From an uncultured Gemmatimonadales bacterium (GTDB lineage: Bacteria > Gemmatimonadota > Gemmatimonadetes > Gemmatimonadales > GWC2-71-9), in contig CAVZZO010000003.1 of the NCBI GenBank assembly GCA_963779755.1, positions 1,472,001-1,536,000 of the forward strand: 64,000 nucleotides of DNA, given 5' to 3'. Shown piece by piece: positions 1 through 64,000 of this stretch. How positions within the stretch are numbered: the first letter of the stretch is position 1; every line of letters starts with the position of its first letter. A program made the position numbers and the translations under genes. The notes below the pieces were generated by a model. That model was not told the origin of the DNA. It saw only the letters and a program-made list of their open reading frames with translations, and searched no databases.

Positions 1-40
1 CGGCGCCCGCGGAGGAGGGGTTGGATCGGGTGTCATGGCA

Positions 41-298
41 TCAGGGGGCGCTGGGGGGATGGATTTGGCCCTGCCGCTCCGACTCCCAGCCGCGGACGGT
101 GCGGGAGAGCAGGGCGAAAACGCCAAACAGCACGATGAGGAGCCCGAGGGCGATCAGATCGTTTCTGGGATTCACGATGCCGCCCAGCAACTGATTGAGC
201 GTTTCCCAGATGTAGCCCACCAGGGGAACGCCCACGATCATGAAACCTGCGATACTGAGGATCAGTTTTCCGAGCGAGAGCGACGTCTGCTGAGTCAT
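41..298 (-). CDS. small two-TM membrane protein
   Basis: ORF 41..316; likely start MTQQ; two hydrophobic stretches. Confidence 0.65.
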   Translation of the reverse strand: MTQQTSLSLGKLILSIAGFMIVGVPLVGYIWETLNQLLGGIVNPRNDLIALGLLIVLFGVFALLSRTVRGWESERQGQIHPPSAP

Positions 299-372
299 GG
301 CCACTGCCTGACGCAACGAGGAGTGGCTTGCATTATCAGGAGGGACCGGCGGAACGTCAAGGACGGGGGCAG

Positions 373-480
373 AACGGGAAAGGGGAACGGGAAAGGGGAA
401 CGGGAAAGGGGAAACGGGAAATGGGAAACGGGATGGGGAACAGGGAGCAGGCTATTCCCCATTCACCATCCGCCCATTCT
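373..480. repeat. intergenic purine-rich tandem repeat (AACGGGAAAGGGG x3-4, decaying) with weak complementary arm
   Basis: aacgggaaagggg repeated from 373; ttccccattc.. arm near 455-480. Confidence 0.7.
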
Positions 481-898
481 ACCTGTAGATATACCCCAGC
501 ACTCCCCCATACACCACGTGTCCCAGCAGGCTGCCGAACAGCATGTGGAGATCGCCCCGGGAAAAGAACCCGCCGCCCACCGCGGGCATGAAGACGATCT
601 GGGCCAGGAAAAAGACCAGGACGCCGAAGAGGACGCCGCGCAGGAACGAGGCGCCCGGCAGGCGGCTGGAGAAAACGCCGGCGTAGACCAGCGCGAAGAT
701 CACGCCGACCAGGAACGCCACCACCCAGCCGCCGAAGGCGCCGAGGGAGAGGTGCGCCGAGGTCAGCGCGATCGAGGAGCTGAGAATCTGGCCGATGGCG
801 ATCTGCGGCAGCCCGATGGACGGCTCGATCAGCAGGAGGGCCGTCATCGTGGCGGTGGCGATCAGACCCGCGGCAACGGCGCGACCGGCGTGCATGGC
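479..898 (-). CDS. 4-TM membrane protein (DUF6789/DUF1440-like)
   Basis: AGLIATATMT...GHVVYGGVLG pattern; hydrophobic; start approximate (MHAG). Confidence 0.6.
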   Translation of the reverse strand, partial: AMHAGRAVAAGLIATATMTALLLIEPSIGLPQIAIGQILSSSIALTSAHLSLGAFGGWVVAFLVGVIFALVYAGVFSSRLPGASFLRGVLFGVLVFFLAQIVFMPAVGGGFFSRGDLHMLFGSLLGHVVYGGVLGYIYR

Positions 899-927
899 TT
901 CCCTCCGGGCCGACAGGGGTATCGCGG

Positions 928-1332
928 TCATGGCTGGGCCATCCCGTGGCTCACGGCGTAGACGTAGGCGGCGACCAGTTTGATCTGGTCGTCGTTGATG
1001 CCGCCGGGGTGGGCCGGCATCACCGTGCCTTTGAGCCCGTTGGTCACCCGGTTGACGATCGAGGCATAGGTGCCGTCGATGTGCCGCCAGCCGGGCCCCC
1101 GCAGCGACGGGGCGATGGGGCCGCCCTTCAGCTTGTCGCCGTGGCAGGCGTGGCAGGTGCCCCGGCCATGGAAGATCTGACGGCCCTGCTCGATCATGGC
1201 CGGCGTGATCCGGGCGGAATCGGAGGCAGCGGCGGCCGTGCCGCTGTCGGCGGCCTGGGCGCGGGCGGTCTCCACGTGCAACAGGGCGAGCGCAAGGACC
1301 CCGAGGACCAGCGAAGTTGTGAAGCGCCTCAT
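928..1332 (-). CDS. periplasmic monoheme c-type cytochrome
   Basis: signal peptide MRRFTT..ARA, CHACH heme motif, distal MP ligand. Confidence 0.9.
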   Translation of the reverse strand: MRRFTTSLVLGVLALALLHVETARAQAADSGTAAAASDSARITPAMIEQGRQIFHGRGTCHACHGDKLKGGPIAPSLRGPGWRHIDGTYASIVNRVTNGLKGTVMPAHPGGINDDQIKLVAAYVYAVSHGMAQP

Positions 1333-1498
1333 GAATGGAATAACCGTCGTGTCAGGATGATCCATTCTAGGGCCGGCGCCCCACCCGTCAAGCATGACAG
1401 TCTGTCCGGGACAAGGTGTCCGGCGATGACGGGCTGGCCGGGCCGCGAACGGACTTCCGGCCGGCGGGCCTCCGTGAGCGGGACAGATCCGGTGGTAT

Positions 1499-1570
1499 CG
1501 ATCCACAGATTACACCGATTACGCGGATGGCTCCGAAGGGCCGGGAGCCATCTGGGTAATCTGTGGATCG
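1499..1570. repeat. 9-bp-periodic palindromic REP-like element
   Basis: cgatccacagattacaccgattacgcggat...atctgggtaatctgtggatcg inverted arms. Confidence 0.8.
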
Positions 1571-1758
1571 GCAACCCCGGTAGAGGCGCCTGGCGCAGGC
1601 CGAACCGTGTAAGGCCCTGCACTACAGCGGTTTGCCCCCTTCCGGTCGAGGACGGCCGGAGCGGCTGCCGGCGCCCCGGCAGACGGTGCGCCCTATCGCA
1701 AACCGTCCCCGACCCATACCGTTGTACCAGAAGGACTCCCCCAAACCCAGAGGTCGTC

Positions 1759-2235
1759 ATGCGATACCCCACCCCCACCAGGTGGCTCCCGGTTCTGCTG
1801 GCCCTTGCGGTTGCCACACCGGTTGTGGCACGCGCTCAGATCGAGGAGCCGCGGATCCCGCTCCGCACCGCGATCAACGAGATCAACACCTTCCGCTCGG
1901 CGTACCAGGACGCCTACAACAAGAAGGACGTCGGCGCGCTGGTGGCCATGTACGCGCCCGACGCCGTGGTCATCTCCGGTGACGGGTCCATCGCCAAGGG
2001 CTCCGACGAAACCCGGGCCGCGCTGCAGAAGGAAATGGGCATGCTGAGCCAGATCACCATCACCTCGGATTCCATGGCGGTCTTCGGGCATACGGCGTGG
2101 GATGTGGGAACCCTGAGAGGCATGGACCCCGACGGCCATCAGCAGGTCAGCCACTACCTCGCGGTCCTGCGGCGTGGGCTGACCGAATGGCAGCTGAGCA
2201 GCGTGGCGGTGGTGCCGGTCGCAACGAAGATGTGA
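1759..2235 (+). CDS. secreted NTF2/SnoaL-like (DUF4440) protein
   Basis: signal peptide; YQDAYNKKDVGALVAMYAPDAV motif. Confidence 0.8.
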   Translation: MRYPTPTRWLPVLLALAVATPVVARAQIEEPRIPLRTAINEINTFRSAYQDAYNKKDVGALVAMYAPDAVVISGDGSIAKGSDETRAALQKEMGMLSQITITSDSMAVFGHTAWDVGTLRGMDPDGHQQVSHYLAVLRRGLTEWQLSSVAVVPVATKM

Positions 2236-2417
2236 GCCACCGATTGCGCAGATAACACGGATGAGGGCGGTAGGCCGGCCGGCGGCGGCATGGAACAGGA
2301 TCGCGCTGCTGCCGGCCCCCTGCCCACCGGTACCGGCTGTGGATCTGTGACTCCGCAGGCAGGTTCCGCCGGCCGCTTCGATGAGACGAAGTCCGCCAAC
2401 TCAGCCCGCTTGCAGCT

Positions 2418-5387
2418 TTGTCCGATCTCCTCTCCACGCTGAGCGCCGCCCTCGCCGGCCGCTACCGCTTTGAACGGGAACTCGGCCGCGGCGGGATGGC
2501 GACCGTCTTCCTCGCCCAGGACCTGAAACACGACCGGCCGGTCGCGCTCAAGGTCCTGCACCAGGAGATCGCCGCCGCGATCGGGCCGGAGCGGTTTCTC
2601 CGCGAAATCCGCATCGCCGCCCAGCTGCAGCATCCCCACATCCTGACGCTGATCGACTCGGGTGAGGTGGCTATCGAAAGCGGCCGGGCCCCTGGGGCGC
2701 CGTACCTCTACTACACCATGCCCTTCGTGGATGGAGAGAGCGTGCGGGACCGGCTGGCCCGGGAAGGGCGGCTCTCTCCGGGGGAGACCGTGCGCATCCT
2801 CCAGGATGTGCTAGATGCGCTGGCCTGCGCCCACCGGCAGGGGATCGTCCACCGCGACATCAAGCCGGAGAACGTCATGCTCTCCGGTCGCCATGCGCTG
2901 GTCGTGGATTTCGGCGTCGCCAAGGCGGTCAGCCCCGCGACCGGTCCGGCAGCGGCGTCCCTCACCACCACCGGCCTGGCTATCGGCACACCGGCATACA
3001 TGGCGCCCGAGCAGGCGGCCGGCCAGTCCGCGGTGGACGGCCGCACCGACCTCTATGCGGTGGGAGTGCTCGCCTATGAAATGCTGACCGGTCGCCCGCC
3101 GTTCACCGGGGCGACTCCGCTCGCCATGGTCGCAGCGCACCTGAGCGACCTCCCGGCGCCGGTCTCGTCAGTCCGGCCCGACCTGCCGGTACCGCTGGCC
3201 ACGACGATCATGCGGTGTCTGGAAAAGGACCCGGCCCACCGCTGGCAGTCGACCGACGAGCTGCTGCACGAGCTCGAGTCGATCGCGACGGCGTCCGGAG
3301 GGCTGGCCGGCACCGGCGCCGCCCGGGTCGGCCGGCCGATCTGGCGCCGTCCGACCCTGCTTGCGGCCGCCCTGGCCATCCTCGTCCTCGGCGCCTGGCT
3401 CTGGACCGGGCCCCTGGCCCGCGCGCGTGACCGCCGCTGGGTGCGGGACCGCGCCATTCCGCGGCTCCTCGTCCTGGCCGATTCGGGCGACTGGGAAGCG
3501 GCCTATCAACTGGCCCGCACCGTCGACCGGCGGGCGCCGGGCGATTCCCTGTTCAACGCCCTGGTGCCGAGGTTCGCGGTGCGGTACCGGATCCGCACGG
3601 CGCCGGAAGGCGCGCGGGTCTGGCGCAAGGCCTATGGCGCGCCCGATTCCGCCTGGACCCTCCTCGGGCAGACGCCGCTCGACAGCGCCCTCGGCGCGCA
3701 GAGCGGCCCGGGCGGGCAGTTTCTTGACGCCAATCGTATCCGGATCGAGGCGCCGGGCTACCGGACCCTGGAGCTGATCGGCCTGCCGTTCGAGGACTCG
3801 GTCATCCGGCTCGATCCGGACAGCGCCATTCCACCCGGCATGGTGCGGGTCGGGGGCGGCTCGGTCGCGGCGCAGTACCCCGGGTTCGAGAACGCGGAGC
3901 CGATTCGGCTGGCCGACTACCTGATGGACCGGTTCGAGGTCACCAACCACGAGTATCAGCGATTCGTGGACAGCGGGGGCTACCGGCGCCGCGAATTCTG
4001 GCAGGAGCCGGTTGCGGTGGACGGGCGGACCATCCCCTGGGAGCAGGCGATGGCCGTGATGACCGACCGCACGGGACGCATTGGCCCGTCTACGTGGGAG
4101 GCGGGGCGCTACCCCACCGGGGCCGGGGACGAGCCGGTGGGCGGGGTCAGCTGGTACGAGGCCATGGCCTATGCCCGCTTCGCGGGGAAGTCGCTCCCCA
4201 CGGTGGTGCACTGGAACCATGCCGCCAGTGTGCGCAACAGCGCCTGGATCGTGCCGGCCAGCAATTTCTCCGGCCAAGGGGCCGTCGCGGTCGGCACGAC
4301 CGGCGGCATCAGCGCGTTCGGGACGTACGACATGGCGGGAAACGTGCGCGAGTGGTGTCTCAACGCCAGCGGATCCCAGCGGTTCATTCTGGGAGGGGGG
4401 TGGGCGGATCCGCCGTATCGATTCAACGACACCTATGCCCAGGCACCGATGGACCGCTCGCCGTTGAACGGGATTCGCCTGGTGCGGTACCCGCCATCGG
4501 ACTCGAATCTTGCCCGCGCGGCGGCCCCGATCACCCGGGAGCGGCGCGACCTGCAGCACGTGACGCCGGTGAGCGATGCGGTCTTCTCGGCCTATCGCGA
4601 GATGTACCAGTACGACCGCAAACCGCTCGACGCCCGGATCGAGGAAACGGTGGATGAGGGCGACTGGACCCGCCAACTGATACGGATGGACGCGGCCTAC
4701 GGAGGCGACAGCCTGCTGGTGTACCTCTATCTGCCGAAGCGGGGAGCCCGCCCCTTCCCGGCCATCGTCTTCTTCCCGCCGGGCATTGCGATCGTTCTGC
4801 CCACCCTGGGGCCCTCGGAGAGCCGCCATTTCGATTTCCTGCTCCGGAGCGGCCGGGCGGTGCTGTACCCGGTCTACAAGGGGACCTATCAGCGCCGAGA
4901 TTCGCTCCAGAGCGACACGCCGGACTCGACCAATTTCTATCGCGATCATGTGGTGATGTGGGCCAAGGACATGCGCCGCGGCATCGACTACCTGGAGACC
5001 CGGCCGGATATTGCTACCGACCGGCTGGCGTATTACGGCGTGAGCTGGGGCGGCGAGATGGGCGGCCTGATGCCGGCGATCGAGCCGCGGATCAGGGTCA
5101 GCGTGCTGCAGGTGGCGGGAATCAGCTTCGCGCCGGTGCGCCCGGAGGTGGATCCGGTGAACTACCTCCCCCACATCCATGCCCCCACCCTGATGATCAA
5201 CGGGCGCTACGATTTCTATTTTCCCATCGAGGCCTCACAGATCCCCATGTTCCGGCTGCTGGGCACCCCACCCGACCAGAAGCGGCACGTCATCGAAGAA
5301 GGAAGCCACTTCGTACCCCGCGTCCGGCTGATCCAGGAGACGCTGGCCTGGCTGGACAAGTACCAGCCAGTGCAAGAGCCGCATTGA
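2418..5387 (+). CDS. Ser/Thr kinase - TM - FGE/sulfatase-modifying domain - alpha/beta hydrolase fusion
   Basis: LGRGGMATV, HRDIKPEN, DFG; FEVTN, YDMAGNVREW; GVSWGG nucleophile elbow. Confidence 0.92.
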   Translation: MSDLLSTLSAALAGRYRFERELGRGGMATVFLAQDLKHDRPVALKVLHQEIAAAIGPERFLREIRIAAQLQHPHILTLIDSGEVAIESGRAPGAPYLYYTMPFVDGESVRDRLAREGRLSPGETVRILQDVLDALACAHRQGIVHRDIKPENVMLSGRHALVVDFGVAKAVSPATGPAAASLTTTGLAIGTPAYMAPEQAAGQSAVDGRTDLYAVGVLAYEMLTGRPPFTGATPLAMVAAHLSDLPAPVSSVRPDLPVPLATTIMRCLEKDPAHRWQSTDELLHELESIATASGGLAGTGAARVGRPIWRRPTLLAAALAILVLGAWLWTGPLARARDRRWVRDRAIPRLLVLADSGDWEAAYQLARTVDRRAPGDSLFNALVPRFAVRYRIRTAPEGARVWRKAYGAPDSAWTLLGQTPLDSALGAQSGPGGQFLDANRIRIEAPGYRTLELIGLPFEDSVIRLDPDSAIPPGMVRVGGGSVAAQYPGFENAEPIRLADYLMDRFEVTNHEYQRFVDSGGYRRREFWQEPVAVDGRTIPWEQAMAVMTDRTGRIGPSTWEAGRYPTGAGDEPVGGVSWYEAMAYARFAGKSLPTVVHWNHAASVRNSAWIVPASNFSGQGAVAVGTTGGISAFGTYDMAGNVREWCLNASGSQRFILGGGWADPPYRFNDTYAQAPMDRSPLNGIRLVRYPPSDSNLARAAAPITRERRDLQHVTPVSDAVFSAYREMYQYDRKPLDARIEETVDEGDWTRQLIRMDAAYGGDSLLVYLYLPKRGARPFPAIVFFPPGIAIVLPTLGPSESRHFDFLLRSGRAVLYPVYKGTYQRRDSLQSDTPDSTNFYRDHVVMWAKDMRRGIDYLETRPDIATDRLAYYGVSWGGEMGGLMPAIEPRIRVSVLQVAGISFAPVRPEVDPVNYLPHIHAPTLMINGRYDFYFPIEASQIPMFRLLGTPPDQKRHVIEEGSHFVPRVRLIQETLAWLDKYQPVQEPH

Positions 5388-5521
5388 TCCACAGATGACG
5401 CAGATTGATCCCCTGACCGGACGGTGCGGCGCTCCCGCTTCACCCCAGTCACTCTGACCCATCGGTCTTTCATGGTCGTAGCCCGGCAGGTATCGGGGCC
5501 ATCTGTGTAATCTGTGGATCA
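5385..5521. repeat. 9-bp-periodic REP-like inverted pair between convergent genes
   Basis: tgatccacagatgacgcagatt (5385) and atctgtgtaatctgtggatca (5501). Confidence 0.75.
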
Positions 5522-6907
5522 GCGCCAGATAGCCATGACTCCGTGAGTGTCGTGGCGGTTGGCGTTGCCCTCGGTCACGACAATCATCCCATTGGCCACG
5601 ATGGGGCTGTTCCAGTGGCCGCCGCCGCAGTCGAGCGTCTTGAGCAGGCGGCCGCTGGGCGCGTCGTACACGCGGAGTCCCCCCGCGGGATCGTACACCA
5701 AGAGCATGCCATCGGCCACCACGGGGCTGGTGCCGCCGTTCTCGTTGTGCCACGCCGGCTGGAGCTGCTTGCCGCTGACTGTCCAGGCGGCGGTGCCGCC
5801 CCCATCGGCCGCGAACAGCCAGGTCCTGCCGTTCTGGTGCCAGACCGCCGGGGCACTGAAGAGACGGTCGCCCGATGGCGTATCCACCGACTGAAGTTCA
5901 TGGCCTCGGTGTGGGGCCGTTCCCCGTTCCTGCGCCCACTCCAGCAGATGGATCTTTCCCGCCTTCCCCCCCTGCGCCACCAGGCCGTCACCCAGTAGCA
6001 CCGGCGAGGTGGACCCCAGGTCCACATCGGCGTCATCCAGCCGGTGGGTATCCTCCGGGGTCCAGTTTCCCAGGAGGCGCGAGGCGGCCGGGTCCAGCTC
6101 GAGTACCGCGTCGCCCCAGTGGGTCTTTCCGTCCCAGTATCCGTCGCCCGTCGCCACGAAGATGTTCCCGCTGGAGGAATCCACCACCGCGCCCGCCCGG
6201 CCCCAGATGGCGGCGCCGCTCTGGGGACACTGTGCGGGCGTGAGCAGGCCGGCCCGGTCGCTGCAGAGCGAATTCCACACATTGATGATGGTTCCGCTCG
6301 CGGCATCGAGCACCGCCACGTGTCCCTGATAGGGCGGCCGGTCGCCGATGTAGCCGCCGGTGACCGCGATGACATGCCCGCGGGAGTAGTTGAGCGACGC
6401 CGCGATCTTCTCGCGCTGCGGCAGCCGGGTGATGGCGGTACTCCAGACCTCATGGCCGTCGTCCAGCGACAGCTTGCGGATCGCTCCGTCGGGCGCCGCG
6501 GCGTAAATGTGCTGCCGGTCGGGGTCGGCCACGGGAGTAGCGTTGGTGATCCGGTAGGTGCCGGCCCAGCTCTGATAATCGGGAGGGATATAGGTCCAGA
6601 GGACGCTGTCGCCCGCCGCGTCGATTGCCTGGGTCTTGCCGTAGGTCGTGGTAACCACCAGCACGTCGCGGGACTGTCCCTTCACCCGCACCCCGGCCAG
6701 AAAGATCGGGGACGCGTCCACGGTGCCATCGAGCTGGATCTGGTGGCGCTCCAGCCCGTCGAGCCGGGCCGGGCTCAGCCCCATGGAAGCAGGGGGCGCG
6801 CTGGAGCGCTGGGCATCCCAACCGAAGCGGGTCCAGTCCCGAGCCAGCGAGACACTGTCGTGTGGAGCGAAGAGCAGCAGGAGCGAGAGCAGGAGGAAGC
6901 GAGACAT
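5519..6907 (-). CDS. secreted PQQ-binding-like beta-propeller protein
   Basis: signal peptide; DWTRFG, ATGDG, DVDLGSTSP motifs. Confidence 0.8.
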   Translation of the reverse strand: MSRFLLLSLLLLFAPHDSVSLARDWTRFGWDAQRSSAPPASMGLSPARLDGLERHQIQLDGTVDASPIFLAGVRVKGQSRDVLVVTTTYGKTQAIDAAGDSVLWTYIPPDYQSWAGTYRITNATPVADPDRQHIYAAAPDGAIRKLSLDDGHEVWSTAITRLPQREKIAASLNYSRGHVIAVTGGYIGDRPPYQGHVAVLDAASGTIINVWNSLCSDRAGLLTPAQCPQSGAAIWGRAGAVVDSSSGNIFVATGDGYWDGKTHWGDAVLELDPAASRLLGNWTPEDTHRLDDADVDLGSTSPVLLGDGLVAQGGKAGKIHLLEWAQERGTAPHRGHELQSVDTPSGDRLFSAPAVWHQNGRTWLFAADGGGTAAWTVSGKQLQPAWHNENGGTSPVVADGMLLVYDPAGGLRVYDAPSGRLLKTLDCGGGHWNSPIVANGMIVVTEGNANRHDTHGVMAIWR

Positions 6908-6921
6908 AGTGGGTGTTCTCT

Positions 6922-7605
6922 TTATGTGTTCCTGGACCCGGGCGCCGTCGCAGGAGTGCCGGTTGGGCGGGCCCGGGCCGGCCGGCGAACCGCCCGGACC
7001 TTGCCCGACGCTGCGCCTCCGCAGAAGAACCGATCGGTGCCGTTGGACTCGAGACCCGAAATGAGCTGGCCGGGCGGCATCCCGATGCGCTCCAGGACCT
7101 CTCCCGATCGAGGGTCGACCCGCCTCATGTCGCTCTCGTCATCCTCCAGGGTCGCATGCCAGAGCTCGCCGTCTACCCACGTTACCCCTGTGACGAAGCG
7201 ATTGGACTCGATGGTGCGCAGGATCGCTCCCGTTTCGGGGTCCACCTGGTGGATCTTCCGGTCGCGATACTCCCCGACCCAGAGGGTCCCTTCTGCCCAC
7301 GCGAGACCCGAGTCGCCGCCACCGGCCGGCGCCGGGATAGTCGTGAGCACCTCGCCCGTTCCCGGATCGATCTTCTGGATGCGATCCTCGGCGATCTGAA
7401 ACAGGTATCGGCCGTCGAAGGCCGTCCCCGCGTGGGCCGCGACGTCGATATGCCGCACCGCCTGTCCGGTGGCCGGATCGAAGGCGTTGAGCGTATTTCC
7501 GGCGGCGAACCACACCCGTTCGCCGTCGTAGGTCACCCCATGCACCCGCTCGGTGCCGGCGAAGGGCCCGTACTCCTCGATAACCTCAGCGGGCGAGTCT
7601 TTCAT
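6922..7605 (-). CDS. glutamine cyclotransferase-like/Vgb beta-propeller protein
   Basis: VHGVTYDG, AGTAFDG, SGLAWAEG, FVTGVTW repeats. Confidence 0.75.
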   Translation of the reverse strand: MKDSPAEVIEEYGPFAGTERVHGVTYDGERVWFAAGNTLNAFDPATGQAVRHIDVAAHAGTAFDGRYLFQIAEDRIQKIDPGTGEVLTTIPAPAGGGDSGLAWAEGTLWVGEYRDRKIHQVDPETGAILRTIESNRFVTGVTWVDGELWHATLEDDESDMRRVDPRSGEVLERIGMPPGQLISGLESNGTDRFFCGGAASGKVRAVRRPARARPTGTPATAPGSRNT

Positions 7606-7614
7606 ACGGGTACG

Positions 7615-8832
7615 TTAATCAAACGGCAGCGACGCAGGGAGTAACAGGACCGTCGTGATCCCGGGGACCGGCCGGGTCACCCAGCGGCGAGCGCGGCCGC
7701 GCCCGAAGGGCTGCACCTTGCCCGAGGCGGCGAGCGCATCCAGGGCCCGCTGCACCGTGCGCTGGCTCGTTCCCAACGCGAGCGCGAGGGCCGAGCTCGA
7801 CCAGGATTCGCCGTCGGCGAGGAGGGCAAGCAGGGCGGCCGCCGCGTCTTCGGCGGGCGGCGCCAGCACGACCACTTCGCGCGCGCGGCGCGGCGCAAGG
7901 GCAAACCCCCGTTCCGTCGCGCTGATGGCCGCCCGCGTCCGGAGCAACCTGCGAAGCCGCGCGATTTCCACTCGCAACCGGGCGCGATGCGATTCATCGG
8001 TGAACTTCGCCCCGAGGGCCCGGAGGAGCCGGGCCCTCGACGCATCTCCAGGCCACGCCTCACCCAGGGCGCGCGCCAGCGCGAACAGCACCGGCCGTTT
8101 TGCGAGCGACACGACCGTGCCTCCGTCGTGCACCACCCGGCGGCAGGCATCCACGACCAACGCGTCCGATGCCAGCAATTCTTCGACTTCTTCCAGCAGG
8201 AGGAGCCGCTCCTCGCCGCCCGTAATCAGGCGCGCCGCGGGGGTGTTCAGGACGACAGCCGCGCCTGCAACCTCCGCCGCAAGAGCCGGGATACCGGCCT
8301 GGCGGGCGGCGTCCGCGGCCCGGGCCAGCGCTGCTCGCGCCGCTTTCGTCCGGAGGCGCCGCAGCGCGACCCCCGCGAGGACGAGTTCGTGGGCCGCGCG
8401 GGCGGCGGACGGACGGGACGCCTGATCGCCCTCGGCCAGCAGACGCTCCGCCTCGTCCAGGCGCCCGATCAGCAGGAGATGCCGCACCTGAAGATCCCGC
8501 GCATGCGCCGCGTTCAACCGATCACCCCGCTCTTCCAGGGTCGCCCTGGCCGAAGCGAGCGCTTTCGCCGGCCAGCCGAGATCGCGCGAGACCAGCGCGA
8601 TTTCGGCCTCGGCCACGACGCATCGCGCGCGAGCCACGGCTTCGGTCGGGCCGAAAGCGCGCCCGGCACGTCGCAACAGCGCCTTCGCCCGCGCAAGGTC
8701 GCCGAGCTGCGCCATGGCGATGCCCCGGAGCGCGAGCGCAGACGGGTCGTCCCGTAGCGCGACGCGCTTCAAGGCGCCGAGGGGATCGCCGGCCGCGAGT
8801 GCCCGCCCCGCCGCGGTGATCAGCGAATCCAT
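7615..8832 (-). CDS. TPR-like/HTH DNA-binding protein
   Basis: start MDSLITAAGRAL; C-terminal HTH WSSSALALALGTSQRTVQRAL. Confidence 0.75.
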   Translation of the reverse strand: MDSLITAAGRALAAGDPLGALKRVALRDDPSALALRGIAMAQLGDLARAKALLRRAGRAFGPTEAVARARCVVAEAEIALVSRDLGWPAKALASARATLEERGDRLNAAHARDLQVRHLLLIGRLDEAERLLAEGDQASRPSAARAAHELVLAGVALRRLRTKAARAALARAADAARQAGIPALAAEVAGAAVVLNTPAARLITGGEERLLLLEEVEELLASDALVVDACRRVVHDGGTVVSLAKRPVLFALARALGEAWPGDASRARLLRALGAKFTDESHRARLRVEIARLRRLLRTRAAISATERGFALAPRRAREVVVLAPPAEDAAAALLALLADGESWSSSALALALGTSQRTVQRALDALAASGKVQPFGRGRARRWVTRPVPGITTVLLLPASLPFD

Positions 8833-8937
8833 CGGAATCCCGCCAGACTTGTAACTCCCACCGTAGCGCCGTCCGGCGTTAGAGTAGGCCCGCAGTTCAC
8901 GAGCAGCCAATCCTATCGGTGGAAGGAGCCGAGAACA

Positions 8938-9771
8938 ATGACGACGCACCCGACCAAGGCAGCAGGCAGGGAACCCGGAAAAGGGCATCTCCCCGCGACC
9001 ACTCCCACGGTCCTCTCGCCGCAGGAGTGGGAGAAGGCGCTTCAGCAGATGCTCGTGAAGGAAAAGGCCATGACGCGGGCCCGCGACGCCCTGGCCGCCG
9101 AACGCCGGCGGATGCCGTGGATGCCGGTGGAGAAGAGCTACCAGTTCGACGGTCCCGGGGGCAGGGTCAGCCTGCTCGATCTGTTCGAGGGACGCCGGCA
9201 GCTGATCGTCTACCGGGCCTTCTTCGAGCCCGGCGTGCACGGCTGGCCGGAACATGCCTGCATTGGCTGTTCCCTGGGGGCCGACCAGGTCGCCCACCTG
9301 GCCCATCTGAACGCCCGCGACACGACGCTGGTGTATGCGTCTCGCGCGCCGCAGGCCGACATCGCGCGCCTGAAGGCACGGATGGGCTGGGAGATGCCGT
9401 GGTACACCATCACCGACAGCTTCGACGCCGACTTCGGGGTGGATGAATGGCACGGCCACAACGCGTTCATCCGCGACGGCGAGCGCGTGTTCCGCACTTA
9501 CTTCATCAACGGCCGCGGCGACGAGGCGATGGGCACCACCTGGAGCTACCTCGACATGACGGCGCTCGGGCGGCAGGAGACCTGGGAGGATTCGCCGGAA
9601 GGCTATCCCCAGGACCGCCCGTACAAGTGGTGGAACTGGCACGAGAGCTACTTCCCCGACGCCGCGCCCGACCCGAAGTGGGTCGCGGTATCGGACGCCG
9701 GCGAGGCCGCCTTCCGCAAGCGCGCCGCAGAGAGCACCCAGCCTTTGCCGCAAGAAGAGACCGATGGGTGA
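8938..9771 (+). CDS. DUF899 thioredoxin-like protein
   Basis: LLDLFEGRRQLIVY, CIGCS, TALGRQETWEDSPEGYPQ. Confidence 0.88.
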   Translation: MTTHPTKAAGREPGKGHLPATTPTVLSPQEWEKALQQMLVKEKAMTRARDALAAERRRMPWMPVEKSYQFDGPGGRVSLLDLFEGRRQLIVYRAFFEPGVHGWPEHACIGCSLGADQVAHLAHLNARDTTLVYASRAPQADIARLKARMGWEMPWYTITDSFDADFGVDEWHGHNAFIRDGERVFRTYFINGRGDEAMGTTWSYLDMTALGRQETWEDSPEGYPQDRPYKWWNWHESYFPDAAPDPKWVAVSDAGEAAFRKRAAESTQPLPQEETDG

Positions 9772-10024
9772 CATCACGAAAAATGAACCCGCAGTGCCCG
9801 GGATAGCGGATCGGAGCGCCTTCCAGGCGGAGTTGGACGCGCTGCGGGTTCGGCTGAGCGCGGATCGGCTGCTGTCCTTCGCCGCCGCACCGACCTTCGC
9901 GGTCATGGCATACCTGACGGCCATCCACGGCGGTGGCATGCCGGACCACGGCATGTGCCTGATGTACTGGTTGATGAGCGCGTTCCACTTGGGGCCCTGG
10001 CTGAAGCTGATCTCCCGGCGCTGA
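9764..10024 (+). CDS. small membrane protein of DUF899 cluster (possibly chimeric)
   Basis: AAAPTFAVMA..MYWLMSAFHLGPWLKL; N-terminus resembles a DUF899 start. Confidence 0.55.
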   Translation: MGDITKNEPAVPGIADRSAFQAELDALRVRLSADRLLSFAAAPTFAVMAYLTAIHGGGMPDHGMCLMYWLMSAFHLGPWLKLISRR

Positions 10025-10135
10025 GCGGAGGGCAGCGCGGCCGCGCGCAGGCATCGTCGCTCAGCGCGGGCTGGCGGGGAGGGCCGCGGCTCCGGCCCGG
10101 TTGCTGCCCCTTGCGGCCTCGGTAGATTCCTTCCC

Positions 10136-10363
10136 ATGTCCGCTCGCCGACCTGCCCCCGCTGACCTGCCCCGGAGCCGGGGCCCGGTTCGCATTTACCG
10201 CCTGGGAGCGGAGCCCGGGGACGACCTTTCGGCGACGACCACGCCCGAGGAGCGGGTGGCACTCGTCTGGGAGCTGAGCCGGCGGCTGTGGGCCCTGACC
10301 GGCCAGCCCAGCCTCGCGGGTCCGCGCGACCAACTCCCGATCCGGGTCATTCGCCCCACGTGA
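10136..10363 (+). CDS. small partner protein of nucleotidyltransferase (antitoxin-like)
   Basis: TPEERVALVWELS motif; stop overlaps next GTG. Confidence 0.6.
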   Translation: MSARRPAPADLPRSRGPVRIYRLGAEPGDDLSATTTPEERVALVWELSRRLWALTGQPSLAGPRDQLPIRVIRPT

Positions 10364-10821
10364 ACGACGATTGGTTCGACCTGCTGCAGGCCCTGGTCGG
10401 CGCCCAGGCCCGTTTCCTCGTGGTCGGGGCGCATGCGATGGCGGTCCACGGGGTCCCGCGCGGCACCCAGGATCTCGACGTCTGGATCGAGCCGTCGCCC
10501 GAGAACGCCGAGCGGGTGTGGCAGGCGCTGGCGGCCTTCGGGGCCCCCTTGTCCAGCCTGGGCATCACCCGGGATGACTTCGCGCAGCCCGGCGCGATCA
10601 TCCAGATCGGCCTCCCGCCCAACCGGATTGATGTGCTCACCGCGATCAGCGGGATTCCCGATTTCGGCACGGCCTGGGGGGAGCGGCGCGTCCACCCGGT
10701 GCGGGGCTGCCCAGTACCGTTCCTGGGCCGGGCCGAGCTGATCCTCAACAAGCGCGCCAGCGGCCGGCGGAAGGACTTGGCGGATCTGGAAGCCCTGGGG
10801 GAGCTGCCGCCACTACCATGA
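10360..10821 (+). CDS. nucleotidyltransferase (DUF6036/AbiEii-like)
   Basis: VVGAHAMAVHG, TQDLDVW, NKRASGRRKDLADL. Confidence 0.8.
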   Translation: MNDDWFDLLQALVGAQARFLVVGAHAMAVHGVPRGTQDLDVWIEPSPENAERVWQALAAFGAPLSSLGITRDDFAQPGAIIQIGLPPNRIDVLTAISGIPDFGTAWGERRVHPVRGCPVPFLGRAELILNKRASGRRKDLADLEALGELPPLP

Positions 10822-10971
10822 CCGGCGCGGTGACCGCCCCGGATTCGGCAGCCGAAGATCCGCGGAGACATCGCCACTCCGGCGACCTTGATCTGTCCCG
10901 CCATCTCAAGCCTCCGCATGTCGGTACGCCGCCTGCCAGGCCGTCAGTCCGCCCCCCAGGTCGTACCGCGA

Positions 10972-11430
10972 TCAGGCCGCCGGACCTCCCTCCGGCCACG
11001 GGGCCGTGAACTCGAAGCGTTCGACTTGCCGGAGCCGGGTAAAGTCCTGGGTATTGGAGGTAATCAGGACCAGACCCTCTTCACGGCACGAAGCGGCGAG
11101 GAGAGCATCGTTGAGGAAAGATCGGGTGAAGCCGCCCCGGCTCAGGGTGCCGCGCTGAATGAGGAGGGACACCAACTCGCCGCTGCGAACCCAGGCCTGG
11201 TAGGAAGGCACGATCACTCTGCCCCGGGTTTCAAAGGGCCGCAGGTAGGCTTTCCGGATCTGGCGCCGCCCCTGTGGGCTCAGGCCTCCCAGCATGAGCT
11301 CCTGGCCCACGGTCGCGTGGAGATAGGTCACTGGAAGCCAGGCGGCATAGAACGTAACCAGGGCCTCTGCCGCACGGGTGTCCCGGGCGGCCGCAACGTA
11401 AATATTCGTATCCAGTACATATTTCGGCAC
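10972..11430 (-). CDS. vapC: PIN-domain toxin
   Basis: VLDTNIY, DALLAASC, ITSNTQDF. Confidence 0.88.
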   Translation of the reverse strand: MPKYVLDTNIYVAAARDTRAAEALVTFYAAWLPVTYLHATVGQELMLGGLSPQGRRQIRKAYLRPFETRGRVIVPSYQAWVRSGELVSLLIQRGTLSRGGFTRSFLNDALLAASCREEGLVLITSNTQDFTRLRQVERFEFTAPWPEGGPAA

Positions 11431-11436
11431 CGTGCC

Positions 11437-11643
11437 TCAGTTCTCCGCAAAGGGATCCTGAAGGGCCCGGCGTCCGGCCAGGCGGCGGACCCCCGTGGTG
11501 ACCTCCTGTCGGAAGGCCACGAGGTCCAGGGCCTGTTCCACGGTCTCGGTTTCGGTTGTGGTGCCGAGGATCCGGCGAGCCCGGTCGAGCTTGGCCTGGC
11601 TGAGGCGCAGGTTCTTCCGGACCCGGGGCGAACTGTGAGCCAT
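11437..11643 (-). CDS. VapB-like antitoxin
   Basis: RKNLRLSQAKLDRARRILGTTTETETVEQAL directly upstream of vapC. Confidence 0.75.
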   Translation of the reverse strand: MAHSSPRVRKNLRLSQAKLDRARRILGTTTETETVEQALDLVAFRQEVTTGVRRLAGRRALQDPFAEN

Positions 11644-11750
11644 CCCGACCTCCGAATGATTGTACAGCCATAATCTACCAACTGTACAGGCGGGCCACAA
11701 GAGAAACTGTTCATCCTATCGTTCGCTCGACGCCGGACCGCTGACTTGAC

Positions 11751-12861
11751 TAGTGGACTGTACCAGATAAGTGTTTAGTGTTAGATTGGTGGGCATGGAA
11801 ACTCAACCACTCGTGCTGACCCCCGCCGAGCGCGCCGAGTTGGAGCGTCGGACGCGCAGTCGGACGGGGCGCGCCCAGGATGCTATGGTCGCGCGTGTGT
11901 TGCTGCTGTTGGCGGCGGGCCTGACCTACCGCGACATCGCCGCACGCACGGGGCGCTCGGAACCGTTCATCAGTAAGTGGAAGCGCCGGTTTGTGGAGGC
12001 GCGCCTGGCCGGGCTGTACGTGCGGCACGCGGGGCGTCCCGTCCGAGTCCGGACTCCCCAGCTGGAAGCACGCATTCTCGATGCGACGCGCACGGCCCCG
12101 CCGGACGGGTCGACGCATTGGAGCACCCGGCGACTGGCGAAGCGCCTCAAGCTGCCGCACATGACGGTCGCACGGGTCTGGAGGAAGCACGGGATTCAGC
12201 CGCACCGGATGGAGCGTTATATGGCGTCGAACGATCCCGACTTCGAGACCAAAGCGGCGGATGTGATCGGGCTCTACTTGCATCCGCCGCAGCATGCCGC
12301 CGTTTTCTGTGTGGATGAGAAGACGGCGATCCAGGCCCTCGAGCGCAAGGATCCGATGCTGCCGCTGTCGCCCGGCCGCGCGGAACGCCATGGGTTTGAA
12401 TACGTCCGCCACGGCACGCTGTCGCTGTTCGCCGCCCTCGAGACGCGGACGGGCCTGGTGATCGGCCAGACTGCCGAGCGCCACACGAGCCAGGCCTTCA
12501 TTGCGTTTCTGGCCGATCTCCTGACGCGCGTGCCGGCGCGGCGTGAGGTGCACATCATCTGCGACAACTTGTCGGTGCATAAAACGCAACGCGTCGCGGA
12601 ATTCCTGGCCGAGCATCCGCGCGTGCAGTTGCACTTCACTCCGACCTACAGCTCTTGGTTGAATCAAGTGGAGCTCTGGTTCGCCAAAATCGAACGCGAT
12701 CTGATTCATCGGGGCGTCTTCACCTCCACCAAAGACCTCGCCCGCCGCATCAGGAAGTACATTCGGCAGTACAACCGCGACCCGCGACCGATTCGGTGGA
12801 AGTACGATGATCCCGCTCACCGCATCCACGTCGCTTAACGTTCAACTGGTACAGTCCACTA
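11751..12861 (+). mobile_element. IS630-family insertion sequence
   Basis: terminal IRs TAGTGGACTGTACCAG / CTGGTACAGTCCACTA, TA in CTAG context at both ends. Confidence 0.92.
11795..12838 (+). CDS. IS630 transposase
   Basis: VDEKT, ICDNLSVHK, SSWLNQVELWF DDE motifs. Confidence 0.93.
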   Translation: METQPLVLTPAERAELERRTRSRTGRAQDAMVARVLLLLAAGLTYRDIAARTGRSEPFISKWKRRFVEARLAGLYVRHAGRPVRVRTPQLEARILDATRTAPPDGSTHWSTRRLAKRLKLPHMTVARVWRKHGIQPHRMERYMASNDPDFETKAADVIGLYLHPPQHAAVFCVDEKTAIQALERKDPMLPLSPGRAERHGFEYVRHGTLSLFAALETRTGLVIGQTAERHTSQAFIAFLADLLTRVPARREVHIICDNLSVHKTQRVAEFLAEHPRVQLHFTPTYSSWLNQVELWFAKIERDLIHRGVFTSTKDLARRIRKYIRQYNRDPRPIRWKYDDPAHRIHVA

Positions 12862-12888
12862 GTCTGACTAGATCGGCCAGATTCAGGC

Positions 12889-13161
12889 ATGCGCGATACC
12901 TATTCCCTCTACGAGGCCAAGGCCCGCCTTTCCGCCATTGTGCGGCGCGTGCGCGACGGGCATCGGGTCATTGTCACCGTGCGGGGCGAACCGGTGGCCG
13001 AGATCCGCCCGCTGGTGCCGCCGGCCGCCGGGCTCGCGCGCCGGGTGGAGCAGCTGGCCGAGCGGGGCGTGCTGGTGCGGGGCGCCGGCCCCGCGCCGGG
13101 GCGGTGGCCCGTGGCGCGGCGGCCGGGCGCCCTGGCCCGGTTTCTGGCTGAGCGCGAGTGA
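12889..13161 (+). CDS. Phd/YefM antitoxin
   Basis: YEAKARLSAIVRRV..VIVTVRGEPVAEI. Confidence 0.85.
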   Translation: MRDTYSLYEAKARLSAIVRRVRDGHRVIVTVRGEPVAEIRPLVPPAAGLARRVEQLAERGVLVRGAGPAPGRWPVARRPGALARFLAERE

Positions 13162-13509
13162 TGCGGGTGGCCTACGTGGATACGTCCTGCCTGGTGGCGA
13201 TGGCATTTGGCGAGCGAGGCGGGACGGCGGTGGCGCGGCGATTGGCCGGCTTCGAGGAGTTGGTGGCGGCCAATCTGCTCCAAGCCGAGCTGAGGTCGGT
13301 GTTCGTGCGCGAGGGTCTGGGCGCCGGTCTCCTGGGTCATTCCGGACCGGCCGTTGCATCAGGAGATCGCCCGGGTGCTCGCGGCGGGATATGTCCGCGG
13401 GGCTGATTGCTGGCACCTCGCCACCGCCCTGTTCCTCGCCGAAGACCCCGGCGAGCTCACATTTCTCACCCTGGATGAGCGGCAGCGGGGATTGGGCTTC
13501 GCCGTGTGA
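13158..13509 (+). pseudogene. vapC: PIN/VapC toxin, frameshifted near 13320
   Basis: YVDTSCL N-part; another frame continues RGADCWHLATAL..FLTLDERQ to TGA at 13509. Confidence 0.75.
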
Positions 13510-13611
13510 GTGAAGCCGCTCAGGCGCCAAAGACGCCGGCTCGGCTACTCCGTCGCTGCCCGACTCCGGCCCGAAGGTTCGTCGCATTCGCGACAGTTGG
13601 GGTCGACCAGG

Positions 13612-13765
13612 TGAATCGCCCCGGGATTGCCGGAGGTTGGAGCCATGGACAAGCGCACACGAACTCCCAGAGGTGCGGGAGCGGACCGTCCGGCTGGTGC
13701 GGGAGCACGGGCCGGAGCATGACTCGCAATGGGCGGCGATCCGGTCCGTTGCAAGCAAGGTGGGC
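13612..13765 (+). mobile_element. IS3-family left end with OrfA N-terminal remnant
   Basis: IRL TGAATCGCCCCGGGATTGCCGGAG; PEVRERTVRLV..SQWAAIRSVASKVG. Confidence 0.75.
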
Positions 13766-13769
13766 CGGC

Positions 13770-14035
13770 CAGCCCTGTGCGTGCGCTGCGGGTTGGTCCG
13801 CGTTTCCAGTCGCCACCCAGTTCGCCTGCATCCCGCTCATTTCCTTCAGTTCATGGCCGAGGGCAATCGGTCGATTAATTGGCCCGCCAGATCGGGCGAT
13901 CCACCGAGGGTCGGTAAAGAGCTCCGTCCCGCACGCTGCATTCGCCCTACACTCATCCATGGACTGCTGACCACCAGCATTCCCAGCCTGCACAGTATCC
14001 AGCCCAAACGGATCACGAAACGCGACACCCCTATT
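13770..14035 (-). pseudogene. orphan Rhs C-terminal fragment
   Basis: VAFRDPFGL then DTVQAGNAGG..GHELKE; cut by IS3 remnant and IS110. Confidence 0.6.
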
Positions 14036-14040
14036 GCCCG

Positions 14041-15636
14041 ATGGGGGTGGAGGGTGACTATCAGCTCCTAGCCCGTCGGCCTCGGCCGGCGCACCCTCGG
14101 AGCACCCCTAACGAGGAGTGCTCCCATGATTTCCTTCCCCAGGCGCGAGCGCGCCCAGACCGCCGCCGCCGTGGTCGGCGTGGACGCCGGCAAGTTTTCC
14201 CATACCCTGGTCATGCGTCCCCGGGGCCAGCCCGATTCCAAGCCGTTCAGCTTCCCCACCACCCGCCCGGGTTTCGAGGCCGCGGTGGCCTTCCTGCGCC
14301 AGAAGGCGCCCGGCGCCGAGGTCTCCACGGTGCTGGTCGGGATCGAGTTCGCCGGAAACTACGGCTTCACCTTCGCCCACTTCCTGGCCCACCTCGGCGT
14401 CCCGGTCGTGAGCGTCCTTCCGGCCCACACCAAGCGCTGGAAGGACGTCGCGCACAATCAGCCCTTGAAGACCGACGCCAAGGATGCCGGCACCATCACC
14501 GACCTCCTGGCCCAGGGGCACTTCGTGAGCTTCCCATTCCTGGCCCCGGCCTATGCCGATCTCCGTTACCTGGTGGCCGCCCGGGAGCGGCTGTCCCTGC
14601 TGCGGCGCGGCGCGATGACTCAGCTCCGCTCCCTCTTACAGGTGGTCTTCCCCGAGTTCGAGGCCATCTTCCCCCTGTTGACGAAGAAGACGCCGAGGTC
14701 CCTCCTCCGGGCCTTCCCCACCCCGGAGGACCTGCTCCGGGCGTCCAAGGCCAAGGTGCTCCGCGTGCTGCACACCGCCAGCCGCGGCCACTTGGGTCCC
14801 GAAACTTACGAGAAGCTGATCACGGCGGCCCGCGCCACCCTGGGCCTCCCCCGCGCCCAGGGCCGGCTTGGCCAGGAGATCGGTCTGGTCCTCGAGCGGC
14901 TGGCACTCTTCGAGACCCAGATCAAGACCTTGGAGGCGGCGATGGTCGACGCGCTCCAAGGCGTGCCCGAGACGCCCTATCTCCTCAGCATCCCCAAGAT
15001 CGCGCCCGTGACCGCCGCCGTCTTCCTCGGCTCGATCGGCGATCCGCGGGCCTATGAGTCCAGTGCCCAGATTCTCCGGGTGGCCGGGCTCTCGCTGATC
15101 GAGCGCTCCAGCGGCATCCTCCGCGGCACCAAGCGGATCTCCAAGCGAGGCCGGCCGCTGCTCCGGCAGGCGGCGTACATGTTTGCGGTCCGAAGCATCA
15201 CCAAGGGCGGCCTCTTCCGAGCCGAGTACGAGGCCCTCTGCCGCCGCAATGGCGGGCAGAAGATGAAGGCCGTGGTGGCCGTCATGCGCTCGGGCCTGCG
15301 GCTCCTCTACAGCGTAGCCCGGGACCGGCGGGTGTTTACGGCCGAGCCCCCGGTCTGGCGGGATCGTCCTGCCCGGCGGGTCGCCATGGCCTGAGCCTGA
15401 CGCACGACGGCTGGCCGGCCGGGGCTGAGGAGCCCTTGTTCGCTTGAAGGAGCCCCCGGGCTCGCTTCCCATCCTACACGGCTCTCCCTGGCCGAGGGTC
15501 CGCTCGAGTCTCCGATAATGGGGTGTCGAGGGTCGCCCGCCTGTGCGGGCCACGCCTTCGAGTGGTGCTAGCATCGAGCTACGCGGCCCGTGTCCACCGG
15601 CAGGTGCTCTTTGACAATTGTTGTACCATGCTCCAT
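14041..15636 (+). mobile_element. IS110-family element (ends approximate)
   Basis: transposase plus about 240-nt 3' noncoding region ending TTGACA..CTCCAT. Confidence 0.65.
14126..15394 (+). CDS. IS110-family DEDD recombinase/transposase
   Basis: GVDAGK, GIE, KTDAKDA, SSG..RISKRG..LRQAAY. Confidence 0.92.
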   Translation: MISFPRRERAQTAAAVVGVDAGKFSHTLVMRPRGQPDSKPFSFPTTRPGFEAAVAFLRQKAPGAEVSTVLVGIEFAGNYGFTFAHFLAHLGVPVVSVLPAHTKRWKDVAHNQPLKTDAKDAGTITDLLAQGHFVSFPFLAPAYADLRYLVAARERLSLLRRGAMTQLRSLLQVVFPEFEAIFPLLTKKTPRSLLRAFPTPEDLLRASKAKVLRVLHTASRGHLGPETYEKLITAARATLGLPRAQGRLGQEIGLVLERLALFETQIKTLEAAMVDALQGVPETPYLLSIPKIAPVTAAVFLGSIGDPRAYESSAQILRVAGLSLIERSSGILRGTKRISKRGRPLLRQAAYMFAVRSITKGGLFRAEYEALCRRNGGQKMKAVVAVMRSGLRLLYSVARDRRVFTAEPPVWRDRPARRVAMA

Positions 15637-15871
15637 TGTGGGCCTCGGGCCCGACGCGGGATGAGGCGTGACGTGCGTAGCTCCCGGTCTTCGGCGTACG
15701 ACTCGATCGCGCCCGGGCCGCTCCGTTTCTCTGCCCAGCCGGGGCCGACGCGGATCCAATAATCCGAACGACGGGCGCCCCGGCGCCGCGTCCCACGCGA
15801 CACGCGATCGCGCCGGGGGGTGGGTCCGCCCCGATGACCCGAACGCTTCCGCACGATCCGCCGGGAACTGG

Positions 15872-16357
15872 CTACCCTGGACGTTTGAGCTCGTAGCCTG
15901 TCGCGCCCGCCTTCGCAGGCCCGACACCAAGCTCAAGCCCGTCAGTTCCGAGAATGACCCACGCATCATCTCGGTCCTCGTTGCTGTCGGCGAACACGTG
16001 CAACTCGTCACCACCTTGAAAGGCGATGAAAAGATCCCAGCCAGGAGGGTGGGCCCGAGCCTCAGTGATCTCTTGACCGACGAGGGGCCTAACCGCCTCT
16101 AACAGATGACCGGTCACGCCTCCGGAAACATTCCAGTCGGCAATCACTTCTTTGGCTGTTTGAAGCCGCCAAGGAGAGAGGATCGTCAGGTGTCTCCAGC
16201 CATGTGGCCGCGCTAGGGGTGCATCGTCTGGACGATGTCCCATGGGGCCAATATCCAAGCAAAGCACTGAGCCGTGCGGATTGTCGATCCCCTCGCACCG
16301 CTTCCCCACTAGCTCGGCGAGTACTCCGCGGACCTCACTGGCACTGAAAGTAGTCAT
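15872..16357 (-). CDS. putative immunity protein
   Basis: immediately downstream of Rhs tip; lower GC. Confidence 0.65.
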   Translation of the reverse strand: MTTFSASEVRGVLAELVGKRCEGIDNPHGSVLCLDIGPMGHRPDDAPLARPHGWRHLTILSPWRLQTAKEVIADWNVSGGVTGHLLEAVRPLVGQEITEARAHPPGWDLFIAFQGGDELHVFADSNEDRDDAWVILGTDGLELGVGPAKAGATGYELKRPG

Positions 16358-16365
16358 GGCGATGG

Positions 16366-16944
16366 TTACGGGTTCTTGAGATACTTTGCCTGCTTCGCCA
16401 GCTCTTCCGCGGTGGCTCGGATGTCGTCTGCCGAAAGGTCCTGGCCTGTGATCGCGTCGTGAAGAGCTCGCCGGCCCGCTCGGTTCAGACCAAGATCCTT
16501 CACGATTCGATCGACTTCTCTGTTCGGGCCTGCGTTGTCGCCACGCCCCTTGCCGGCTTGAGCAAACTGCACAGAGCCGTCGACCAACGCGCCGATGGCA
16601 GCACCCACGGCGGCACCTTTAATAGCCCCGGCAGTGGCGCCAGCCGAACCTCCGCCGATTGCGCACAGAGCCGCAACCGGACCTGCGGGAGAACATGCGA
16701 CGGCTCCGGCAGCAGCGCCTCCTGTCCCACCCCCTACCGCACCGATAATCGCCCCGACGCCTGTTCCCAACAAGGTCCAGAAGCCGGGGCAAGATGGACC
16801 AAAGTTGCTATCTTGGGGCGGGCAGAGTCCAAACGGATCGGTGTAGGCTACCGGATTCCCCCCCGCGTAGTCATACAGATTCACTCCACCGGCGAGCCCG
16901 ATGGGATCCTGGGTGAGGAACCGTCCCGTCCTGGGATCATACCA
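16366..16944 (-). pseudogene. orphan Rhs core end + toxin tip (Gly-rich helices, C-terminal LHD helical domain)
   Basis: [40 protein letters not shown]; no upstream Rhs body. Confidence 0.85.
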
Positions 16945-17083
16945 ATCCGCCGATTACCCAGATTACACCGATTCCATGTAAGAGGAAGGGCAATCGGTCG
17001 AATCTGCGTCATCGGCGGATTCCGAACCACGCCGGCGTTACAATGGTGACGCGGGTGAAGCGGCGGGCGGGTAGCATGGCGGG

Positions 17084-17515
17084 ATGCCGGCCCCCGCCTT
17101 GCCCCACGACCCCGACACTTACGCCATCATTGGCGCGGCCATGGAGGTCCATCGTGCCCTGGGCCCCGGCTATCTGGAGGCGGCCTATCGGGAGGCCCTG
17201 GCTTTCGCCTTCGCCAGTCGGCGGATTCCGTTCGCCAGCGAAGTACCCTTCCGGCTCTTCTTCAACGGCCGCCCGCTCATCACTCGTTACCGGGCCGACT
17301 TTGTCTGCTTCGACCAGGTCGTTGTGGAACTCAAGGCGTTGGCCGCCCTGACGGGCGTCGAGACGGCCCAGATCCTCAACTATCTCAAGGCGAGCGGATT
17401 GACCCGGGGACTCCTCCTGAATTTTGGGAATCCCAGCCTTCAGTACCGGCGCTTCGTCTGGAGCCAGGTGCTGTCTCCCGAACCATCGGCGCCATCGGCG
17501 CCATCGGCGGATTGA
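17084..17515 (+). CDS. GxxExxY protein (PD-(D/E)XK nuclease superfamily), copy 1
   Basis: GPGYLEAAY signature, RADF..VELKA, QILNYLK, GLLLNFG. Confidence 0.92.
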   Translation: MPAPALPHDPDTYAIIGAAMEVHRALGPGYLEAAYREALAFAFASRRIPFASEVPFRLFFNGRPLITRYRADFVCFDQVVVELKALAALTGVETAQILNYLKASGLTRGLLLNFGNPSLQYRRFVWSQVLSPEPSAPSAPSAD

Positions 17516-17692
17516 TGCTGGGTGAGGAACCGTCCCGTCCTGGGATCATACCAATCCGCCGATTACCCAGATTACACCGATTCCATGTAAGAGGAAGGGC
17601 AATCGGTCGAATCTGCGTCATCGGCGGATTCCGAACCACGCCGGCGTTACAATGGTGACGCGGGTGAAGCGGCGGGCGGGTAGCATGGCGGG

Positions 17693-18115
17693 ATGCCGGC
17701 CCCCGCCTTGCCCCACGACCCCGACACTTACGCCATCATTGGCGCGGCCATGGAGGTCCATCGTGCCCTGGGCCCCGGCTATCTGGAGGCGGCCTATCGG
17801 GAGGCCCTGGCTTTCGCCTTCGCCAGTCGGCGGATTCCGTTCGCCAGCGAAGTACCCTTCCGGCTCTTCTTCAACGGCCGCCCGCTCATCACTCGTTACC
17901 GGGCCGACTTTGTCTGCTTCGACCAGGTCGTTGTGGAACTCAAGGCGTTGGCCGCCCTGACGGGCGTCGAGACGGCCCAGATCCTCAACTATCTCAAGGC
18001 CAGCGGATTGACCCGGGGACTCCTCCTGAATTTTGGGGGTCCCAGCCTTCAGTACCGGCGCTTCGTCTGGAGCCAGCCGCCGTCCCCCGACCCATCGGCG
18101 CCATCGGCGGATTGA
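17693..18115 (+). CDS. GxxExxY protein, copy 2 (609-bp tandem duplicate)
   Basis: near-identical to copy 1. Confidence 0.9.
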   Translation: MPAPALPHDPDTYAIIGAAMEVHRALGPGYLEAAYREALAFAFASRRIPFASEVPFRLFFNGRPLITRYRADFVCFDQVVVELKALAALTGVETAQILNYLKASGLTRGLLLNFGGPSLQYRRFVWSQPPSPDPSAPSAD

Positions 18116-18390
18116 TGTTGGGTCAGCAAAGACCCGGTTGCGATCCGTCGTACCGCTGCCCGCCGCTAACTTGCTGCTGTTGTTTTTCTTAGTCGCCCCG
18201 CGTCAGCCGTCTGCATCATAACTTACGCGTTTTGGCCCTAGACGCGAGTTTCGAGATCGACTCACCCGGGCCCGAGGGCCGGCGGCCAGGCGCGGCCTCA
18301 ACGGAGGGATGCCGGAGTCTCCCGGGTCATGCTATCGTTCGGGGGTCTGTTGGCCGCCGTCACTATGGATCCGCCCTCGGACAGGCCGGT

Positions 18391-18651
18391 ATGCCGCGCA
18401 TCAGCCAGTTCTTTGGAGTCACGATTGTGATGTACTTCAACGATCACGCGCCACCACATTTTCATGCCCGGTATGGCGAGCATGAGTCCGCTATCGCGAT
18501 TGACACGCTGGGCCCCATCTGGGGGGACCTACCGCCCAGGGCGTTGGCACTGGTTCTGGAGTGGGCGGTGGGGCACCGAGCGGAATTGCTGGCCGACTGG
18601 GGGCGCGCCCGCGAAGGGCGGCCGCTCCTGCCGATTGCACCCCTGACTTGA
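18391..18651 (+). CDS. DUF4160 protein (TA-like)
   Basis: MPRISQFFGVTIVMYFNDHAPPHFHARYG. Confidence 0.88.
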   Translation: MPRISQFFGVTIVMYFNDHAPPHFHARYGEHESAIAIDTLGPIWGDLPPRALALVLEWAVGHRAELLADWGRAREGRPLLPIAPLT

Positions 18652-18667
18652 GCAAAGGGAGGTAGGT

Positions 18668-18949
18668 ATGTCGACTCGCGTTCGGCTCCGGGCGGTTCAG
18701 CCTCTCGAAGGCACTACCGTGCAGCTTGAATTGACCACGGGTGAAGAGCGCCGCATCGATCTGGCGCCCTTCCTTCGGGGTCCCGTGTTTGCGGCGATCC
18801 GTGAGTCAGCGGAACTGTTCCGACAGATCTCCGTGGACCCGGAGCTCGGCACCGTCGTCTGGCCCAACGGTGCCGACATCGATCCGGACGTACTGATCGG
18901 GGGGTTCCGTCCCGCTTGGCAGGACGAACCGGCCCCGACCTCCAGATAG
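18668..18949 (+). CDS. DUF2442 protein (TA-like partner)
   Basis: GTVVWPNGADIDPDVL. Confidence 0.88.
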   Translation: MSTRVRLRAVQPLEGTTVQLELTTGEERRIDLAPFLRGPVFAAIRESAELFRQISVDPELGTVVWPNGADIDPDVLIGGFRPAWQDEPAPTSR

Positions 18950-18959
18950 TCCAAGGTCC

Positions 18960-19296
18960 CCCGGCGCTGCCGGGGGCCATGCTCGCGGAGTTGGCGCAAG
19001 CGCTGAAAGTCTCCGCCGCGTTCGCCACTCGGGGGATTCCGTTCGCCAGCGAAGTGCCTTTCCGGCTCCTCTTCAACGGCCGCCCGCTCACCACCCGTTA
19101 CCGGGCGGACTTTGTCTGTTATGAACGGGTCATCGTGGAACTCAAGGCCCTGAGCGCACTCACCGACGCCGAAACCGCCCAGGTCCTGAACTATCTCAAG
19201 GCCAGCGGCCTGAGTCGTGGGTTGTTGATCACCTTCGGGGGCCCGAGTCTGCAGTACCGCCGCTTCGTCCCGACCCCGAAAGGCTCCTCGGCGTAA
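18960..19296 (+). pseudogene. XRE fragment fused to 5'-truncated GxxExxY
   Basis: PGAMLAELAQALKVSA (cf. 28073 ORF) joined to AFATRGIPFASEVP.. Confidence 0.7.
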
Positions 19297-19668
19297 TCGG
19301 TGCAATCTGCGGATTGGTGAGGAACCGTCCCGTCCTGGGATCATACCAATCCGCCGATTACCCAGATTACACCGATTCACGAGTCGGGAGGCCGTACGGC
19401 TCCGTACGACGGCGGCCAAGCGCTACAAACGGGTCGAGAACGCATGCGCGCTCATCTGGAAACTGCTGACGGTTGCGGAGACAACCTTCAGGAACCTGAA
19501 CGCGCCACACCGGCTCCGCGACGTTGCCGCCGGGCGGAAATACGAGAACGGCATCGCCGTTCACTCGAAACGGGTCGCCGCCTGATTCTCGTTTACACAC
19601 CTATTGAAACGAGCTCACCAAAGTGCGCGTGGCAGGCTAGGCTCCGCCATTGGGCGCAGTAGAAGGCA

Positions 19669-19695
19669 ATGAGGGCGCCGCTGAGGCGCCCTCAT
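19669..19695 (-). terminator. perfect 11-bp hairpin downstream of immunity gene
   Basis: atgagggcgcc-gctga-ggcgccctcat; U-tract weak. Confidence 0.45.
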
Positions 19696-19725
19696 GCGAT
19701 CATCAGTTGGAATCTCAGAGATGAG

Positions 19726-19968
19726 TCAGGGCAGGCCCAAACACGGCTCGTGCCACAGTCCAGGAATCCCTTCGAGTTGGTACAACGGATCACCACCGTG
19801 ATAGAAGCCGACGTCCTTCACCGTGGCGACCCTCCCAGCATACCCGAGCTGCTCAGAACTCAGCGGATGGTGAAGCTTCCATTCGTGGGCGAAGCGCTCC
19901 AAGTTCGCCTGTGCAGAGATCCGCACCTGTGCACCCACATGAAACCTGGCTTCATACGGCGTTGACAT
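19726..19968 (-). CDS. putative immunity protein
   Basis: directly follows the toxin tip. Confidence 0.65.
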   Translation of the reverse strand: MSTPYEARFHVGAQVRISAQANLERFAHEWKLHHPLSSEQLGYAGRVATVKDVGFYHGGDPLYQLEGIPGLWHEPCLGLP

Positions 19969-19980
19969 TTATCACCCATT

Positions 19981-20676
19981 CTATGGGGTAGGAGTGAAGG
20001 TGCCAGGCGCCACCGGGATTGGTTGCGTTGTCTGAAACTGTGCTGCCCCGCCGCTCGTGGCGGGACCGTTGAAAGGTGTCTTGAGCGCATCCGCCGGTAC
20101 CCTGAAAGTCGCTTGCATGGCACCCTTGCCTCCGTCGATCTCGAGAAGCGCCTCCGCCTCAGCAGCACTCTTGCCAGCGACTTCACCAGATGGGGTGACG
20201 AAACTGCCCGCACGAAGGGCCCCAGAACCTTCGATTGCAGCCGCCCCCTCGACACTTGTGAAGTGGGTGATAGCAACTGAGCGAAGCGAGGTACCGACCC
20301 TGCTCGCTACAATGCCGGCGACCTTCGCTCCCCCAATGAGCAGTGCCGCCTCAGCAGTGCCACGAAGAACGTGCCCGCTGCCGATATCGTTGCCCGCCGT
20401 CGCCGCCGCATTTAGACCCGTAGCGTGGAATGTCGCATTGAGAGCGGCTCCTGCATTAAGGGCCAAACTGCCAACAGCGCCACCTCGCCGAGCTCCCCAG
20501 TTTGCCAATCCTTGGGCGAGGCATTCTGTCCACGCCGACGACCCCTTGCATGGGTCCAACCCGAAGGGATCGCTAAAGCCGACCGGATTCCCCCCCGCGT
20601 ACGCATACAGATTGACCCCGCCCGCGAGGCCAATGGGATCCTGGGTGAGGAAGCGTCCCGTCTTGGGGTCATACCA
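19981..20676 (-). pseudogene. orphan Rhs tip, possible HYD1-type ADP-ribosyltransferase-like toxin
   Basis: FSDPFGL; THFTSVEGAAAIEGSGAL resembles the H-Y/F-T..G..I..SG signature. Confidence 0.75.
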
Positions 20677-20762
20677 ATCCGCCGATTACACAGATTGCGC
20701 GGATTCGCGAATCCGGAAAACCCAAGGAGGCAAATCTGAGTAATCAGCGTAATCTGCGGATT

Positions 20763-20968
20763 CATCCCGCTACCGGGCGGACTTTGTCTGTTCTGAACGG
20801 GTCATCGTGGAACTCAAGGCCCTGAGCGCACTCACCGACGCCGAAACCGCCCAGGTCCTGAACTATCTCAAGGCCAGCGGCCTGAGTCGTGGGTTGTTGA
20901 TCAACTTCGGGGGCCCGAGTCTGCAGTACCGCCGCTTCGTCCTGACCCCGAAAGGCTCAACGGCGTAA
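20763..20968 (+). pseudogene. GxxExxY 3' fragment
   Basis: [22 protein letters not shown] starting right after a repeat arm. Confidence 0.8.
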
Positions 20969-21107
20969 TCGGTGCAATCTGCGGATTGGTGAGGAACCGT
21001 CCCGTCTTGGGATCCTACCGATCCGCCGATTACACAGATTGCGCGGATTCGCGAATCCGGGAAAACCCAAGGAGGCAAATCTGAGTAATCGGCGTCATCG
21101 GCGGATT

Positions 21108-21313
21108 CATCCCGCTACCGGGCGGACTTTGTCTGCTATGATCGGGTCATCGTGGAACTCAAGGCCCTGAGCGCACTCACCGACGCCGAAACCGCCCAGG
21201 TCCTCAACTATCTCAAGGCCAGCGGCCTGCGTCGTGGGTTGTTGATCAACTTCGGGGGCCCGAGTCTGCAGTACCGCCGCTTCGTCCTGACCCCGAAAGG
21301 CTCCTCGGCGTAA
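21108..21313 (+). pseudogene. GxxExxY 3' fragment
   Basis: same break point as the 20763 copy. Confidence 0.8.
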
Positions 21314-21332
21314 TCGGTGCAATCTGCGGATT

Positions 21333-21470
21333 GGTGAGGAACCGTCCCGTCCTGGGATCATACCACCGGTTCCGGAAGTAGGTGAACCCGCCCGTCTGGT
21401 TCGGGGTGCTCCCACCGGTGAAGCCGGTCTCGGTGTTGGTCTGGCCCGCCGAGAGGCTGCCCATCCCCCA
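21333..21470 (-). pseudogene. Rhs core upstream fragment
   Basis: [36 protein letters not shown] identical to the 34883 Rhs, then repeat arm. Confidence 0.85.
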
Positions 21471-21627
21471 CCTGCGAGGAAAAAGGGCCGCCAAAGCCCT
21501 CCTCGATGCCCTCATCCTCAACACCCACGCCAAACGCTGGACCGGTACCGGGTTGAAGAGGGGCCGCTAAAACGAAGAGCCCAGCGCTGAGAGCCCCGGG
21601 CCCATCGCAGCCTCGCTCACAGCCGCT

Positions 21628-21915
21628 CTACTGCGCAGGCGGCTGCAATTTGTCGATGATACCCTCCAGCGCCTTCCCCTCGGGATTCGCATTCCAGTCT
21701 TCATCAAACCCGGCACGCTGAAGCTGATCGGCCACTGCTTCGCGCAAGGCATTCACTTGGGGCCGTGTGAAGCGCACCGGCTGCGTGCGCTCAGCATCGT
21801 CCGCCACGATCTCGCGTATCTCAGCCGACACTTCGCATCGCTCCCTGATCAGCTTGCGCTCGAGGCGCGTGAGGCTCAGCCAGATCTCAGCTGTCACAGC
21901 TTCTCCTAGAGCCAA
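21628..21915 (-). CDS. putative immunity protein
   Basis: follows toxin tip; acidic GFDEDWNANPEG. Confidence 0.6.
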   Translation of the reverse strand: MALGEAVTAEIWLSLTRLERKLIRERCEVSAEIREIVADDAERTQPVRFTRPQVNALREAVADQLQRAGFDEDWNANPEGKALEGIIDKLQPPAQ

Positions 21916-21925
21916 TCGAGTGTGG

Positions 21926-22567
21926 TCACTGACGCCATGCTGTGACTACCTTCCCCAGCAGGTTGATAGCGAAAGCAGCGGTCTGACCAGTGATCCGCAA
22001 GCTCTCTCGCCCCAATTGGTCAACAAGCGGCCCCGTAGTGGTGCCGTTCCGAGCCGCGTCCAGAAGAGCACCGGGGCTCACGCCTCGGTTGATAATCTGG
22101 TTGATGCCGTGCCCCGTGAATCCAGAGATCGCATTGCCGATGAACCGCGAGCCTACTGCGGCCACCGTCGCCCCCGCAGCACTCGCCTGCGTGGCGGCCC
22201 CGCTGGACAGCAGAGCCGAGCCAGCGGCGACTAGACCGTCCACAACCACTGCGCCGGTAACAACAGCCCCTGCAACTGCAGCTACAGCGCAGCCGGTGCT
22301 CTCCTTGCACGACGCGGCTGCGCCCTTGAGATCATTCAGGAGCCCGCCGTTGCCCTGAGCCGCCTCGTGCGCGTAGTAACCCGAGGACCCCTCGGGACAG
22401 TCGTCGTATTCGTCCGTCTTCCCGTCACCACCAGCATCCTCGGGACACAGACCAAATGGGTCAGCAAACGCGACCGGATTCCCCCCCGCGTACGCATACA
22501 GATTGACGCCACCCGCGAGGCCGATGGGATCCTGGGTGAGGAACCGTCCCGTCCTGGGATCATACCA
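21926..22567 (-). pseudogene. orphan Rhs tip, BECR-fold RNase-like toxin
   Basis: AFADPFGLC; HGINQIINRGVS..N..GKVVTAW. Confidence 0.75.
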
Positions 22568-22649
22568 ATCCGCCGATTGCGCAGATCCTTCACCTTACAT
22601 CTTCCAATTTACTCAAGAAGGATTCCACAGACAGCGCCGCGCCGCCTGG

Positions 22650-22971
22650 AGTACCGCCGGATGGTCTTCAGCCCTCCCCGAAGCGGCTGATCTGTCCGCT
22701 GCTCCAGGCCCAACGCGGGGAGCACGCCGTCACCGCGAAGCGGCTGAAGGGCGACCTGGCCGGGCTGGTGGAGATCGTCGACGACTTCGACGGGAATACC
22801 TACCGGGCTGTGTACACCACCAAGCTGGCCGGCGTCGTCTACGTGCTGCACATCTTTCAGAAGAAGGCGACGCACGGCATCGCGACGCCCAAGCGGGAGC
22901 TCGATCTGATCACGACCCGGCTCCGGCGGGCGAGAGAGCATCATACAGCACAGAGAGACCGGGAGACCTGA
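22650..22971 (+). pseudogene. degenerate RelE/HigB (Gp49-like) toxin
   Basis: 3' part paralogous to 27602 ORF (TYRAVYTTKLAGVVYVLH.FQKK); 5' part decayed. Confidence 0.7.
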
Positions 22972-22972
22972 C

Positions 22973-23275
22973 ATGGCGGAACGGATCACGATCACCAAGG
23001 GAAGCGGGAACGTCTTTGCCGATCTAGGGCTGCCCGATGCCGAGGAGCTCCTGGTCAAGGCCACGCTTCTGGCGCGGGCGCTCAAGGTGTCTGCGGACGA
23101 GTTGCTCGGGCTTAAGGCCGTGACAGAGAAGACCACCCCCAAGGCGGCCCGCCTCCTCAAGCGGCTGCAGAAGATCACCGACCTTCCGGCGGCTGATCAG
23201 CGCACCGTACTCAAACTCCTCGACGCCCTCCACGAATCCCGCCAGCGCACCAACCGGCCCCGCGCCACGGGTTAA
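22973..23275 (+). CDS. chimeric HigA-N::XRE-C protein
   Basis: KGSGNVFADLGLP (HigA) fused to LARALKVSADELLGL..LPAADQRTVLKL (XRE). Confidence 0.65.
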   Translation: MAERITITKGSGNVFADLGLPDAEELLVKATLLARALKVSADELLGLKAVTEKTTPKAARLLKRLQKITDLPAADQRTVLKLLDALHESRQRTNRPRATG

Positions 23276-23290
23276 GCCCCAGCAAGAGGA

Positions 23291-23320
23291 AAGCCCGGTC
23301 AGTTGACCGGGCTCCTTTGT
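23291..23320. terminator. hairpin terminator between convergent genes
   Basis: agcccggtca-gt-tgaccgggct then T-rich tract. Confidence 0.6.
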
Positions 23321-23354
23321 TGTCAGTTCATGGAAAGCACGGACCAATCTTCGA

Positions 23355-23945
23355 CTACTGGGCGTTTGCGGGAATCTCAATACTTTCAGCGATGTGCATC
23401 AAGGGCGCGAGAGAATCCGAGTCTGCGACTGCGACGAAGGAGAGAAACGTCAGACTATCAATTTTCCAGTATGCCTGCATATGAACCCCGGTACCGGTTG
23501 CCTGATGGCCCACGAACACTTGGGCGATGAAATCTCTGCCGTTGCTGTTGCCGATGCACCATCCATGGGTGGCCGCCTCAGAGTCCTCCAAGACACGCCG
23601 TACGAGCGCATGTGCCTCCCTGTCAACTGTGATGCCGATGCTTCCGTAGCCATCAAGCATCCAGCTTCTCACGGCGGAATCTCGAGGGAGCGGCTTGGCA
23701 TTGGATGGAAGGGCTAAGCGCACCCCCAACAGGCCAAGAGGCGATGTCTGCCAGTCAAGAGGACTGGATGGGGAGACACTACAGGAATTGAGCTTCGCCC
23801 GTTGGGCACGAGGTGGTTGTTCGGTCCTTGTGCAGTCCATCCCACTGGCGAGGATGAAGCTAATGAGCCCCATCGATATCGCCCTTCGGGACAGCGCATT
23901 TCGGCTGGCCGGCGGACGAATCGCCCGATGCCTAGAACCCACCAT
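23355..23945 (-). CDS. putative exported immunity protein (start uncertain)
   Basis: overlaps toxin end; hydrophobic stretch followed by Cys. Confidence 0.55.
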   Translation of the reverse strand: MVGSRHRAIRPPASRNALSRRAISMGLISFILASGMDCTRTEQPPRAQRAKLNSCSVSPSSPLDWQTSPLGLLGVRLALPSNAKPLPRDSAVRSWMLDGYGSIGITVDREAHALVRRVLEDSEAATHGWCIGNSNGRDFIAQVFVGHQATGTGVHMQAYWKIDSLTFLSFVAVADSDSLAPLMHIAESIEIPANAQ

Positions 23946-24532
23946 GATCGCACCTCGGAGCCTTTCCGCGCTGCGAGTTGTAGACGTTGTCTCCGTGGAC
24001 GATGGCGAACTGCTCACTACGGTTCATGGACTTCCCGAGGGCCACCGGAGCATGATGGAGGAGCTCGTGTGCGAAGACTTGGCCCAAAGTAAACGATTCG
24101 CCCCCGCCGTCACATTTTCCCCATTCCCCAGTGTTATACCCGATCTTATCAGAGTTTCGAAACACCGTGACGGCAAGCGGATCGAACTGCTCCGAGCTCA
24201 TGTCATCTGACAAGTGGAAGTTGAAAGTCACCTTCCCGGTGAAGACCATGTGTCGGAAGGCCGCCTGGATCTCGGCAAACTTCTCATTCCCCCTTGCCTT
24301 GAAGCTCTCAACGCAGTTGGACTTGTCCCAAGTGATGTCCGTGTCCGTGGCATCGCCAGTGGCCTTCTTCGCCTTGTCGAGGTCTTCCGGCGTCTTCCCC
24401 GTAGCGCACACCTTCAGCCCGAACGGATCACTGAACGCTACCGGGTTCGACCCCGCATAGGCATACAGATTGACCCCGCCGGCGAGCCCGATGGGATCCT
24501 GGGTGAGGAAGGATCCCTGGCCGGAATCGTAC
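23932..24532 (-). pseudogene. orphan Rhs tip, HExxH metallopeptidase-like toxin
   Basis: [32 protein letters not shown]. Confidence 0.8.
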
Positions 24533-24548
24533 CCTCAGGCTGTTCGAC

Positions 24549-24947
24549 CTAACGCCAAGCCACGGTCGTGATCTCGGGCGCCAAGGCAAAATGGGAGTCG
24601 CGAGTGGCGAGCGCGAGATCATGCTCCAGCGCCAGCGCCGCGATCCAGATGTCGTTCTCGGGAATCGGGGTTCCGCGGGCTCGCAGACCGGCCTTCACTT
24701 CCCCATACCGCTGTGCGGTCTCCACTCCGCACGGCAGCACGGCGGCAATCCGGCTCAACTGCTCGATGGCCTGGAGGTTCTGGGCCGGACGGGCGGACTT
24801 CTGGGCCCCGTAGTACAACTCCCCGAGCGCGATGGCCGGCACGAACACTGCCGCCGCGCCCGCTACCGCCGCCGTGACCGCCTGCTCGTCGGCGAGAAGG
24901 GCAATGAGAATATTGGTGTCGAGAAGGTACCTACCAGCCGGCGGCAT
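24549..24947 (-). CDS. vapC: PIN-domain toxin
   Basis: LLDTNILI, GELYYGA, PENDIWIAA, TRDSHF. Confidence 0.92.
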   Translation of the reverse strand: MPPAGRYLLDTNILIALLADEQAVTAAVAGAAAVFVPAIALGELYYGAQKSARPAQNLQAIEQLSRIAAVLPCGVETAQRYGEVKAGLRARGTPIPENDIWIAALALEHDLALATRDSHFALAPEITTVAWR

Positions 24948-25146
24948 CAGTCCGCTCGCAGTCGGCCTCGATCGCCGCGGCCATTCGCCCTAGGTCGTCA
25001 GGCGGAATCGCTCCGGACAATGCGAGCAGGGGACCGCGGGCGCTTGCCTGCTCCAACACCCGGATGTAGGCAAGCGCCCGCTCCTGGTCGGGCGGAGGAA
25101 GCCGCCGTACCCGGGCGGCGAGGTCATCGGATGGCGATGCGGTCAT
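24931..25146 (-). CDS. antitoxin upstream of vapC
   Basis: [26 protein letters not shown]; overlaps vapC start. Confidence 0.65.
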
Positions 25147-25210
25147 CAGGCCTCCTTGTTCCCCGGAATATAATCTCCCGCGGGCCAGCGCCCTCGCCCA
25201 GAGGGCGCGG

Positions 25211-25869
25211 TGCATGGCGGAGACGCTGCGCCGGTGGGTACGGCAGGCGGAACGGGATGCCGGGCAGCGGCCGGGGCTGACCACCGAGGAGCAGCAGCGG
25301 CTCAAGGCGCTGGAGCGGGAGAATCGGGAACTGCGCCGGGCCAATGAGATTCTGCGGAAGACGTCGGCGTTTTTTGCCCAGGCGGAGCTCGACCGCCGCG
25401 GGCCGTGATGCCGGAGTTCATGACGCCCACCGGGAGACGTACGGAGTCGAGCCGATCTGTACGCAGACTGCCGCGCTCCAGGACCGGGACACCGATGCGG
25501 GGCTGATTCATCAGAGCGATCACGGGGTGCGGTACCTCTCAATCCGGCACACCGAGCCCTTGGCGGAGGCCGGGATCTAACCCTCGGTCGGGAGCCGGGG
25601 GGATTCCTACGACAACGCCCTGGCGGAAACGGTACTCGGGCTGTTCAAGACGGAACTCATCCGCCAGGCCGGCCCCTGGCGCGGGCTGGACGACGTCGAG
25701 TACGCCACGCTGGAGTGGGTGGCCTGGTTCAACACCCAGCGCCTGCTGGAACCCCTGGGCTATCTTCCCCCCGCGGAGTCGAGGAGCAGTTTCACCGTAC
25801 CGCATCGGCTCAACTCACTGATGGGGTACTCGCGTGTAACCGAGTCTCCGGAAAAGCCGGGGCGATTCA
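25211..25869 (+). mobile_element. IS3-family remnant: OrfA C-half, internally deleted OrfB, right IR
   Basis: [60 protein letters not shown]. Confidence 0.85.
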
Positions 25870-25911
25870 CCGAGGCGATTCAGTCCACGAAATCGGGGCC
25901 GGACCACCGAG

Positions 25912-26214
25912 CTATGCTCGACCCGCCTTCCCCGGCCGTTTGCGCCGCGCGCGGGCCTTTGGTGTTCCGGCTGCCACCTCGAGTTTGTCACCGGGGGCAG
26001 GAGTGGCATCCGGCACCTTGCCCAAGGCCTTCAGATAGGCCGGCCGGGACCCGCGCTTCGCCCGGGCCCCCAGGTACTCTTCGGTCAGCAGCGCCGCCAG
26101 CTTCTCCGCCACCGCGGTGCTCACAAACTGGTTCAGCGAAATCCCCTCCCGCTCGGCGAGTTCCCGGGCGCGGGCGTGAAGGGAGTTCGGCAATCTGAGA
26201 CTCAGAGCGCTCAT
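25912..26214 (-). CDS. RHH/HicB-like antitoxin
   Basis: MSALSLRLPNSLH..EGISLNQFV. Confidence 0.8.
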   Translation of the reverse strand: MSALSLRLPNSLHARARELAEREGISLNQFVSTAVAEKLAALLTEEYLGARAKRGSRPAYLKALGKVPDATPAPGDKLEVAAGTPKARARRKRPGKAGRA

Positions 26215-26636
26215 AGCATTCCTCCGATCTGTTCGAGAAAGGCAACCGGAGATACCGGTGTCACCCCGAAGCGCTCGCTCCCCGCGAAGTCCCGGTGGTT
26301 GAAGGTGAGAATCCGGTTGCATTGCCCGTTGACCGCCGCTTCCAGGACCATGTCATCCCTGGGGTCCGGCAACACGGGCCGCCACAGGAAGTGGATCGGC
26401 TGGTGTTCGCCCGCGGCACAGAGGTAGTCGAGGACGGCGTCAACCTCCGCCTTGGAGAGCTGGTGCCCAGCCCCGCGACGCTTCAGCACCTCTTCATACT
26501 CCAGCACCAGAGGGACCGACACCACGTGTGCGAACCGCTTGGTACCGACCAGGGTCAGCAGCTGGTATGACGCGCCGCGCTGCGAGCGCAGGCCGGCCAC
26601 CAGGACATTGGTATCGAGCACGACCCGTGGCACCAT
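26211..26636 (-). CDS. PIN-family putative toxin (toxin-first TA)
   Basis: VLDTNVLVAG, DPRDDMVLEAA, TFNHRDF. Confidence 0.88.
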   Translation of the reverse strand: MVPRVVLDTNVLVAGLRSQRGASYQLLTLVGTKRFAHVVSVPLVLEYEEVLKRRGAGHQLSKAEVDAVLDYLCAAGEHQPIHFLWRPVLPDPRDDMVLEAAVNGQCNRILTFNHRDFAGSERFGVTPVSPVAFLEQIGGML

Positions 26637-26641
26637 GCGGT

Positions 26642-26670
26642 ATTATAGGTGATACCGCATCAGCTGGCAA
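26642..26670 (-). promoter_or_regulatory. sigma-70 promoter, probably leaderless mRNA
   Basis: TTGCCA-17 nt-TATAAT ending a few nt before ATG 26636. Confidence 0.7.
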
Positions 26671-26959
26671 ACGCCCGCCGCGGATGACGGCGACGATCGC
26701 AGTACCTGCTCACGACGCGGGTCGAATCGCAGGCACTTCCTGCCCGCCCTTACGACAGCCTGACCTACGCCTTCGACCGCCGGGGCAATCTGCTGGTCCC
26801 GGCCGAAGCGCGTGGGGCCGGCAAAGGAGGGTATGTCCTCTGTCGCCGGCAAGACTGCGGCAGCTATCCTGAAGAAGGCAAGTACACTGGATTGGAGGAC
26901 AGACGATGGAAGATCATGCCCGGCCTCCATCTCTGAATCGTTGCGTAGGGCTCGTCCAG

Positions 26960-27130
26960 GAGCGCAATGGGCCGCGATCCGGTCCGCTGCGACCAAGCTG
27001 GGTGCACTGCGGAGACATTTCGACAGATCCGCAGATTGCACAGATGGGGCCGGACGGCATCCGCGGATTGCGCAGATGGGCAGCAACGCCTCCGCCTTCA
27101 GGCAGGACGATTCCGCAGATGCAGGATGGC
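26960..27130 (+). other. IS3 OrfA scrap followed by three 9-bp-periodic repeat arms
   Basis: QWAAIRSAATKLG(C)TAET; atccgcagattgcacagat, atccgcggattgcgcagat. Confidence 0.6.
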
Positions 27131-27273
27131 CCCGATTCCGCGCCAACCGGGTACCAGGTGCCCGGAACAGATCACTGCTCTTGCTCCATGATCGGTCGGC
27201 ACGACCCGGCTCCCGGCGCCCGAATAGTGCCGAAAGCCGCGGCTAGCGAAGAAGACGAGCGCCGCGCGTGGAC

Positions 27274-27600
27274 TCAGGCGACGACGCGGAGCCGGCCCCG
27301 TCCCCGGCGTCGCGCGGGCTTCCGGATCACGATGTCAATATCGCGGCCCAGGGCGCGGAGAAAGCCGATCAGCCGCTCGGTGGAGTAGTCCGCGAGCCGG
27401 CCATGGAGGATGTGGGAGACCTTGGGCTGGTCCACCCCCATGAGCTTGGCCGCAGCCCGCTGGGTCAGGCCCCGCCGCTCGATAATCTCGCCGATCTGGA
27501 CCGCCAGCATCGCCTTGGCCAGCCGTTCCTCGGGGTTCGGCAGCCCGAGATCCGCAAAGACGTTGCCGCTCCCTTTGGTGATCTTGATCCGTCCCGCCAT
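27274..27600 (-). CDS. higA: HigA-like XRE antitoxin
   Basis: GSGNVFADLG, LTQRAAAKLMGVDQPKVS, STERL. Confidence 0.85.
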   Translation of the reverse strand: MAGRIKITKGSGNVFADLGLPNPEERLAKAMLAVQIGEIIERRGLTQRAAAKLMGVDQPKVSHILHGRLADYSTERLIGFLRALGRDIDIVIRKPARRRGRGRLRVVA

Positions 27601-27601
27601 C

Positions 27602-27964
27602 TCACTCCTCCGCGTGTCGGTGCGCCGCGTGATGCTCCCGGGCCCGCCGGAGCCGGGCCTTGATCAGCGCGAGCTCCCGCTTGGGCGTCGCAATGCCGTG
27701 GATCGCCTTCTTCTGAAAGACGTGCAGCACGTAGACGACGCCGGCCAGCTTGGTGGTGTACACCGCTCGATACGTGCTCCCATCGTAATCCTCGACGACT
27801 TCCACCAGCCCGTGCAGATCCCCCTTGAGCCGCTTGGCCGCCGGATGCTGCCTCCCGATCTGGGCCTGATAGAGCGCGTAGCCCACGGTGTCCTGGATCG
27901 GGTCCGGACAGGCGCGGAGATCGTCGAGGCTCGAGCCCATCCAGTGCACCGGGGTGAGCGGCAT
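27602..27964 (-). CDS. higB: RelE/HigB (Gp49-like) toxin
   Basis: WMGSSLDDL, GYALYQAQ, YVLHVFQKK. Confidence 0.85.
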   Translation of the reverse strand: MPLTPVHWMGSSLDDLRACPDPIQDTVGYALYQAQIGRQHPAAKRLKGDLHGLVEVVEDYDGSTYRAVYTTKLAGVVYVLHVFQKKAIHGIATPKRELALIKARLRRAREHHAAHRHAEE

Positions 27965-28072
27965 GATAGAATATGCGGATACTGGCATGTAGGCGCCAGT
28001 CCCCGCTCCGCCGGATGGGTCCGGCCATGCACCGCCTTGAGCTGGGCGATGGCCACCCGGGTGTAGAGCGCC

Positions 28073-28420
28073 GTGGTGGCGGAGATTCGCCAGCGCCGGG
28101 GGCTGACCCCGGAAGAATTAGGGAAAGCGGTGGGCGTGTCGAACCGGGTGGTGGCCTACTACGAGGGACACACCGCGCAGCCGCCCGGGGCCATGCTGGC
28201 CGATTTGGCCCGCGCCCTCAAAGTCTCGGCCGACGAATTACTCGGTTTGAAGCCCACCACAGACAAACAGCCGCCCAAAACGGCGCGGCTGCTCAACCGC
28301 CTCCAAAAGGTGGCTGACTTACCGGCCGCCGATCAGCGCACCGTCCTCAAGCTCATCGAGGCACTCGCAGAGGCGCGGCGGTCGGCGCGACCTCGCAAAA
28401 AGGCCCGCGCAGCCAGCTGA
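28073..28420 (+). CDS. XRE-family transcriptional regulator (start uncertain)
   Basis: RQRRGLTPEELGKAVGVS..YYE HTH; LPAADQRTVLKLI. Confidence 0.8.
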   Translation: MVAEIRQRRGLTPEELGKAVGVSNRVVAYYEGHTAQPPGAMLADLARALKVSADELLGLKPTTDKQPPKTARLLNRLQKVADLPAADQRTVLKLIEALAEARRSARPRKKARAAS

Positions 28421-28492
28421 CGGAAGGAGAGAGAGCCTGGTCACCACGACCAAGCTCTCAGGGCTAACGGCCCGCAGCCGAGTGGTGGTAGA

Positions 28493-28792
28493 TCATTCGG
28501 GAACATCTGATGCAGCAAACAATACGAGCTCGGGACCCTCGTGGGCCTTCTCCGGCTGACCAACGAGCTTGCTGTCGGCAGGCAAGTGCACATGTAGCGT
28601 CTTAGTGTAGCCGCCCACTGCGAGGCGGGCAAACACCTCAGCAAGGTAGCGCAAGCCAGCGGAATTGCCCCACACATAGAAGTCGCCGTCCTTGACTTCA
28701 ACCAAGTAGTTGCCTCCGGTGCGGAGCAACTGATTAGGCAGATCGATCTGATTCGGGTCCTTCACGTCAAACTTTATCTCAAGGCTAGGCAT
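28493..28792 (-). CDS. immunity protein, Imm32-like
   Basis: GNSAGLRYLA..LA..HVHL pattern; follows toxin. Confidence 0.65.
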   Translation of the reverse strand: MPSLEIKFDVKDPNQIDLPNQLLRTGGNYLVEVKDGDFYVWGNSAGLRYLAEVFARLAVGGYTKTLHVHLPADSKLVGQPEKAHEGPELVLFAASDVPE

Positions 28793-28809
28793 TTCCTTCT
28801 CCCGAATTG

Positions 28810-29460
28810 CTATGGCTGAACATGGCTGTTGCTGTAGGAGCCGTCAGCTCCCCACACCTCGACATTCCCGTGAAGCTGAGGAGAGCCCCCACGAGTTAGC
28901 GGGTGCGTCTCCACGCGAATGTCTACCTTTGTGCCGTCAGGAAAAACAATCGCTACTCCCTGACCGCCTCTGGTAGCATGCGGCTCAACTGTGGCCCCTG
29001 CATCCGATACTGCCTGAACAATCTGCTCGTTGGTAACCTGTGAAGAGCCGTCCCCCAACGAGCCGATAGTTCTACCGAGGACTGTTCCTTCCGCAGCACC
29101 AACCACCTTGTTCAGTACCGCACCCGCCACCTTGATCCCGCCGAAGAGAAGGGCGACGTCCTTAGCTCCCCCGGAAATGTCCCCACTTCCGATCTTGTCG
29201 CCGGCAGCAGCCGCGAAGTTAACCCCAAGAGCCTCAAGGCCAGCGTTAGCGGCGGCGCCTGTCCACAATGCGGCCTTACCGACTATGCCGCCTCGAGAAG
29301 CACCCCAGTTGGCTAATCCTTGGGCGAGGCATTCTGTCCACGCCGACGACCCCTTGCATGGGTCCAGCCCAAACGGATCACGAAACGCAACCGGATTCCC
29401 CCCCGCATACGCATACAGATTGACCCCACCGGCGAGCCCGATGGGATCCTGGGTGAGAAA
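28810..29460 (-). pseudogene. orphan Rhs tip with His-rich putative nuclease end
   Basis: FLTQDP..FRDPFGL; RVETH..HGNVE..NSH. Confidence 0.8.
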
Positions 29461-29688
29461 ACACCTGATAGCGTTTCCCGCCTACGATCCCGCGCTCCTA
29501 AGCCGCTTCAGTTGTTCAGTTTAGCCGCTCCGCTCTTGCCGATCTTGATCATAAGATGCACCCGAAAAGGCCGGGACGTGAGTTTCGGGGCCGACTCCGC
29601 CGTCCTCTACCGGCGTCAAGGTACTTCATGCGGTGCGTGGCCGAATCGTGAGTGCGCGGGCAGCCAGTTCGCTGGAGGATCGTTCATG

Positions 29689-30099
29689 CTAGATGGTGGC
29701 CTTCTCACGGGGGATGGGCTTCGAGAGTAGGCTGTACGTGAGAAGACCGACGATAACTCCTGGGCCAAGCCGTATGAGGTAGTCCAATCGGACAAGGAGC
29801 AGCAGGACAGAAAGAGTGACTGGGCTTGACACGATCCAGGCGACGCGACGACCGAGCGCGGACCACCTCCGGCTGACCCTGAGTATCAGCAGCTGATGGA
29901 GGATGCTGCCCACTGAAACCGGCAAGAGCGCGACCAATAGGGGGAGAAGGAGGTCGCCAAACGAGGAAACCTCCGTTGGGCCAGGGAGAAAGCGCTCACT
30001 GATCACGAGGGTGAGGACAGCCAGTGGCAGCGCGACGAAATCCATGATCGCCACATTGCGCACCAGCTGCCTCATCTGGTGGTCGTCCAGTTTTCTCAC
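29689..30099 (-). CDS. membrane immunity-like protein
   Basis: about 4 TM segments, follows toxin. Confidence 0.6.
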   Translation of the reverse strand: MRKLDDHQMRQLVRNVAIMDFVALPLAVLTLVISERFLPGPTEVSSFGDLLLPLLVALLPVSVGSILHQLLILRVSRRWSALGRRVAWIVSSPVTLSVLLLLVRLDYLIRLGPGVIVGLLTYSLLSKPIPREKATI

Positions 30100-30491
30100 C
30101 CAACACTCCCTGAAAGCACTCTAAGGCTTAGCCTCATTCTTAATTCGATCAACTCCACAGGCCAAGGCACACAGTGAGGTCGAGGATTCCGTTTGCTGTA
30201 GGACAGTGTGCGCCTTGCCGTCGGCGTCGTAATAGTATGCTTCAAGAGAAGGGTAGTGACTCGCGAACCCGTCAACGCTGTAGCTTCCGCTCCCGTTTGG
30301 CTTGAATTCCAAATACCCAGCGACGCCTGGTACCGTTGTCTTCGAATCGTGTCCCTCAAGCGAGATGGTAATCTTCCCGTCTGGGCCGAATGACGCCCCG
30401 ATTTGATTGAAGGGCGACGGACTCTTGCTGCATGACCCACCCGACGTACATGAAGGGGAGAATCCATGTGTGATCTCGCGCTGGTTCTTAG

Positions 30492-31865
30492 GGTGCCGTC
30501 CCGATTCGTGTAGAAAATTGAAATGGCGTATGCTTCCGGGATGATCGAACCCCGATCCGCCGAAGTGCGGATCTAACCCGGAGGCATACGCCATGAGAGA
30601 AGTTACGGCCACGGAGCAGGGGTGGGAAGCACTGGTCGGGGCGGACCCGCTTACGGCGGCCCTGCGCCGCGAAGCGCGGCGCTGGATTGAGCGCATGTTG
30701 CACGAGGAATTGGCGGCCGTCTTGGGCAGCGGCCGGCATGAGCGGACCGCCGCCCGGCAGGGATACCGGCACGGCACCCGGCGGCGGCGGGTGACGACCA
30801 GCCTGGGCCCCGTGGATCTCGCCATCCCGCGAGGGCGGGTGCAGGCGGGCGCCGAGCTGCGGGAATGGCAGAGCGGGCTGCTCCCGCGGTACGCGCGCCG
30901 AGCCCGGGCGGTGGATGCGGCGCTGATCGGCTTCTACTGCGGGGGCGGTAATCAGCGGCGGCTCGCCCGGGCGCTCCGCTCGCTGCTGGCCGACGGTCCC
31001 GCCTCGCGGAGCACGGTCTCGCGCGTCGTGCGGGGCCTGCGGCAGGGCTACGAGGCGTGGCGCGACCGCCCCCTGGGAGCGTTAGGGGTGCAGTATCTCT
31101 ATCTGGATGCGATTCACCTCCACGTGCGGGTGCTCAAGCGGGTCGAGCCGCTCCCGGTCCAGGTGGCGGTCGGGGTGCGGCCCGACGGGCAGAAGGTGCT
31201 GCTGGATCTCCGGCTCTACGTCGCGGAGAGCGCCGCGGCCTGGGGCGACTTCGTGCGCGGTCTGGTGGAGCGCGGCCTGGTCGCGCCGGCGCTGGTGATC
31301 ACCGACGGCAGCAAGGGTCTGCGCCGGGCGCTGAGCGAGATCTGGCCGCAGGCTGCGGTGCAGCGCTGCACGGTGCATAAGCTGCGCAACCTGGCGGCCC
31401 ACTGCCCGCAGCGGCTCTATCCGGCCGGCAAGCGCGACTACCACGCCATCGTGTATGCCGCCGATGCGGAGGCGGCGCGGCGGGCCTGGGGGCGGTTTAC
31501 CCGCCGCTGGGGCCGGGAGCTGCCGGGGGTGGTGGCGAGCCTGGAGGAGGCGGGCGAGGAGCTGCTCACGTTCTATCGCCTGCCGAAGGCGCAGTGGAAG
31601 AGCCTGCGCACGACGAATATCGTCGAGCGCGTGCTGGAGGAGGTGCGACGGCGAGTCAAAACGCAGGGATCGCTGCCCAGCACCGAGGCCGTCCTGGTGC
31701 TCGGCTACGGTCTGATCGCGACGGGGCAACTGCCCTTGCGGCGGATTGCCGGCTGGCGAACCTTGCCCCGTGTCAGTAACCGTCAAGCGGCTGCATGAGC
31801 GCCTGACACGCTTGGAGGCCCGGAGACAGCGCCCATTGATTTTCTACACAACTCGGGACACGACC
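30492..31865 (+). mobile_element. IS256-family element with 9-bp TSD GGTTCTTAG
   Basis: TSD at 30483-30491 and 31866-31874; IRs GGT..GTCCCGA..GTGTAGAAAAT. Confidence 0.93.
30593..31798 (+). CDS. IS256 transposase
   Basis: YLYLDA, ITDGSKGL, QRCTVHKLRN, RTTNIVER. Confidence 0.93.
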   Translation: MREVTATEQGWEALVGADPLTAALRREARRWIERMLHEELAAVLGSGRHERTAARQGYRHGTRRRRVTTSLGPVDLAIPRGRVQAGAELREWQSGLLPRYARRARAVDAALIGFYCGGGNQRRLARALRSLLADGPASRSTVSRVVRGLRQGYEAWRDRPLGALGVQYLYLDAIHLHVRVLKRVEPLPVQVAVGVRPDGQKVLLDLRLYVAESAAAWGDFVRGLVERGLVAPALVITDGSKGLRRALSEIWPQAAVQRCTVHKLRNLAAHCPQRLYPAGKRDYHAIVYAADAEAARRAWGRFTRRWGRELPGVVASLEEAGEELLTFYRLPKAQWKSLRTTNIVERVLEEVRRRVKTQGSLPSTEAVLVLGYGLIATGQLPLRRIAGWRTLPRVSNRQAAA

Positions 31866-32225
31866 GGTTCTTAGTATCGACAACGATATAGCCCCGGGAC
31901 TGCGCCGGGTCGGACGAACTGGAGAAGCCCCGGCCGTCACCCTTTAGCCCCGGAAAGACGGTCTTGGACTGGATGAAGAAGGAGAAACAGAGTGTGTTCG
32001 GCTGGTTCTTATCTGGGCACAGCCCGAACGGGTCGCTGAACGCAACCGGATTCCCCCCCGCATACGCATACAGATTGACCCCGCCGGCGAGCCCGAGGGG
32101 ATCCTGGGTGAGGAACCGTCCCGTCCTGGGATCATACCAATCCGCCGATTACCCAGATTACACCGATTCACGAGTCGGGAAGACCTGGGGAGGCGGATCT
32201 GAGTAATCGGCGCAATCTGCGGATT

Positions 32226-32423
32226 CATCCCGCTACCCGGCCGACTTTGTCTGCTTCCATTGTGGAACTCAAGGCGTTGGCAGCGCTGACGGGCGTCGAG
32301 ACGGCCCAGGTTCTCAACTATCTCAAGGCCAGCGGCCTGAGTCGTGGGTTGTTGATCAACTTCGGGGGCCCGAATCTGCAGTACCGCCGCTTCGTCCTGA
32401 CCCCGAAAGGCTCCTCGGCGTAA
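32226..32423 (+). pseudogene. GxxExxY 3' fragment (small deletion)
   Basis: begins after repeat arm; [14 protein letters not shown]. Confidence 0.78.
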
Positions 32424-32561
32424 TCGGTGCAATCTGCGGATTGGTGAGGAACCGTCCCGTCTTCGGATCATACCAATCCGCCGATTACCCAGATTACACC
32501 GATTCACGAGTCGGGAAGACCTGGGGAGGCGGATCTGAGTAATCGGCGCAATCTGCGGATT

Positions 32562-32767
32562 CATCCCGCTACCGGGCGGACTTTGTCTGTTATGATCGGG
32601 TCATCGTGGAACTCAAGGCCCTGAGCGCACTCACCGACGCCGAAACCGCCCAGGTCCTGAACTATCTCAAGGCCAGCGGCCTGAGTCGTGGGTTGTTGAT
32701 CAACTTCGGGGGCCCGAGTCTGCAGTACCGCCGCTTCGTCCTGACCCCGAAAGGCTCCTCGGCGTAA
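32562..32767 (+). pseudogene. GxxExxY 3' fragment
   Basis: same break point as the 20763/21108 copies. Confidence 0.8.
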
Positions 32768-32958
32768 TCGGTGCAATCTGCGGATTGGTGAGGAACCGTC
32801 CCGTCCTGGGATCATACCAATCCGCCGATTACCCAGTTTACACCGATTCCATGTAAGAGGAAGGGCAATCGGTCGAATCTGCGTCATCGGCGGATTCCGA
32901 ACCACGCCGGCGTTACAATGGTGACGCGGGTGAAGCGGCGGGCGGGTAGCATGGCGGG

Positions 32959-33381
32959 ATGCCGGCCCCCGCCTTGCCCCACGACCCCGACACTTACGCC
33001 ATCATTGGCGCGGCCATGGAGGTCCATCGTGCCCTGGGCCCCGGCTATCTGGAGGCGGCCTATCGGGAGGCCCTGGCTTTCGCCTTCGCCAGTCGGCGGA
33101 TTCCGTTCGCCAGCGAAGTACCCTTCCGGCTCTTCTTCAACGGCCGCCCGCTCATCACTCGTTACCGGGCCGACTTTGTCTGCTTCGACCAGGTCGTTGT
33201 GGAACTCAAGGCGTTGGCCGCCCTGACGGGCGTCGAGACGGCCCAGATCCTCAACTATCTCAAGGCCAGCGGATTGACCCGGGGACTCCTCCTGAATTTT
33301 GGGGGTCCCAGCCTTCAGTACCGGCGCTTCGTCTGGAGCCAGGTGCTGTCTCCCGAACCATCGGCGCCATCGGCGGATTGA
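32959..33381 (+). CDS. GxxExxY protein, copy 3
   Basis: GPGYLEAAY, ELK motifs. Confidence 0.9.
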   Translation: MPAPALPHDPDTYAIIGAAMEVHRALGPGYLEAAYREALAFAFASRRIPFASEVPFRLFFNGRPLITRYRADFVCFDQVVVELKALAALTGVETAQILNYLKASGLTRGLLLNFGGPSLQYRRFVWSQVLSPEPSAPSAD

Positions 33382-33656
33382 TGTTGGGTCAGCAAAGACC
33401 CGGTTGCGATCCGTCGTACCGCTGCCCGCCGCTAACTTGCTGCTGTTGTTTTTCTTAGTCGCCCCGCGTCAGCCGTCTGCATCATAACTTACGCGTTTTG
33501 GCCCTAGACGCGAGTTTCGAGATCGACTCACCCGGGCCCGAGGGCCGGCGGCCAGGCGCGGCCTCAACGGAGGGATGCCGGAGTCTCCCGGGTCCTGCTA
33601 TCGTTCGGGGGTCTGTTGGCCGCCGTCACTATGGATCCGCCCTCGGACAGGCCGGT

Positions 33657-33917
33657 ATGCCGCGCATCAGCCAGTTCTTTGGAGTCACGATTGTGATGTA
33701 CTTCAACGATCACGCGCCACCACATTTTCATGCCCGGTATGGCGAGCATGAGTCCGCTATCGCGATTGACACGCTGGGCCCCATCTGGGGGGACCTACCG
33801 CCCAGGGCGTTGGCACTGGTTCTGGAGTGGGCGGTGGGGCACCGAGCGGAATTGCTGGCCGACTGGGAGCGCGCCCGCGAAGGGCGGCCGCTCCTGCCGA
33901 TTGCACCCCTGACTTGA
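33657..33917 (+). CDS. DUF4160 protein, copy 2
   Basis: as 18391. Confidence 0.88.
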   Translation: MPRISQFFGVTIVMYFNDHAPPHFHARYGEHESAIAIDTLGPIWGDLPPRALALVLEWAVGHRAELLADWERAREGRPLLPIAPLT

Positions 33918-33933
33918 GCAAAGGGAGGTAGGT

Positions 33934-34215
33934 ATGTCGACTCGCGTTCGGCTCCGCGCGGTTCAGCCTCTCGAAGGCACTACCGTGCAGCTTGAATTGA
34001 CCACGGGTGAAGAGCGCCGCATCGATCTGGCGCCCTTCCTTCGGGGTCCCGTGTTTGCGGCGATCCGTGAGTCAGCGGAACTGTTCCGACAGATCTCCGT
34101 GGACCCGGAGCTCGGCACCGTCGTCTGGCCCAACGGTGCCGACATCGATCCGGACGTACTGATCGGGGGGTTCCGTCCCGCTTGGCAGGACGAACCGGCC
34201 CCGACCTCCAGATAG
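33934..34215 (+). CDS. DUF2442 protein, copy 2
   Basis: as 18668. Confidence 0.88.
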   Translation: MSTRVRLRAVQPLEGTTVQLELTTGEERRIDLAPFLRGPVFAAIRESAELFRQISVDPELGTVVWPNGADIDPDVLIGGFRPAWQDEPAPTSR

Positions 34216-34225
34216 TCCAAGGTCC

Positions 34226-34468
34226 CCCGGCGCTGCCGGGGGCCATGCTCGCGGAGTTGGCGCAAGCGCTGAAAGTCTCCGCCGCGTTCGCCACTCGGGG
34301 GATTCCGTTCGCCAGCGAAGTGCCTTTCCGGCTCCTCTTCAACGGCCGCCCGCTCACCACCCGTTACCGGGCCGACTTTGTCTGCTTTGGCCAGGTCATT
34401 GTGGAACTCAAGGCGTTGGCCGCCCTGACGGACGTCGAGACGGCTCAGGTCCTCAACTATCTCAAGGC
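34226..34468 (+). pseudogene. XRE::GxxExxY chimeric fragment, truncated at LNYLKA
   Basis: as 18960 but 3' end lost. Confidence 0.65.
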
Positions 34469-34662
34469 ATTTTCGAGGCCGACTCGCGCCCGAGCGTCGG
34501 CAGCCGGGCTCACTTGTAGTCCTGGTTCTAGGAGCGTCTGTTCTCTCAGCCTCCAAACGGAAGCGATCACTGCGAGGCAGTGGCAGGCTTCAAGCCCCTC
34601 AGGAAGGAATCCTGCACGGCGACTTTGGCGCGAATCGCTTGAAGGCTCGCATCCGGCTGAAA

Positions 34663-34911
34663 TCACTCCCGCCTCTTGACTGCGACCAGCGCGGATCCGC
34701 CATCCATTTCCCGCATTTCGCACAGCACGAGGCTGCCGGGAGGAAACTCCCAGGCTTCGTCCTCTTGGTCATAGTCAGGCGGAGCCTCGAGCCGGTACAC
34801 GGCATCGCCGACATGCCGTGCCGGCGAGGGCCTGAACACTACCGTACCCTCGTCGAGGAGACGCACAAAAACCACTGTACGGTTAGTACTTGAATCCGTC
34901 TCCACCAACAT
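34663..34911 (-). CDS. putative immunity protein for Rhs3
   Basis: overlaps toxin stop; LLDEGT..RP..YDQEDEAWEFPPG. Confidence 0.7.
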   Translation of the reverse strand: MLVETDSSTNRTVVFVRLLDEGTVVFRPSPARHVGDAVYRLEAPPDYDQEDEAWEFPPGSLVLCEMREMDGGSALVAVKRRE

Positions 34912-37900
34912 GAATTACCTCCCGCGTCGCATCGTCTACAACGACAGACCGTCCGGTACTCGGATGAACATACCTCGTTGCTGCGTTGCCCTTATTCACT
35001 AGGTTCTCTGCAGCGACGCGCTCGCCCGTCTTAATGGCTTCTGTAATCTGCTCCGCAGTCCATCCTCTCCGTTCCATCTGGGCGGCCCATCTGGTTGCCG
35101 ATTTGTTGGCCCCAAGCTTCCAAGCAGCGGCCTCTTCCCCGCCGGGAAATGCACTGACCGTAGCAAGAGCTTGCGCGGCGATTCGCTCGCCACTCCCCAC
35201 GTTCCTACCTGGTGATTGTATATCAACCCCAGTGACGGCTTTCGGGGAAATTGGTGATAGGGCCTCAACAATGCCGCCAAACACTCTCCCCATGGTGGTC
35301 AGTTGTTTGCCTACCCACGCTCGGGCTGCGGCTATCCAATCTGGGCCGCAAGGGGGATCCTTACACAGCCCAAACGGATCACGAAACGCGACCGGATTCC
35401 CCCCCGCGTAGGCGTAGAGATTCACCCCGCCCGCCAGCCCGATGGGATCCTGGGTGAGGAACCGTCCCGTCCTGGGATCATACCACCGGTTCCGGAAGTA
35501 GGTGAACCCGCCCGTCTGGTTCGGGGTGCTCCCACCGGTGAAGCCGGTCTCGGTGTTGGTGGCCCCCGCGGAAACATTCCCGACATCGAAGCCGCCGAAG
35601 GGATCCCGCCCAAAGTAGGTGGCGGAGTTCTCCTTGTTTCCATCCGGCTTGATGGCCGCCAGGGTCGTGCCCTGCCGGTCCCCCACCAGAGCCAGATTCA
35701 GCGTGCCGCTGGGGCCGCCGCTGAACCGGCCGGCCAGGACCTGGTCCACCCCGCCGGTCAGGTAGCGCTGGCGGATGTTCCAGGAGCCGCCGGTCTTGAC
35801 CACGGTCAGGGCCACGTTGGCCCCGTCATACAGATAGAATGACGTGCTGCCGCCCGCCGTCAAGGGCTCGGGCAGGGGATTGTACCCCACCTGGCTCTTG
35901 ACCTGGGAGATCACCCGCTGGCCGTTGGCGTCGTACCAGTGCCAGTTGAAGTCCCAGTTGCCTGCCGCCGAGGTGGGCGTCATGGAGAAATAGAGCTGGT
36001 TGGCGGCGGTGTAGGCCATCTCCGAGCGCTCGACTACCGTTGGAATGGAGTCGGTGGACCCCAGCCGGTTGCCGGCCTGATCGGTCCAGTAATTCTCCCC
36101 GCTGGAGCAGCCGGGGAAGGTGTGCTTCGCCGTGATCCGGTTGTCGAAGCTGTAGCTGTAAGGCCGGATACCCTGGCAGCTCACCCCACTCTCGGTGGTG
36201 CCGAAGTTGTCGCTGAGCCGGTTGCCGAAGACATCGTAGGTGTAGATATGCGTCTTCGTGATGGTGCTGGCCCGGCTGGAGGAGAGCAGCCGGCGGGTGC
36301 CGTTGGTGGCATAGCCGTAATCATATGTGAGGGACGGGAAACCCGGCTCGGTGGCGGTGTAGTGGGTGAGCTCGTCAATCAGGCTGTAGACCGGGCTGCC
36401 GAACTGATACCAGATGGGCCCGCCCGGCTTGCTCACCAGGGAACGAGTCAGAATGCTGGTGACCCGGCTATCCGGCCCGTAGGTGGTGGCGGTATAGATC
36501 GAGTCGGTCCCGGGAGTGGCGCCGGCGTAGAGACGGATGGAGCGGTTGGTCTCGCGACCCGCTCGATCATACTTCCATACGATCCGGGCGATCCGGAGGG
36601 TGTTGGCGCCTGAGTCGACCTCGGCGATCATGGAATCCAGCCGTGCGGTGACCGAACCCCAGTAATAGTGGGTGCGCCCAGTGGATTCGGCCAACGTGGC
36701 GCCGTTCGGCACGACATGGTCCGTCGCCAGGGTGCGCTGGCCGCGCCGGTTGTACTGGTAGTCCCGGCTGAGGGTGACCTGGTTGGGAAACACCACGGTG
36801 TCGCCCGTCAGCATGTTGCTGGGTGTGTAGCTCCAGTAGTGGAAATTGGTATAGGCCCCCAGATAGGTATCGTAACTGGACGAGCTGATCGGCCGGCCCT
36901 TGTGGTCATAATAGCGGTTGTGGTACCCGCCGGCCGCCAGCTGCTTGCCGGTGGCCATCGCCCAGCCGTTGTAGGTGTTCAGGGTGGCCGTGTCGGCAAA
37001 CCGCTCTCCGTCCACGGCATAGCCGGGAATTACCGATGGCTGGTATTCCTGACTGAGATTCCCCATCCAGTCGTACAGCCGCCAGACGAACGTCCCGTTC
37101 CCGCCATAGACGATGGCCGGCTGGTCGTTCGGGGCATAGGTAAACGCCTGCTTCCGCGCCTGCTTCCCCGTCCGGGTACCCGGCGTAATGAGGGAATCCA
37201 CCCGGCCCATGGCATCGTAAAAATACCGGGTGGCCTGCAGGGCCGGCGTCCCGAAGGGCGTGGTCAAATCCGCAGCAGACGACGCGTAGACGTCCCGCTC
37301 GGTGACCAGTCCGCCCGGGCCATAGAGCGTTCGCATGGTCGGGGCGAGCGAGTCGGTCCCCGTCTTGGTATGGGTTACCCGGCCCGGATAGTCGTAGAGC
37401 AGTCGTGTTCTGGTCCCCACCGGATCGATGATCGAGTCGGGCCGCCCGAAGACGTTGTAGTAGAAATGGGTCGCCGCCCCGTCCGCCACGCGCGTCTGCG
37501 TGGCGTTGTTCCAGGTCGCACTGTAGTAGGTGAAGGTGTAGGCGTTCCCAACGGGATCGGTGACCTTGAACGGCCGGGTGCCCGCCGGGTGGCCCGGAGT
37601 CATGGCGAAGTAGGTGAACGTGGTCGTGTCCGCCGCCGGGCCAATGATCGTGCTCGGCTCGCAGCGGGCCACCCCGCTCGTCCCGTAGCGGGTGACGGTG
37701 GTGTCCGCCGCGCCCATGACCCCCCGCACCTTCAGCAGCCGCGAGCACCAGGTCTGGCCTGAGGTCAGGGACAGCGAGTCATAGACGAACGTGACGGTAT
37801 CGAGCTGGATCTGCGCCGTGGCGGGATATTTCAGCGTGTTTCGTATGAGCGTATCCACCCGCCCCAGCGCATCGTAGTGGTACATCACCGAATCGGCGTC

Positions 37901-39020
37901 GCTGGGAAAGTCGCGCCCGTGGACGATCCGCAGGACGCGGCCCACGCTGTCGCGGACGATGTGGCGATAGTCGTCGGCGGCAGAACTGGGCACATAGAAC
38001 CCGCCGGCCACCGCGCCGTTGGAGATGCGGCGGACCATGGTGGGCCCGCCGTAGGGATCGACGGTGTAGTCCGTGGCCAGATTACTGAAGTCGACGGCGG
38101 TCCCGCGCAGCTGACTGAGATAGATGAGCCGTTCCTGTAGTTCACCGGTATGCCGGCCGTATCCAATCCGGGGCACGGCGCGGCGGTATTGGGACCGGAA
38201 CCGGGCCATGCCGCCGATGGCCGAGCCGCGGGTCATTGACTCCGGCGTCCACGTCACCGTGTCATAGGTAATGTTCGCGATGATTGGATGAGCCGTCGTG
38301 CTCCGCGGATCCGTGATCGAGGTGAGAAAGGCCCCGTGACTCAGGTCGGCGTGATAGCCGAATTTGGTCGTGTCACCGGCAGAGGCACTCGTGAAGGTGA
38401 CCATCTCGGTCAGCCGGCCGGAGGTGTAGTACAGCTGGGCCATGAGTTTACTGGATCCGCCATTCGGGTGCGCGGAAATCTGGGACACCTGAGCGCCGCT
38501 CCCATAGGCGAACTCGAACTGCCCACCCGTCGTATCGTGGATCGATGTGATTCTGCGGGAGGTCCCGGTCAGGTAATTGTAGCGGGTCCGGTTCCCGATG
38601 ATGTCCGCGGCCCAGACGATCATGCCGTCCGCGCGATAGCCCCGGCTGGTGCCATCGGGGAGATAGATCTGATAGACCGACCCGGCCAGGGCACTGAAAA
38701 CGAGCCGCACAGACTGGCCTGCCGGAGCGTGCCAGACGCTCCCCACCTTGTGAAAGAGCCAGTAGCTGCCATCACCGGAAAGCCACATGGCCACGCTGTC
38801 TCCTGCGGTGTTCCGGGTGAACCGCAGCTCGCTCAGTTCGGCCAATTGCCAGCCCTGGCCGAAGTTGGTGGTGGTGGTATCCATCAGCGTAAGCTGCACC
38901 AACTCCTGCGTGAGGACGGTATCCTGCATTGCACCCGGGTAGAACCCCCGCACCCGCAGGGTGGCCGTGCGGAGGCTGTCCCCCGTCGCCGGCGCCGGGA
39001 CCTCCCCGCCCAGGACCGTC
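34883..39020 (-). CDS. Rhs/YD-repeat protein 3, 5'-truncated, colicin E5-like RNase tip
   Basis: YD repeats; [42 protein letters not shown]; no signal peptide. Confidence 0.85.
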
Positions 39021-39262
39021 GTTCTGGTCATAGACCTCTTCCAGGGCGCATCCACCCAGGATCGGCGTCACATGATTCCGGGCCACGATGCTATCCGCCG
39101 CCGATATGTCGTAGGTATCCCAGTCCCCGACGAAGAAATCGAACTGGTGGTATTCCGTGGCGGCGCACGGCGGGGGCGGCGCTGCCGGGACGCGGGCCAC
39201 CACCGCACCGGCGCCCAGCGCCAGCACCGCCGGGGCGATCAATCCCCTGGGAAACATCTCAA
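39016..39262 (-). pseudogene. secreted protein (EYHQFDFFVGDW family), 3'-truncated against Rhs3
   Basis: signal peptide, PPC..EYHQFDFFVGDW..GGCALEE then loss of frame. Confidence 0.6.
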
Positions 39263-39627
39263 TGCCTCCCATCGGGAGGCCGGGTGACCTGCGCGGAGAC
39301 GCAACGCCACTCCCCGTTCGCCAGCACATAGACGTCGACATAGCGGCTGAGGCCGCGGGTGCCGTCCCTGGCCACCCAGCGGCCGGTCGCCCGCACCAGT
39401 CCCACGTTGCTATAACATCGCACGTCCACCTCCTCCAGCCGGTAGAGCACCAGATCGGAACCCGCGGACGTGTGCCGCAGAAAGGCGGCCTTGTCGAGCA
39501 CCGTTCCGTCGGACTCGATGCAGACGAAGTCGTCGGCCAGCCGCTGGCTGTACCAGCGGACGTCGCCCGCCAGTGAAGCGCGCACGTATTCCTCGTTCAG
39601 CTCCAACAGACACTCGCGATCGGACAC
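39259..39627 (-). CDS. NTF2/DUF4440 protein
   Basis: LADDFVCIESDG..RYVDVYV..WRCVSAQ. Confidence 0.82.
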   Translation of the reverse strand: MSDRECLLELNEEYVRASLAGDVRWYSQRLADDFVCIESDGTVLDKAAFLRHTSAGSDLVLYRLEEVDVRCYSNVGLVRATGRWVARDGTRGLSRYVDVYVLANGEWRCVSAQVTRPPDGRH

Positions 39628-39796
39628 GCAGCCTCGGCCGCCGGGGAAGCGGGAGTGTATCGCGTCCGCAGTGGCGCTGCTCGCCGGTTTGGGACCTCGA
39701 ATCGTCCGCCGATTCCAGGTCCGGAAGCAGCGCGCCGGGTGAGCGGCCGATCGCTACGGTCGTTGCGGTGCGTGCCACACACCACAGGAGGACAGC

Positions 39797-40982
39797 ATGA
39801 GGCACATCACCTGCAGCGCGATTCTGGCCGCCGCCGTGCTGGGCTGCGGCCGGGAGGCGTCGGTCACCAGGCCGAACGACCAGAGTTCCCGGGTTCCCAC
39901 GGTCTCACAGTACGACATCCACGCGATCCCGGCGACGCTGGGCGGGACGAGCAATCGGGCCAACAGTATCAGCCAGCGCGACTGGCTCGCGGGCTTCGCT
40001 CTGCTGCCGGATAACCAGACCCGGCACGCGGCCCTGTGGCGCGAGGGACTGATCCAGGACCTGAAGACGCTGGGCGGCCCTAACAGCAGCGTCGTCTGGC
40101 CTGGCCAGAATCATCAGGGGACCGTCGTCGGGATTTCCGAAACCGCTGAAACGGGCACGCTGGGCGAAGAATGGAGCTGCAGTGCCTTCTTCTCCTCGGT
40201 GACCAATCATATCTGCCTCGGCTTCGTCTGGAAGGATGGCGTGATGACCGGCCTGCCGACCCTGGGCGGCGAGAACGGCTACGCCGCCGGGGTGAACGAC
40301 CGCAACGAGGTGGTGGGCTGGGCGGAGACGCCGGTGCACGACCCGACCTGCAATCCGCCCCAGGTGCTCCAGTTCCGCGCCGTGCTGTGGGATGCGTCCG
40401 GCAGCGCGCACGAACTGCGCCCCCTGCCCGGCGATTCCACCTCCGCCGCTACCGCCATCAATAACCGGGGCCAGGTGGTGGGGATCTCCGGCGATTGCGA
40501 CGTCGCCGTGGGCGAGTTCAGCGCCCGCCACGCCGTGCTCTGGAATCCAGGGAGAGCCGATCGACATCGGCAACCTGGGCGGCGTGGCCTGGAACACGCC
40601 GACCGCGATCAACGAGGCGGGCGACGTGGTCGGTTTCTCCGATCCGCCGGGCGACGAGGACGGCAGCTTCATCGCCCACGCGTTTCTCTGGACCCGCGCG
40701 GGCGGCATCCAGGACCTGGGCACGCTTCCCGGCGACGAGATCAGCGAGGCCCTTGGCATCAATGCCCAACGGCAGGTGGTAGGCGTCTCCTGCGGCGCCA
40801 TTTGCCGCGCCTTCATCTGGCAGAACGGGGTGATGCAGAACCTGAACGACATCGTGCCCGGCGGATCGGACCTGCTGGTCTCCGCTCGGGACATCAATGA
40901 CGCCGGGGAGATCACGGGCGACGTCGCGACCAGCAACGGGACTCTGCCCTACATCGCTACTCCCGTGGCTCCTCAGCCGTAG
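39797..40982 (+). pseudogene. HAF-repeat extracellular lipoprotein, frameshift near 40545
   Basis: VLGC lipobox; AINNRGQVVG/HAFLW repeats split across two frames (may be a read error). Confidence 0.75.
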
Positions 40983-41159
40983 GGAGGGTTGGTCAGGCGG
41001 GTGGCCGGTACTCACGCCTCGAGGCTGCGGCCCAGTCTCGACGACCATCCGCCCTGACCACCCCATTCCGCCTTGCGACCGCGACACTGATGCCGGGTGA
41101 TGCATCATGGCGACCGCGGGTTCTCGATTCGCAACACCGAGCGGCTGGCGATAAGCCGG

Positions 41160-41310
41160 GATCGAACCCTCGCAAGGGGGCTACGTCAGTACAGTCAGCA
41201 CCAGCGGCAGCGTTCAGCACTTGGCTATCTCAGCCCGACCGCCTTCGAGGTGCGGCTCTTCAAACCGCCTCGCTCTAACCCCAGATGTCCACGAGATCAG
41301 GTCAGGACCA
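41160..41310 (+). mobile_element. IS3-family 3' remnant with right end
   Basis: SALGYLSPTAFE; ends tgtccacgagatcaggtcaggacca. Confidence 0.6.
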
Positions 41311-41329
41311 ATCGATCCTCGGTCATAGG

Positions 41330-41653
41330 TCATCCCCCTCGCGTTCTCTGGATCTTCTCAAGTTCCTCCACAACTCCTTCGGCAAGGGTAGCTATGCAGT
41401 ACCAGCACAGGCAACCAATGGTAACACCCATCGTCACTTCTGTCGCCTTAATAGGCAAGTCAAAGATCAAGCTAAATAAAACCAGGATCAGCGACAGCCA
41501 AAGGCCAACACCCGAATAGACTCTCTGGCTTCTCCAGCGCCTAATCTTCTTCGAAGCATACCTTCCTTCCCGCCAATACCAGCGGAACAGCCTTGCGAAG
41601 AACCACCCACCGGCTGCGATAATCACCAGATTGACAGAGAGCTCTATCGACAC
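41330..41653 (-). CDS. membrane immunity-like protein
   Basis: 3 TM segments, abuts toxin stop. Confidence 0.65.
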   Translation of the reverse strand: MSIELSVNLVIIAAGGWFFARLFRWYWREGRYASKKIRRWRSQRVYSGVGLWLSLILVLFSLIFDLPIKATEVTMGVTIGCLCWYCIATLAEGVVEELEKIQRTRGG

Positions 41654-42684
41654 CTACTTGCCTCCACTCTTGCACTCCTGGTACTCCTGCCATAGGCGCG
41701 CCGTCCTGACGCCTGGAACAAACGCCTCGACCGCCTTCCTTGCTGGGGTCAATTGTTTTTGCAGGATCCAGCTCGTCAGCCCAGCTTGAGCCGTGCGTTC
41801 AGTCACGCTGGCCCCGATTGTGAGAGCTGCTCCTTGAAGCGCCATCCGCCTTCCGCTTAGCCCTACAACAATTTCGGGCGCAGTCCGAATAACCGCCTTC
41901 TCGGCAAGTACTGCACCGCCCTCGAGTACAACGCCAGCCCCGAATTGCACAAGCCCCCTTGCCACCAACGTCACTGGGTTCATCAATAACGCAACAGTGA
42001 GGACATCCGAGCCGAAGGATACGAAGACCTGAATGCCTTGCGCCCTGCACGATGGCTCTCCGGTAGAGGATTGAGTGGCACCATTGGCCTTGCCTGTTCG
42101 TGGTAATTCGGTTCCGGGTATACCTTCCTGAGACGCCGGCAAACCTATTGTCCCGTAGCACATCTTATCTGTCTTGTGCCAAGGGGTAAGCTGAACATCA
42201 CCTTGGAACATCGCCTCCCACCACTGGGTGCAAACGACATCGGTACCCGTCGGATCGAGCCTGTTGACCGGGTCGTTGGCCGCATACTCGTACAGATTCA
42301 AGCCTCCTTCAATGCCTACGGGATCTTCGCTGAGGAACCTCCCCACTTCGGGATCGTAGTACCTCGCCCGCATGTAATAGAGCCCGCTCTCGGGATCGTA
42401 TTCCCGGCCCGCCATGCGGAAGCGGGTAACCACGCCGGTGTCCGGGCTGGCGATCCGGCCCCAGGCGTTGAGATCGTACTTCTTGAGCGGGGCGCCCGCG
42501 CTATCCCGCGCAATCCCGTGCACCGACCCGATCACCGGGTCGGTGACCACGATCCCGCTCCAGCTGGCGTTCTTGATACTGAAGAGCTGATCGCTTCCCG
42601 GCAAGTGGCCGTATTGGTTGGCGACGGCGAAGCTGTTGTTGAGGTCGAGCGCCACCTGGTCGCCGTCGTAGACGTACCACTGGT
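41654..42684 (-). pseudogene. orphan Rhs2-type core + hydrophobic toxin tip
   Basis: QWYVYDGDQ..YYMRARYYDPE near-identical to Rhs2; DPTG; different tip. Confidence 0.88.
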
Positions 42685-42782
42685 ATGGTAAGCGGTGAGC
42701 GGTAAGCGGTGAGCGGGCACGCAGAAACTGCGGAAGCCGGCCAGGCGCCAAGGCGCTGGCTTCGAGCGGTAAGCAGTGGGCG
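42685..42782. repeat. 7-bp tandem repeat (A/G)AGCGGT
   Basis: ggtaagcggtgagcggtaagcggtgagcgg and gagcggtaagcagtgggcgg. Confidence 0.75.
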
Positions 42783-43194
42783 GGTTCGCGCGTGAAGCTC
42801 GGGTGAGGTCCTTACAGAAAGGGATACGACCTTGAGATTTTCTCGTCGCCCCCAAGCGATGCTGTGCCCCCCTGCGCTCGGGGCAGCTCAGCGGCGATTT
42901 CAATCGCATGGATGGGGCCCTCTGGGTGGATCGCTACTGAGTCTATTTCGACCCATGGCCCAACAGGAGCGGAATGCCACCCGGGGGCCAGGCCGCCGGT
43001 GACCGAGTACCTGCGGTGGTACAGTCAGTACCACCGCAGCATTCAGCCCTAGAGGTTACCTTACGCCGGCCGCCTTTGAGGCGCGGCTCTCCGGCCGCGT
43101 CGCTTAACCCAGGTGTCCATGAAATCAGGTTAGGCCCATAGAGTGAGATAACTTCTAGCCCGAGGAGTAGAACCTCGAACAACCCTACATTGCC

Positions 43195-43628
43195 TCAATC
43201 GACAATCTCGCTCCACCGCCGCCTCGCAATGATACCTCCAATTGGGCCAAATGCGACCGAGAGTATCAGAATCGTAATTTGGCTATCAGGTGAAAAAGCA
43301 TCGCGACCGCTTGCCGCGATGGCAAAGCCTGTCCATATGGGAACTGCACATAGGAGCCCCAGTAAAGCTGCCCCCCACCACCAGCGTGCCAATGGCCGAA
43401 GCGCACCGAGTACCATCCCCGCACTTATCCCCCCCCCCAATACGCAAGGATTGTACTCCCTAGGGTGCTGTGATGAGTTTCGAAAGCCTGCGTACCGTTG
43501 AGAGCATAAATGCCCAGCGCTATTACGGAGTACAGCACGGCACCACAAATCCCTAGCCCGCCCCCCCAGAGAACGTTCTGGGTCAGCGTCTTGCCCCTAT
43601 ACTTCCGATCCTTTACTAGTGACGACAC
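43195..43628 (-). pseudogene. membrane immunity gene for Rhs2, frameshifted at a G10 tract
   Basis: ORFs 43425..43628 and 43195..43548 join at C10 (43429-43438) into a 4-TM protein. Confidence 0.7.
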
Positions 43629-46600
43629 GCGGCTACCGCCTCCATCACGGCGTCATAGGTGGCCAACCCAGGAACTAGGCTCCTAAGAAACCCCCCTACG
43701 GAGAACCCTCCCGCCAAGGATGGGGCCGCTGCGTCAAAGCCAATTGCGGTTGCCCCCAACGCCCCCCTCGATCCCAAATATGCAGAGGCTAAGCTACGGC
43801 CCCCGCGAATCAGGTTCCCGCGAGCGTACACCAAGTCCATCTTTGTACCCCATTCTGTAAGGCTCCTAGCAACGTACCCAGCTGCCCTCGCTCCTCTGAA
43901 AATCCCGGACAACCCCCCAGTGAAAAAGAACGAGCCGTCAATAACGCCAGTTCCGATTGCTATTAGAACAGCATCCCTACAAGCCATCTTGTCGCCTGGC
44001 TTGGGCGGACTGCCCGCGCCCGCCCCGCTCGTCGACACGATCGGGTTCCCATTGGGGTCCTCCCGCGGCGTGAACCCACCACACGTTGTCCACTGCCATT
44101 CGGTCCAAGAGCCTTGATCGCTGTTGCACGCTTGCGGCTCGGAGAAAGCACTCGGAAGATCATGATGTGCATAGCCCTCGATCTCCGGGAGGCAGACAAC
44201 GCCCTCGTCGCACTTGGGATCCATACCAAATGGATCCGACCCACTGATAGGATCATTGCCAGAGTACGCGTAGAGATTGAGCCCTCCCATTATCCCAATC
44301 GGATCTTCGGTCAGGAACCTCCCCAGCTCCGGGTCATAGTACCTCGCCCGCATATAATAGAGCCCGCTCTCGGGATCGTACTCCCGCCCCGCCATGCGGA
44401 ACCGGGTAACCACGCCGGTGTCCGGACTGGCGATCCGGCCCCAGGCATTGAGATCGTACTTCTTGAGCGGCGCCCCCGCACTGTCCCGCGCGATCCCGTG
44501 CACCGACCCGATTACCGGGTCGGTGAGCACGACCCCGCTCCAGCTGGCGTTCTTGATACTGAAGAGTCGGTCGCTGCCTGGCAAGTGGCCGTATTGGTTG
44601 GTGACGGCGAAGCTGTTGTTGAGGTCGAGCGCCACCTGGTCGCCGTCGTAGACGTACCACTGGTTGCCGCTCGCGGTGGTCTTGCGCACCCGGCGGCCGA
44701 AGGGGTCGTAGGCGAAACTGTCCACAAAGGCCCCCGGGCCCGTGAGCACCTGCTTCAACCGGCCCAGGGCGTCCCAGGTGTACTGTTGGCCGATATAGCA
44801 GTAGACGTAACCCGAGCACTTCGACACCATGTTCCCGTTGGCGTCATAGGTAAAGTACCAGCCGGCCGAGTAGGCCAGCCGATTGCCCGCCCCCACGTTC
44901 GCGACCAGCTCGCCCGCCACGAGGCGGTTGCCCGCTGAATCATAGACATAGGCCGGACCCGTCCAGCCCCACTCGTTGGTGCAGGTGGGGCCGCTCAGGT
45001 CACAGGCATTGGTCAACCGGCCCAGGCTGTCGTAGGTGAAGGCCCGCTTGAGCTCCCCATTGTACTGCTGGGTCTTGAGCCGGTTCAGGGAGTCATAGGT
45101 GACGGTGACGCCCAGCAGGTTGTTCAGGGCGGAATTGCTGTAGGCCTGGAGCGAATCGGCGTGATTCTTCGTGAACGTACGCGTCTCGGTCCACTGGCCG
45201 GTGCTTGGGGTTCCGGGCCCAAACGTGAGGGTGGTCGCCAGCCGTTCTTGATTATACGTGGGGCTCAGATGCCCGCCCGGAGCCGTCAAGCTTGTGAGGG
45301 TTCCATTGCTGCCGCTGTAACCCGCACTGACGGGGTAGTTGTTCCCCGGGTCCGACCGGGCCGTGATCCGGTTCTGGCTATCCCACGTGTAATTCCACTG
45401 GTAGGTGTGGCCGCTCATGGTCTGGATCGAAGTCGTGAGCCGGCCTGCGGCGTCGTACGCCAGGGAGTCGTAGGCCACGGCATTCTTCCCGACCAGCCAG
45501 CGGCCCGCCGGATCATAGCGGAAGGTATCGGCCGGAAAATCCGGGCCGGAGCGCGTGAGCAGTCGGCCGGCCACATCATAGGTCAGGGTGATCGTATCCC
45601 CGCGGCGCGTCTTCACGGTCCGCACGTTCCCGGCCACGTCGTACCAGGTGCTGTCGGCCTTGGTGGTGTCGCCCAGATCGTGCTGGGCCGTCAGCCAGCC
45701 CAGGGGGTTGTAGCGGAACTTGTAGACCTCATGTTTGGGATCGGTCACCCGGACCAGGTTGCCCAGCGAGTCGTAGCCGAAGCTGGTGGTGTACCCCCTG
45801 CCGTCCATCGAGGTCAGGGTCTGGTTCAGGACCCCGTAGGTCACCTTGCTCGTGCCCGATTGGGGAACGTGCGTGGTGTCCGCTCGCCCCAGCGCATCGT
45901 AGTGGTAGGTGATCCGGTTCCCCCGGGCATCCACCTGGGTGGCGACGTTCCCCCAGGTTCCTTCATAGAGTGTGCTGTCCCGGTGGGCAGAGTCGGCGTG
46001 GATGAAGACCGTGACCCGGCCTCGGGTATCCTCCAGGTAGCGGCCCCCGAAGGCCCCGGCGATCTGCACGCTGTCGAGTGAACCCGCCGGCCCGCCGGTG
46101 CCGCTGTGGTAGGTGTAGCTGACACCGGCCGGGCCGCCCGTGATGGTGGCGACGTCGCCCAGCGCCGTATAGGTGTAGTTCAGCGTGCGGTTGGTGGTCA
46201 GATCCTTGGCCTGGAGCAGGAGGTAGGGCGAATAGGCCGGTGGTTCGTTCCCGTTCGAGTAGCTGAACTGGCTCGCGTGGCCATTCGGTTCGGTCACATA
46301 GGTGGGCCGGGACAGGGTGTCCCGGGTGATGGTCGTGATTTTCCCGAAGACGTCCTTGATCCAGATGGGCGCTCCCAGCCGGTCCAGCCGGAAGGTGATG
46401 ACCGCGCCTTGGGGGTCGGTCGCGGTCGCCAGCGCGGAGTCGGGCACCTGGGCCGTCTTGGCGGTGGCTTCGCTCGTTCCGGTGGTGCCTGGCTGCCATA
46501 CCACGCGGTCCGCCGCCTTCAGGACCACCGTTGGCCGCCCATTGCCGCCGGTGTAGAGCGGAACACTCGGCGCCTTGAGACTGTCCACCCGCCCGAGAGC

Positions 46601-48028
46601 GTCGTAGGTGATATTGGTCGCGTGTCCTGCCCGGTCGGTGACCTGGGTGAGCTGGTTCGTGGACGTGTTATAGGCCAGGACCGTCGAGATATTGTCGGGG
46701 TCTTTCACATTCACCAGCCGGCCGCTGGTGATGGTATAGGTCGTCACCCGGTTGCCGGGATCCTTGACCGTGGCCAGCTTGCCCGAGGCGTAGGTCAGCG
46801 TATCCCGCTTCCCCATGGGGTCAGTGATCTTGACCAGCAGCGTATCGTTGGGCGCGGTCCCCCAGGTGAGCGTGGTGGTATTGCCGAAGCGATCCACTGC
46901 CTTGGACATCCGGCCGTTCGAGAGAAACTCCACATAGGAGCCGTCCAACGCCACACGCCGCAAATGCCCTCCGACAGTCGCCAATGTGGTGGTCACGCCC
47001 GCCGGCGGCGCGCCGTTCTTGTACACCAGCACGGAGCCGTCCCCTTCCACCACTACGACACCATCCGATTGGGAGAAGACCTGTTGTAACCCGGCCATGC
47101 CCACGCCCGCGCCGAACGCACTCTTGCCGCGGTCGTTGACCAGGACATAGCTCGGCACGGTATTGCTGATCGTGCTGTCCGTTCCGTAGTGCGCCGTGGC
47201 CACCACCAGGACATCGTACCCCCCGGTCGTGAGGCCATTGGTGCTGTCATCCAGGACCGCCTCCACGCGCACCGGCGTGGTGCCCTGAGCCATGTAATAG
47301 ACCGCCTGCTGGCCATTCAGCAGGGTCAGGAAGGCACCGGTAGACACCCGCTTGACCTGCAGGCTGTAGCTCGTGGGTGTGTGCCCCGCGGTCGCATTCA
47401 GGTCCATGGCGATCACGGCCTTCGGGTGGACCGTGGCGCTGTTGTAGACCAGGGATACGGTGCGAGGCTGGCCGAGGGAGAAGTACGGGACGGTGCTATG
47501 GGTCCAGACCATGTCGAAACAACTGGCGAGGCACTGACCGACGCTGCGATTCCCGGGACTATACGGGGCGAGCGAGATTACCGGGGCTCCCGGCGGGGCG
47601 ACCACCGGCACGGAAACCCACCCAGTATCCGAAGCCTCGCCGTCGGCATGCAGCGTGATCCGCCCCGTGCCGGCGGCTCCGACGTGGAAGTACGCTTTGA
47701 CCTTGGTATTCTGCGCGCCCGCTGCCAGGGATAGCGAGCTGGGCTGCACGCTATCACAGGTCGCCGGGGCGGTGCTGGCGCAGGAAAGCCCGTACGTGTC
47801 GTCGTTGATCCCGTTATTCCACACCGTGAAGAACTGAATGAACTCGGTAGGAGCGTACGGGTTCTTGGTGGAGGTCGTCCCCCAATCCGGGGTGACGACC
47901 ACACTGAAGTCGTTGCAGCCCTCCACACAAAGCGGCTGGGCTTGCCCGGATAGCGGTCGGGAGAACGTCAGGCAGGCGACGAGGACAGGAAGGAAGGGGA
48001 GCAGGGCGAGGAAGCGGCGAGCGGACAC
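43616..48028 (-). CDS. Rhs/YD-repeat toxin 2 with Sec signal peptide
   Basis: GTG 48028 with GGAG RBS; SARRFLALLPF..GQA; YD repeats; EDPIGIMGGLNLYAY..DPFGM; Gly-rich hydrophobic tip. Confidence 0.92.
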   Translation of the reverse strand: MSARRFLALLPFLPVLVACLTFSRPLSGQAQPLCVEGCNDFSVVVTPDWGTTSTKNPYAPTEFIQFFTVWNNGINDDTYGLSCASTAPATCDSVQPSSLSLAAGAQNTKVKAYFHVGAAGTGRITLHADGEASDTGWVSVPVVAPPGAPVISLAPYSPGNRSVGQCLASCFDMVWTHSTVPYFSLGQPRTVSLVYNSATVHPKAVIAMDLNATAGHTPTSYSLQVKRVSTGAFLTLLNGQQAVYYMAQGTTPVRVEAVLDDSTNGLTTGGYDVLVVATAHYGTDSTISNTVPSYVLVNDRGKSAFGAGVGMAGLQQVFSQSDGVVVVEGDGSVLVYKNGAPPAGVTTTLATVGGHLRRVALDGSYVEFLSNGRMSKAVDRFGNTTTLTWGTAPNDTLLVKITDPMGKRDTLTYASGKLATVKDPGNRVTTYTITSGRLVNVKDPDNISTVLAYNTSTNQLTQVTDRAGHATNITYDALGRVDSLKAPSVPLYTGGNGRPTVVLKAADRVVWQPGTTGTSEATAKTAQVPDSALATATDPQGAVITFRLDRLGAPIWIKDVFGKITTITRDTLSRPTYVTEPNGHASQFSYSNGNEPPAYSPYLLLQAKDLTTNRTLNYTYTALGDVATITGGPAGVSYTYHSGTGGPAGSLDSVQIAGAFGGRYLEDTRGRVTVFIHADSAHRDSTLYEGTWGNVATQVDARGNRITYHYDALGRADTTHVPQSGTSKVTYGVLNQTLTSMDGRGYTTSFGYDSLGNLVRVTDPKHEVYKFRYNPLGWLTAQHDLGDTTKADSTWYDVAGNVRTVKTRRGDTITLTYDVAGRLLTRSGPDFPADTFRYDPAGRWLVGKNAVAYDSLAYDAAGRLTTSIQTMSGHTYQWNYTWDSQNRITARSDPGNNYPVSAGYSGSNGTLTSLTAPGGHLSPTYNQERLATTLTFGPGTPSTGQWTETRTFTKNHADSLQAYSNSALNNLLGVTVTYDSLNRLKTQQYNGELKRAFTYDSLGRLTNACDLSGPTCTNEWGWTGPAYVYDSAGNRLVAGELVANVGAGNRLAYSAGWYFTYDANGNMVSKCSGYVYCYIGQQYTWDALGRLKQVLTGPGAFVDSFAYDPFGRRVRKTTASGNQWYVYDGDQVALDLNNSFAVTNQYGHLPGSDRLFSIKNASWSGVVLTDPVIGSVHGIARDSAGAPLKKYDLNAWGRIASPDTGVVTRFRMAGREYDPESGLYYMRARYYDPELGRFLTEDPIGIMGGLNLYAYSGNDPISGSDPFGMDPKCDEGVVCLPEIEGYAHHDLPSAFSEPQACNSDQGSWTEWQWTTCGGFTPREDPNGNPIVSTSGAGAGSPPKPGDKMACRDAVLIAIGTGVIDGSFFFTGGLSGIFRGARAAGYVARSLTEWGTKMDLVYARGNLIRGGRSLASAYLGSRGALGATAIGFDAAAPSLAGGFSVGGFLRSLVPGLATYDAVMEAVAACRH

Positions 48029-48061
48029 GGCGGGCTCCGGAGAGAGGTCGCTCCCTGCCAT

Positions 48062-48077
48062 GGCAGATTACATGCCC
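48062..48077 (-). promoter_or_regulatory. sigma-54 -24/-12 promoter
   Basis: GGGCATGTAATCTGCC = GG-N10-GC, about 35 nt upstream of start. Confidence 0.7.
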
Positions 48078-48145
48078 TGCGGCTCCAGGATTCACCTCGT
48101 TATCCGGGAACAACTTAGGCGGCCGGCGCACCTTCCTTCCTCCCC

Positions 48146-48204
48146 AAATGTTCAGAAATGTTCAGCTTTGTTCGGAACATTTCCGAACATTTCTGAACAT
48201 TTCG
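48146..48204. promoter_or_regulatory. 10-bp-periodic inverted repeat array, putative enhancer (UAS)
   Basis: aaatgttcag x2, tttgttcg, then gaacatttc x3. Confidence 0.65.
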
Positions 48205-49169
48205 TTCGCGTGCTTCGCCTCCCGCAGCGATAGCCCATGCGTCCGCAGGCGGGAGTAGAGGGTCGTGCGGCTGATCCCGAGTACCGCCATGATACGCTTG
48301 GCGTTCCAGCCATGGGCTGCACAGATCGCTACCAGTTGCGCGTCTACTGTCCCCACGCGACCAGGAACCCGCGGGTCCAGATCACGACACCCCATCTCGA
48401 TGGCTTCCGCGAGCCCGGCGCCCGTGATTTGTCCCCCACCCCCCAGCCACCCTGCCCGCTCCACCACATACCGCAGCTCGCGCACGTTCCCCGGCCAGGC
48501 GTAGCCCGCCAGCACGGACGCGACACCCTCGCCCAGGCTCCAGCCCTGCCGTCTCGCGAAGTGCTCCGCCAGCGGCAGCAGATCCTCCGTCCGTTCCCGG
48601 AGCGGCGGCAGCCGCACCAAGGCCCCGCAGATCCGGTGATAGAGATCCGCCCGGAACCGGCCAGCTTCGATCTCGCGGGTCAGCGGCCCCTGCGCCGCCG
48701 CCACGATCCGCAGATCCACCCGTCGCTTCCCGGTCTCGCCCAACCGCCGCACTTCCCCCTGCTCCAGCACCCGCAACAGCTTGGCCTGCGCCTCCAGCGC
48801 CAGGCTGGGCAGCTCATCCAGCAACAGGGTCCCGCCGTCGGAGGCCGCGATCAGGCCCTCGGCATCGTCCGCCCCGGTATAGGCGCCACGCCGGTGCCCG
48901 AACAGCTCCCCTTCCACCAGCTCGCGCGGCAGCGCCGCACAATTGAGGTCTACCAGGGGCCCACGCCGCCCGCTCCAGGCATGCATCGCCTGGGCGAAGA
49001 GCTCCTTCCCCGTCCCCGTCTCCCCCACGAGGAGAACCGGCAGACTGGTCGTCGCGAAGCGGAAGGCCAGATCGAGCGCGCGCAGGAAGGCAGGCGCTCG
49101 GCCGATCATTGCCGGCGCCGCGCCCGGTGCCCCCGGGCCGCTGATTTCCGGCGTGCGGCTAGCGGTCAT
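48162..49169 (-). CDS. sigma-54 enhancer-binding protein without N-terminal sensor, copy 2
   Basis: GETGTGKE, GAYTGA, LLLDE, WPGNVREL, Fis HTH LGISRTTLY. Confidence 0.92.
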   Translation of the reverse strand: MTASRTPEISGPGAPGAAPAMIGRAPAFLRALDLAFRFATTSLPVLLVGETGTGKELFAQAMHAWSGRRGPLVDLNCAALPRELVEGELFGHRRGAYTGADDAEGLIAASDGGTLLLDELPSLALEAQAKLLRVLEQGEVRRLGETGKRRVDLRIVAAAQGPLTREIEAGRFRADLYHRICGALVRLPPLRERTEDLLPLAEHFARRQGWSLGEGVASVLAGYAWPGNVRELRYVVERAGWLGGGGQITGAGLAEAIEMGCRDLDPRVPGRVGTVDAQLVAICAAHGWNAKRIMAVLGISRTTLYSRLRTHGLSLREAKHANEMFRNVRKCSEQS

Positions 49170-50434
49170 CGCCCGCTCCCATGTCTCCGAGCCGCGGTTG
49201 GGTGACCTGATCGGCGTCCTCGTCCGTCTTCAGGATCCTGGGCGTGATGAAGAGATATAGCTCGGTCTGGCTCTTGCTCCGGCTGGCACTCCCGAAGAGG
49301 CCGCCCAGGATCGGGAGGTCCGAGAGCAGGGGCACCCCCGACTGGCTCTTGTCCCGCTGCTCGTCGGTGAGGCCTCCGATCACGATGGTCTGGCCGTCCC
49401 GCACCAGCACCTGGGTGGCGGCCTCCCGGGTCGAAATGATGGGCGCATCGAACTGGGTCTCGCTGGTGGCGGCATTGATCTCCTGCTGGATGACGAGGGA
49501 GACGTAGCCGTCCTGGTTGATGGTGGGGCGCACGGTGAGCTTGGTCCCCACATCCTTGTACTGCACCACCTGGTCCCGGCTCGGGGTGTCGGTCGGCAGC
49601 GAGCGGCTCACCTGCACGAAGGGCCGCTGGCTCCCCACCAGGAATCGGGCCTCGGTGTTGTTGGAGGCGAGGAGGACCGGACGAGAGATGATGTGCACAT
49701 CGCCGTGACTCTGGGCCATCCGGAGCGTGGCATCAATGTCCGCCTTGCCCAGGCCCATGAGCCGGACCACCAAGTCGCCCAGCCCGCCACCTGCGGTATT
49801 CGCGTCGATGCTGCCGCCGTCCAGCTTTTGCTTCGGCAGGTGCAGGTCGGCCCCCAGCGAGAAGCTCCGGTCGTGCCGGGCCTCGACAATCAGGACTTCG
49901 ATCAGGACCTGGAGCGGCCGGATGTCGAGCTGGTTCACTGCCTCCTCCAGGACCTTGTAATCCTCTGCGGAGGCGCGGATCAGGAGCGAGTTGGTCAGCT
50001 CGTCGGGCACGATGGTGACGGAGCCCGAGAGGGCGGACAGGCGGACAGGCGGGAAGGCGGGAGGGCGGGAGGTGCTGCCCGTGCCGGAGTTCCCTGCGGA
50101 GGCACTACGTTCCGCTGCAGTTCGTCGGAGAGCGTTCCGCTCGAAAGTCCGGAGCTGCCGCTGAACTCGCCCGACCCGCCGAAGAGCTGATTCACGGTGG
50201 CGGCGACGTCGGCGGCGCGGGCGTGCTTGAGCCGGATGACAAAGAGGCGGATGTCCTGGGGTGCGCCCGGTGTCCCCGGCCCCGGCGTGGGCGGCGGCGG
50301 AGCGGGGGGCTTGGGTTCGATCCGGAAATAGGCGGAGTCCTCGGTGAGCTGCAGCCCGTTGGTTTCGACCAGGTCGCGCAGCAGCGGCAACACGGCCGCC
50401 CGGGTGACGGGAGCCGGCGGCTCCAGGGTCACCG
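49159..50434 (-). pseudogene. gspD: secretin copy 2, 5'-truncated and frameshifted
   Basis: paralog of 57973 gene starting at VTLEPP; extra 8-bp unit at 50031-50070. Confidence 0.85.
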
Positions 50435-50487
50435 TTCCGAACCGACCCTTGCACCAGGAAATCGCCCGTGGATCTAGCCTGTTGGCG

Positions 50488-50939
50488 TCCGCAGATGGCG
50501 CAGATTGGTCCTGTTGACGTCCGGCTTTTTACGAAGATACGCCGATAGCATCGCTCGACGCCGGATTGGAACGTGCCCTCTTCCGACTTCTTGGATCAGC
50601 AACCTGGAGTGCCGGGTCGTAATCTGACGGCCACATGGGAGGCCCATCGGCGACTCCCCCCCGGGGCATCTGCGAGATCTGCGGATGATCGGCGAGTTCA
50701 TCGAGCAACGGGGCCTGATCCAGCGGGCCGCGGCCGAGCTCAGGGGGGTGGACCCGTCCAAGGTCTCCCGTATCCTCCATGGGCGGCACGCGGACTACTC
50801 CACCGAGCGCCTGATCGGCTTTCTCCGCCCGCTGGGCCGCGATATTGACATCGTGATCCGGAGCCCGGGCGGCGCCGGGGACCGGGCCGGCTCCGCGTCG
50901 TCGCCTGATTCCACGCGCTGCACGCGCTTTCTTCTTTAG
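50488..50939 (+). pseudogene. 9-bp-periodic repeat pair followed by a HigA 3' fragment
   Basis: gtccgcagatggcgcagatt..atctgcgagatctgcggat then IGEFIEQRGL..STERLIGFLR (cf. 27274). Confidence 0.65.
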
Positions 50940-51126
50940 CCGTCGGTTTCTTCCGACGATCTTGCCTGGCAAAGCCCCGCCGCCTCTCGATCCTCCGGCC
51001 CCGGCAAGCGAGCCCCTTCAATCCAGAGGCTGGTGCGCTCACAGCAGGGGCTCTGGAAAAGCTTGGCGATTCACACCGCGAAGAAGTAAAACGCCCCCCT
51101 TGGGGAGACCGGCGGCTAGCGAGGTC

Positions 51127-51858
51127 CTACGGCTTGTCTGGCGGACGGCCGGCAGCCGGGATCGAGTCGACGACTTCGAGACTTGGTGGTGCACCAGCCT
51201 GTAGCCTACACTCATACCTGGCCATACGTCCCGGCTCCGCTACCCACTCCTGGACGATCCACTGCCCCTTGCCCATGTGGGTTACCTGAGGGGCTCCGAC
51301 CCGCGTGCCCCACGGAGGCCCACGGGAAGAGAAGCCCATCTTACGCCAATCGTCGGCATTCTCGAACACGATGGGGCGCATGGAGGACGTACTTGCGTGC
51401 CCAACCGTCGCCGCTAGCTCGGTGCACGCCCTCTTGGCGGCATCCGGGCCGTCCGGTACCCAACCTGCGGACACTGCGGTGAAGTCCTCCGGTGTCCGCA
51501 GGATCAGCAGCTGGGTGTCACGCTGGGCGAGGATCACCACGGACTCCATGTGCGCGCTGCCGACCGGCCTGTATACGCTCCGATAATAGACCAAGCCAGG
51601 AACGACCCGTGATGACTCGGCCGTAGTCTCGAGCATATCCGGGTCGAGGCTGCTCACTGCTTCATGACGCGCGGTTGCGATGGCCGTAAGAGCCACGGAA
51701 TCGGTAGCTGAAAGTCGGCTCGCCTGGCCCATTCTCCCTGGCTCACGACTGCAAGCGACTAAGAAAGCGATCGCCATTAGGCGGCTGGCGGCTCTGGCGC
51801 ACGCTCGCCGGCCAACGAGCAGAGGCCGCACGTCTCGCGTGGATGCCATAGCGATCAT
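51127..51858 (-). CDS. lipoprotein immunity candidate for Rhs1
   Basis: ATGA overlap with Rhs stop; FLVAC lipobox. Confidence 0.7.
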   Translation of the reverse strand: MIAMASTRDVRPLLVGRRACARAASRLMAIAFLVACSREPGRMGQASRLSATDSVALTAIATARHEAVSSLDPDMLETTAESSRVVPGLVYYRSVYRPVGSAHMESVVILAQRDTQLLILRTPEDFTAVSAGWVPDGPDAAKRACTELAATVGHASTSSMRPIVFENADDWRKMGFSSRGPPWGTRVGAPQVTHMGKGQWIVQEWVAEPGRMARYECRLQAGAPPSLEVVDSIPAAGRPPDKP

Positions 51859-54800
51859 GGGCAGTACGTCGGCTCGGTAGCTCCGCTTCGGCATGCGTCG
51901 CTCCACTGTTTGTACCAACTGTTCGCCATCATCGCCGGGGCAAGGGCCGCGTCGAAGCGTCCCCAGACCGTGAGGGCACGACGCCATGCAAGCGCCTCTT
52001 CATCGGGCCTGTTGAAGAAGTGTGTTGCTTCATGCGTCAGTCGTGTTGCGTTGTCCACCTTACTCTGGCCTTCGAGGATGTAGATGGTTTTGCCGGTATT
52101 ACATCCCGTGGCGCCCTGGTCTTTGCATATTCGATCGAGCTTCGACTGAGAGAGGGGCTTCACGTCGGCCTTATTCGTTGCGACCAGAATGATCGTTGAG
52201 CGTCCCTCCTGCCCACCCTCGGACTTCAGAAGTCGGAACGCGTCACCTACCGTGTCTTTGGGACAGTCGTCCACGTTGGTGGTGTGCTTCCCTGTGTACG
52301 GACATAGCCCAAACGGGTCACTGAAGTTGATGGGATCGCCATTGGCGAGGCCATAGAGATTAAACCCACCCGCCAGGCCGATGGGGTCTTCCTGCGTGAA
52401 CCGCCCTGTTGCCGGATCGACAGAGCGATTTCGCCTGTAGAGCGTGCCGGCCCCATCCTCCTTGCCTTGAATCAGCGTTCCAAACCATCCATTGGGAGTC
52501 GGCGAGACGATATTAGGACCTGACCACAGGGCTTCTTTGGTGAGCCCGGTGGCAAAGGCAAGGCCACGCCATTGAACCTCCACACAATGAGAGCCGTCGA
52601 CGCACGTCTCCACCCCACCGTCGCCAAAAGTGCCGAGATCCGCCTCACCACGCCAGTTCCACAGCGGGAATACCTCCACCGGCGGCCAAGAGAATTGTCC
52701 CTGGTTCGTTCGCCGCAACAGGTTGAGTCGCGTAATTCCAATAGGCTGGTCTAGCGCACCCGCGTAGGTGTAGGCAGTCTGCCCGAATAACGGCCCAGGG
52801 TCGGCCCAGAGACCGCGATAGTCTAGTCCAGCCCACGGCGCGGCGGGACCGGTATCAGTCTCCAGATAGACCCCGTTATCATCTGCGGGCCCTATCTCTT
52901 CTGAAGCGTATGGCCTCTGGATTTCCCAAAGCTCCTGATTACCGTCCCACACTGTCCTACGGATCAAGCCCATTTGACAATCCGAGAATGCGAGGCTGTC
53001 ACCCCCCAGCCAACAGCTTCGCCTGCTCATGACAAGCACACGCCGGCCCAAGGCATCATAGCGATACTCGTCAAAGACATCTTTCCACGCTGGCACCCTC
53101 ATGTCGCCTTCCGCATGGCGCCACTCGGCCACACGAAGACGATCGTCTGCGCTATACCATGACGCCCGCTCATCGAAGAGATTGGCGCTGCCCCCATAAT
53201 AGAAGACGGTGTTACCGGCCGAGTCGTAGATAGCGTCGTGGTGTCCGCCGGCGTCCCACATTGACGTCAATCTGCCAGTCCCCGCTTGATAAAAACTAGA
53301 ACTAGTCGACCCTTGGGAGAAGGTGTTCTCGTAGTTGATGTTGCCATGAACCGATGAGTACCCGGCGTAGGCATTGCCCAACGGATCGTACGTGAAGCTC
53401 TGGCTGGCTCCATCCCCGCCGATATACACGTACAACACCGAATCGCTGAGGTTCTGGGGTCTCTCATAAGTCAGTGACGTCAACTGACCTAATCCCGAGT
53501 ATGTGGCGGTCACGGTATCCTTCCAACCGTGGCTGTTCTTGGCGGAGGACACACGAGTCAGATCAGCCCATGCCAGTTGAGCCAGACGGAGGTAGCTGTC
53601 CGGATCTTTGTAGGGAGACAGGCTCCCGTTGGCGACCTGGTCAAGAGTCATGCGGCCCAACGAATCGTACACCATCGAATCCACGATCTGTCCTGGTAAG
53701 CCCTTTCGAACTAGTTGGCCACGGGTATCGTATCCGAAGGTGACCGCATTGCCGAGTAGGGCCGTAACCTGGTTCAAGTCTCCAGTCGTATCGCTATACA
53801 CGTACGATACGCTGTCGCGCATACCTGTTCCGACGGCGAGTTGCGACGGATGGTGAATCGACGCCAGCCGTCCGTTGACATCGTAGGTGTGGCGAAGAAC
53901 ATAGAGATGTCCAAATGTACCGCTACTATAATTCCGAATCCAGAGAGAATCCCTGGCCAGCTGGCCGTTAATGAAGTAGGTGCGGTGGATCCTCGCGTCT
54001 CCATTGTCCGCTTTCAAGAGCGAGCCGTCAGGTGCGTAGGCAAACACAGCGGTGTCGGCGAAGATCTTGAGCCCGCTGCCGTTGTTGGGGAACCAGGGGT
54101 ATGGGCGTCCTTGGAGGCTGTCAGGATAATTGTCGTACAGTAGATCTAGCGTATTGATGTTTCCCGGCGTCGTCCGCGCGGCGTAGGACACCTCCGGCAC
54201 AATTCGCTTCACCAGACGGTTCAGCCGGTCATAGGTCATCCGAACAATGTGGCCGGTTCGTGCCTTGGCACTGTCCACATTCCCCGAAGGACCATACCAA
54301 CTGGTGTCGCGAATCCCGTCCGGTGCGATTCTGACGATCGACCGATTTGCGGCGTCGAAGACCCATTGAGTCGTCAGAGGGCCGAGGCTATCGTGGTCCG
54401 GTGACTGGACCAGCTGGCTTTGCGTCAGGTTGCCCTCATTGTCATAGGCATTATAGGTAGTCAAGCGCAAGGCTTCCGCCCCGCCGTGTGCAGGCGCCCA
54501 CGACGAGGTTAGGATGGTTCTGTCTGCGGCGTCATACGCCACGGAGTCGGTGCGAACTTGCCCAGCTCCAATCGCCGTCTGAAGAAAGATGAGCTTCCCG
54601 TTCGCATCGCTCTGATACCACGTCGGGTAGTAGTTGCTGCTCGCCACGTAGCTCGTGTTCCCCTGACTGTCATACCCGACCGTCGTAACCGCACCGATCG
54701 GCGGGGTAATTGTGCTGAGGAGGTACGCTCCGTTCCCAGAACTATTGTAGCCGAAGGTAGTCCGATTGATCGTGCCTCGGGCATCTTGCACCCACAACCG

Positions 54801-56822
54801 GTTCCCATTCGCCGCGTCAACCCCCAATTGCGTGACCTGCCCATTCGGCTGAACGACCTGCGTCAACTGATCCCAGGTCTGGTTCCAGGTGTAACGAGTC
54901 GTCGGATTGAGGCCGTTGGCATATGGGTTGGAATCTGAGACGGTGGCGAGGTTCCCGCGCAGGTCGTAGGTGGCACCAGTGACGAAACCGCCAGGTCCCT
55001 GGACCCGTGTTGGAAGCTCGGGCCAAGTCGCATTGGTCCTGGCGATGGAGGTCAAACGTCCGTAGGGGTCGCGAATCTGACTAACCGCCCCAAGGCTGTC
55101 TGTCCAGAAATGGATAACATCCGCGCTATCGGTGCGCGGGCCATCGTAGATGGTGTAAGTGCTCTCCGGAGCGGTGAGCCCAGACCCGCATGACCAAGCT
55201 CGCACCTCGGCTGGGCAGAAGGTTTGCGCGATCGTGTGAGCCCCTGCAACGGGAAGCGAGTCTCCCACCAATCTCATCCCCACGCCAAGCTTGTACCAAT
55301 GGGTATTGCCCCGCCGGTCGGTGCGCCTGGTGATCGTGCCCGGATGTGCGACGCTGTCGTAGCCGAATTGGACGCTGGCGGCAATCCCTGGATCGGTAAT
55401 AGATGTGATCCTGGCCCCCCCTGTGACTGCCGTCCCGATAACCCTGGTTACACGGCCGAGGCCCGTGACGTCTGGGGCATCAATCGAGCTGAGGGTCCCG
55501 TTCGGCCCAGCGTACTGGAACGTGTAGGTTCGGTTAGAGGGCGAGGGTGGCAAGGTGATGCTGAGGAGCCGGCTAGCACCGTCCGGAGCAAAGACAGTGG
55601 CATACCCAAGGCGATTCACCGTTTGGATATGGAAGCCGCTGCTATTGAATACCACTTTCACGCCGGCTTTCAAGTGCCGGGTATAGGTGCCGCCGCTGTA
55701 CGAGAGGCTGTCACGTCCATCGAATGCCCGGGCGACATACCAGGTGGTCCCAGTACAGCAGTTTGTCTTTACATAACGTCGTGAACTCCCATCCCCACCG
55801 ATCCAGAGGATGGAACCGTCACTGAGAAATTGGAGTTGTTCGAACCCTGCCAGCCACCATCCTGCACCGAAGTAGCTCCCCAGGCGATTGAGGATCACAA
55901 CACTGCCCGTATCGGTCCGGATCGCGATGTAGCCCGTCCCCGTCACATACTTGTCCAGTTCCAGTTGGAAGGCATACAGCCCAGTCGACAGGTCGCTGGC
56001 GGAGAAGTTAGTCATCACGCGCCGCGTCGCTGCTTGGCTAGGGGATCCCCACTGGGTCCCGGCCCAGGCCCGCCGGTCCCGCTGGATAAAAGACCCACCA
56101 ATCTTGAGCCGTGCGATGGCGACAATGGAGTCTGGCCGGTCGTTAGCGGCCAAGGCAAGATCGGCGTTCAGGGAAGGAAACGGATAGGCACTCTGAACGT
56201 TGTAGAGGAGGGTTGGTGTCCGAACCTTGTTGAGTGTTCGGGTCGATGGCAGCGGATGCACGATCCGAAGGTCACCACATTCATAGGCCGCATCGGAACC
56301 CGCCGCAATGGTCAGGCAGAGATCGCGTTCCACCAAGGGCCCAGTCGGTGTGACGGGAGTGGGTTTGACGGTGTACCAGCCCTGATTCGAGGCATGGCCG
56401 GTGGCAGTCAGGTACACGTTGCCATCTACGGTGGCGCCCACATGGTAGGTCACAGTCACCGTAATGCTGCTACCGCCGCCACAGCCAAAGCACAACGGCG
56501 CGAGCGGACCGCCTGGATCAAGCGTGGCGGAGGTAGGGCTCACCGACACACAGCTTACGCCAAGCGTTCGGGAGCAGGAGAACGTATAGGTGTCCGTGTA
56601 GTCCCCAGTATTCACGACCGTGAACGACGCCGTATGGTTGGCGTTGGGGGATACGGTGAGCGTTCCCCCGTGCGGGGTGACGGACACCGAATAGTTCAGG
56701 CAGCCGCTGACGCACAGCGGGCTAATCGGCTGCTGAGCAAGCCCTAATGAAGGGGAGAGAACGGCTGTAACCAACACCCCCGCAACGGCCAAGAAAGAAT
56801 GGACCAGACGGCGACCAGCCAC
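51855..56822 (-). CDS. Rhs/YD-repeat toxin 1 with Sec signal peptide and HExxH tip
   Basis: GRRLVHSFLAVAGVLV..GLA; YD repeats; [31 protein letters not shown]. Confidence 0.92.
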   Translation of the reverse strand: MAGRRLVHSFLAVAGVLVTAVLSPSLGLAQQPISPLCVSGCLNYSVSVTPHGGTLTVSPNANHTASFTVVNTGDYTDTYTFSCSRTLGVSCVSVSPTSATLDPGGPLAPLCFGCGGGSSITVTVTYHVGATVDGNVYLTATGHASNQGWYTVKPTPVTPTGPLVERDLCLTIAAGSDAAYECGDLRIVHPLPSTRTLNKVRTPTLLYNVQSAYPFPSLNADLALAANDRPDSIVAIARLKIGGSFIQRDRRAWAGTQWGSPSQAATRRVMTNFSASDLSTGLYAFQLELDKYVTGTGYIAIRTDTGSVVILNRLGSYFGAGWWLAGFEQLQFLSDGSILWIGGDGSSRRYVKTNCCTGTTWYVARAFDGRDSLSYSGGTYTRHLKAGVKVVFNSSGFHIQTVNRLGYATVFAPDGASRLLSITLPPSPSNRTYTFQYAGPNGTLSSIDAPDVTGLGRVTRVIGTAVTGGARITSITDPGIAASVQFGYDSVAHPGTITRRTDRRGNTHWYKLGVGMRLVGDSLPVAGAHTIAQTFCPAEVRAWSCGSGLTAPESTYTIYDGPRTDSADVIHFWTDSLGAVSQIRDPYGRLTSIARTNATWPELPTRVQGPGGFVTGATYDLRGNLATVSDSNPYANGLNPTTRYTWNQTWDQLTQVVQPNGQVTQLGVDAANGNRLWVQDARGTINRTTFGYNSSGNGAYLLSTITPPIGAVTTVGYDSQGNTSYVASSNYYPTWYQSDANGKLIFLQTAIGAGQVRTDSVAYDAADRTILTSSWAPAHGGAEALRLTTYNAYDNEGNLTQSQLVQSPDHDSLGPLTTQWVFDAANRSIVRIAPDGIRDTSWYGPSGNVDSAKARTGHIVRMTYDRLNRLVKRIVPEVSYAARTTPGNINTLDLLYDNYPDSLQGRPYPWFPNNGSGLKIFADTAVFAYAPDGSLLKADNGDARIHRTYFINGQLARDSLWIRNYSSGTFGHLYVLRHTYDVNGRLASIHHPSQLAVGTGMRDSVSYVYSDTTGDLNQVTALLGNAVTFGYDTRGQLVRKGLPGQIVDSMVYDSLGRMTLDQVANGSLSPYKDPDSYLRLAQLAWADLTRVSSAKNSHGWKDTVTATYSGLGQLTSLTYERPQNLSDSVLYVYIGGDGASQSFTYDPLGNAYAGYSSVHGNINYENTFSQGSTSSSFYQAGTGRLTSMWDAGGHHDAIYDSAGNTVFYYGGSANLFDERASWYSADDRLRVAEWRHAEGDMRVPAWKDVFDEYRYDALGRRVLVMSRRSCWLGGDSLAFSDCQMGLIRRTVWDGNQELWEIQRPYASEEIGPADDNGVYLETDTGPAAPWAGLDYRGLWADPGPLFGQTAYTYAGALDQPIGITRLNLLRRTNQGQFSWPPVEVFPLWNWRGEADLGTFGDGGVETCVDGSHCVEVQWRGLAFATGLTKEALWSGPNIVSPTPNGWFGTLIQGKEDGAGTLYRRNRSVDPATGRFTQEDPIGLAGGFNLYGLANGDPINFSDPFGLCPYTGKHTTNVDDCPKDTVGDAFRLLKSEGGQEGRSTIILVATNKADVKPLSQSKLDRICKDQGATGCNTGKTIYILEGQSKVDNATRLTHEATHFFNRPDEEALAWRRALTVWGRFDAALAPAMMANSWYKQWSDACRSGATEPTYCP

Positions 56823-56855
56823 GGCAAGCTCCGGTGAGGTTTGCCTGCCCCTCTA

Positions 56856-56871
56856 AGCAGGCCGCGTGCCG
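56856..56871 (-). promoter_or_regulatory. sigma-54 -24/-12 promoter
   Basis: CGGCACGCGGCCTGCT = GG-N10-GC, close to TGGCACG-N4-TTGCW; about 35 nt upstream of start. Confidence 0.8.
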
Positions 56872-56937
56872 TTCAGGTTTCCGCAGCAATCTCGTTCTGG
56901 ATCATGGAGTTAGCGCACACGGCACCGTCCTGTCAGT

Positions 56938-56990
56938 AGAGAATTTCTCAGAATTTCTCAGAACCTCTGAGAATTTCTCAGAATTTCTCA
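56938..56990. promoter_or_regulatory. 10-bp tandem repeat GAATTTCTCA, putative enhancer (UAS)
   Basis: 4 exact copies plus gaacctctga. Confidence 0.65.
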
Positions 56991-57983
56991 TGGAACCCGA
57001 GCATCGGCGGGAGCTTTGCTCCAGGAATCTCGCCGGACATCGCGCAAACGAATGCGATGATCTGTCAAGCGACGGTACAGGGTCGCTTGGCTGATCCCCA
57101 GCGCAGCCGCGATAGACACGCGCTTGCCTCGGTGCTTACGACACACCGCCAGCAGTCGGTTTCGTTCCACGAGCGCCGTTGGAATCATCCCAGCAACCTC
57201 GTGGCCGACAGCGATTGCCTCCGCGAGATGCGGGCCATCAAGGGACCCGCTACCTCCCAGCCACCCCGCCCGCTCCGCCACATACCGCAGTTCCCGCACG
57301 TTCCCCGGCCAGGGATAGCCGGCCAGGACCGGCAGCACATCCTCGCCCAGGCTCCACCCCTGCCGTCCCGCAAAGTGCTCCGCCAGCGGCAGCAGATCCT
57401 CCGTCCGTTCCCGGAGCGGCGGCAGCCGCACCAAGGCCCCGCAGATCCGGTGATAGAGATCCGCCCGGAACCGGCCGGCTTCGATCTCGCAGGTCAGCGG
57501 CCCCTGCGCCGCCGCCACGATCCGCAGATCCACCCGCCGCTTCCCGGTCTCGCCCAGCCGCCGCACTTCCCCCTGCTCCAGCACCCGCAGCAGCTTGGCC
57601 TGCGCTTCCAGGCTCAGACTCGCTAACTCGTCCAGCAACAGGGTCCCGCCGTCGGAGGCCGCGATCAGGCCTTCGGCGTCGTCCGCTCCGGTATAGGCGC
57701 CACGCCGGCGCCCGAACAGTTCGCCCTCCACCAGCTCGCGCGGCAGCGCCGCACAATTCAGATCTACCAGCTTCCCCGGGCGCCCGCTCCAGGCATGGAT
57801 GGCCTGGGCCACGAGCTCCTTGCCGGTCCCCGTCTCCCCCACCAGCAGAATGGGCAGACCGGTGGTCGCGCAGCGCTGGGCCAGATCCAGCGCACGCACG
57901 AAGGCGGGCGCCCGGCCGATCATCTCCGGCACCCGGCGCGATGCGCCCGGGCCGCTGAACGCCGGCCGGCGGCTAGCGGTCAT
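56988..57983 (-). CDS. sigma-54 enhancer-binding protein without N-terminal sensor, copy 1
   Basis: GETGTGKE, GAYTGA, WPGNVREL, HTH LGISQATLY. Confidence 0.92.
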   Translation of the reverse strand: MTASRRPAFSGPGASRRVPEMIGRAPAFVRALDLAQRCATTGLPILLVGETGTGKELVAQAIHAWSGRPGKLVDLNCAALPRELVEGELFGRRRGAYTGADDAEGLIAASDGGTLLLDELASLSLEAQAKLLRVLEQGEVRRLGETGKRRVDLRIVAAAQGPLTCEIEAGRFRADLYHRICGALVRLPPLRERTEDLLPLAEHFAGRQGWSLGEDVLPVLAGYPWPGNVRELRYVAERAGWLGGSGSLDGPHLAEAIAVGHEVAGMIPTALVERNRLLAVCRKHRGKRVSIAAALGISQATLYRRLTDHRIRLRDVRRDSWSKAPADARVP

Positions 57984-59604
57984 CGCCCGCACCCATGTTC
58001 CCGAGGCGTGGTCGGGTGACCTGATCGGCGTCCTCGTCCGTCTTCAGGATCCGGGGCGTGATGAAGAGGTAGAGCTCGGTCTGGCTCCGGGTCCGGCTGG
58101 CACTCCCAAAGAGGCCGCCCAGGATCGGGAGGTCCGAGAGCAGGGGAATCCCCGATTGGCTCTTGTCCCGCTGCTCGTCGGTGAGGCCGCCGATCACGAT
58201 GGTCTGGCCGTCGCGCACCAGCACCTGGGTCGCGGCCTCCCGGGTGGAGATGATGGGCGCGTCGAACTGGGTCTCACTGGTGGCCGCGTTGATTTCCTGC
58301 TGAATCGTGAGGGAGACATAGCCGTCCTGATTGATGGTGGGCCGCACGGAAAGCTTGGTCCCGACGTCCTTGTACTGCACGACCTGGTCGCGCGATGGCG
58401 TATCGGTGGGCAGGGAGCGGCTCACCTGCACGAAGGGCCGCTGGCTGCCGACCAGGAAGTGCGCCTCGGTGTTGTTGGAGGCGAGGAGGACCGGCCGCGA
58501 GAGGATATGGACATCCCCATGGCTCTGGGCCAGCCGGAGGGTCGCGTCGATGTCCGCCTTGCCCAGCCCCATGAGCCGGACCACCAGATCGCCCAGCCCC
58601 CCGCCCACGGTACTCGCGTCGATACTGCCGCCATCCAGCTTCTGCCTCGGCAGACTGAGATCCGCGCCCAGGGAGAAGCTCCGGTCGTGCCGGGCCTCGA
58701 CGATGAGGACCTCGATCAGGACCTGGAGCGGGCGGATGTCGAGCTGATTGACTGCCTCCTCCAGCACCGTGTAATCCTCCTGCGAGGCCCGGATGAGCAG
58801 CGAGTTGGTCCGCTCGTCGGGCACGATAGTGACGGAACCCGAGAGGGCGGACGGGCGGGAAGGCGGGAGGGCGGGAGGTGCTGCCTGACCCGGAGTTCCC
58901 TGGGGCGGAACGACGTTCCGGCGGAGTTCGTCCGAGAGGGTCCCATTGGAGAGCCCAGTACTGCCGCTGAACTCGCCCGAGCCGCCGAAGAGCTGATTCA
59001 CCGTGGCGGCGACGTCGGCGGCGCGGGCGTGCTTGAGCCGGATGACGAAGAGCCGAATGTCCTGGGGTGCGCCCGGTGTCCCCGGCCCCGGCGTGGCCGG
59101 CGGAGCGGGCGGCTTGGGTTCGATCCGGAAATAGGCGGAGTCCTCGGTGAGCTGCAGCCCGTTGGTTTCGACCAGGCCGCGCAGCAGCGGCAACACGGCC
59201 GCTCGGGGGACCGCCCCCGGCGGCTCCAGGGTCACCCGGGTACCCGGCACGTTGGTGGTGAGGACGGTCTTGGGGAGATAGCGCCCCAGGCCCTGGATGG
59301 CCGCGCGGAGATCGGTATCCACCAAGTGGATCACCAGGCTGTCGTGGGTCTCGCGGATGGCGGCGGTGCTTGAGTCCTGGGCCAGTACCGGAGGCGCGAA
59401 GAGCACGAGCATCGCCGTCATTGCGAGCCCGCGCAGCGGGCGAAGTAATCGGGGTCGGTGCGCACCCCACCCGACTGCTTCGGTCGCTTCGCTCCCTCGC
59501 AATGAGACGCACGGGAGGACCCTCCCTCGCAATGACAGCGGGAGTGTACCGCCGTACCGCCGTACCGCCGTACCGCCCGGCGTCCTGCCGTCCTCCGTCA
59601 CCAT
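57973..59604 (-). CDS. gspD: type II secretion secretin (alternative start 59421)
   Basis: IRLKHARAADVA, DERTNSLLI, QVLIEV, KDVGTKL, IPLLSDLPILGGLFG. Confidence 0.92.
   Translation of the reverse strand: MVTEDGRTPGGTAVRRYGGTLPLSLRGRVLPCVSLRGSEATEAVGWGAHRPRLLRPLRGLAMTAMLVLFAPPVLAQDSSTAAIRETHDSLVIHLVDTDLRAAIQGLGRYLPKTVLTTNVPGTRVTLEPPGAVPRAAVLPLLRGLVETNGLQLTEDSAYFRIEPKPPAPPATPGPGTPGAPQDIRLFVIRLKHARAADVAATVNQLFGGSGEFSGSTGLSNGTLSDELRRNVVPPQGTPGQAAPPALPPSRPSALSGSVTIVPDERTNSLLIRASQEDYTVLEEAVNQLDIRPLQVLIEVLIVEARHDRSFSLGADLSLPRQKLDGGSIDASTVGGGLGDLVVRLMGLGKADIDATLRLAQSHGDVHILSRPVLLASNNTEAHFLVGSQRPFVQVSRSLPTDTPSRDQVVQYKDVGTKLSVRPTINQDGYVSLTIQQEINAATSETQFDAPIISTREAATQVLVRDGQTIVIGGLTDEQRDKSQSGIPLLSDLPILGGLFGSASRTRSQTELYLFITPRILKTDEDADQVTRPRLGNMGAGDDR
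59417..59600. repeat. GTCATTGCGAG-type palindrome plus GTACCGCC octamer run in gspD 5' end
   Basis: gtcattgcgag..ctcgcaatga x2; gtaccgcc x4. Confidence 0.75.
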
Positions 59605-60170
59605 GGCTCCCTCACTCTCAACACCCAGGTCGTATCCATGCCCGTGAGCACCACGCGATCCCGTTCGATCCGGCGCACCCGGATCGCGCCGATGGCCTCG
59701 CCCGGCTGGACCAGCCGCGTCTCGGCGGTGCCGGGCAGGCCCTCGATGATGGCGGCTGGCCGCGTCCCCCAGACGATGCCGCTCAGCACCAGTTGCGGCC
59801 GCGGCTCCGGCGGGGGCGCAGGATCCGCAGGCGCCGGATCGGGGTCGAAGGCCACCGCGGCCGGGACGCGGGCCGGCCGGAAGGGATCGTGCGCGATCAG
59901 GGTCGCCAGCGGCGGCGCCGAGTGGGCTTTCGCCGTCCCGGCGGTCGAGTCGGTCGTGCTCGCCCGAGGCGGCGGCAACGCGATCCGGACCGGCCGCAGT
60001 GCATACCACCCCGCGGGCAGCACCGCTAATCCCAGCAGCAGCAATCCCAAGCGCGCCAACGGGGATATCCCACCAGCGAGGCCGCGCATCGTCCTCGCCA
60101 GGCCCTCCCGCCAAAGCAGGTCTCCTCCGCGTGGCTTCGCGCCCTTCGCGTCTTCGCGGTTCCCGTTCAT
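59598..60170 (-). CDS. GspC/PilP-like assembly protein
   Basis: TM, HDPF, LVLSGIVWG..AAII; position before secretin. Confidence 0.7.
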   Translation of the reverse strand: MNGNREDAKGAKPRGGDLLWREGLARTMRGLAGGISPLARLGLLLLGLAVLPAGWYALRPVRIALPPPRASTTDSTAGTAKAHSAPPLATLIAHDPFRPARVPAAVAFDPDPAPADPAPPPEPRPQLVLSGIVWGTRPAAIIEGLPGTAETRLVQPGEAIGAIRVRRIERDRVVLTGMDTTWVLRVREPW

Positions 60171-60742
60171 GGATGCTCCGTCGCATCGCTGAGGAACCAT
60201 CCCCGCACCGTCAACTCCGCCTGCAGCACCTCGGGCTGGTCGGGCGGGGTGGCCGGATCGGCTCCGATCACGCGGTATTGGGCAATCCGGAGCGGCACCC
60301 GATCCTCCGCCAGCGTCTCCAGCGTCTCTACCATGCCGCGGAGATCCCCCGTGAGTCGCGCCTCCACGGTGACGCGCTGCAAGGCGCCCGCTCGCGCGCT
60401 GTCCCCTGCCGGCACGGCGGCATCCAGCCGCACGCGATGGCGCGCGGCCGCGAGGCTCAGCCGTTCGGTCAGATCGTCCACCGCCTCCGCCCGGGAGCGG
60501 CCAGCCAGGATGCGCGGGGCGAGCTGCCCCAGACTATCCCGCACGCGCGTGCCTTCCTCCAGCAGAGCCGGCCCCGCCTCGACCTGCTCCCGCAGCGCGG
60601 CGAGCTCCCGCGCCTGCGTGGCCAGCGCGGCATGGGCATCCCGAATAAAACGGACCGCCGCGGGTCCACCCCGGACGAGGAGGAGCGCGGTGAGGAAGAT
60701 GCCGCTCCCCAGCACGAGCGCCCGGCGGTCGCGCCCCGTCAT
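60167..60742 (-). CDS. gspM: GspM/PilO-like protein
   Basis: RDRRAL-TM-coiled coil-ferredoxin-like pattern; operon position. Confidence 0.72.
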   Translation of the reverse strand: MTGRDRRALVLGSGIFLTALLLVRGGPAAVRFIRDAHAALATQARELAALREQVEAGPALLEEGTRVRDSLGQLAPRILAGRSRAEAVDDLTERLSLAAARHRVRLDAAVPAGDSARAGALQRVTVEARLTGDLRGMVETLETLAEDRVPLRIAQYRVIGADPATPPDQPEVLQAELTVRGWFLSDATEHP

Positions 60743-61725
60743 GGGGTAGGTACCTCGAACTCCAGCGTGAACCGCTCCCAATCCCGGCCCGCAATGGGTT
60801 CCCGCACCACCTCCCCCCGGAGCGTGGGCTGCCCCACCATGCCACTCCGCTCCAGCAGGGCCACGACCGCCGAGGCGCGGCGGGCATAACCCGCCAGCGA
60901 GCCGTGCCCCAGCGAGTCCACGGCAACGGTGGTGAGAAAGGCGGAGTCGGGCAGGGTCGCGGCGAGCCGGGCGAGGAGCTGGGCCGGGGCGCCACGAGCC
61001 GCGTCATCCGCGGCCAGGACCGCGAGCATGCCGCGGGTCTCCCCCACTTTCCGCCGCACGGCGAGGACCGCGGCGGCCGGTTCCCGGAGGCTTTGGAGTT
61101 CCACCGTTATCGCCCGCCGCTCCTGCCGGGTCTTGGCCACCCAGGCGGACGCCAGGCCCAGCCACAGGAGTACCACGGCCACGCCCAGCCGGGTGATGCC
61201 CCGGGCCGACGACCGCCGGCGCGCGCGCGCGAGCGAGGCCGGGACCAGACTGAGCGGGACGCCCGCGGCCTCGGGCAACGCGCGCACATCCACCAGCGTG
61301 AGCCCGGCCTCGCGCGAGCCCGCGGCGATGGCCTCGACCAGCGGCTCCTCCACGGCCGCGGCACGCGCGCGCACCCGGTGCGCTCCCTGCCCTTCCCTGA
61401 TCCAGGTGGCGTTGGTCACCAGCGGCACGCCGTTCTTCCGGAAGAATCGCCCGGCCTGATGCTGCACCAGGCCGCGGAGCGCGGGCGTGCGCACCGGGGG
61501 CAGGCCACCCAGCGTGCGGAGCTGCACCAGGGGCGGCGCCACCAGGGCGAGCAGCCGGCGGACGCGGGGCCGAGCCGGGGCCCCTCGCAGCAGCGTGGAG
61601 AGGGTGCGGGTGAGATCCGCCGGATCGGCGTACGTCGCCTCGGCGCGCCAAGCCGCCCCCTTCCGGCCGGCGCACTCGGCCAGGACGCGGCCGAGTTCGA
61701 TCCGCACGACGAGCGGGCGGCTCAC
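60739..61725 (-). CDS. GspL/PilN-like protein
   Basis: central TM; LPDSAFL..LAGYA..ERFTL. Confidence 0.72.
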   Translation of the reverse strand: MSRPLVVRIELGRVLAECAGRKGAAWRAEATYADPADLTRTLSTLLRGAPARPRVRRLLALVAPPLVQLRTLGGLPPVRTPALRGLVQHQAGRFFRKNGVPLVTNATWIREGQGAHRVRARAAAVEEPLVEAIAAGSREAGLTLVDVRALPEAAGVPLSLVPASLARARRRSSARGITRLGVAVVLLWLGLASAWVAKTRQERRAITVELQSLREPAAAVLAVRRKVGETRGMLAVLAADDAARGAPAQLLARLAATLPDSAFLTTVAVDSLGHGSLAGYARRASAVVALLERSGMVGQPTLRGEVVREPIAGRDWERFTLEFEVPTP

Positions 61726-62579
61726 CACGGCTCCCGGCGCACGATGGCCAGCCGATCGGCCAGGGGCACGGCCACGAGCGTGGCGGAAGCGGTGATAGGG
61801 GTCCCCCGAATGCCACCCGTCGCATGGACGGTGAGTTGCGCCGGCCGAAACCGCACCAGCGACAGCAACTCCTGATAGTGTGCGGCGAGAACCGCACGGC
61901 TGGTGGGCGAGACCCGCGCCGCCAGCTCGTCCAGACTGGCGACTGGCTGCCCGGCGGCCCGTTGCCGCAGCACCCGCTCGGCGATTTCGCCCGGGAATCC
62001 CGGCAGGACGGCGAGCACCGCGGGCGGAGCGGTCAAGAGGTCTACCAGGCCGTCGCCCTCCACCCCGAGCACCGCGGCGGCCTGCCCTGCGCGCTCCCCG
62101 TCGAAGCCTCGGATCCGCCGCAATTCGGCCACCGACGCCAGCGGCCCGTTCCGGGGCCTCACCCGGTGTTCGCGTCGGTACCAGTCCGCTTCGGCGCCCA
62201 GGGGCCGGGGCACGTCGTCCGGATCCCGCCAGTCGAGGAGGGCCTCCACCAGCGAGTCGTTGCCCAGCACCAGGCGCAGCGTCGCGGCGTCGGCCCGATT
62301 GAGATTGAGGCGGCTGCCGGGATCGGTGGCGGTCACGGTACACCACGCCGCGCGGCCCAGGTCTACCGTGTCGAGCCGCGGCAATGGGCCCAGCGCGTGG
62401 AACCGGGCCTGGAGAATGTCGAGACAGGCCTCCCGGGCCCATGCCGCCCGTTCCAGCCGGATCCGGTTGGCGCTGGCGCCCAGGCCCATGCGGAGAGAGA
62501 CCAGCGCCGTGGCGACGAGTCCGCCCACCGCGGCGAGCAGCCACAGGACCGCCACCAGGGCAAAGCCACGCCGCGTCAT
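61722..62579 (-). CDS. gspK: minor pseudopilin GspK
   Basis: RGFALVAVLW; LNLN; ALLDWRDPDD; GAE; ELRRIRG. Confidence 0.88.
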   Translation of the reverse strand: MTRRGFALVAVLWLLAAVGGLVATALVSLRMGLGASANRIRLERAAWAREACLDILQARFHALGPLPRLDTVDLGRAAWCTVTATDPGSRLNLNRADAATLRLVLGNDSLVEALLDWRDPDDVPRPLGAEADWYRREHRVRPRNGPLASVAELRRIRGFDGERAGQAAAVLGVEGDGLVDLLTAPPAVLAVLPGFPGEIAERVLRQRAAGQPVASLDELAARVSPTSRAVLAAHYQELLSLVRFRPAQLTVHATGGIRGTPITASATLVAVPLADRLAIVRREPW

Positions 62580-63256
62580 CCCCGCCCCTTAATAAGGAAT
62601 AGGAGGGTGTCCACCCCAGGTGTACGCGCCAGCCGGAGCCGGACCGCCAGCGGTGCGCTCACCGGCGAGAGCCAGGTCTGCACCCAGTGGCTCTCGGCGC
62701 CCGGCTCCAGCAGGTAATCGAAGGCCAGCCCCGTCGCGCTGTCGCTCAGGATCCAGCGCCGCTCGTCCGTCCTGGCCTCCAGGTGACCGCGCACCAGGCC
62801 TAGCGCGACGTGCCGCCGCTCGGCCCAGCCGCCGGGCACCCGCACCCAACTGGTGAAGCGCATCGCGTCCGGCCGCCCCTCGAAGCCGCCCGCCTCGCCC
62901 CCCACTTCCAGCGCCAGCATCGTCTCCGCGAGCCAGCGGCGGGCGTTCTCCCGGCGATCCTGCGCGGCGGTCGCCGCGGTGACGCGCTCCACGCCATCGC
63001 TCACCGCGCCGAAGGTCTGATGCACCAGCAGCACGACGAACCCGGCGACCACCAGGGCGACGAGGAGCTCGAGGAGGGTGAAGCCGGCGATAGAACCGCG
63101 TCTCGGGGAGGGCCTTGCTCCGCGCGTCATTGCGAGGGAGCGCAGCGACCGAAGCAATCCCCCTCCGTGCGCACCTGAGGAGATTGCTTCGGGCGCTGCG
63201 CGCCCTCGCAATGACATGAGGGGCGCCGCTCTGCCCACTCTGCCCACTCTGCTCAT
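62576..63256 (-). CDS. GspJ-like pseudopilin
   Basis: GFTLLELLVAL prepilin site after a repeat-derived leader. Confidence 0.8.
   Translation of the reverse strand: MSRVGRVGRAAPLMSLRGRAAPEAISSGAHGGGLLRSLRSLAMTRGARPSPRRGSIAGFTLLELLVALVVAGFVVLLVHQTFGAVSDGVERVTAATAAQDRRENARRWLAETMLALEVGGEAGGFEGRPDAMRFTSWVRVPGGWAERRHVALGLVRGHLEARTDERRWILSDSATGLAFDYLLEPGAESHWVQTWLSPVSAPLAVRLRLARTPGVDTLLFLIKGRG
63126..63215. repeat. GTCATTGCGAG..CTCGCAATGAC palindromic element, in frame in pseudopilin leader
   Basis: 11-bp terminal IR; inner gaagcaatc/gattgcttc. Confidence 0.85.
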
Positions 63257-63615
63257 GGCGCCCTCGCCCGATACACCACCGTCACCAGCAGCTCCACGTC
63301 GGGATGCGCGGCCTCGGCGACGGCCAGCCGGTACAGCGCCGGCTCGGGCCGCTGGATGCCGGCCACGAACTCGCCGATCCGCCGCCGGCCCAAGCGCTGG
63401 TCAAGATCCGTCCGCGTCAGCAGGGTGAGCGCCGTCAGCACGCGGGCGGCCTCGACCACCTCGTGCTCGCGCGCCAGGGCCCGGCGTTCCTGGTCCAGCC
63501 CGTGCTGCACTACCCCGATCGCCGAGAGGCCGGCGATGCTCAGAATCGCCAGGGCGAGGAGCGCCTCGAGCAGCACCAGCCCGCGGACGGCCGAGCGCTG
63601 GTTATCGTTCGGCAT
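63253..63615 (-). CDS. GspI-like pseudopilin
   Basis: RGLVLLEALLAL. Confidence 0.75.
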   Translation of the reverse strand: MPNDNQRSAVRGLVLLEALLALAILSIAGLSAIGVVQHGLDQERRALAREHEVVEAARVLTALTLLTRTDLDQRLGRRRIGEFVAGIQRPEPALYRLAVAEAAHPDVELLVTVVYRARAP

Positions 63616-63889
63616 CCCGTCCTCCGGTCCACGGATCGATCCCCGATCCCAGTACCCGGCCGTCGGGCAGGAACTCCAGCAGGGACGGCCCATCCGCTCC
63701 CACACTGTCCACCGTGAGTTCCACCACCTGTCCGGTGCGGATCGCCGTGAGCCGGGCCCGCTCGATCGAGCGGCCGGCGAGGTCCGCCTGGCGCCTCGGC
63801 GGAACGGCGAGCGCCGTGACACCCGCCAGCAATCCCATGATGGCGAGCACCACCAGGAGTTCCACCAGCGACAGCCCGCGCCGGGTCAT
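63602..63889 (-). CDS. short GspH-like pseudopilin
   Basis: RGLSLVELLVVL; FLPDG motif. Confidence 0.75.
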   Translation of the reverse strand: MTRRGLSLVELLVVLAIMGLLAGVTALAVPPRRQADLAGRSIERARLTAIRTGQVVELTVDSVGADGPSLLEFLPDGRVLGSGIDPWTGGRDAER

Positions 63890-64000
63890 CCCGCCACCCG
63901 CAGGCTGTAGACCGCCTGGAGCAGCGCCGCCGCCACCAGGGTGACCAGGCCCCCGAAGAGGATGATGAGCGCCGGCTCCAGCGCCGTGGTGAGGGCACGC
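63886..64000 (-). CDS. gspF: GspF/PilC platform protein, 3' end (partial)
   Basis: hand translation: TALEPALIILFGGLV..ALLQAVYSLR. Confidence 0.75.
   Translation of the reverse strand, partial: RALTTALEPALIILFGGLVTLVAAALLQAVYSLRVAG

Follow-up and report, generated by a model that had tools for sequence, protein, structure and literature searches.

The stretch of DNA analysed here (the window: 64,000 nt from an uncultured Gemmatimonadales bacterium, GCA_963779755.1, CAVZZO010000003.1, 1,472,001-1,536,000; all coordinates below are window positions) contains what is probably an Rhs C-terminal-displacement array, in which one intact rhs gene is accompanied by six silent orphan toxin tips, and which has been colonised by foldback elements carrying GxxExxY genes. 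A 33-bp piece of rhs coding sequence recurs throughout this array in exact joints with the element termini, and on balance we think that no dedicated toxin-shuffling machine is needed to explain these joints, as ordinary duplication and recombination suffice. This better-than-even assessment applies to the account as a whole, i.e., the displacement array, its colonisation, a founding capture, and duplication with homologous exchange. We infer both the order of these events and the formation of the joints by homologous recombination rather than by a dedicated enzyme. The host is a soil bacterium.

The anatomy of the locus can be read directly. In the product of the intact gene TIGR03696 matches residues 1152-1230 (E = 2.3e-19, 69.7 bits against a cut-off of 32.5), and the tip matches Colicin_E5 in a profile search. 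The RHS repeat-associated core domain thus sits towards the end of a long YD-repeat protein, as expected of an Rhs toxin. QDP(I/L)GLAGG is present at all seven tip starts, and the tips are unrelated some 40 residues further on. All six orphan tips keep a core fragment; four of them were said in the first-pass annotation to share a Trp start, and these indeed begin at one identical TGG codon (16944, 20676, 22567 and 32139). The core remnants of the two unarmed orphans (24534 and 29484) are ragged or decayed.

34883-39055, minus strand: intact rhs gene, 1390 aa, with RHS core, QDPIGL boundary and colicin-E5-like tip (profile matches)
16366-16944, minus strand: orphan tip A, 192 aa from the Trp codon
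19981-20676, minus strand: orphan tip B, 231 aa
21926-22567, minus strand: orphan tip C, 213 aa
31783-32139, minus strand: orphan tip D, whose frame reads into an IS256-family element
23932-24534, minus strand: orphan tip without arms, its 33-mer copy decayed (GYDSGQGSFLT)
28810-29484, minus strand: orphan tip without arms, rhs homology beginning only about 9 nt ahead of the Gln codon

An in-frame TAA lies 4 codons upstream of the Trp codon in 8/9 armed joints and 10 codons upstream at 22567, with no in-frame ATG, GTG or TTG between the two at the armed joints. Small ORFs come after the tips, and no Pfam match was obtained among them. Five other rhs tip starts in the same genome have no arms.

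The locus also holds three full GxxExxY genes and six partial copies with arms on either side, which agrees with the earlier description of the arms as the two orientations of a 9-bp-periodic repeat bracketing such genes; they belong to a genome-wide foldback-repeat family that also brackets GxxExxY genes. The matches are strong (TIGR04256, 130-131 bits against a cut-off of 35; PF13366, PDDEXK_3, 120-122 bits against 22), and nine of the genome's 12 lie within this 19-kb array. The GxxExxY and D...ELK motifs are readable in the intact genes, and the protein is, judging by its sequence, a putative nuclease of PD-(D/E)XK type; a sequence search for a structurally solved relative found none.

17084-17515, plus strand: full GxxExxY gene 1, 143 aa, its final codons forming the 3' arm
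17693-18115, plus strand: full GxxExxY gene 2, 140 aa
32959-33381, plus strand: full GxxExxY gene 3, 140 aa
18916-19296, plus strand: 5'-truncated GxxExxY copy (profile positions 32-116), ending in an arm that abuts a 33-mer
34182-34679, plus strand: GxxExxY copy truncated at both ends (profile positions 32-95)
32140-32442, plus strand: degenerate element with an 86-nt foldback (32140-32225), a GxxExxY 3' fragment and a terminal arm
32820-32896, plus strand: 77-nt foldback ahead of full GxxExxY gene 3, with sisters at 16945-17021 and 17554-17630
17285-19202, plus strand: 1.9-kb segmental duplicate of 32567-34468, with 33-mer, foldback, full GxxExxY gene, DUF4160, DUF2442 and partial GxxExxY gene

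The degenerate element has sister copies at 32476-32786, 20677-20987 and 21021-21332. A supposed decayed second rhs site beside full genes 2 and 3 (33381-33420, 18113-18150), picked out by eye as RYD..TG..LTQ with a frameshift, was dropped when its nucleotide alignment score of 10, compared with 7.5 +/- 1.5, was reached by 191 of 2000 shuffles.

The 33-mer, which reads as 11 codons on the minus strand, was reported to lie once in the long rhs ORF and ten times elsewhere, and we recover the same number: 11 matches at up to three mismatches (eight exact, one with two and two with three), against none in 100 shuffles. When up to five mismatches were allowed across the genome (4 contigs, 4,234,673 bp) the 33-mer was still confined to these copies.

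35453-35485, minus strand: native 33-mer, rhs core upstream and tip downstream
32787-32819, minus strand: 33-mer between two element termini (arm-33-arm)
32443-32475, minus strand: 33-mer with 2 mismatches, between two element termini
32107-32139, minus strand: 33-mer, arm upstream, start of orphan tip D
22535-22567, minus strand: 33-mer, arm stub of about 20 nt upstream, start of orphan tip C
21333-21365, minus strand: 33-mer, 87-bp rhs core fragment (21366-21452) upstream, arm downstream
20988-21020, minus strand: 33-mer with 3 mismatches, between two element termini
20644-20676, minus strand: 33-mer with 3 mismatches, arm upstream, start of orphan tip B
19316-19348, minus strand: 33-mer between two element termini
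17521-17553, minus strand: 33-mer, arm upstream; downstream CAGCATC, then the arm ending GxxExxY copy 1
16912-16944, minus strand: 33-mer, arm upstream, start of orphan tip A

The claim that nine copies join one arm and five the other at exact nucleotides was reproduced in both counts. Read on the minus strand, 9/11 copies (ending at 16944, 17553, 19348, 20676, 21020, 22567, 32139, 32475 and 32819) have ...AATCGGCGGAT immediately before them, which in plus-strand reading is ATCCGCCGATT..., and 5/11 (the copies at 19316, 20988, 21333, 32443 and 32787) have AATCCGCAGATTGCACCGATTACGCCG immediately after them. The latter joints all have an identical 27-nt arm and all lie on homologous GxxExxY 3' fragments. 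The terminal word AATCGGCGGAT is common to all nine joints of arm and TGG, whereas the same repeat family elsewhere in the genome ends mostly in CTGCGGTT or CTGTGGAT, which fits a single origin. The deviant joint of the 17521 copy, in which CAGCATC intervenes between 33-mer and arm, looks like an ordinary tandem-duplication joint. The arm-33-arm joint folds as a hairpin (z = -4.65). Compared with homing elements, the native site at 35453-35485 would have the form of an empty allele.

Self-comparison of the window makes the duplications plain. The segments 17285-19202 and 32567-34468 are 94.7% identical over 1918 bp; 20551-21365 and 32014-32819, with three 33-mers each, are 89.7% identical over 816 bp; 16912-17529 and 17514-18129 represent a 609-bp tandem unit (96.6%); and 32107-32505 matches 32443-32849 at 92%. 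Tandem units of 336-345 bp are present as well. A block of about 290 bp recurs at 94.6-98.2% identity overall, as between 19094-19378 and 32565-32849 (98.2%). Most junctions are thus copies of one another through tandem and segmental duplications of 0.3-2 kb, and the proposal that independent repeat-directed cuts or insertions built the toxin library is not borne out. What we see comes close to the case which the first-pass annotation itself named as contrary to its proposal, namely that every junction goes back to a single old insertion multiplied by ordinary duplication. The GxxExxY nuclease might still stimulate the exchanges. The remaining truncation joints are ordinary short-microhomology joints. 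The copy at 34182-34679 is homologous to its paralogue only as far as 34468; from there on lie the newest tip and its presumed immunity region. The distal breakpoint of this tip (34468) falls inside a GxxExxY fragment and not at a 33-mer.

The uniformity of the 33-mer is equally a matter of direct observation. Only 3/33 of its columns are polymorphic, against 30/90 in the next 90 nt (Fisher p = 0.006), and at third codon positions the figures are 2/11 and 21/30 (p = 0.005), p-values that overstate the significance because the copies compared are not independent. The main gene and tips A, C and D show 0/33 differences in the 33-mer and 13-17/90 thereafter. The 33-mer, so much more uniform than the sequence beside it, evolves in concert, and this points to ongoing exchange. 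A patch of 63-74 bp comprising 33-mer and outer arm is 100% identical at 16912-16974, 17521-17583, 19316-19378 and 32107-32169, and 96.8-98.4% at 32443-32505 and 32787-32849, and both flanks differ among the patch copies.

We suggest that in a founding event, or perhaps two, 33 bp from the hyperconserved end of rhs were caught between the outer termini of two elements, which would have given a block of about 290 bp consisting of the 3' part of an element, an arm, the 33-mer and an arm. Further copies of this block and of larger segments might then have arisen through duplication, both tandem and segmental, and through homologous exchange with the starts of rhs tips. The repeat block shares only 33 bp with rhs (armed tips share 33 bp plus about 90 bp with other tips), and therefore every homologous exchange yields identical junction nucleotides. 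The [element + 33-mer] units could be regarded as tip-less pseudo-cassettes that ride the recombination by which Rhs tips are displaced, for instance the circle-and-crossover of Jackson et al. (2009). Two traits of the repeat family favour this account. It forms tandem [element + spacer] arrays at nine non-Rhs sites in the genome, and at 15 solitary elements no flanking direct repeat was clearly beyond chance (longest shared flanking word 4-8 nt, the best case being reached in 8/200 shuffles), so a 33-bp duplication is not the family's normal mode of insertion; a TIR transposon or MITE would be expected to leave a target-site duplication wherever it inserts.

Several observations count against this duplication-and-exchange account. 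The array at 21365-20644 reads core-33-E-33-E-33-tip, with one 33-mer more than elements, and a single simple insertion followed by a single plain tandem duplication does not yield such a 33-element-33 founding layout. Either 33 bp of target must have been duplicated, or two elements must have inserted exactly 33 bp from each other, or the template must have been switched. Crossovers within 33 bp are inefficient in RecA-type recombination; at least one is required here (core-33-arm, 21365), and probably several. The identity of the 63-74-bp patches represents much recent exchange for homology so short, and the concentration of 9/12 GxxExxY matches in one array is a further difficulty.

The junction is absent elsewhere in everything that was searched. 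The pattern GCGGATTGGTAYGAYCC was sought at up to one mismatch in 401 genomes of the order, 400 besides the host's own and none of these a genus-mate: exact matches were confined to the host genome (0 in the other 400), and 41 genomes gave some match at up to one mismatch. The 30 loci inspected among these were rejected as arm-rhs joints, being unrelated coding sequence or other repeats; 25 further places are known by the 17-mer alone. Nor did a 37-nt degenerate pattern of the junction match anything in a metagenome scan, whose records may not include the host genome or its close kin. Among 35 GxxExxY relatives, only 40-67% identical and compared with flanks of 3-4 kb, a credible rhs tip start was found beside 0/14 loci on genome contigs (best tblastn E = 0.02, with an internal stop) and beside 0/21 on metagenome contigs at E <= 1. 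The search of related genomes that had been proposed thus gave no such junction in the other genomes searched, and the host's five other rhs tip starts are armless.

Could the GxxExxY protein itself drive the shuffling? It might cut at the arm termini (beside GCGGAT) or in the 33-mer, exposing the 33-mer, after which repair by annealing or invasion would copy [element + 33-mer] in a homing-like manner and swap silent and expressed tips. Joints exact at the outer element termini, a 33-element-33 layout such as staggered cutting or homing would give, a 33-mer strongly homogenised relative to its diverged flanks, three intact genes with both motifs in the array and a joint that itself forms a hairpin would all suit such a scenario. 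Nevertheless we consider it unlikely: the joint is absent from the 400 other genomes, the metagenome scan and all 35 related GxxExxY loci, the host's other rhs tip starts are untouched, solitary elements lack a target duplication, most joints are demonstrably duplicates, and in the few papers found on GxxExxY and PDDEXK_3/PF13366, where the family is listed as of unknown function, we saw no biochemical evidence of DNA cutting. We would put slightly less weight on the bolder idea that the foldback elements are nuclease-armed recombination handles, whose self-cut arm termini would expose the captured 33-mer, drive homing of [element + 33-mer] and make the expressed rhs gene acquire silent tips more often.

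It is very improbable that the 33-mer is an att-like core at which a conservative site-specific recombinase acts in trans, as in integron- or integrase-like cassette exchange. Identical direct repeats do flank the cassettes with hairpin-forming sequences beside them, but the 33-mer belongs to the normal coding sequence of rhs, the remnants at the two unarmed orphan tips are ragged, and no recombinase lies near the array: 0/5 tyrosine-recombinase matches fall in the window, the nearest on the contig being more than 1 Mb away, and there were no serine-recombinase matches. We give equally little credence to an assembly artefact of this metagenome-derived genome. Repeats abound in the region, and the 340-bp and 609-bp units might have been assembled in the wrong number; against this, the junction copies have diverged by 2-10%, which a collapsed or chimeric assembly would not give, and public soil metagenome data (short assembled contigs from 4 runs with word shares of 0.07-0.27, all from a single study that may include the source sample) contain independent contigs with fragment-arm-33-core (run X2, record 12) and arm-33-arm (run X3, record 17), while run X1, record 2 carries the arm-33-arm joint as far as the 33-mer. 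As these contigs independently carry both kinds of joint, the junctions are not an assembly artefact at this level. Two long-range joints in the soil contigs can be put down to paralogous copies (at the 21365 locus) or to a variant copy.

The gain, storage and redeployment of toxin tips in Rhs and other polymorphic-toxin loci have so far been explained only by the hypothetical circle-and-crossover model. This locus shows 33 bp of shared core kept uniform across 11 copies, and shows that a selfish repeat element can enter the tip traffic as a tip-less pseudo-cassette. It also offers the uncharacterised GxxExxY family a concrete candidate DNA substrate, namely arm hairpins beside a defined 33-mer. 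Were the nuclease to stimulate the exchanges, Rhs tip switching would have its first known enzyme, and if the elements were truly recombination handles, a selfish element would have been co-opted, or simply tolerated, as a motor of toxin diversification. If the nuclease has no such role, the locus represents a clear natural example of concerted evolution and duplication mimicking site-specific junctions.

In the passages that deal with tip displacement, published work describes recombination of orphan Rhs tips with the main gene via the shared core, with circular intermediates (PMC2935791, PMC3967940), and the circle-and-crossover model was proposed there already (Jackson et al. 2009, PMC2935791). 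The arrays outlined in these sources (PMC2935791; Poole et al. 2011, PMC3150448; Koskiniemi et al. 2014, PMC3967940) likewise consist of one full rhs gene followed by silent tips, and in them as here the tips start with a hyperconserved piece of the core end just before DPxGL, through which exchange occurs. Their core remnants are of variable length (in Salmonella, 522 bp at 95% identity), whereas 4/6 orphans in the present array retain 33 bp and no more, since whatever lay upstream has given way to the terminus of a repeat element; here these 33 bp are also found between element copies that have no tip. Integron arrays (attC hairpins with IntI) share the promoterless cassettes, the hairpin-forming repeats between them and the exact joints, but in our array no integrase is nearby, the shared core is toxin-gene coding sequence, and the arms carry a nuclease-like gene rather than forming cassette ends.

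REP/REPIN sequences with RAYT (Y1 HUH) resemble the GxxExxY elements in their dispersed palindromes, single repeat-flanked gene and lack of target duplication; here, by contrast, the partner gene is of PD-(D/E)XK type rather than HUH. A REP/RAYT affiliation was rejected, as none of the genome's three Y1_Tnp genes is flanked by GATTACGCA-type arms. In the few papers found on GxxExxY and PDDEXK_3 we did not see this class of element (a gene with inverted arms of 9-bp words) in print, and among the arm-bracketed GxxExxY (TIGR04256/PF13366) elements that we compared, the capture of a toxin-gene segment and its multiplication in an Rhs array was found here only. In this genome the repeat family generally tends to form tandem arrays of [element + spacer]: 9/28 long-period tandem arrays carry arm words, and 0/9 of these are at an rhs gene. 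Gene-less copies of about 170-190 bp are dispersed through the genome, and the gene-plus-arms layout recurs at C3:1465413-1465953, at C1:2086479 with a different word, and in other phyla (loci L031-L033 and L037).

The source genome comprises 4.23 Mb in four contigs at 68% G+C, and anatomically the locus is an array of Rhs orphan tips in which GxxExxY foldback elements have settled, with 33 bp of captured rhs sequence, a real and unusual-looking arrangement. Its intact rhs gene is as follows.

34883-39055, minus strand, main rhs gene: 1390-aa Rhs protein with RHS-associated core domain, boundary and colicin-E5-like tip

The 33-mer, a stretch of the rhs hyperconserved end that begins with a Trp codon (TGG), occurs in 11 copies in the window at up to three mismatches (0 expected), and no further copies were found elsewhere in the whole genome at up to five. 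The copy at 35485 is the native site. In the minus-strand reading, an arm end ...AATCGGCGGAT directly precedes the 33-mer in 9/11 copies and AATCCGCAGATTGCACCGATTACGCCG directly follows it in 5/11, the arms being inverted arrays of 9-bp words that bracket GxxExxY (TIGR04256/PF13366) genes; the copy at 21365 is preceded by 87 bp of rhs core and followed by an arm. The same TGG is the start of four different orphan tips (A, 16944; B, 20676; C, 22567; D, 32139), and two others, at 24534 and 29484, are unarmed, with decayed or ragged core remnants. The first-pass annotation had recorded the 11 copies, both sets of arm joints and the four tips at one TGG, and these observations stand.

On the plus strand each unit runs from a 33-mer through a 77-86-nt foldback (outer arm, loop, inner arm) and a GxxExxY gene or 3' fragment to a terminal arm and the next 33-mer; the outer termini of an element therefore face the 33-mer, which lies between elements and not inside one. 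Hairpins are predicted for the foldbacks as well as for the arm-33-arm joint (z -4.0 to -4.9; 0/200 shuffles as stable). Nine of the genome's 12 TIGR04256 matches are in the array (three full, six partial) and three full ones are elsewhere. There is also a genome-wide family of gene-less foldbacks of ~170-190 bp with inverted ends GGAWCCRCAGATTACRCAGATT... and the 9-bp word GATTACGCA, and the ends of this family bracket the GxxExxY gene at C3:1465413-1465953 (C1 and C3 are contigs of the source genome). A more distant GxxExxY gene, at C1:2086479-2086829, has inverted arms of a different word, CGCGAAG, with the same arm end, GGAACCGC, as the GATTACGCA family. Arm word and GxxExxY gene seem to co-vary when these sequences are compared. 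Arms of this kind also enclose GxxExxY relatives in other phyla, in some cases (loci L031 and L032) built of the same word. A survey of PD-(D/E)XK proteins enters the family as of unknown function, and of three Y1 (IS200/RAYT-type) transposase genes in the genome, none is flanked by the arms. We note two more inverted pairs of ATCCACAGAT../..ATCTGTGGAT arm termini outside the rhs array, at window positions 1501-1568 and 5387-5519, and, at C3:1553600-1554300, a GxxExxY gene downstream of which come three direct 21-bp arm units and then, on the opposite strand, an apparent tRNA gene.

Self-comparison of the sequence revealed the following duplications in the array.

17285-19202 and 32567-34468, segmental duplication of 1.9 kb, 94.7% identity
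20551-21365 and 32014-32819, 816-bp duplication with three 33-mers in each copy, 89.7%
609-bp tandem unit, 96.6%
336-345-bp tandem units, 92-95%
~290-bp block (GxxExxY 3' fragment, arm, 33-mer, outer arm) in five copies, 94.6-98.2%

All nine arm-TGG joints have the locus-specific terminal word AATCGGCGGAT in common, and an identical 27-nt arm is present in 5/5 of the 33-arm joints. The 33-mer junctions are mostly not independent events. The remaining joints are ordinary: the 17521 copy of the 33-mer is followed by CAGCATC and an arm, which is where the 609-bp tandem unit was joined, and the truncated GxxExxY copies are joined at short microhomologies. The newest tip has its distal breakpoint at 34468, within a GxxExxY fragment and not at a 33-mer.

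The first-pass annotation had proposed that repeat-directed cutting or insertion at one Rhs site shuffles the toxin library. Such a mechanism is neither needed nor supported: the joints are mostly duplicates, and their fixed positions can follow from the 33-bp homology. The block of 33 bp between two element termini has only those 33 bp in common with rhs, so any homologous exchange between them resolves inside the 33-mer and gives the same junction nucleotides again. The armed tips and the other tips have 33 + ~90 bp in common, by which ordinary recombination can place the same arm-33 joint before different toxins. Junctions at fixed nucleotides need not imply a site-specific enzyme, and no tyrosine or serine recombinase gene was found in the window. 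That the putative GxxExxY nuclease stimulates exchanges at the 33-mer we hold to be improbable. The best explanation, and one we somewhat favour, is that one or two founding joints, in which GxxExxY foldback elements would have taken up 33 bp from the hyperconserved end of rhs, were later multiplied both by duplication and by the homologous recombination that also moves Rhs tips. The [element + 33-mer] units look like tip-less pseudo-cassettes moving along the route of C-terminal displacement, which is described as homologous recombination between common core sequences by way of circular intermediates (Jackson et al. 2009, PMC2935791). The exchange proposed here follows that published logic; the common stretch is 33 bp, compared with the 522 bp at 95% identity described for Salmonella (Koskiniemi et al. 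2014, PMC3967940).

How the founding joints arose is constrained by the layout core-33-E-33-E-33-tip (E, element), in which 33-mers outnumber elements by one; it is out of reach of one insertion that leaves no target duplication and is then simply duplicated in tandem. The layout calls for duplication of 33 bp on insertion, for two insertions exactly 33 bp apart with later recombination, or for template switching at a hairpin. Flanking direct repeats clearly beyond chance were found at 0/15 solitary elements, so the family does not habitually duplicate 33 bp of target. Arm words are present in 9/28 long-period tandem arrays of the genome, 0/9 of them at an rhs gene, and tandem [element + spacer] arrays are a habit of the repeat family, two examples being:

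C1:709486-710826, 266-bp unit, 4.9 copies
C1:717195-718452, 270-bp unit, 4.7 copies

That most joints are duplicates comes near to a descent of all joints from one old insertion by ordinary duplication, which the first-pass annotation had named as a refutation of its reading. Ongoing exchange at the 33-mer is indicated as well. In a comparison of the main gene and armed tips A-D, 3/33 columns are polymorphic in the 33-mer as against 30/90 in the next 90 nt (Fisher p = 0.006), and 2/11 third codon positions as against 21/30 beyond (p = 0.005), both p-values being overstated because the copies are related. The main gene and tips A, C and D have 0/33 differences in the 33-mer and 13-17/90 after it. 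Four copies of a 63-74-bp patch made up of the 33-mer and the outer arm are 100% identical and two further copies 96.8-98.4% identical, with both flanks differing among them, and the core fragment 21366-21452 has 98% identity to the main gene, the adjoining array being only ~90% like its paralogue. The uniform 33-mer, the identical patch and this core fragment argue that the locus undergoes gene conversion or crossover at the 33-bp homology.

The Rhs link is not general in anything searched. Arms are absent at the five other rhs tip starts of the source genome. Junctions had been expected in other genomes if the shuffling idea held; exact matches were confined to the source genome among 401 genomes of the order, a sample that contained no genus-mate, near matches were unrelated where examined, a degenerate 37-nt junction pattern gave 0 matches in a metagenome collection, and an index of other DNA stretches contained nothing that resembled the array. 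No rhs tip start lies within 3-4 kb of the nearest GxxExxY relatives (0/14 and 0/21 loci). An assembly artefact, a further refutation foreseen, is contradicted by public soil data: four runs of a single study, perhaps with the source sample among them, yielded short contigs that carry fragment-arm-33-core and arm-33-arm. At sequence level, then, the joints are real; the tandem units are counted as in the assembly.

The array and its surroundings hold further rearrangements. Tip B (20479-20652) and the unarmed tip 29484 (29287-29460) have ~60 residues after DPFGL in common (88% DNA) and then diverge, so that the orphan tips themselves look like mosaics. At the end of the tip D frame (31783-32139, minus strand) is an IS256/Mutator-family transposase gene (PF00872, E = 3e-79; 30593-31798, plus strand), beyond which a 234-aa ORF (30121-30825, minus strand) may be the rest of that tip. 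A DUF4160 (DhiT-like, under the NCBIfam cut-off) and DUF2442 pair, at 18232-18949 and 33498-34215 (plus strand), was duplicated along with GxxExxY elements within the 1.9-kb segment. The 5'-truncated GxxExxY copies at 18916-19010 and 34182-34280 are fused to a short Xre-type-HTH-like piece (..LAQALKVSA.., cf. 28073-28420), which suggests an older rearrangement joint. Between the orphan tips (22600-28420) is a toxin-antitoxin-type gene cluster, in whose region lies an inverted 333-bp repeat (22735-23067 and 27838-27506):

24549-24947, PIN
25912-26636, HicB and PIN_3
27274-27988, Gp49/HigB-like and HTH_37
28073-28420, Xre-type HTH, with a fragment at 22973-23275

Three tip starts of other rhs families in the window (42245-42385, 44222-44365 and 52302-52448; RYYDPE.GRFL.. 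and RSVDPATGRF.. types) have contiguous core upstream and are without arms. At C3:1548286-1548912, 12.3 kb past the window end, another rhs gene carries, a few codons downstream of its DPFGLC tip start, an inserted Y1 transposase gene of IS200/IS605 type that has hairpins of its own and is identical to a copy at C1:2364775. Here too a mobile element has landed in an rhs tip.
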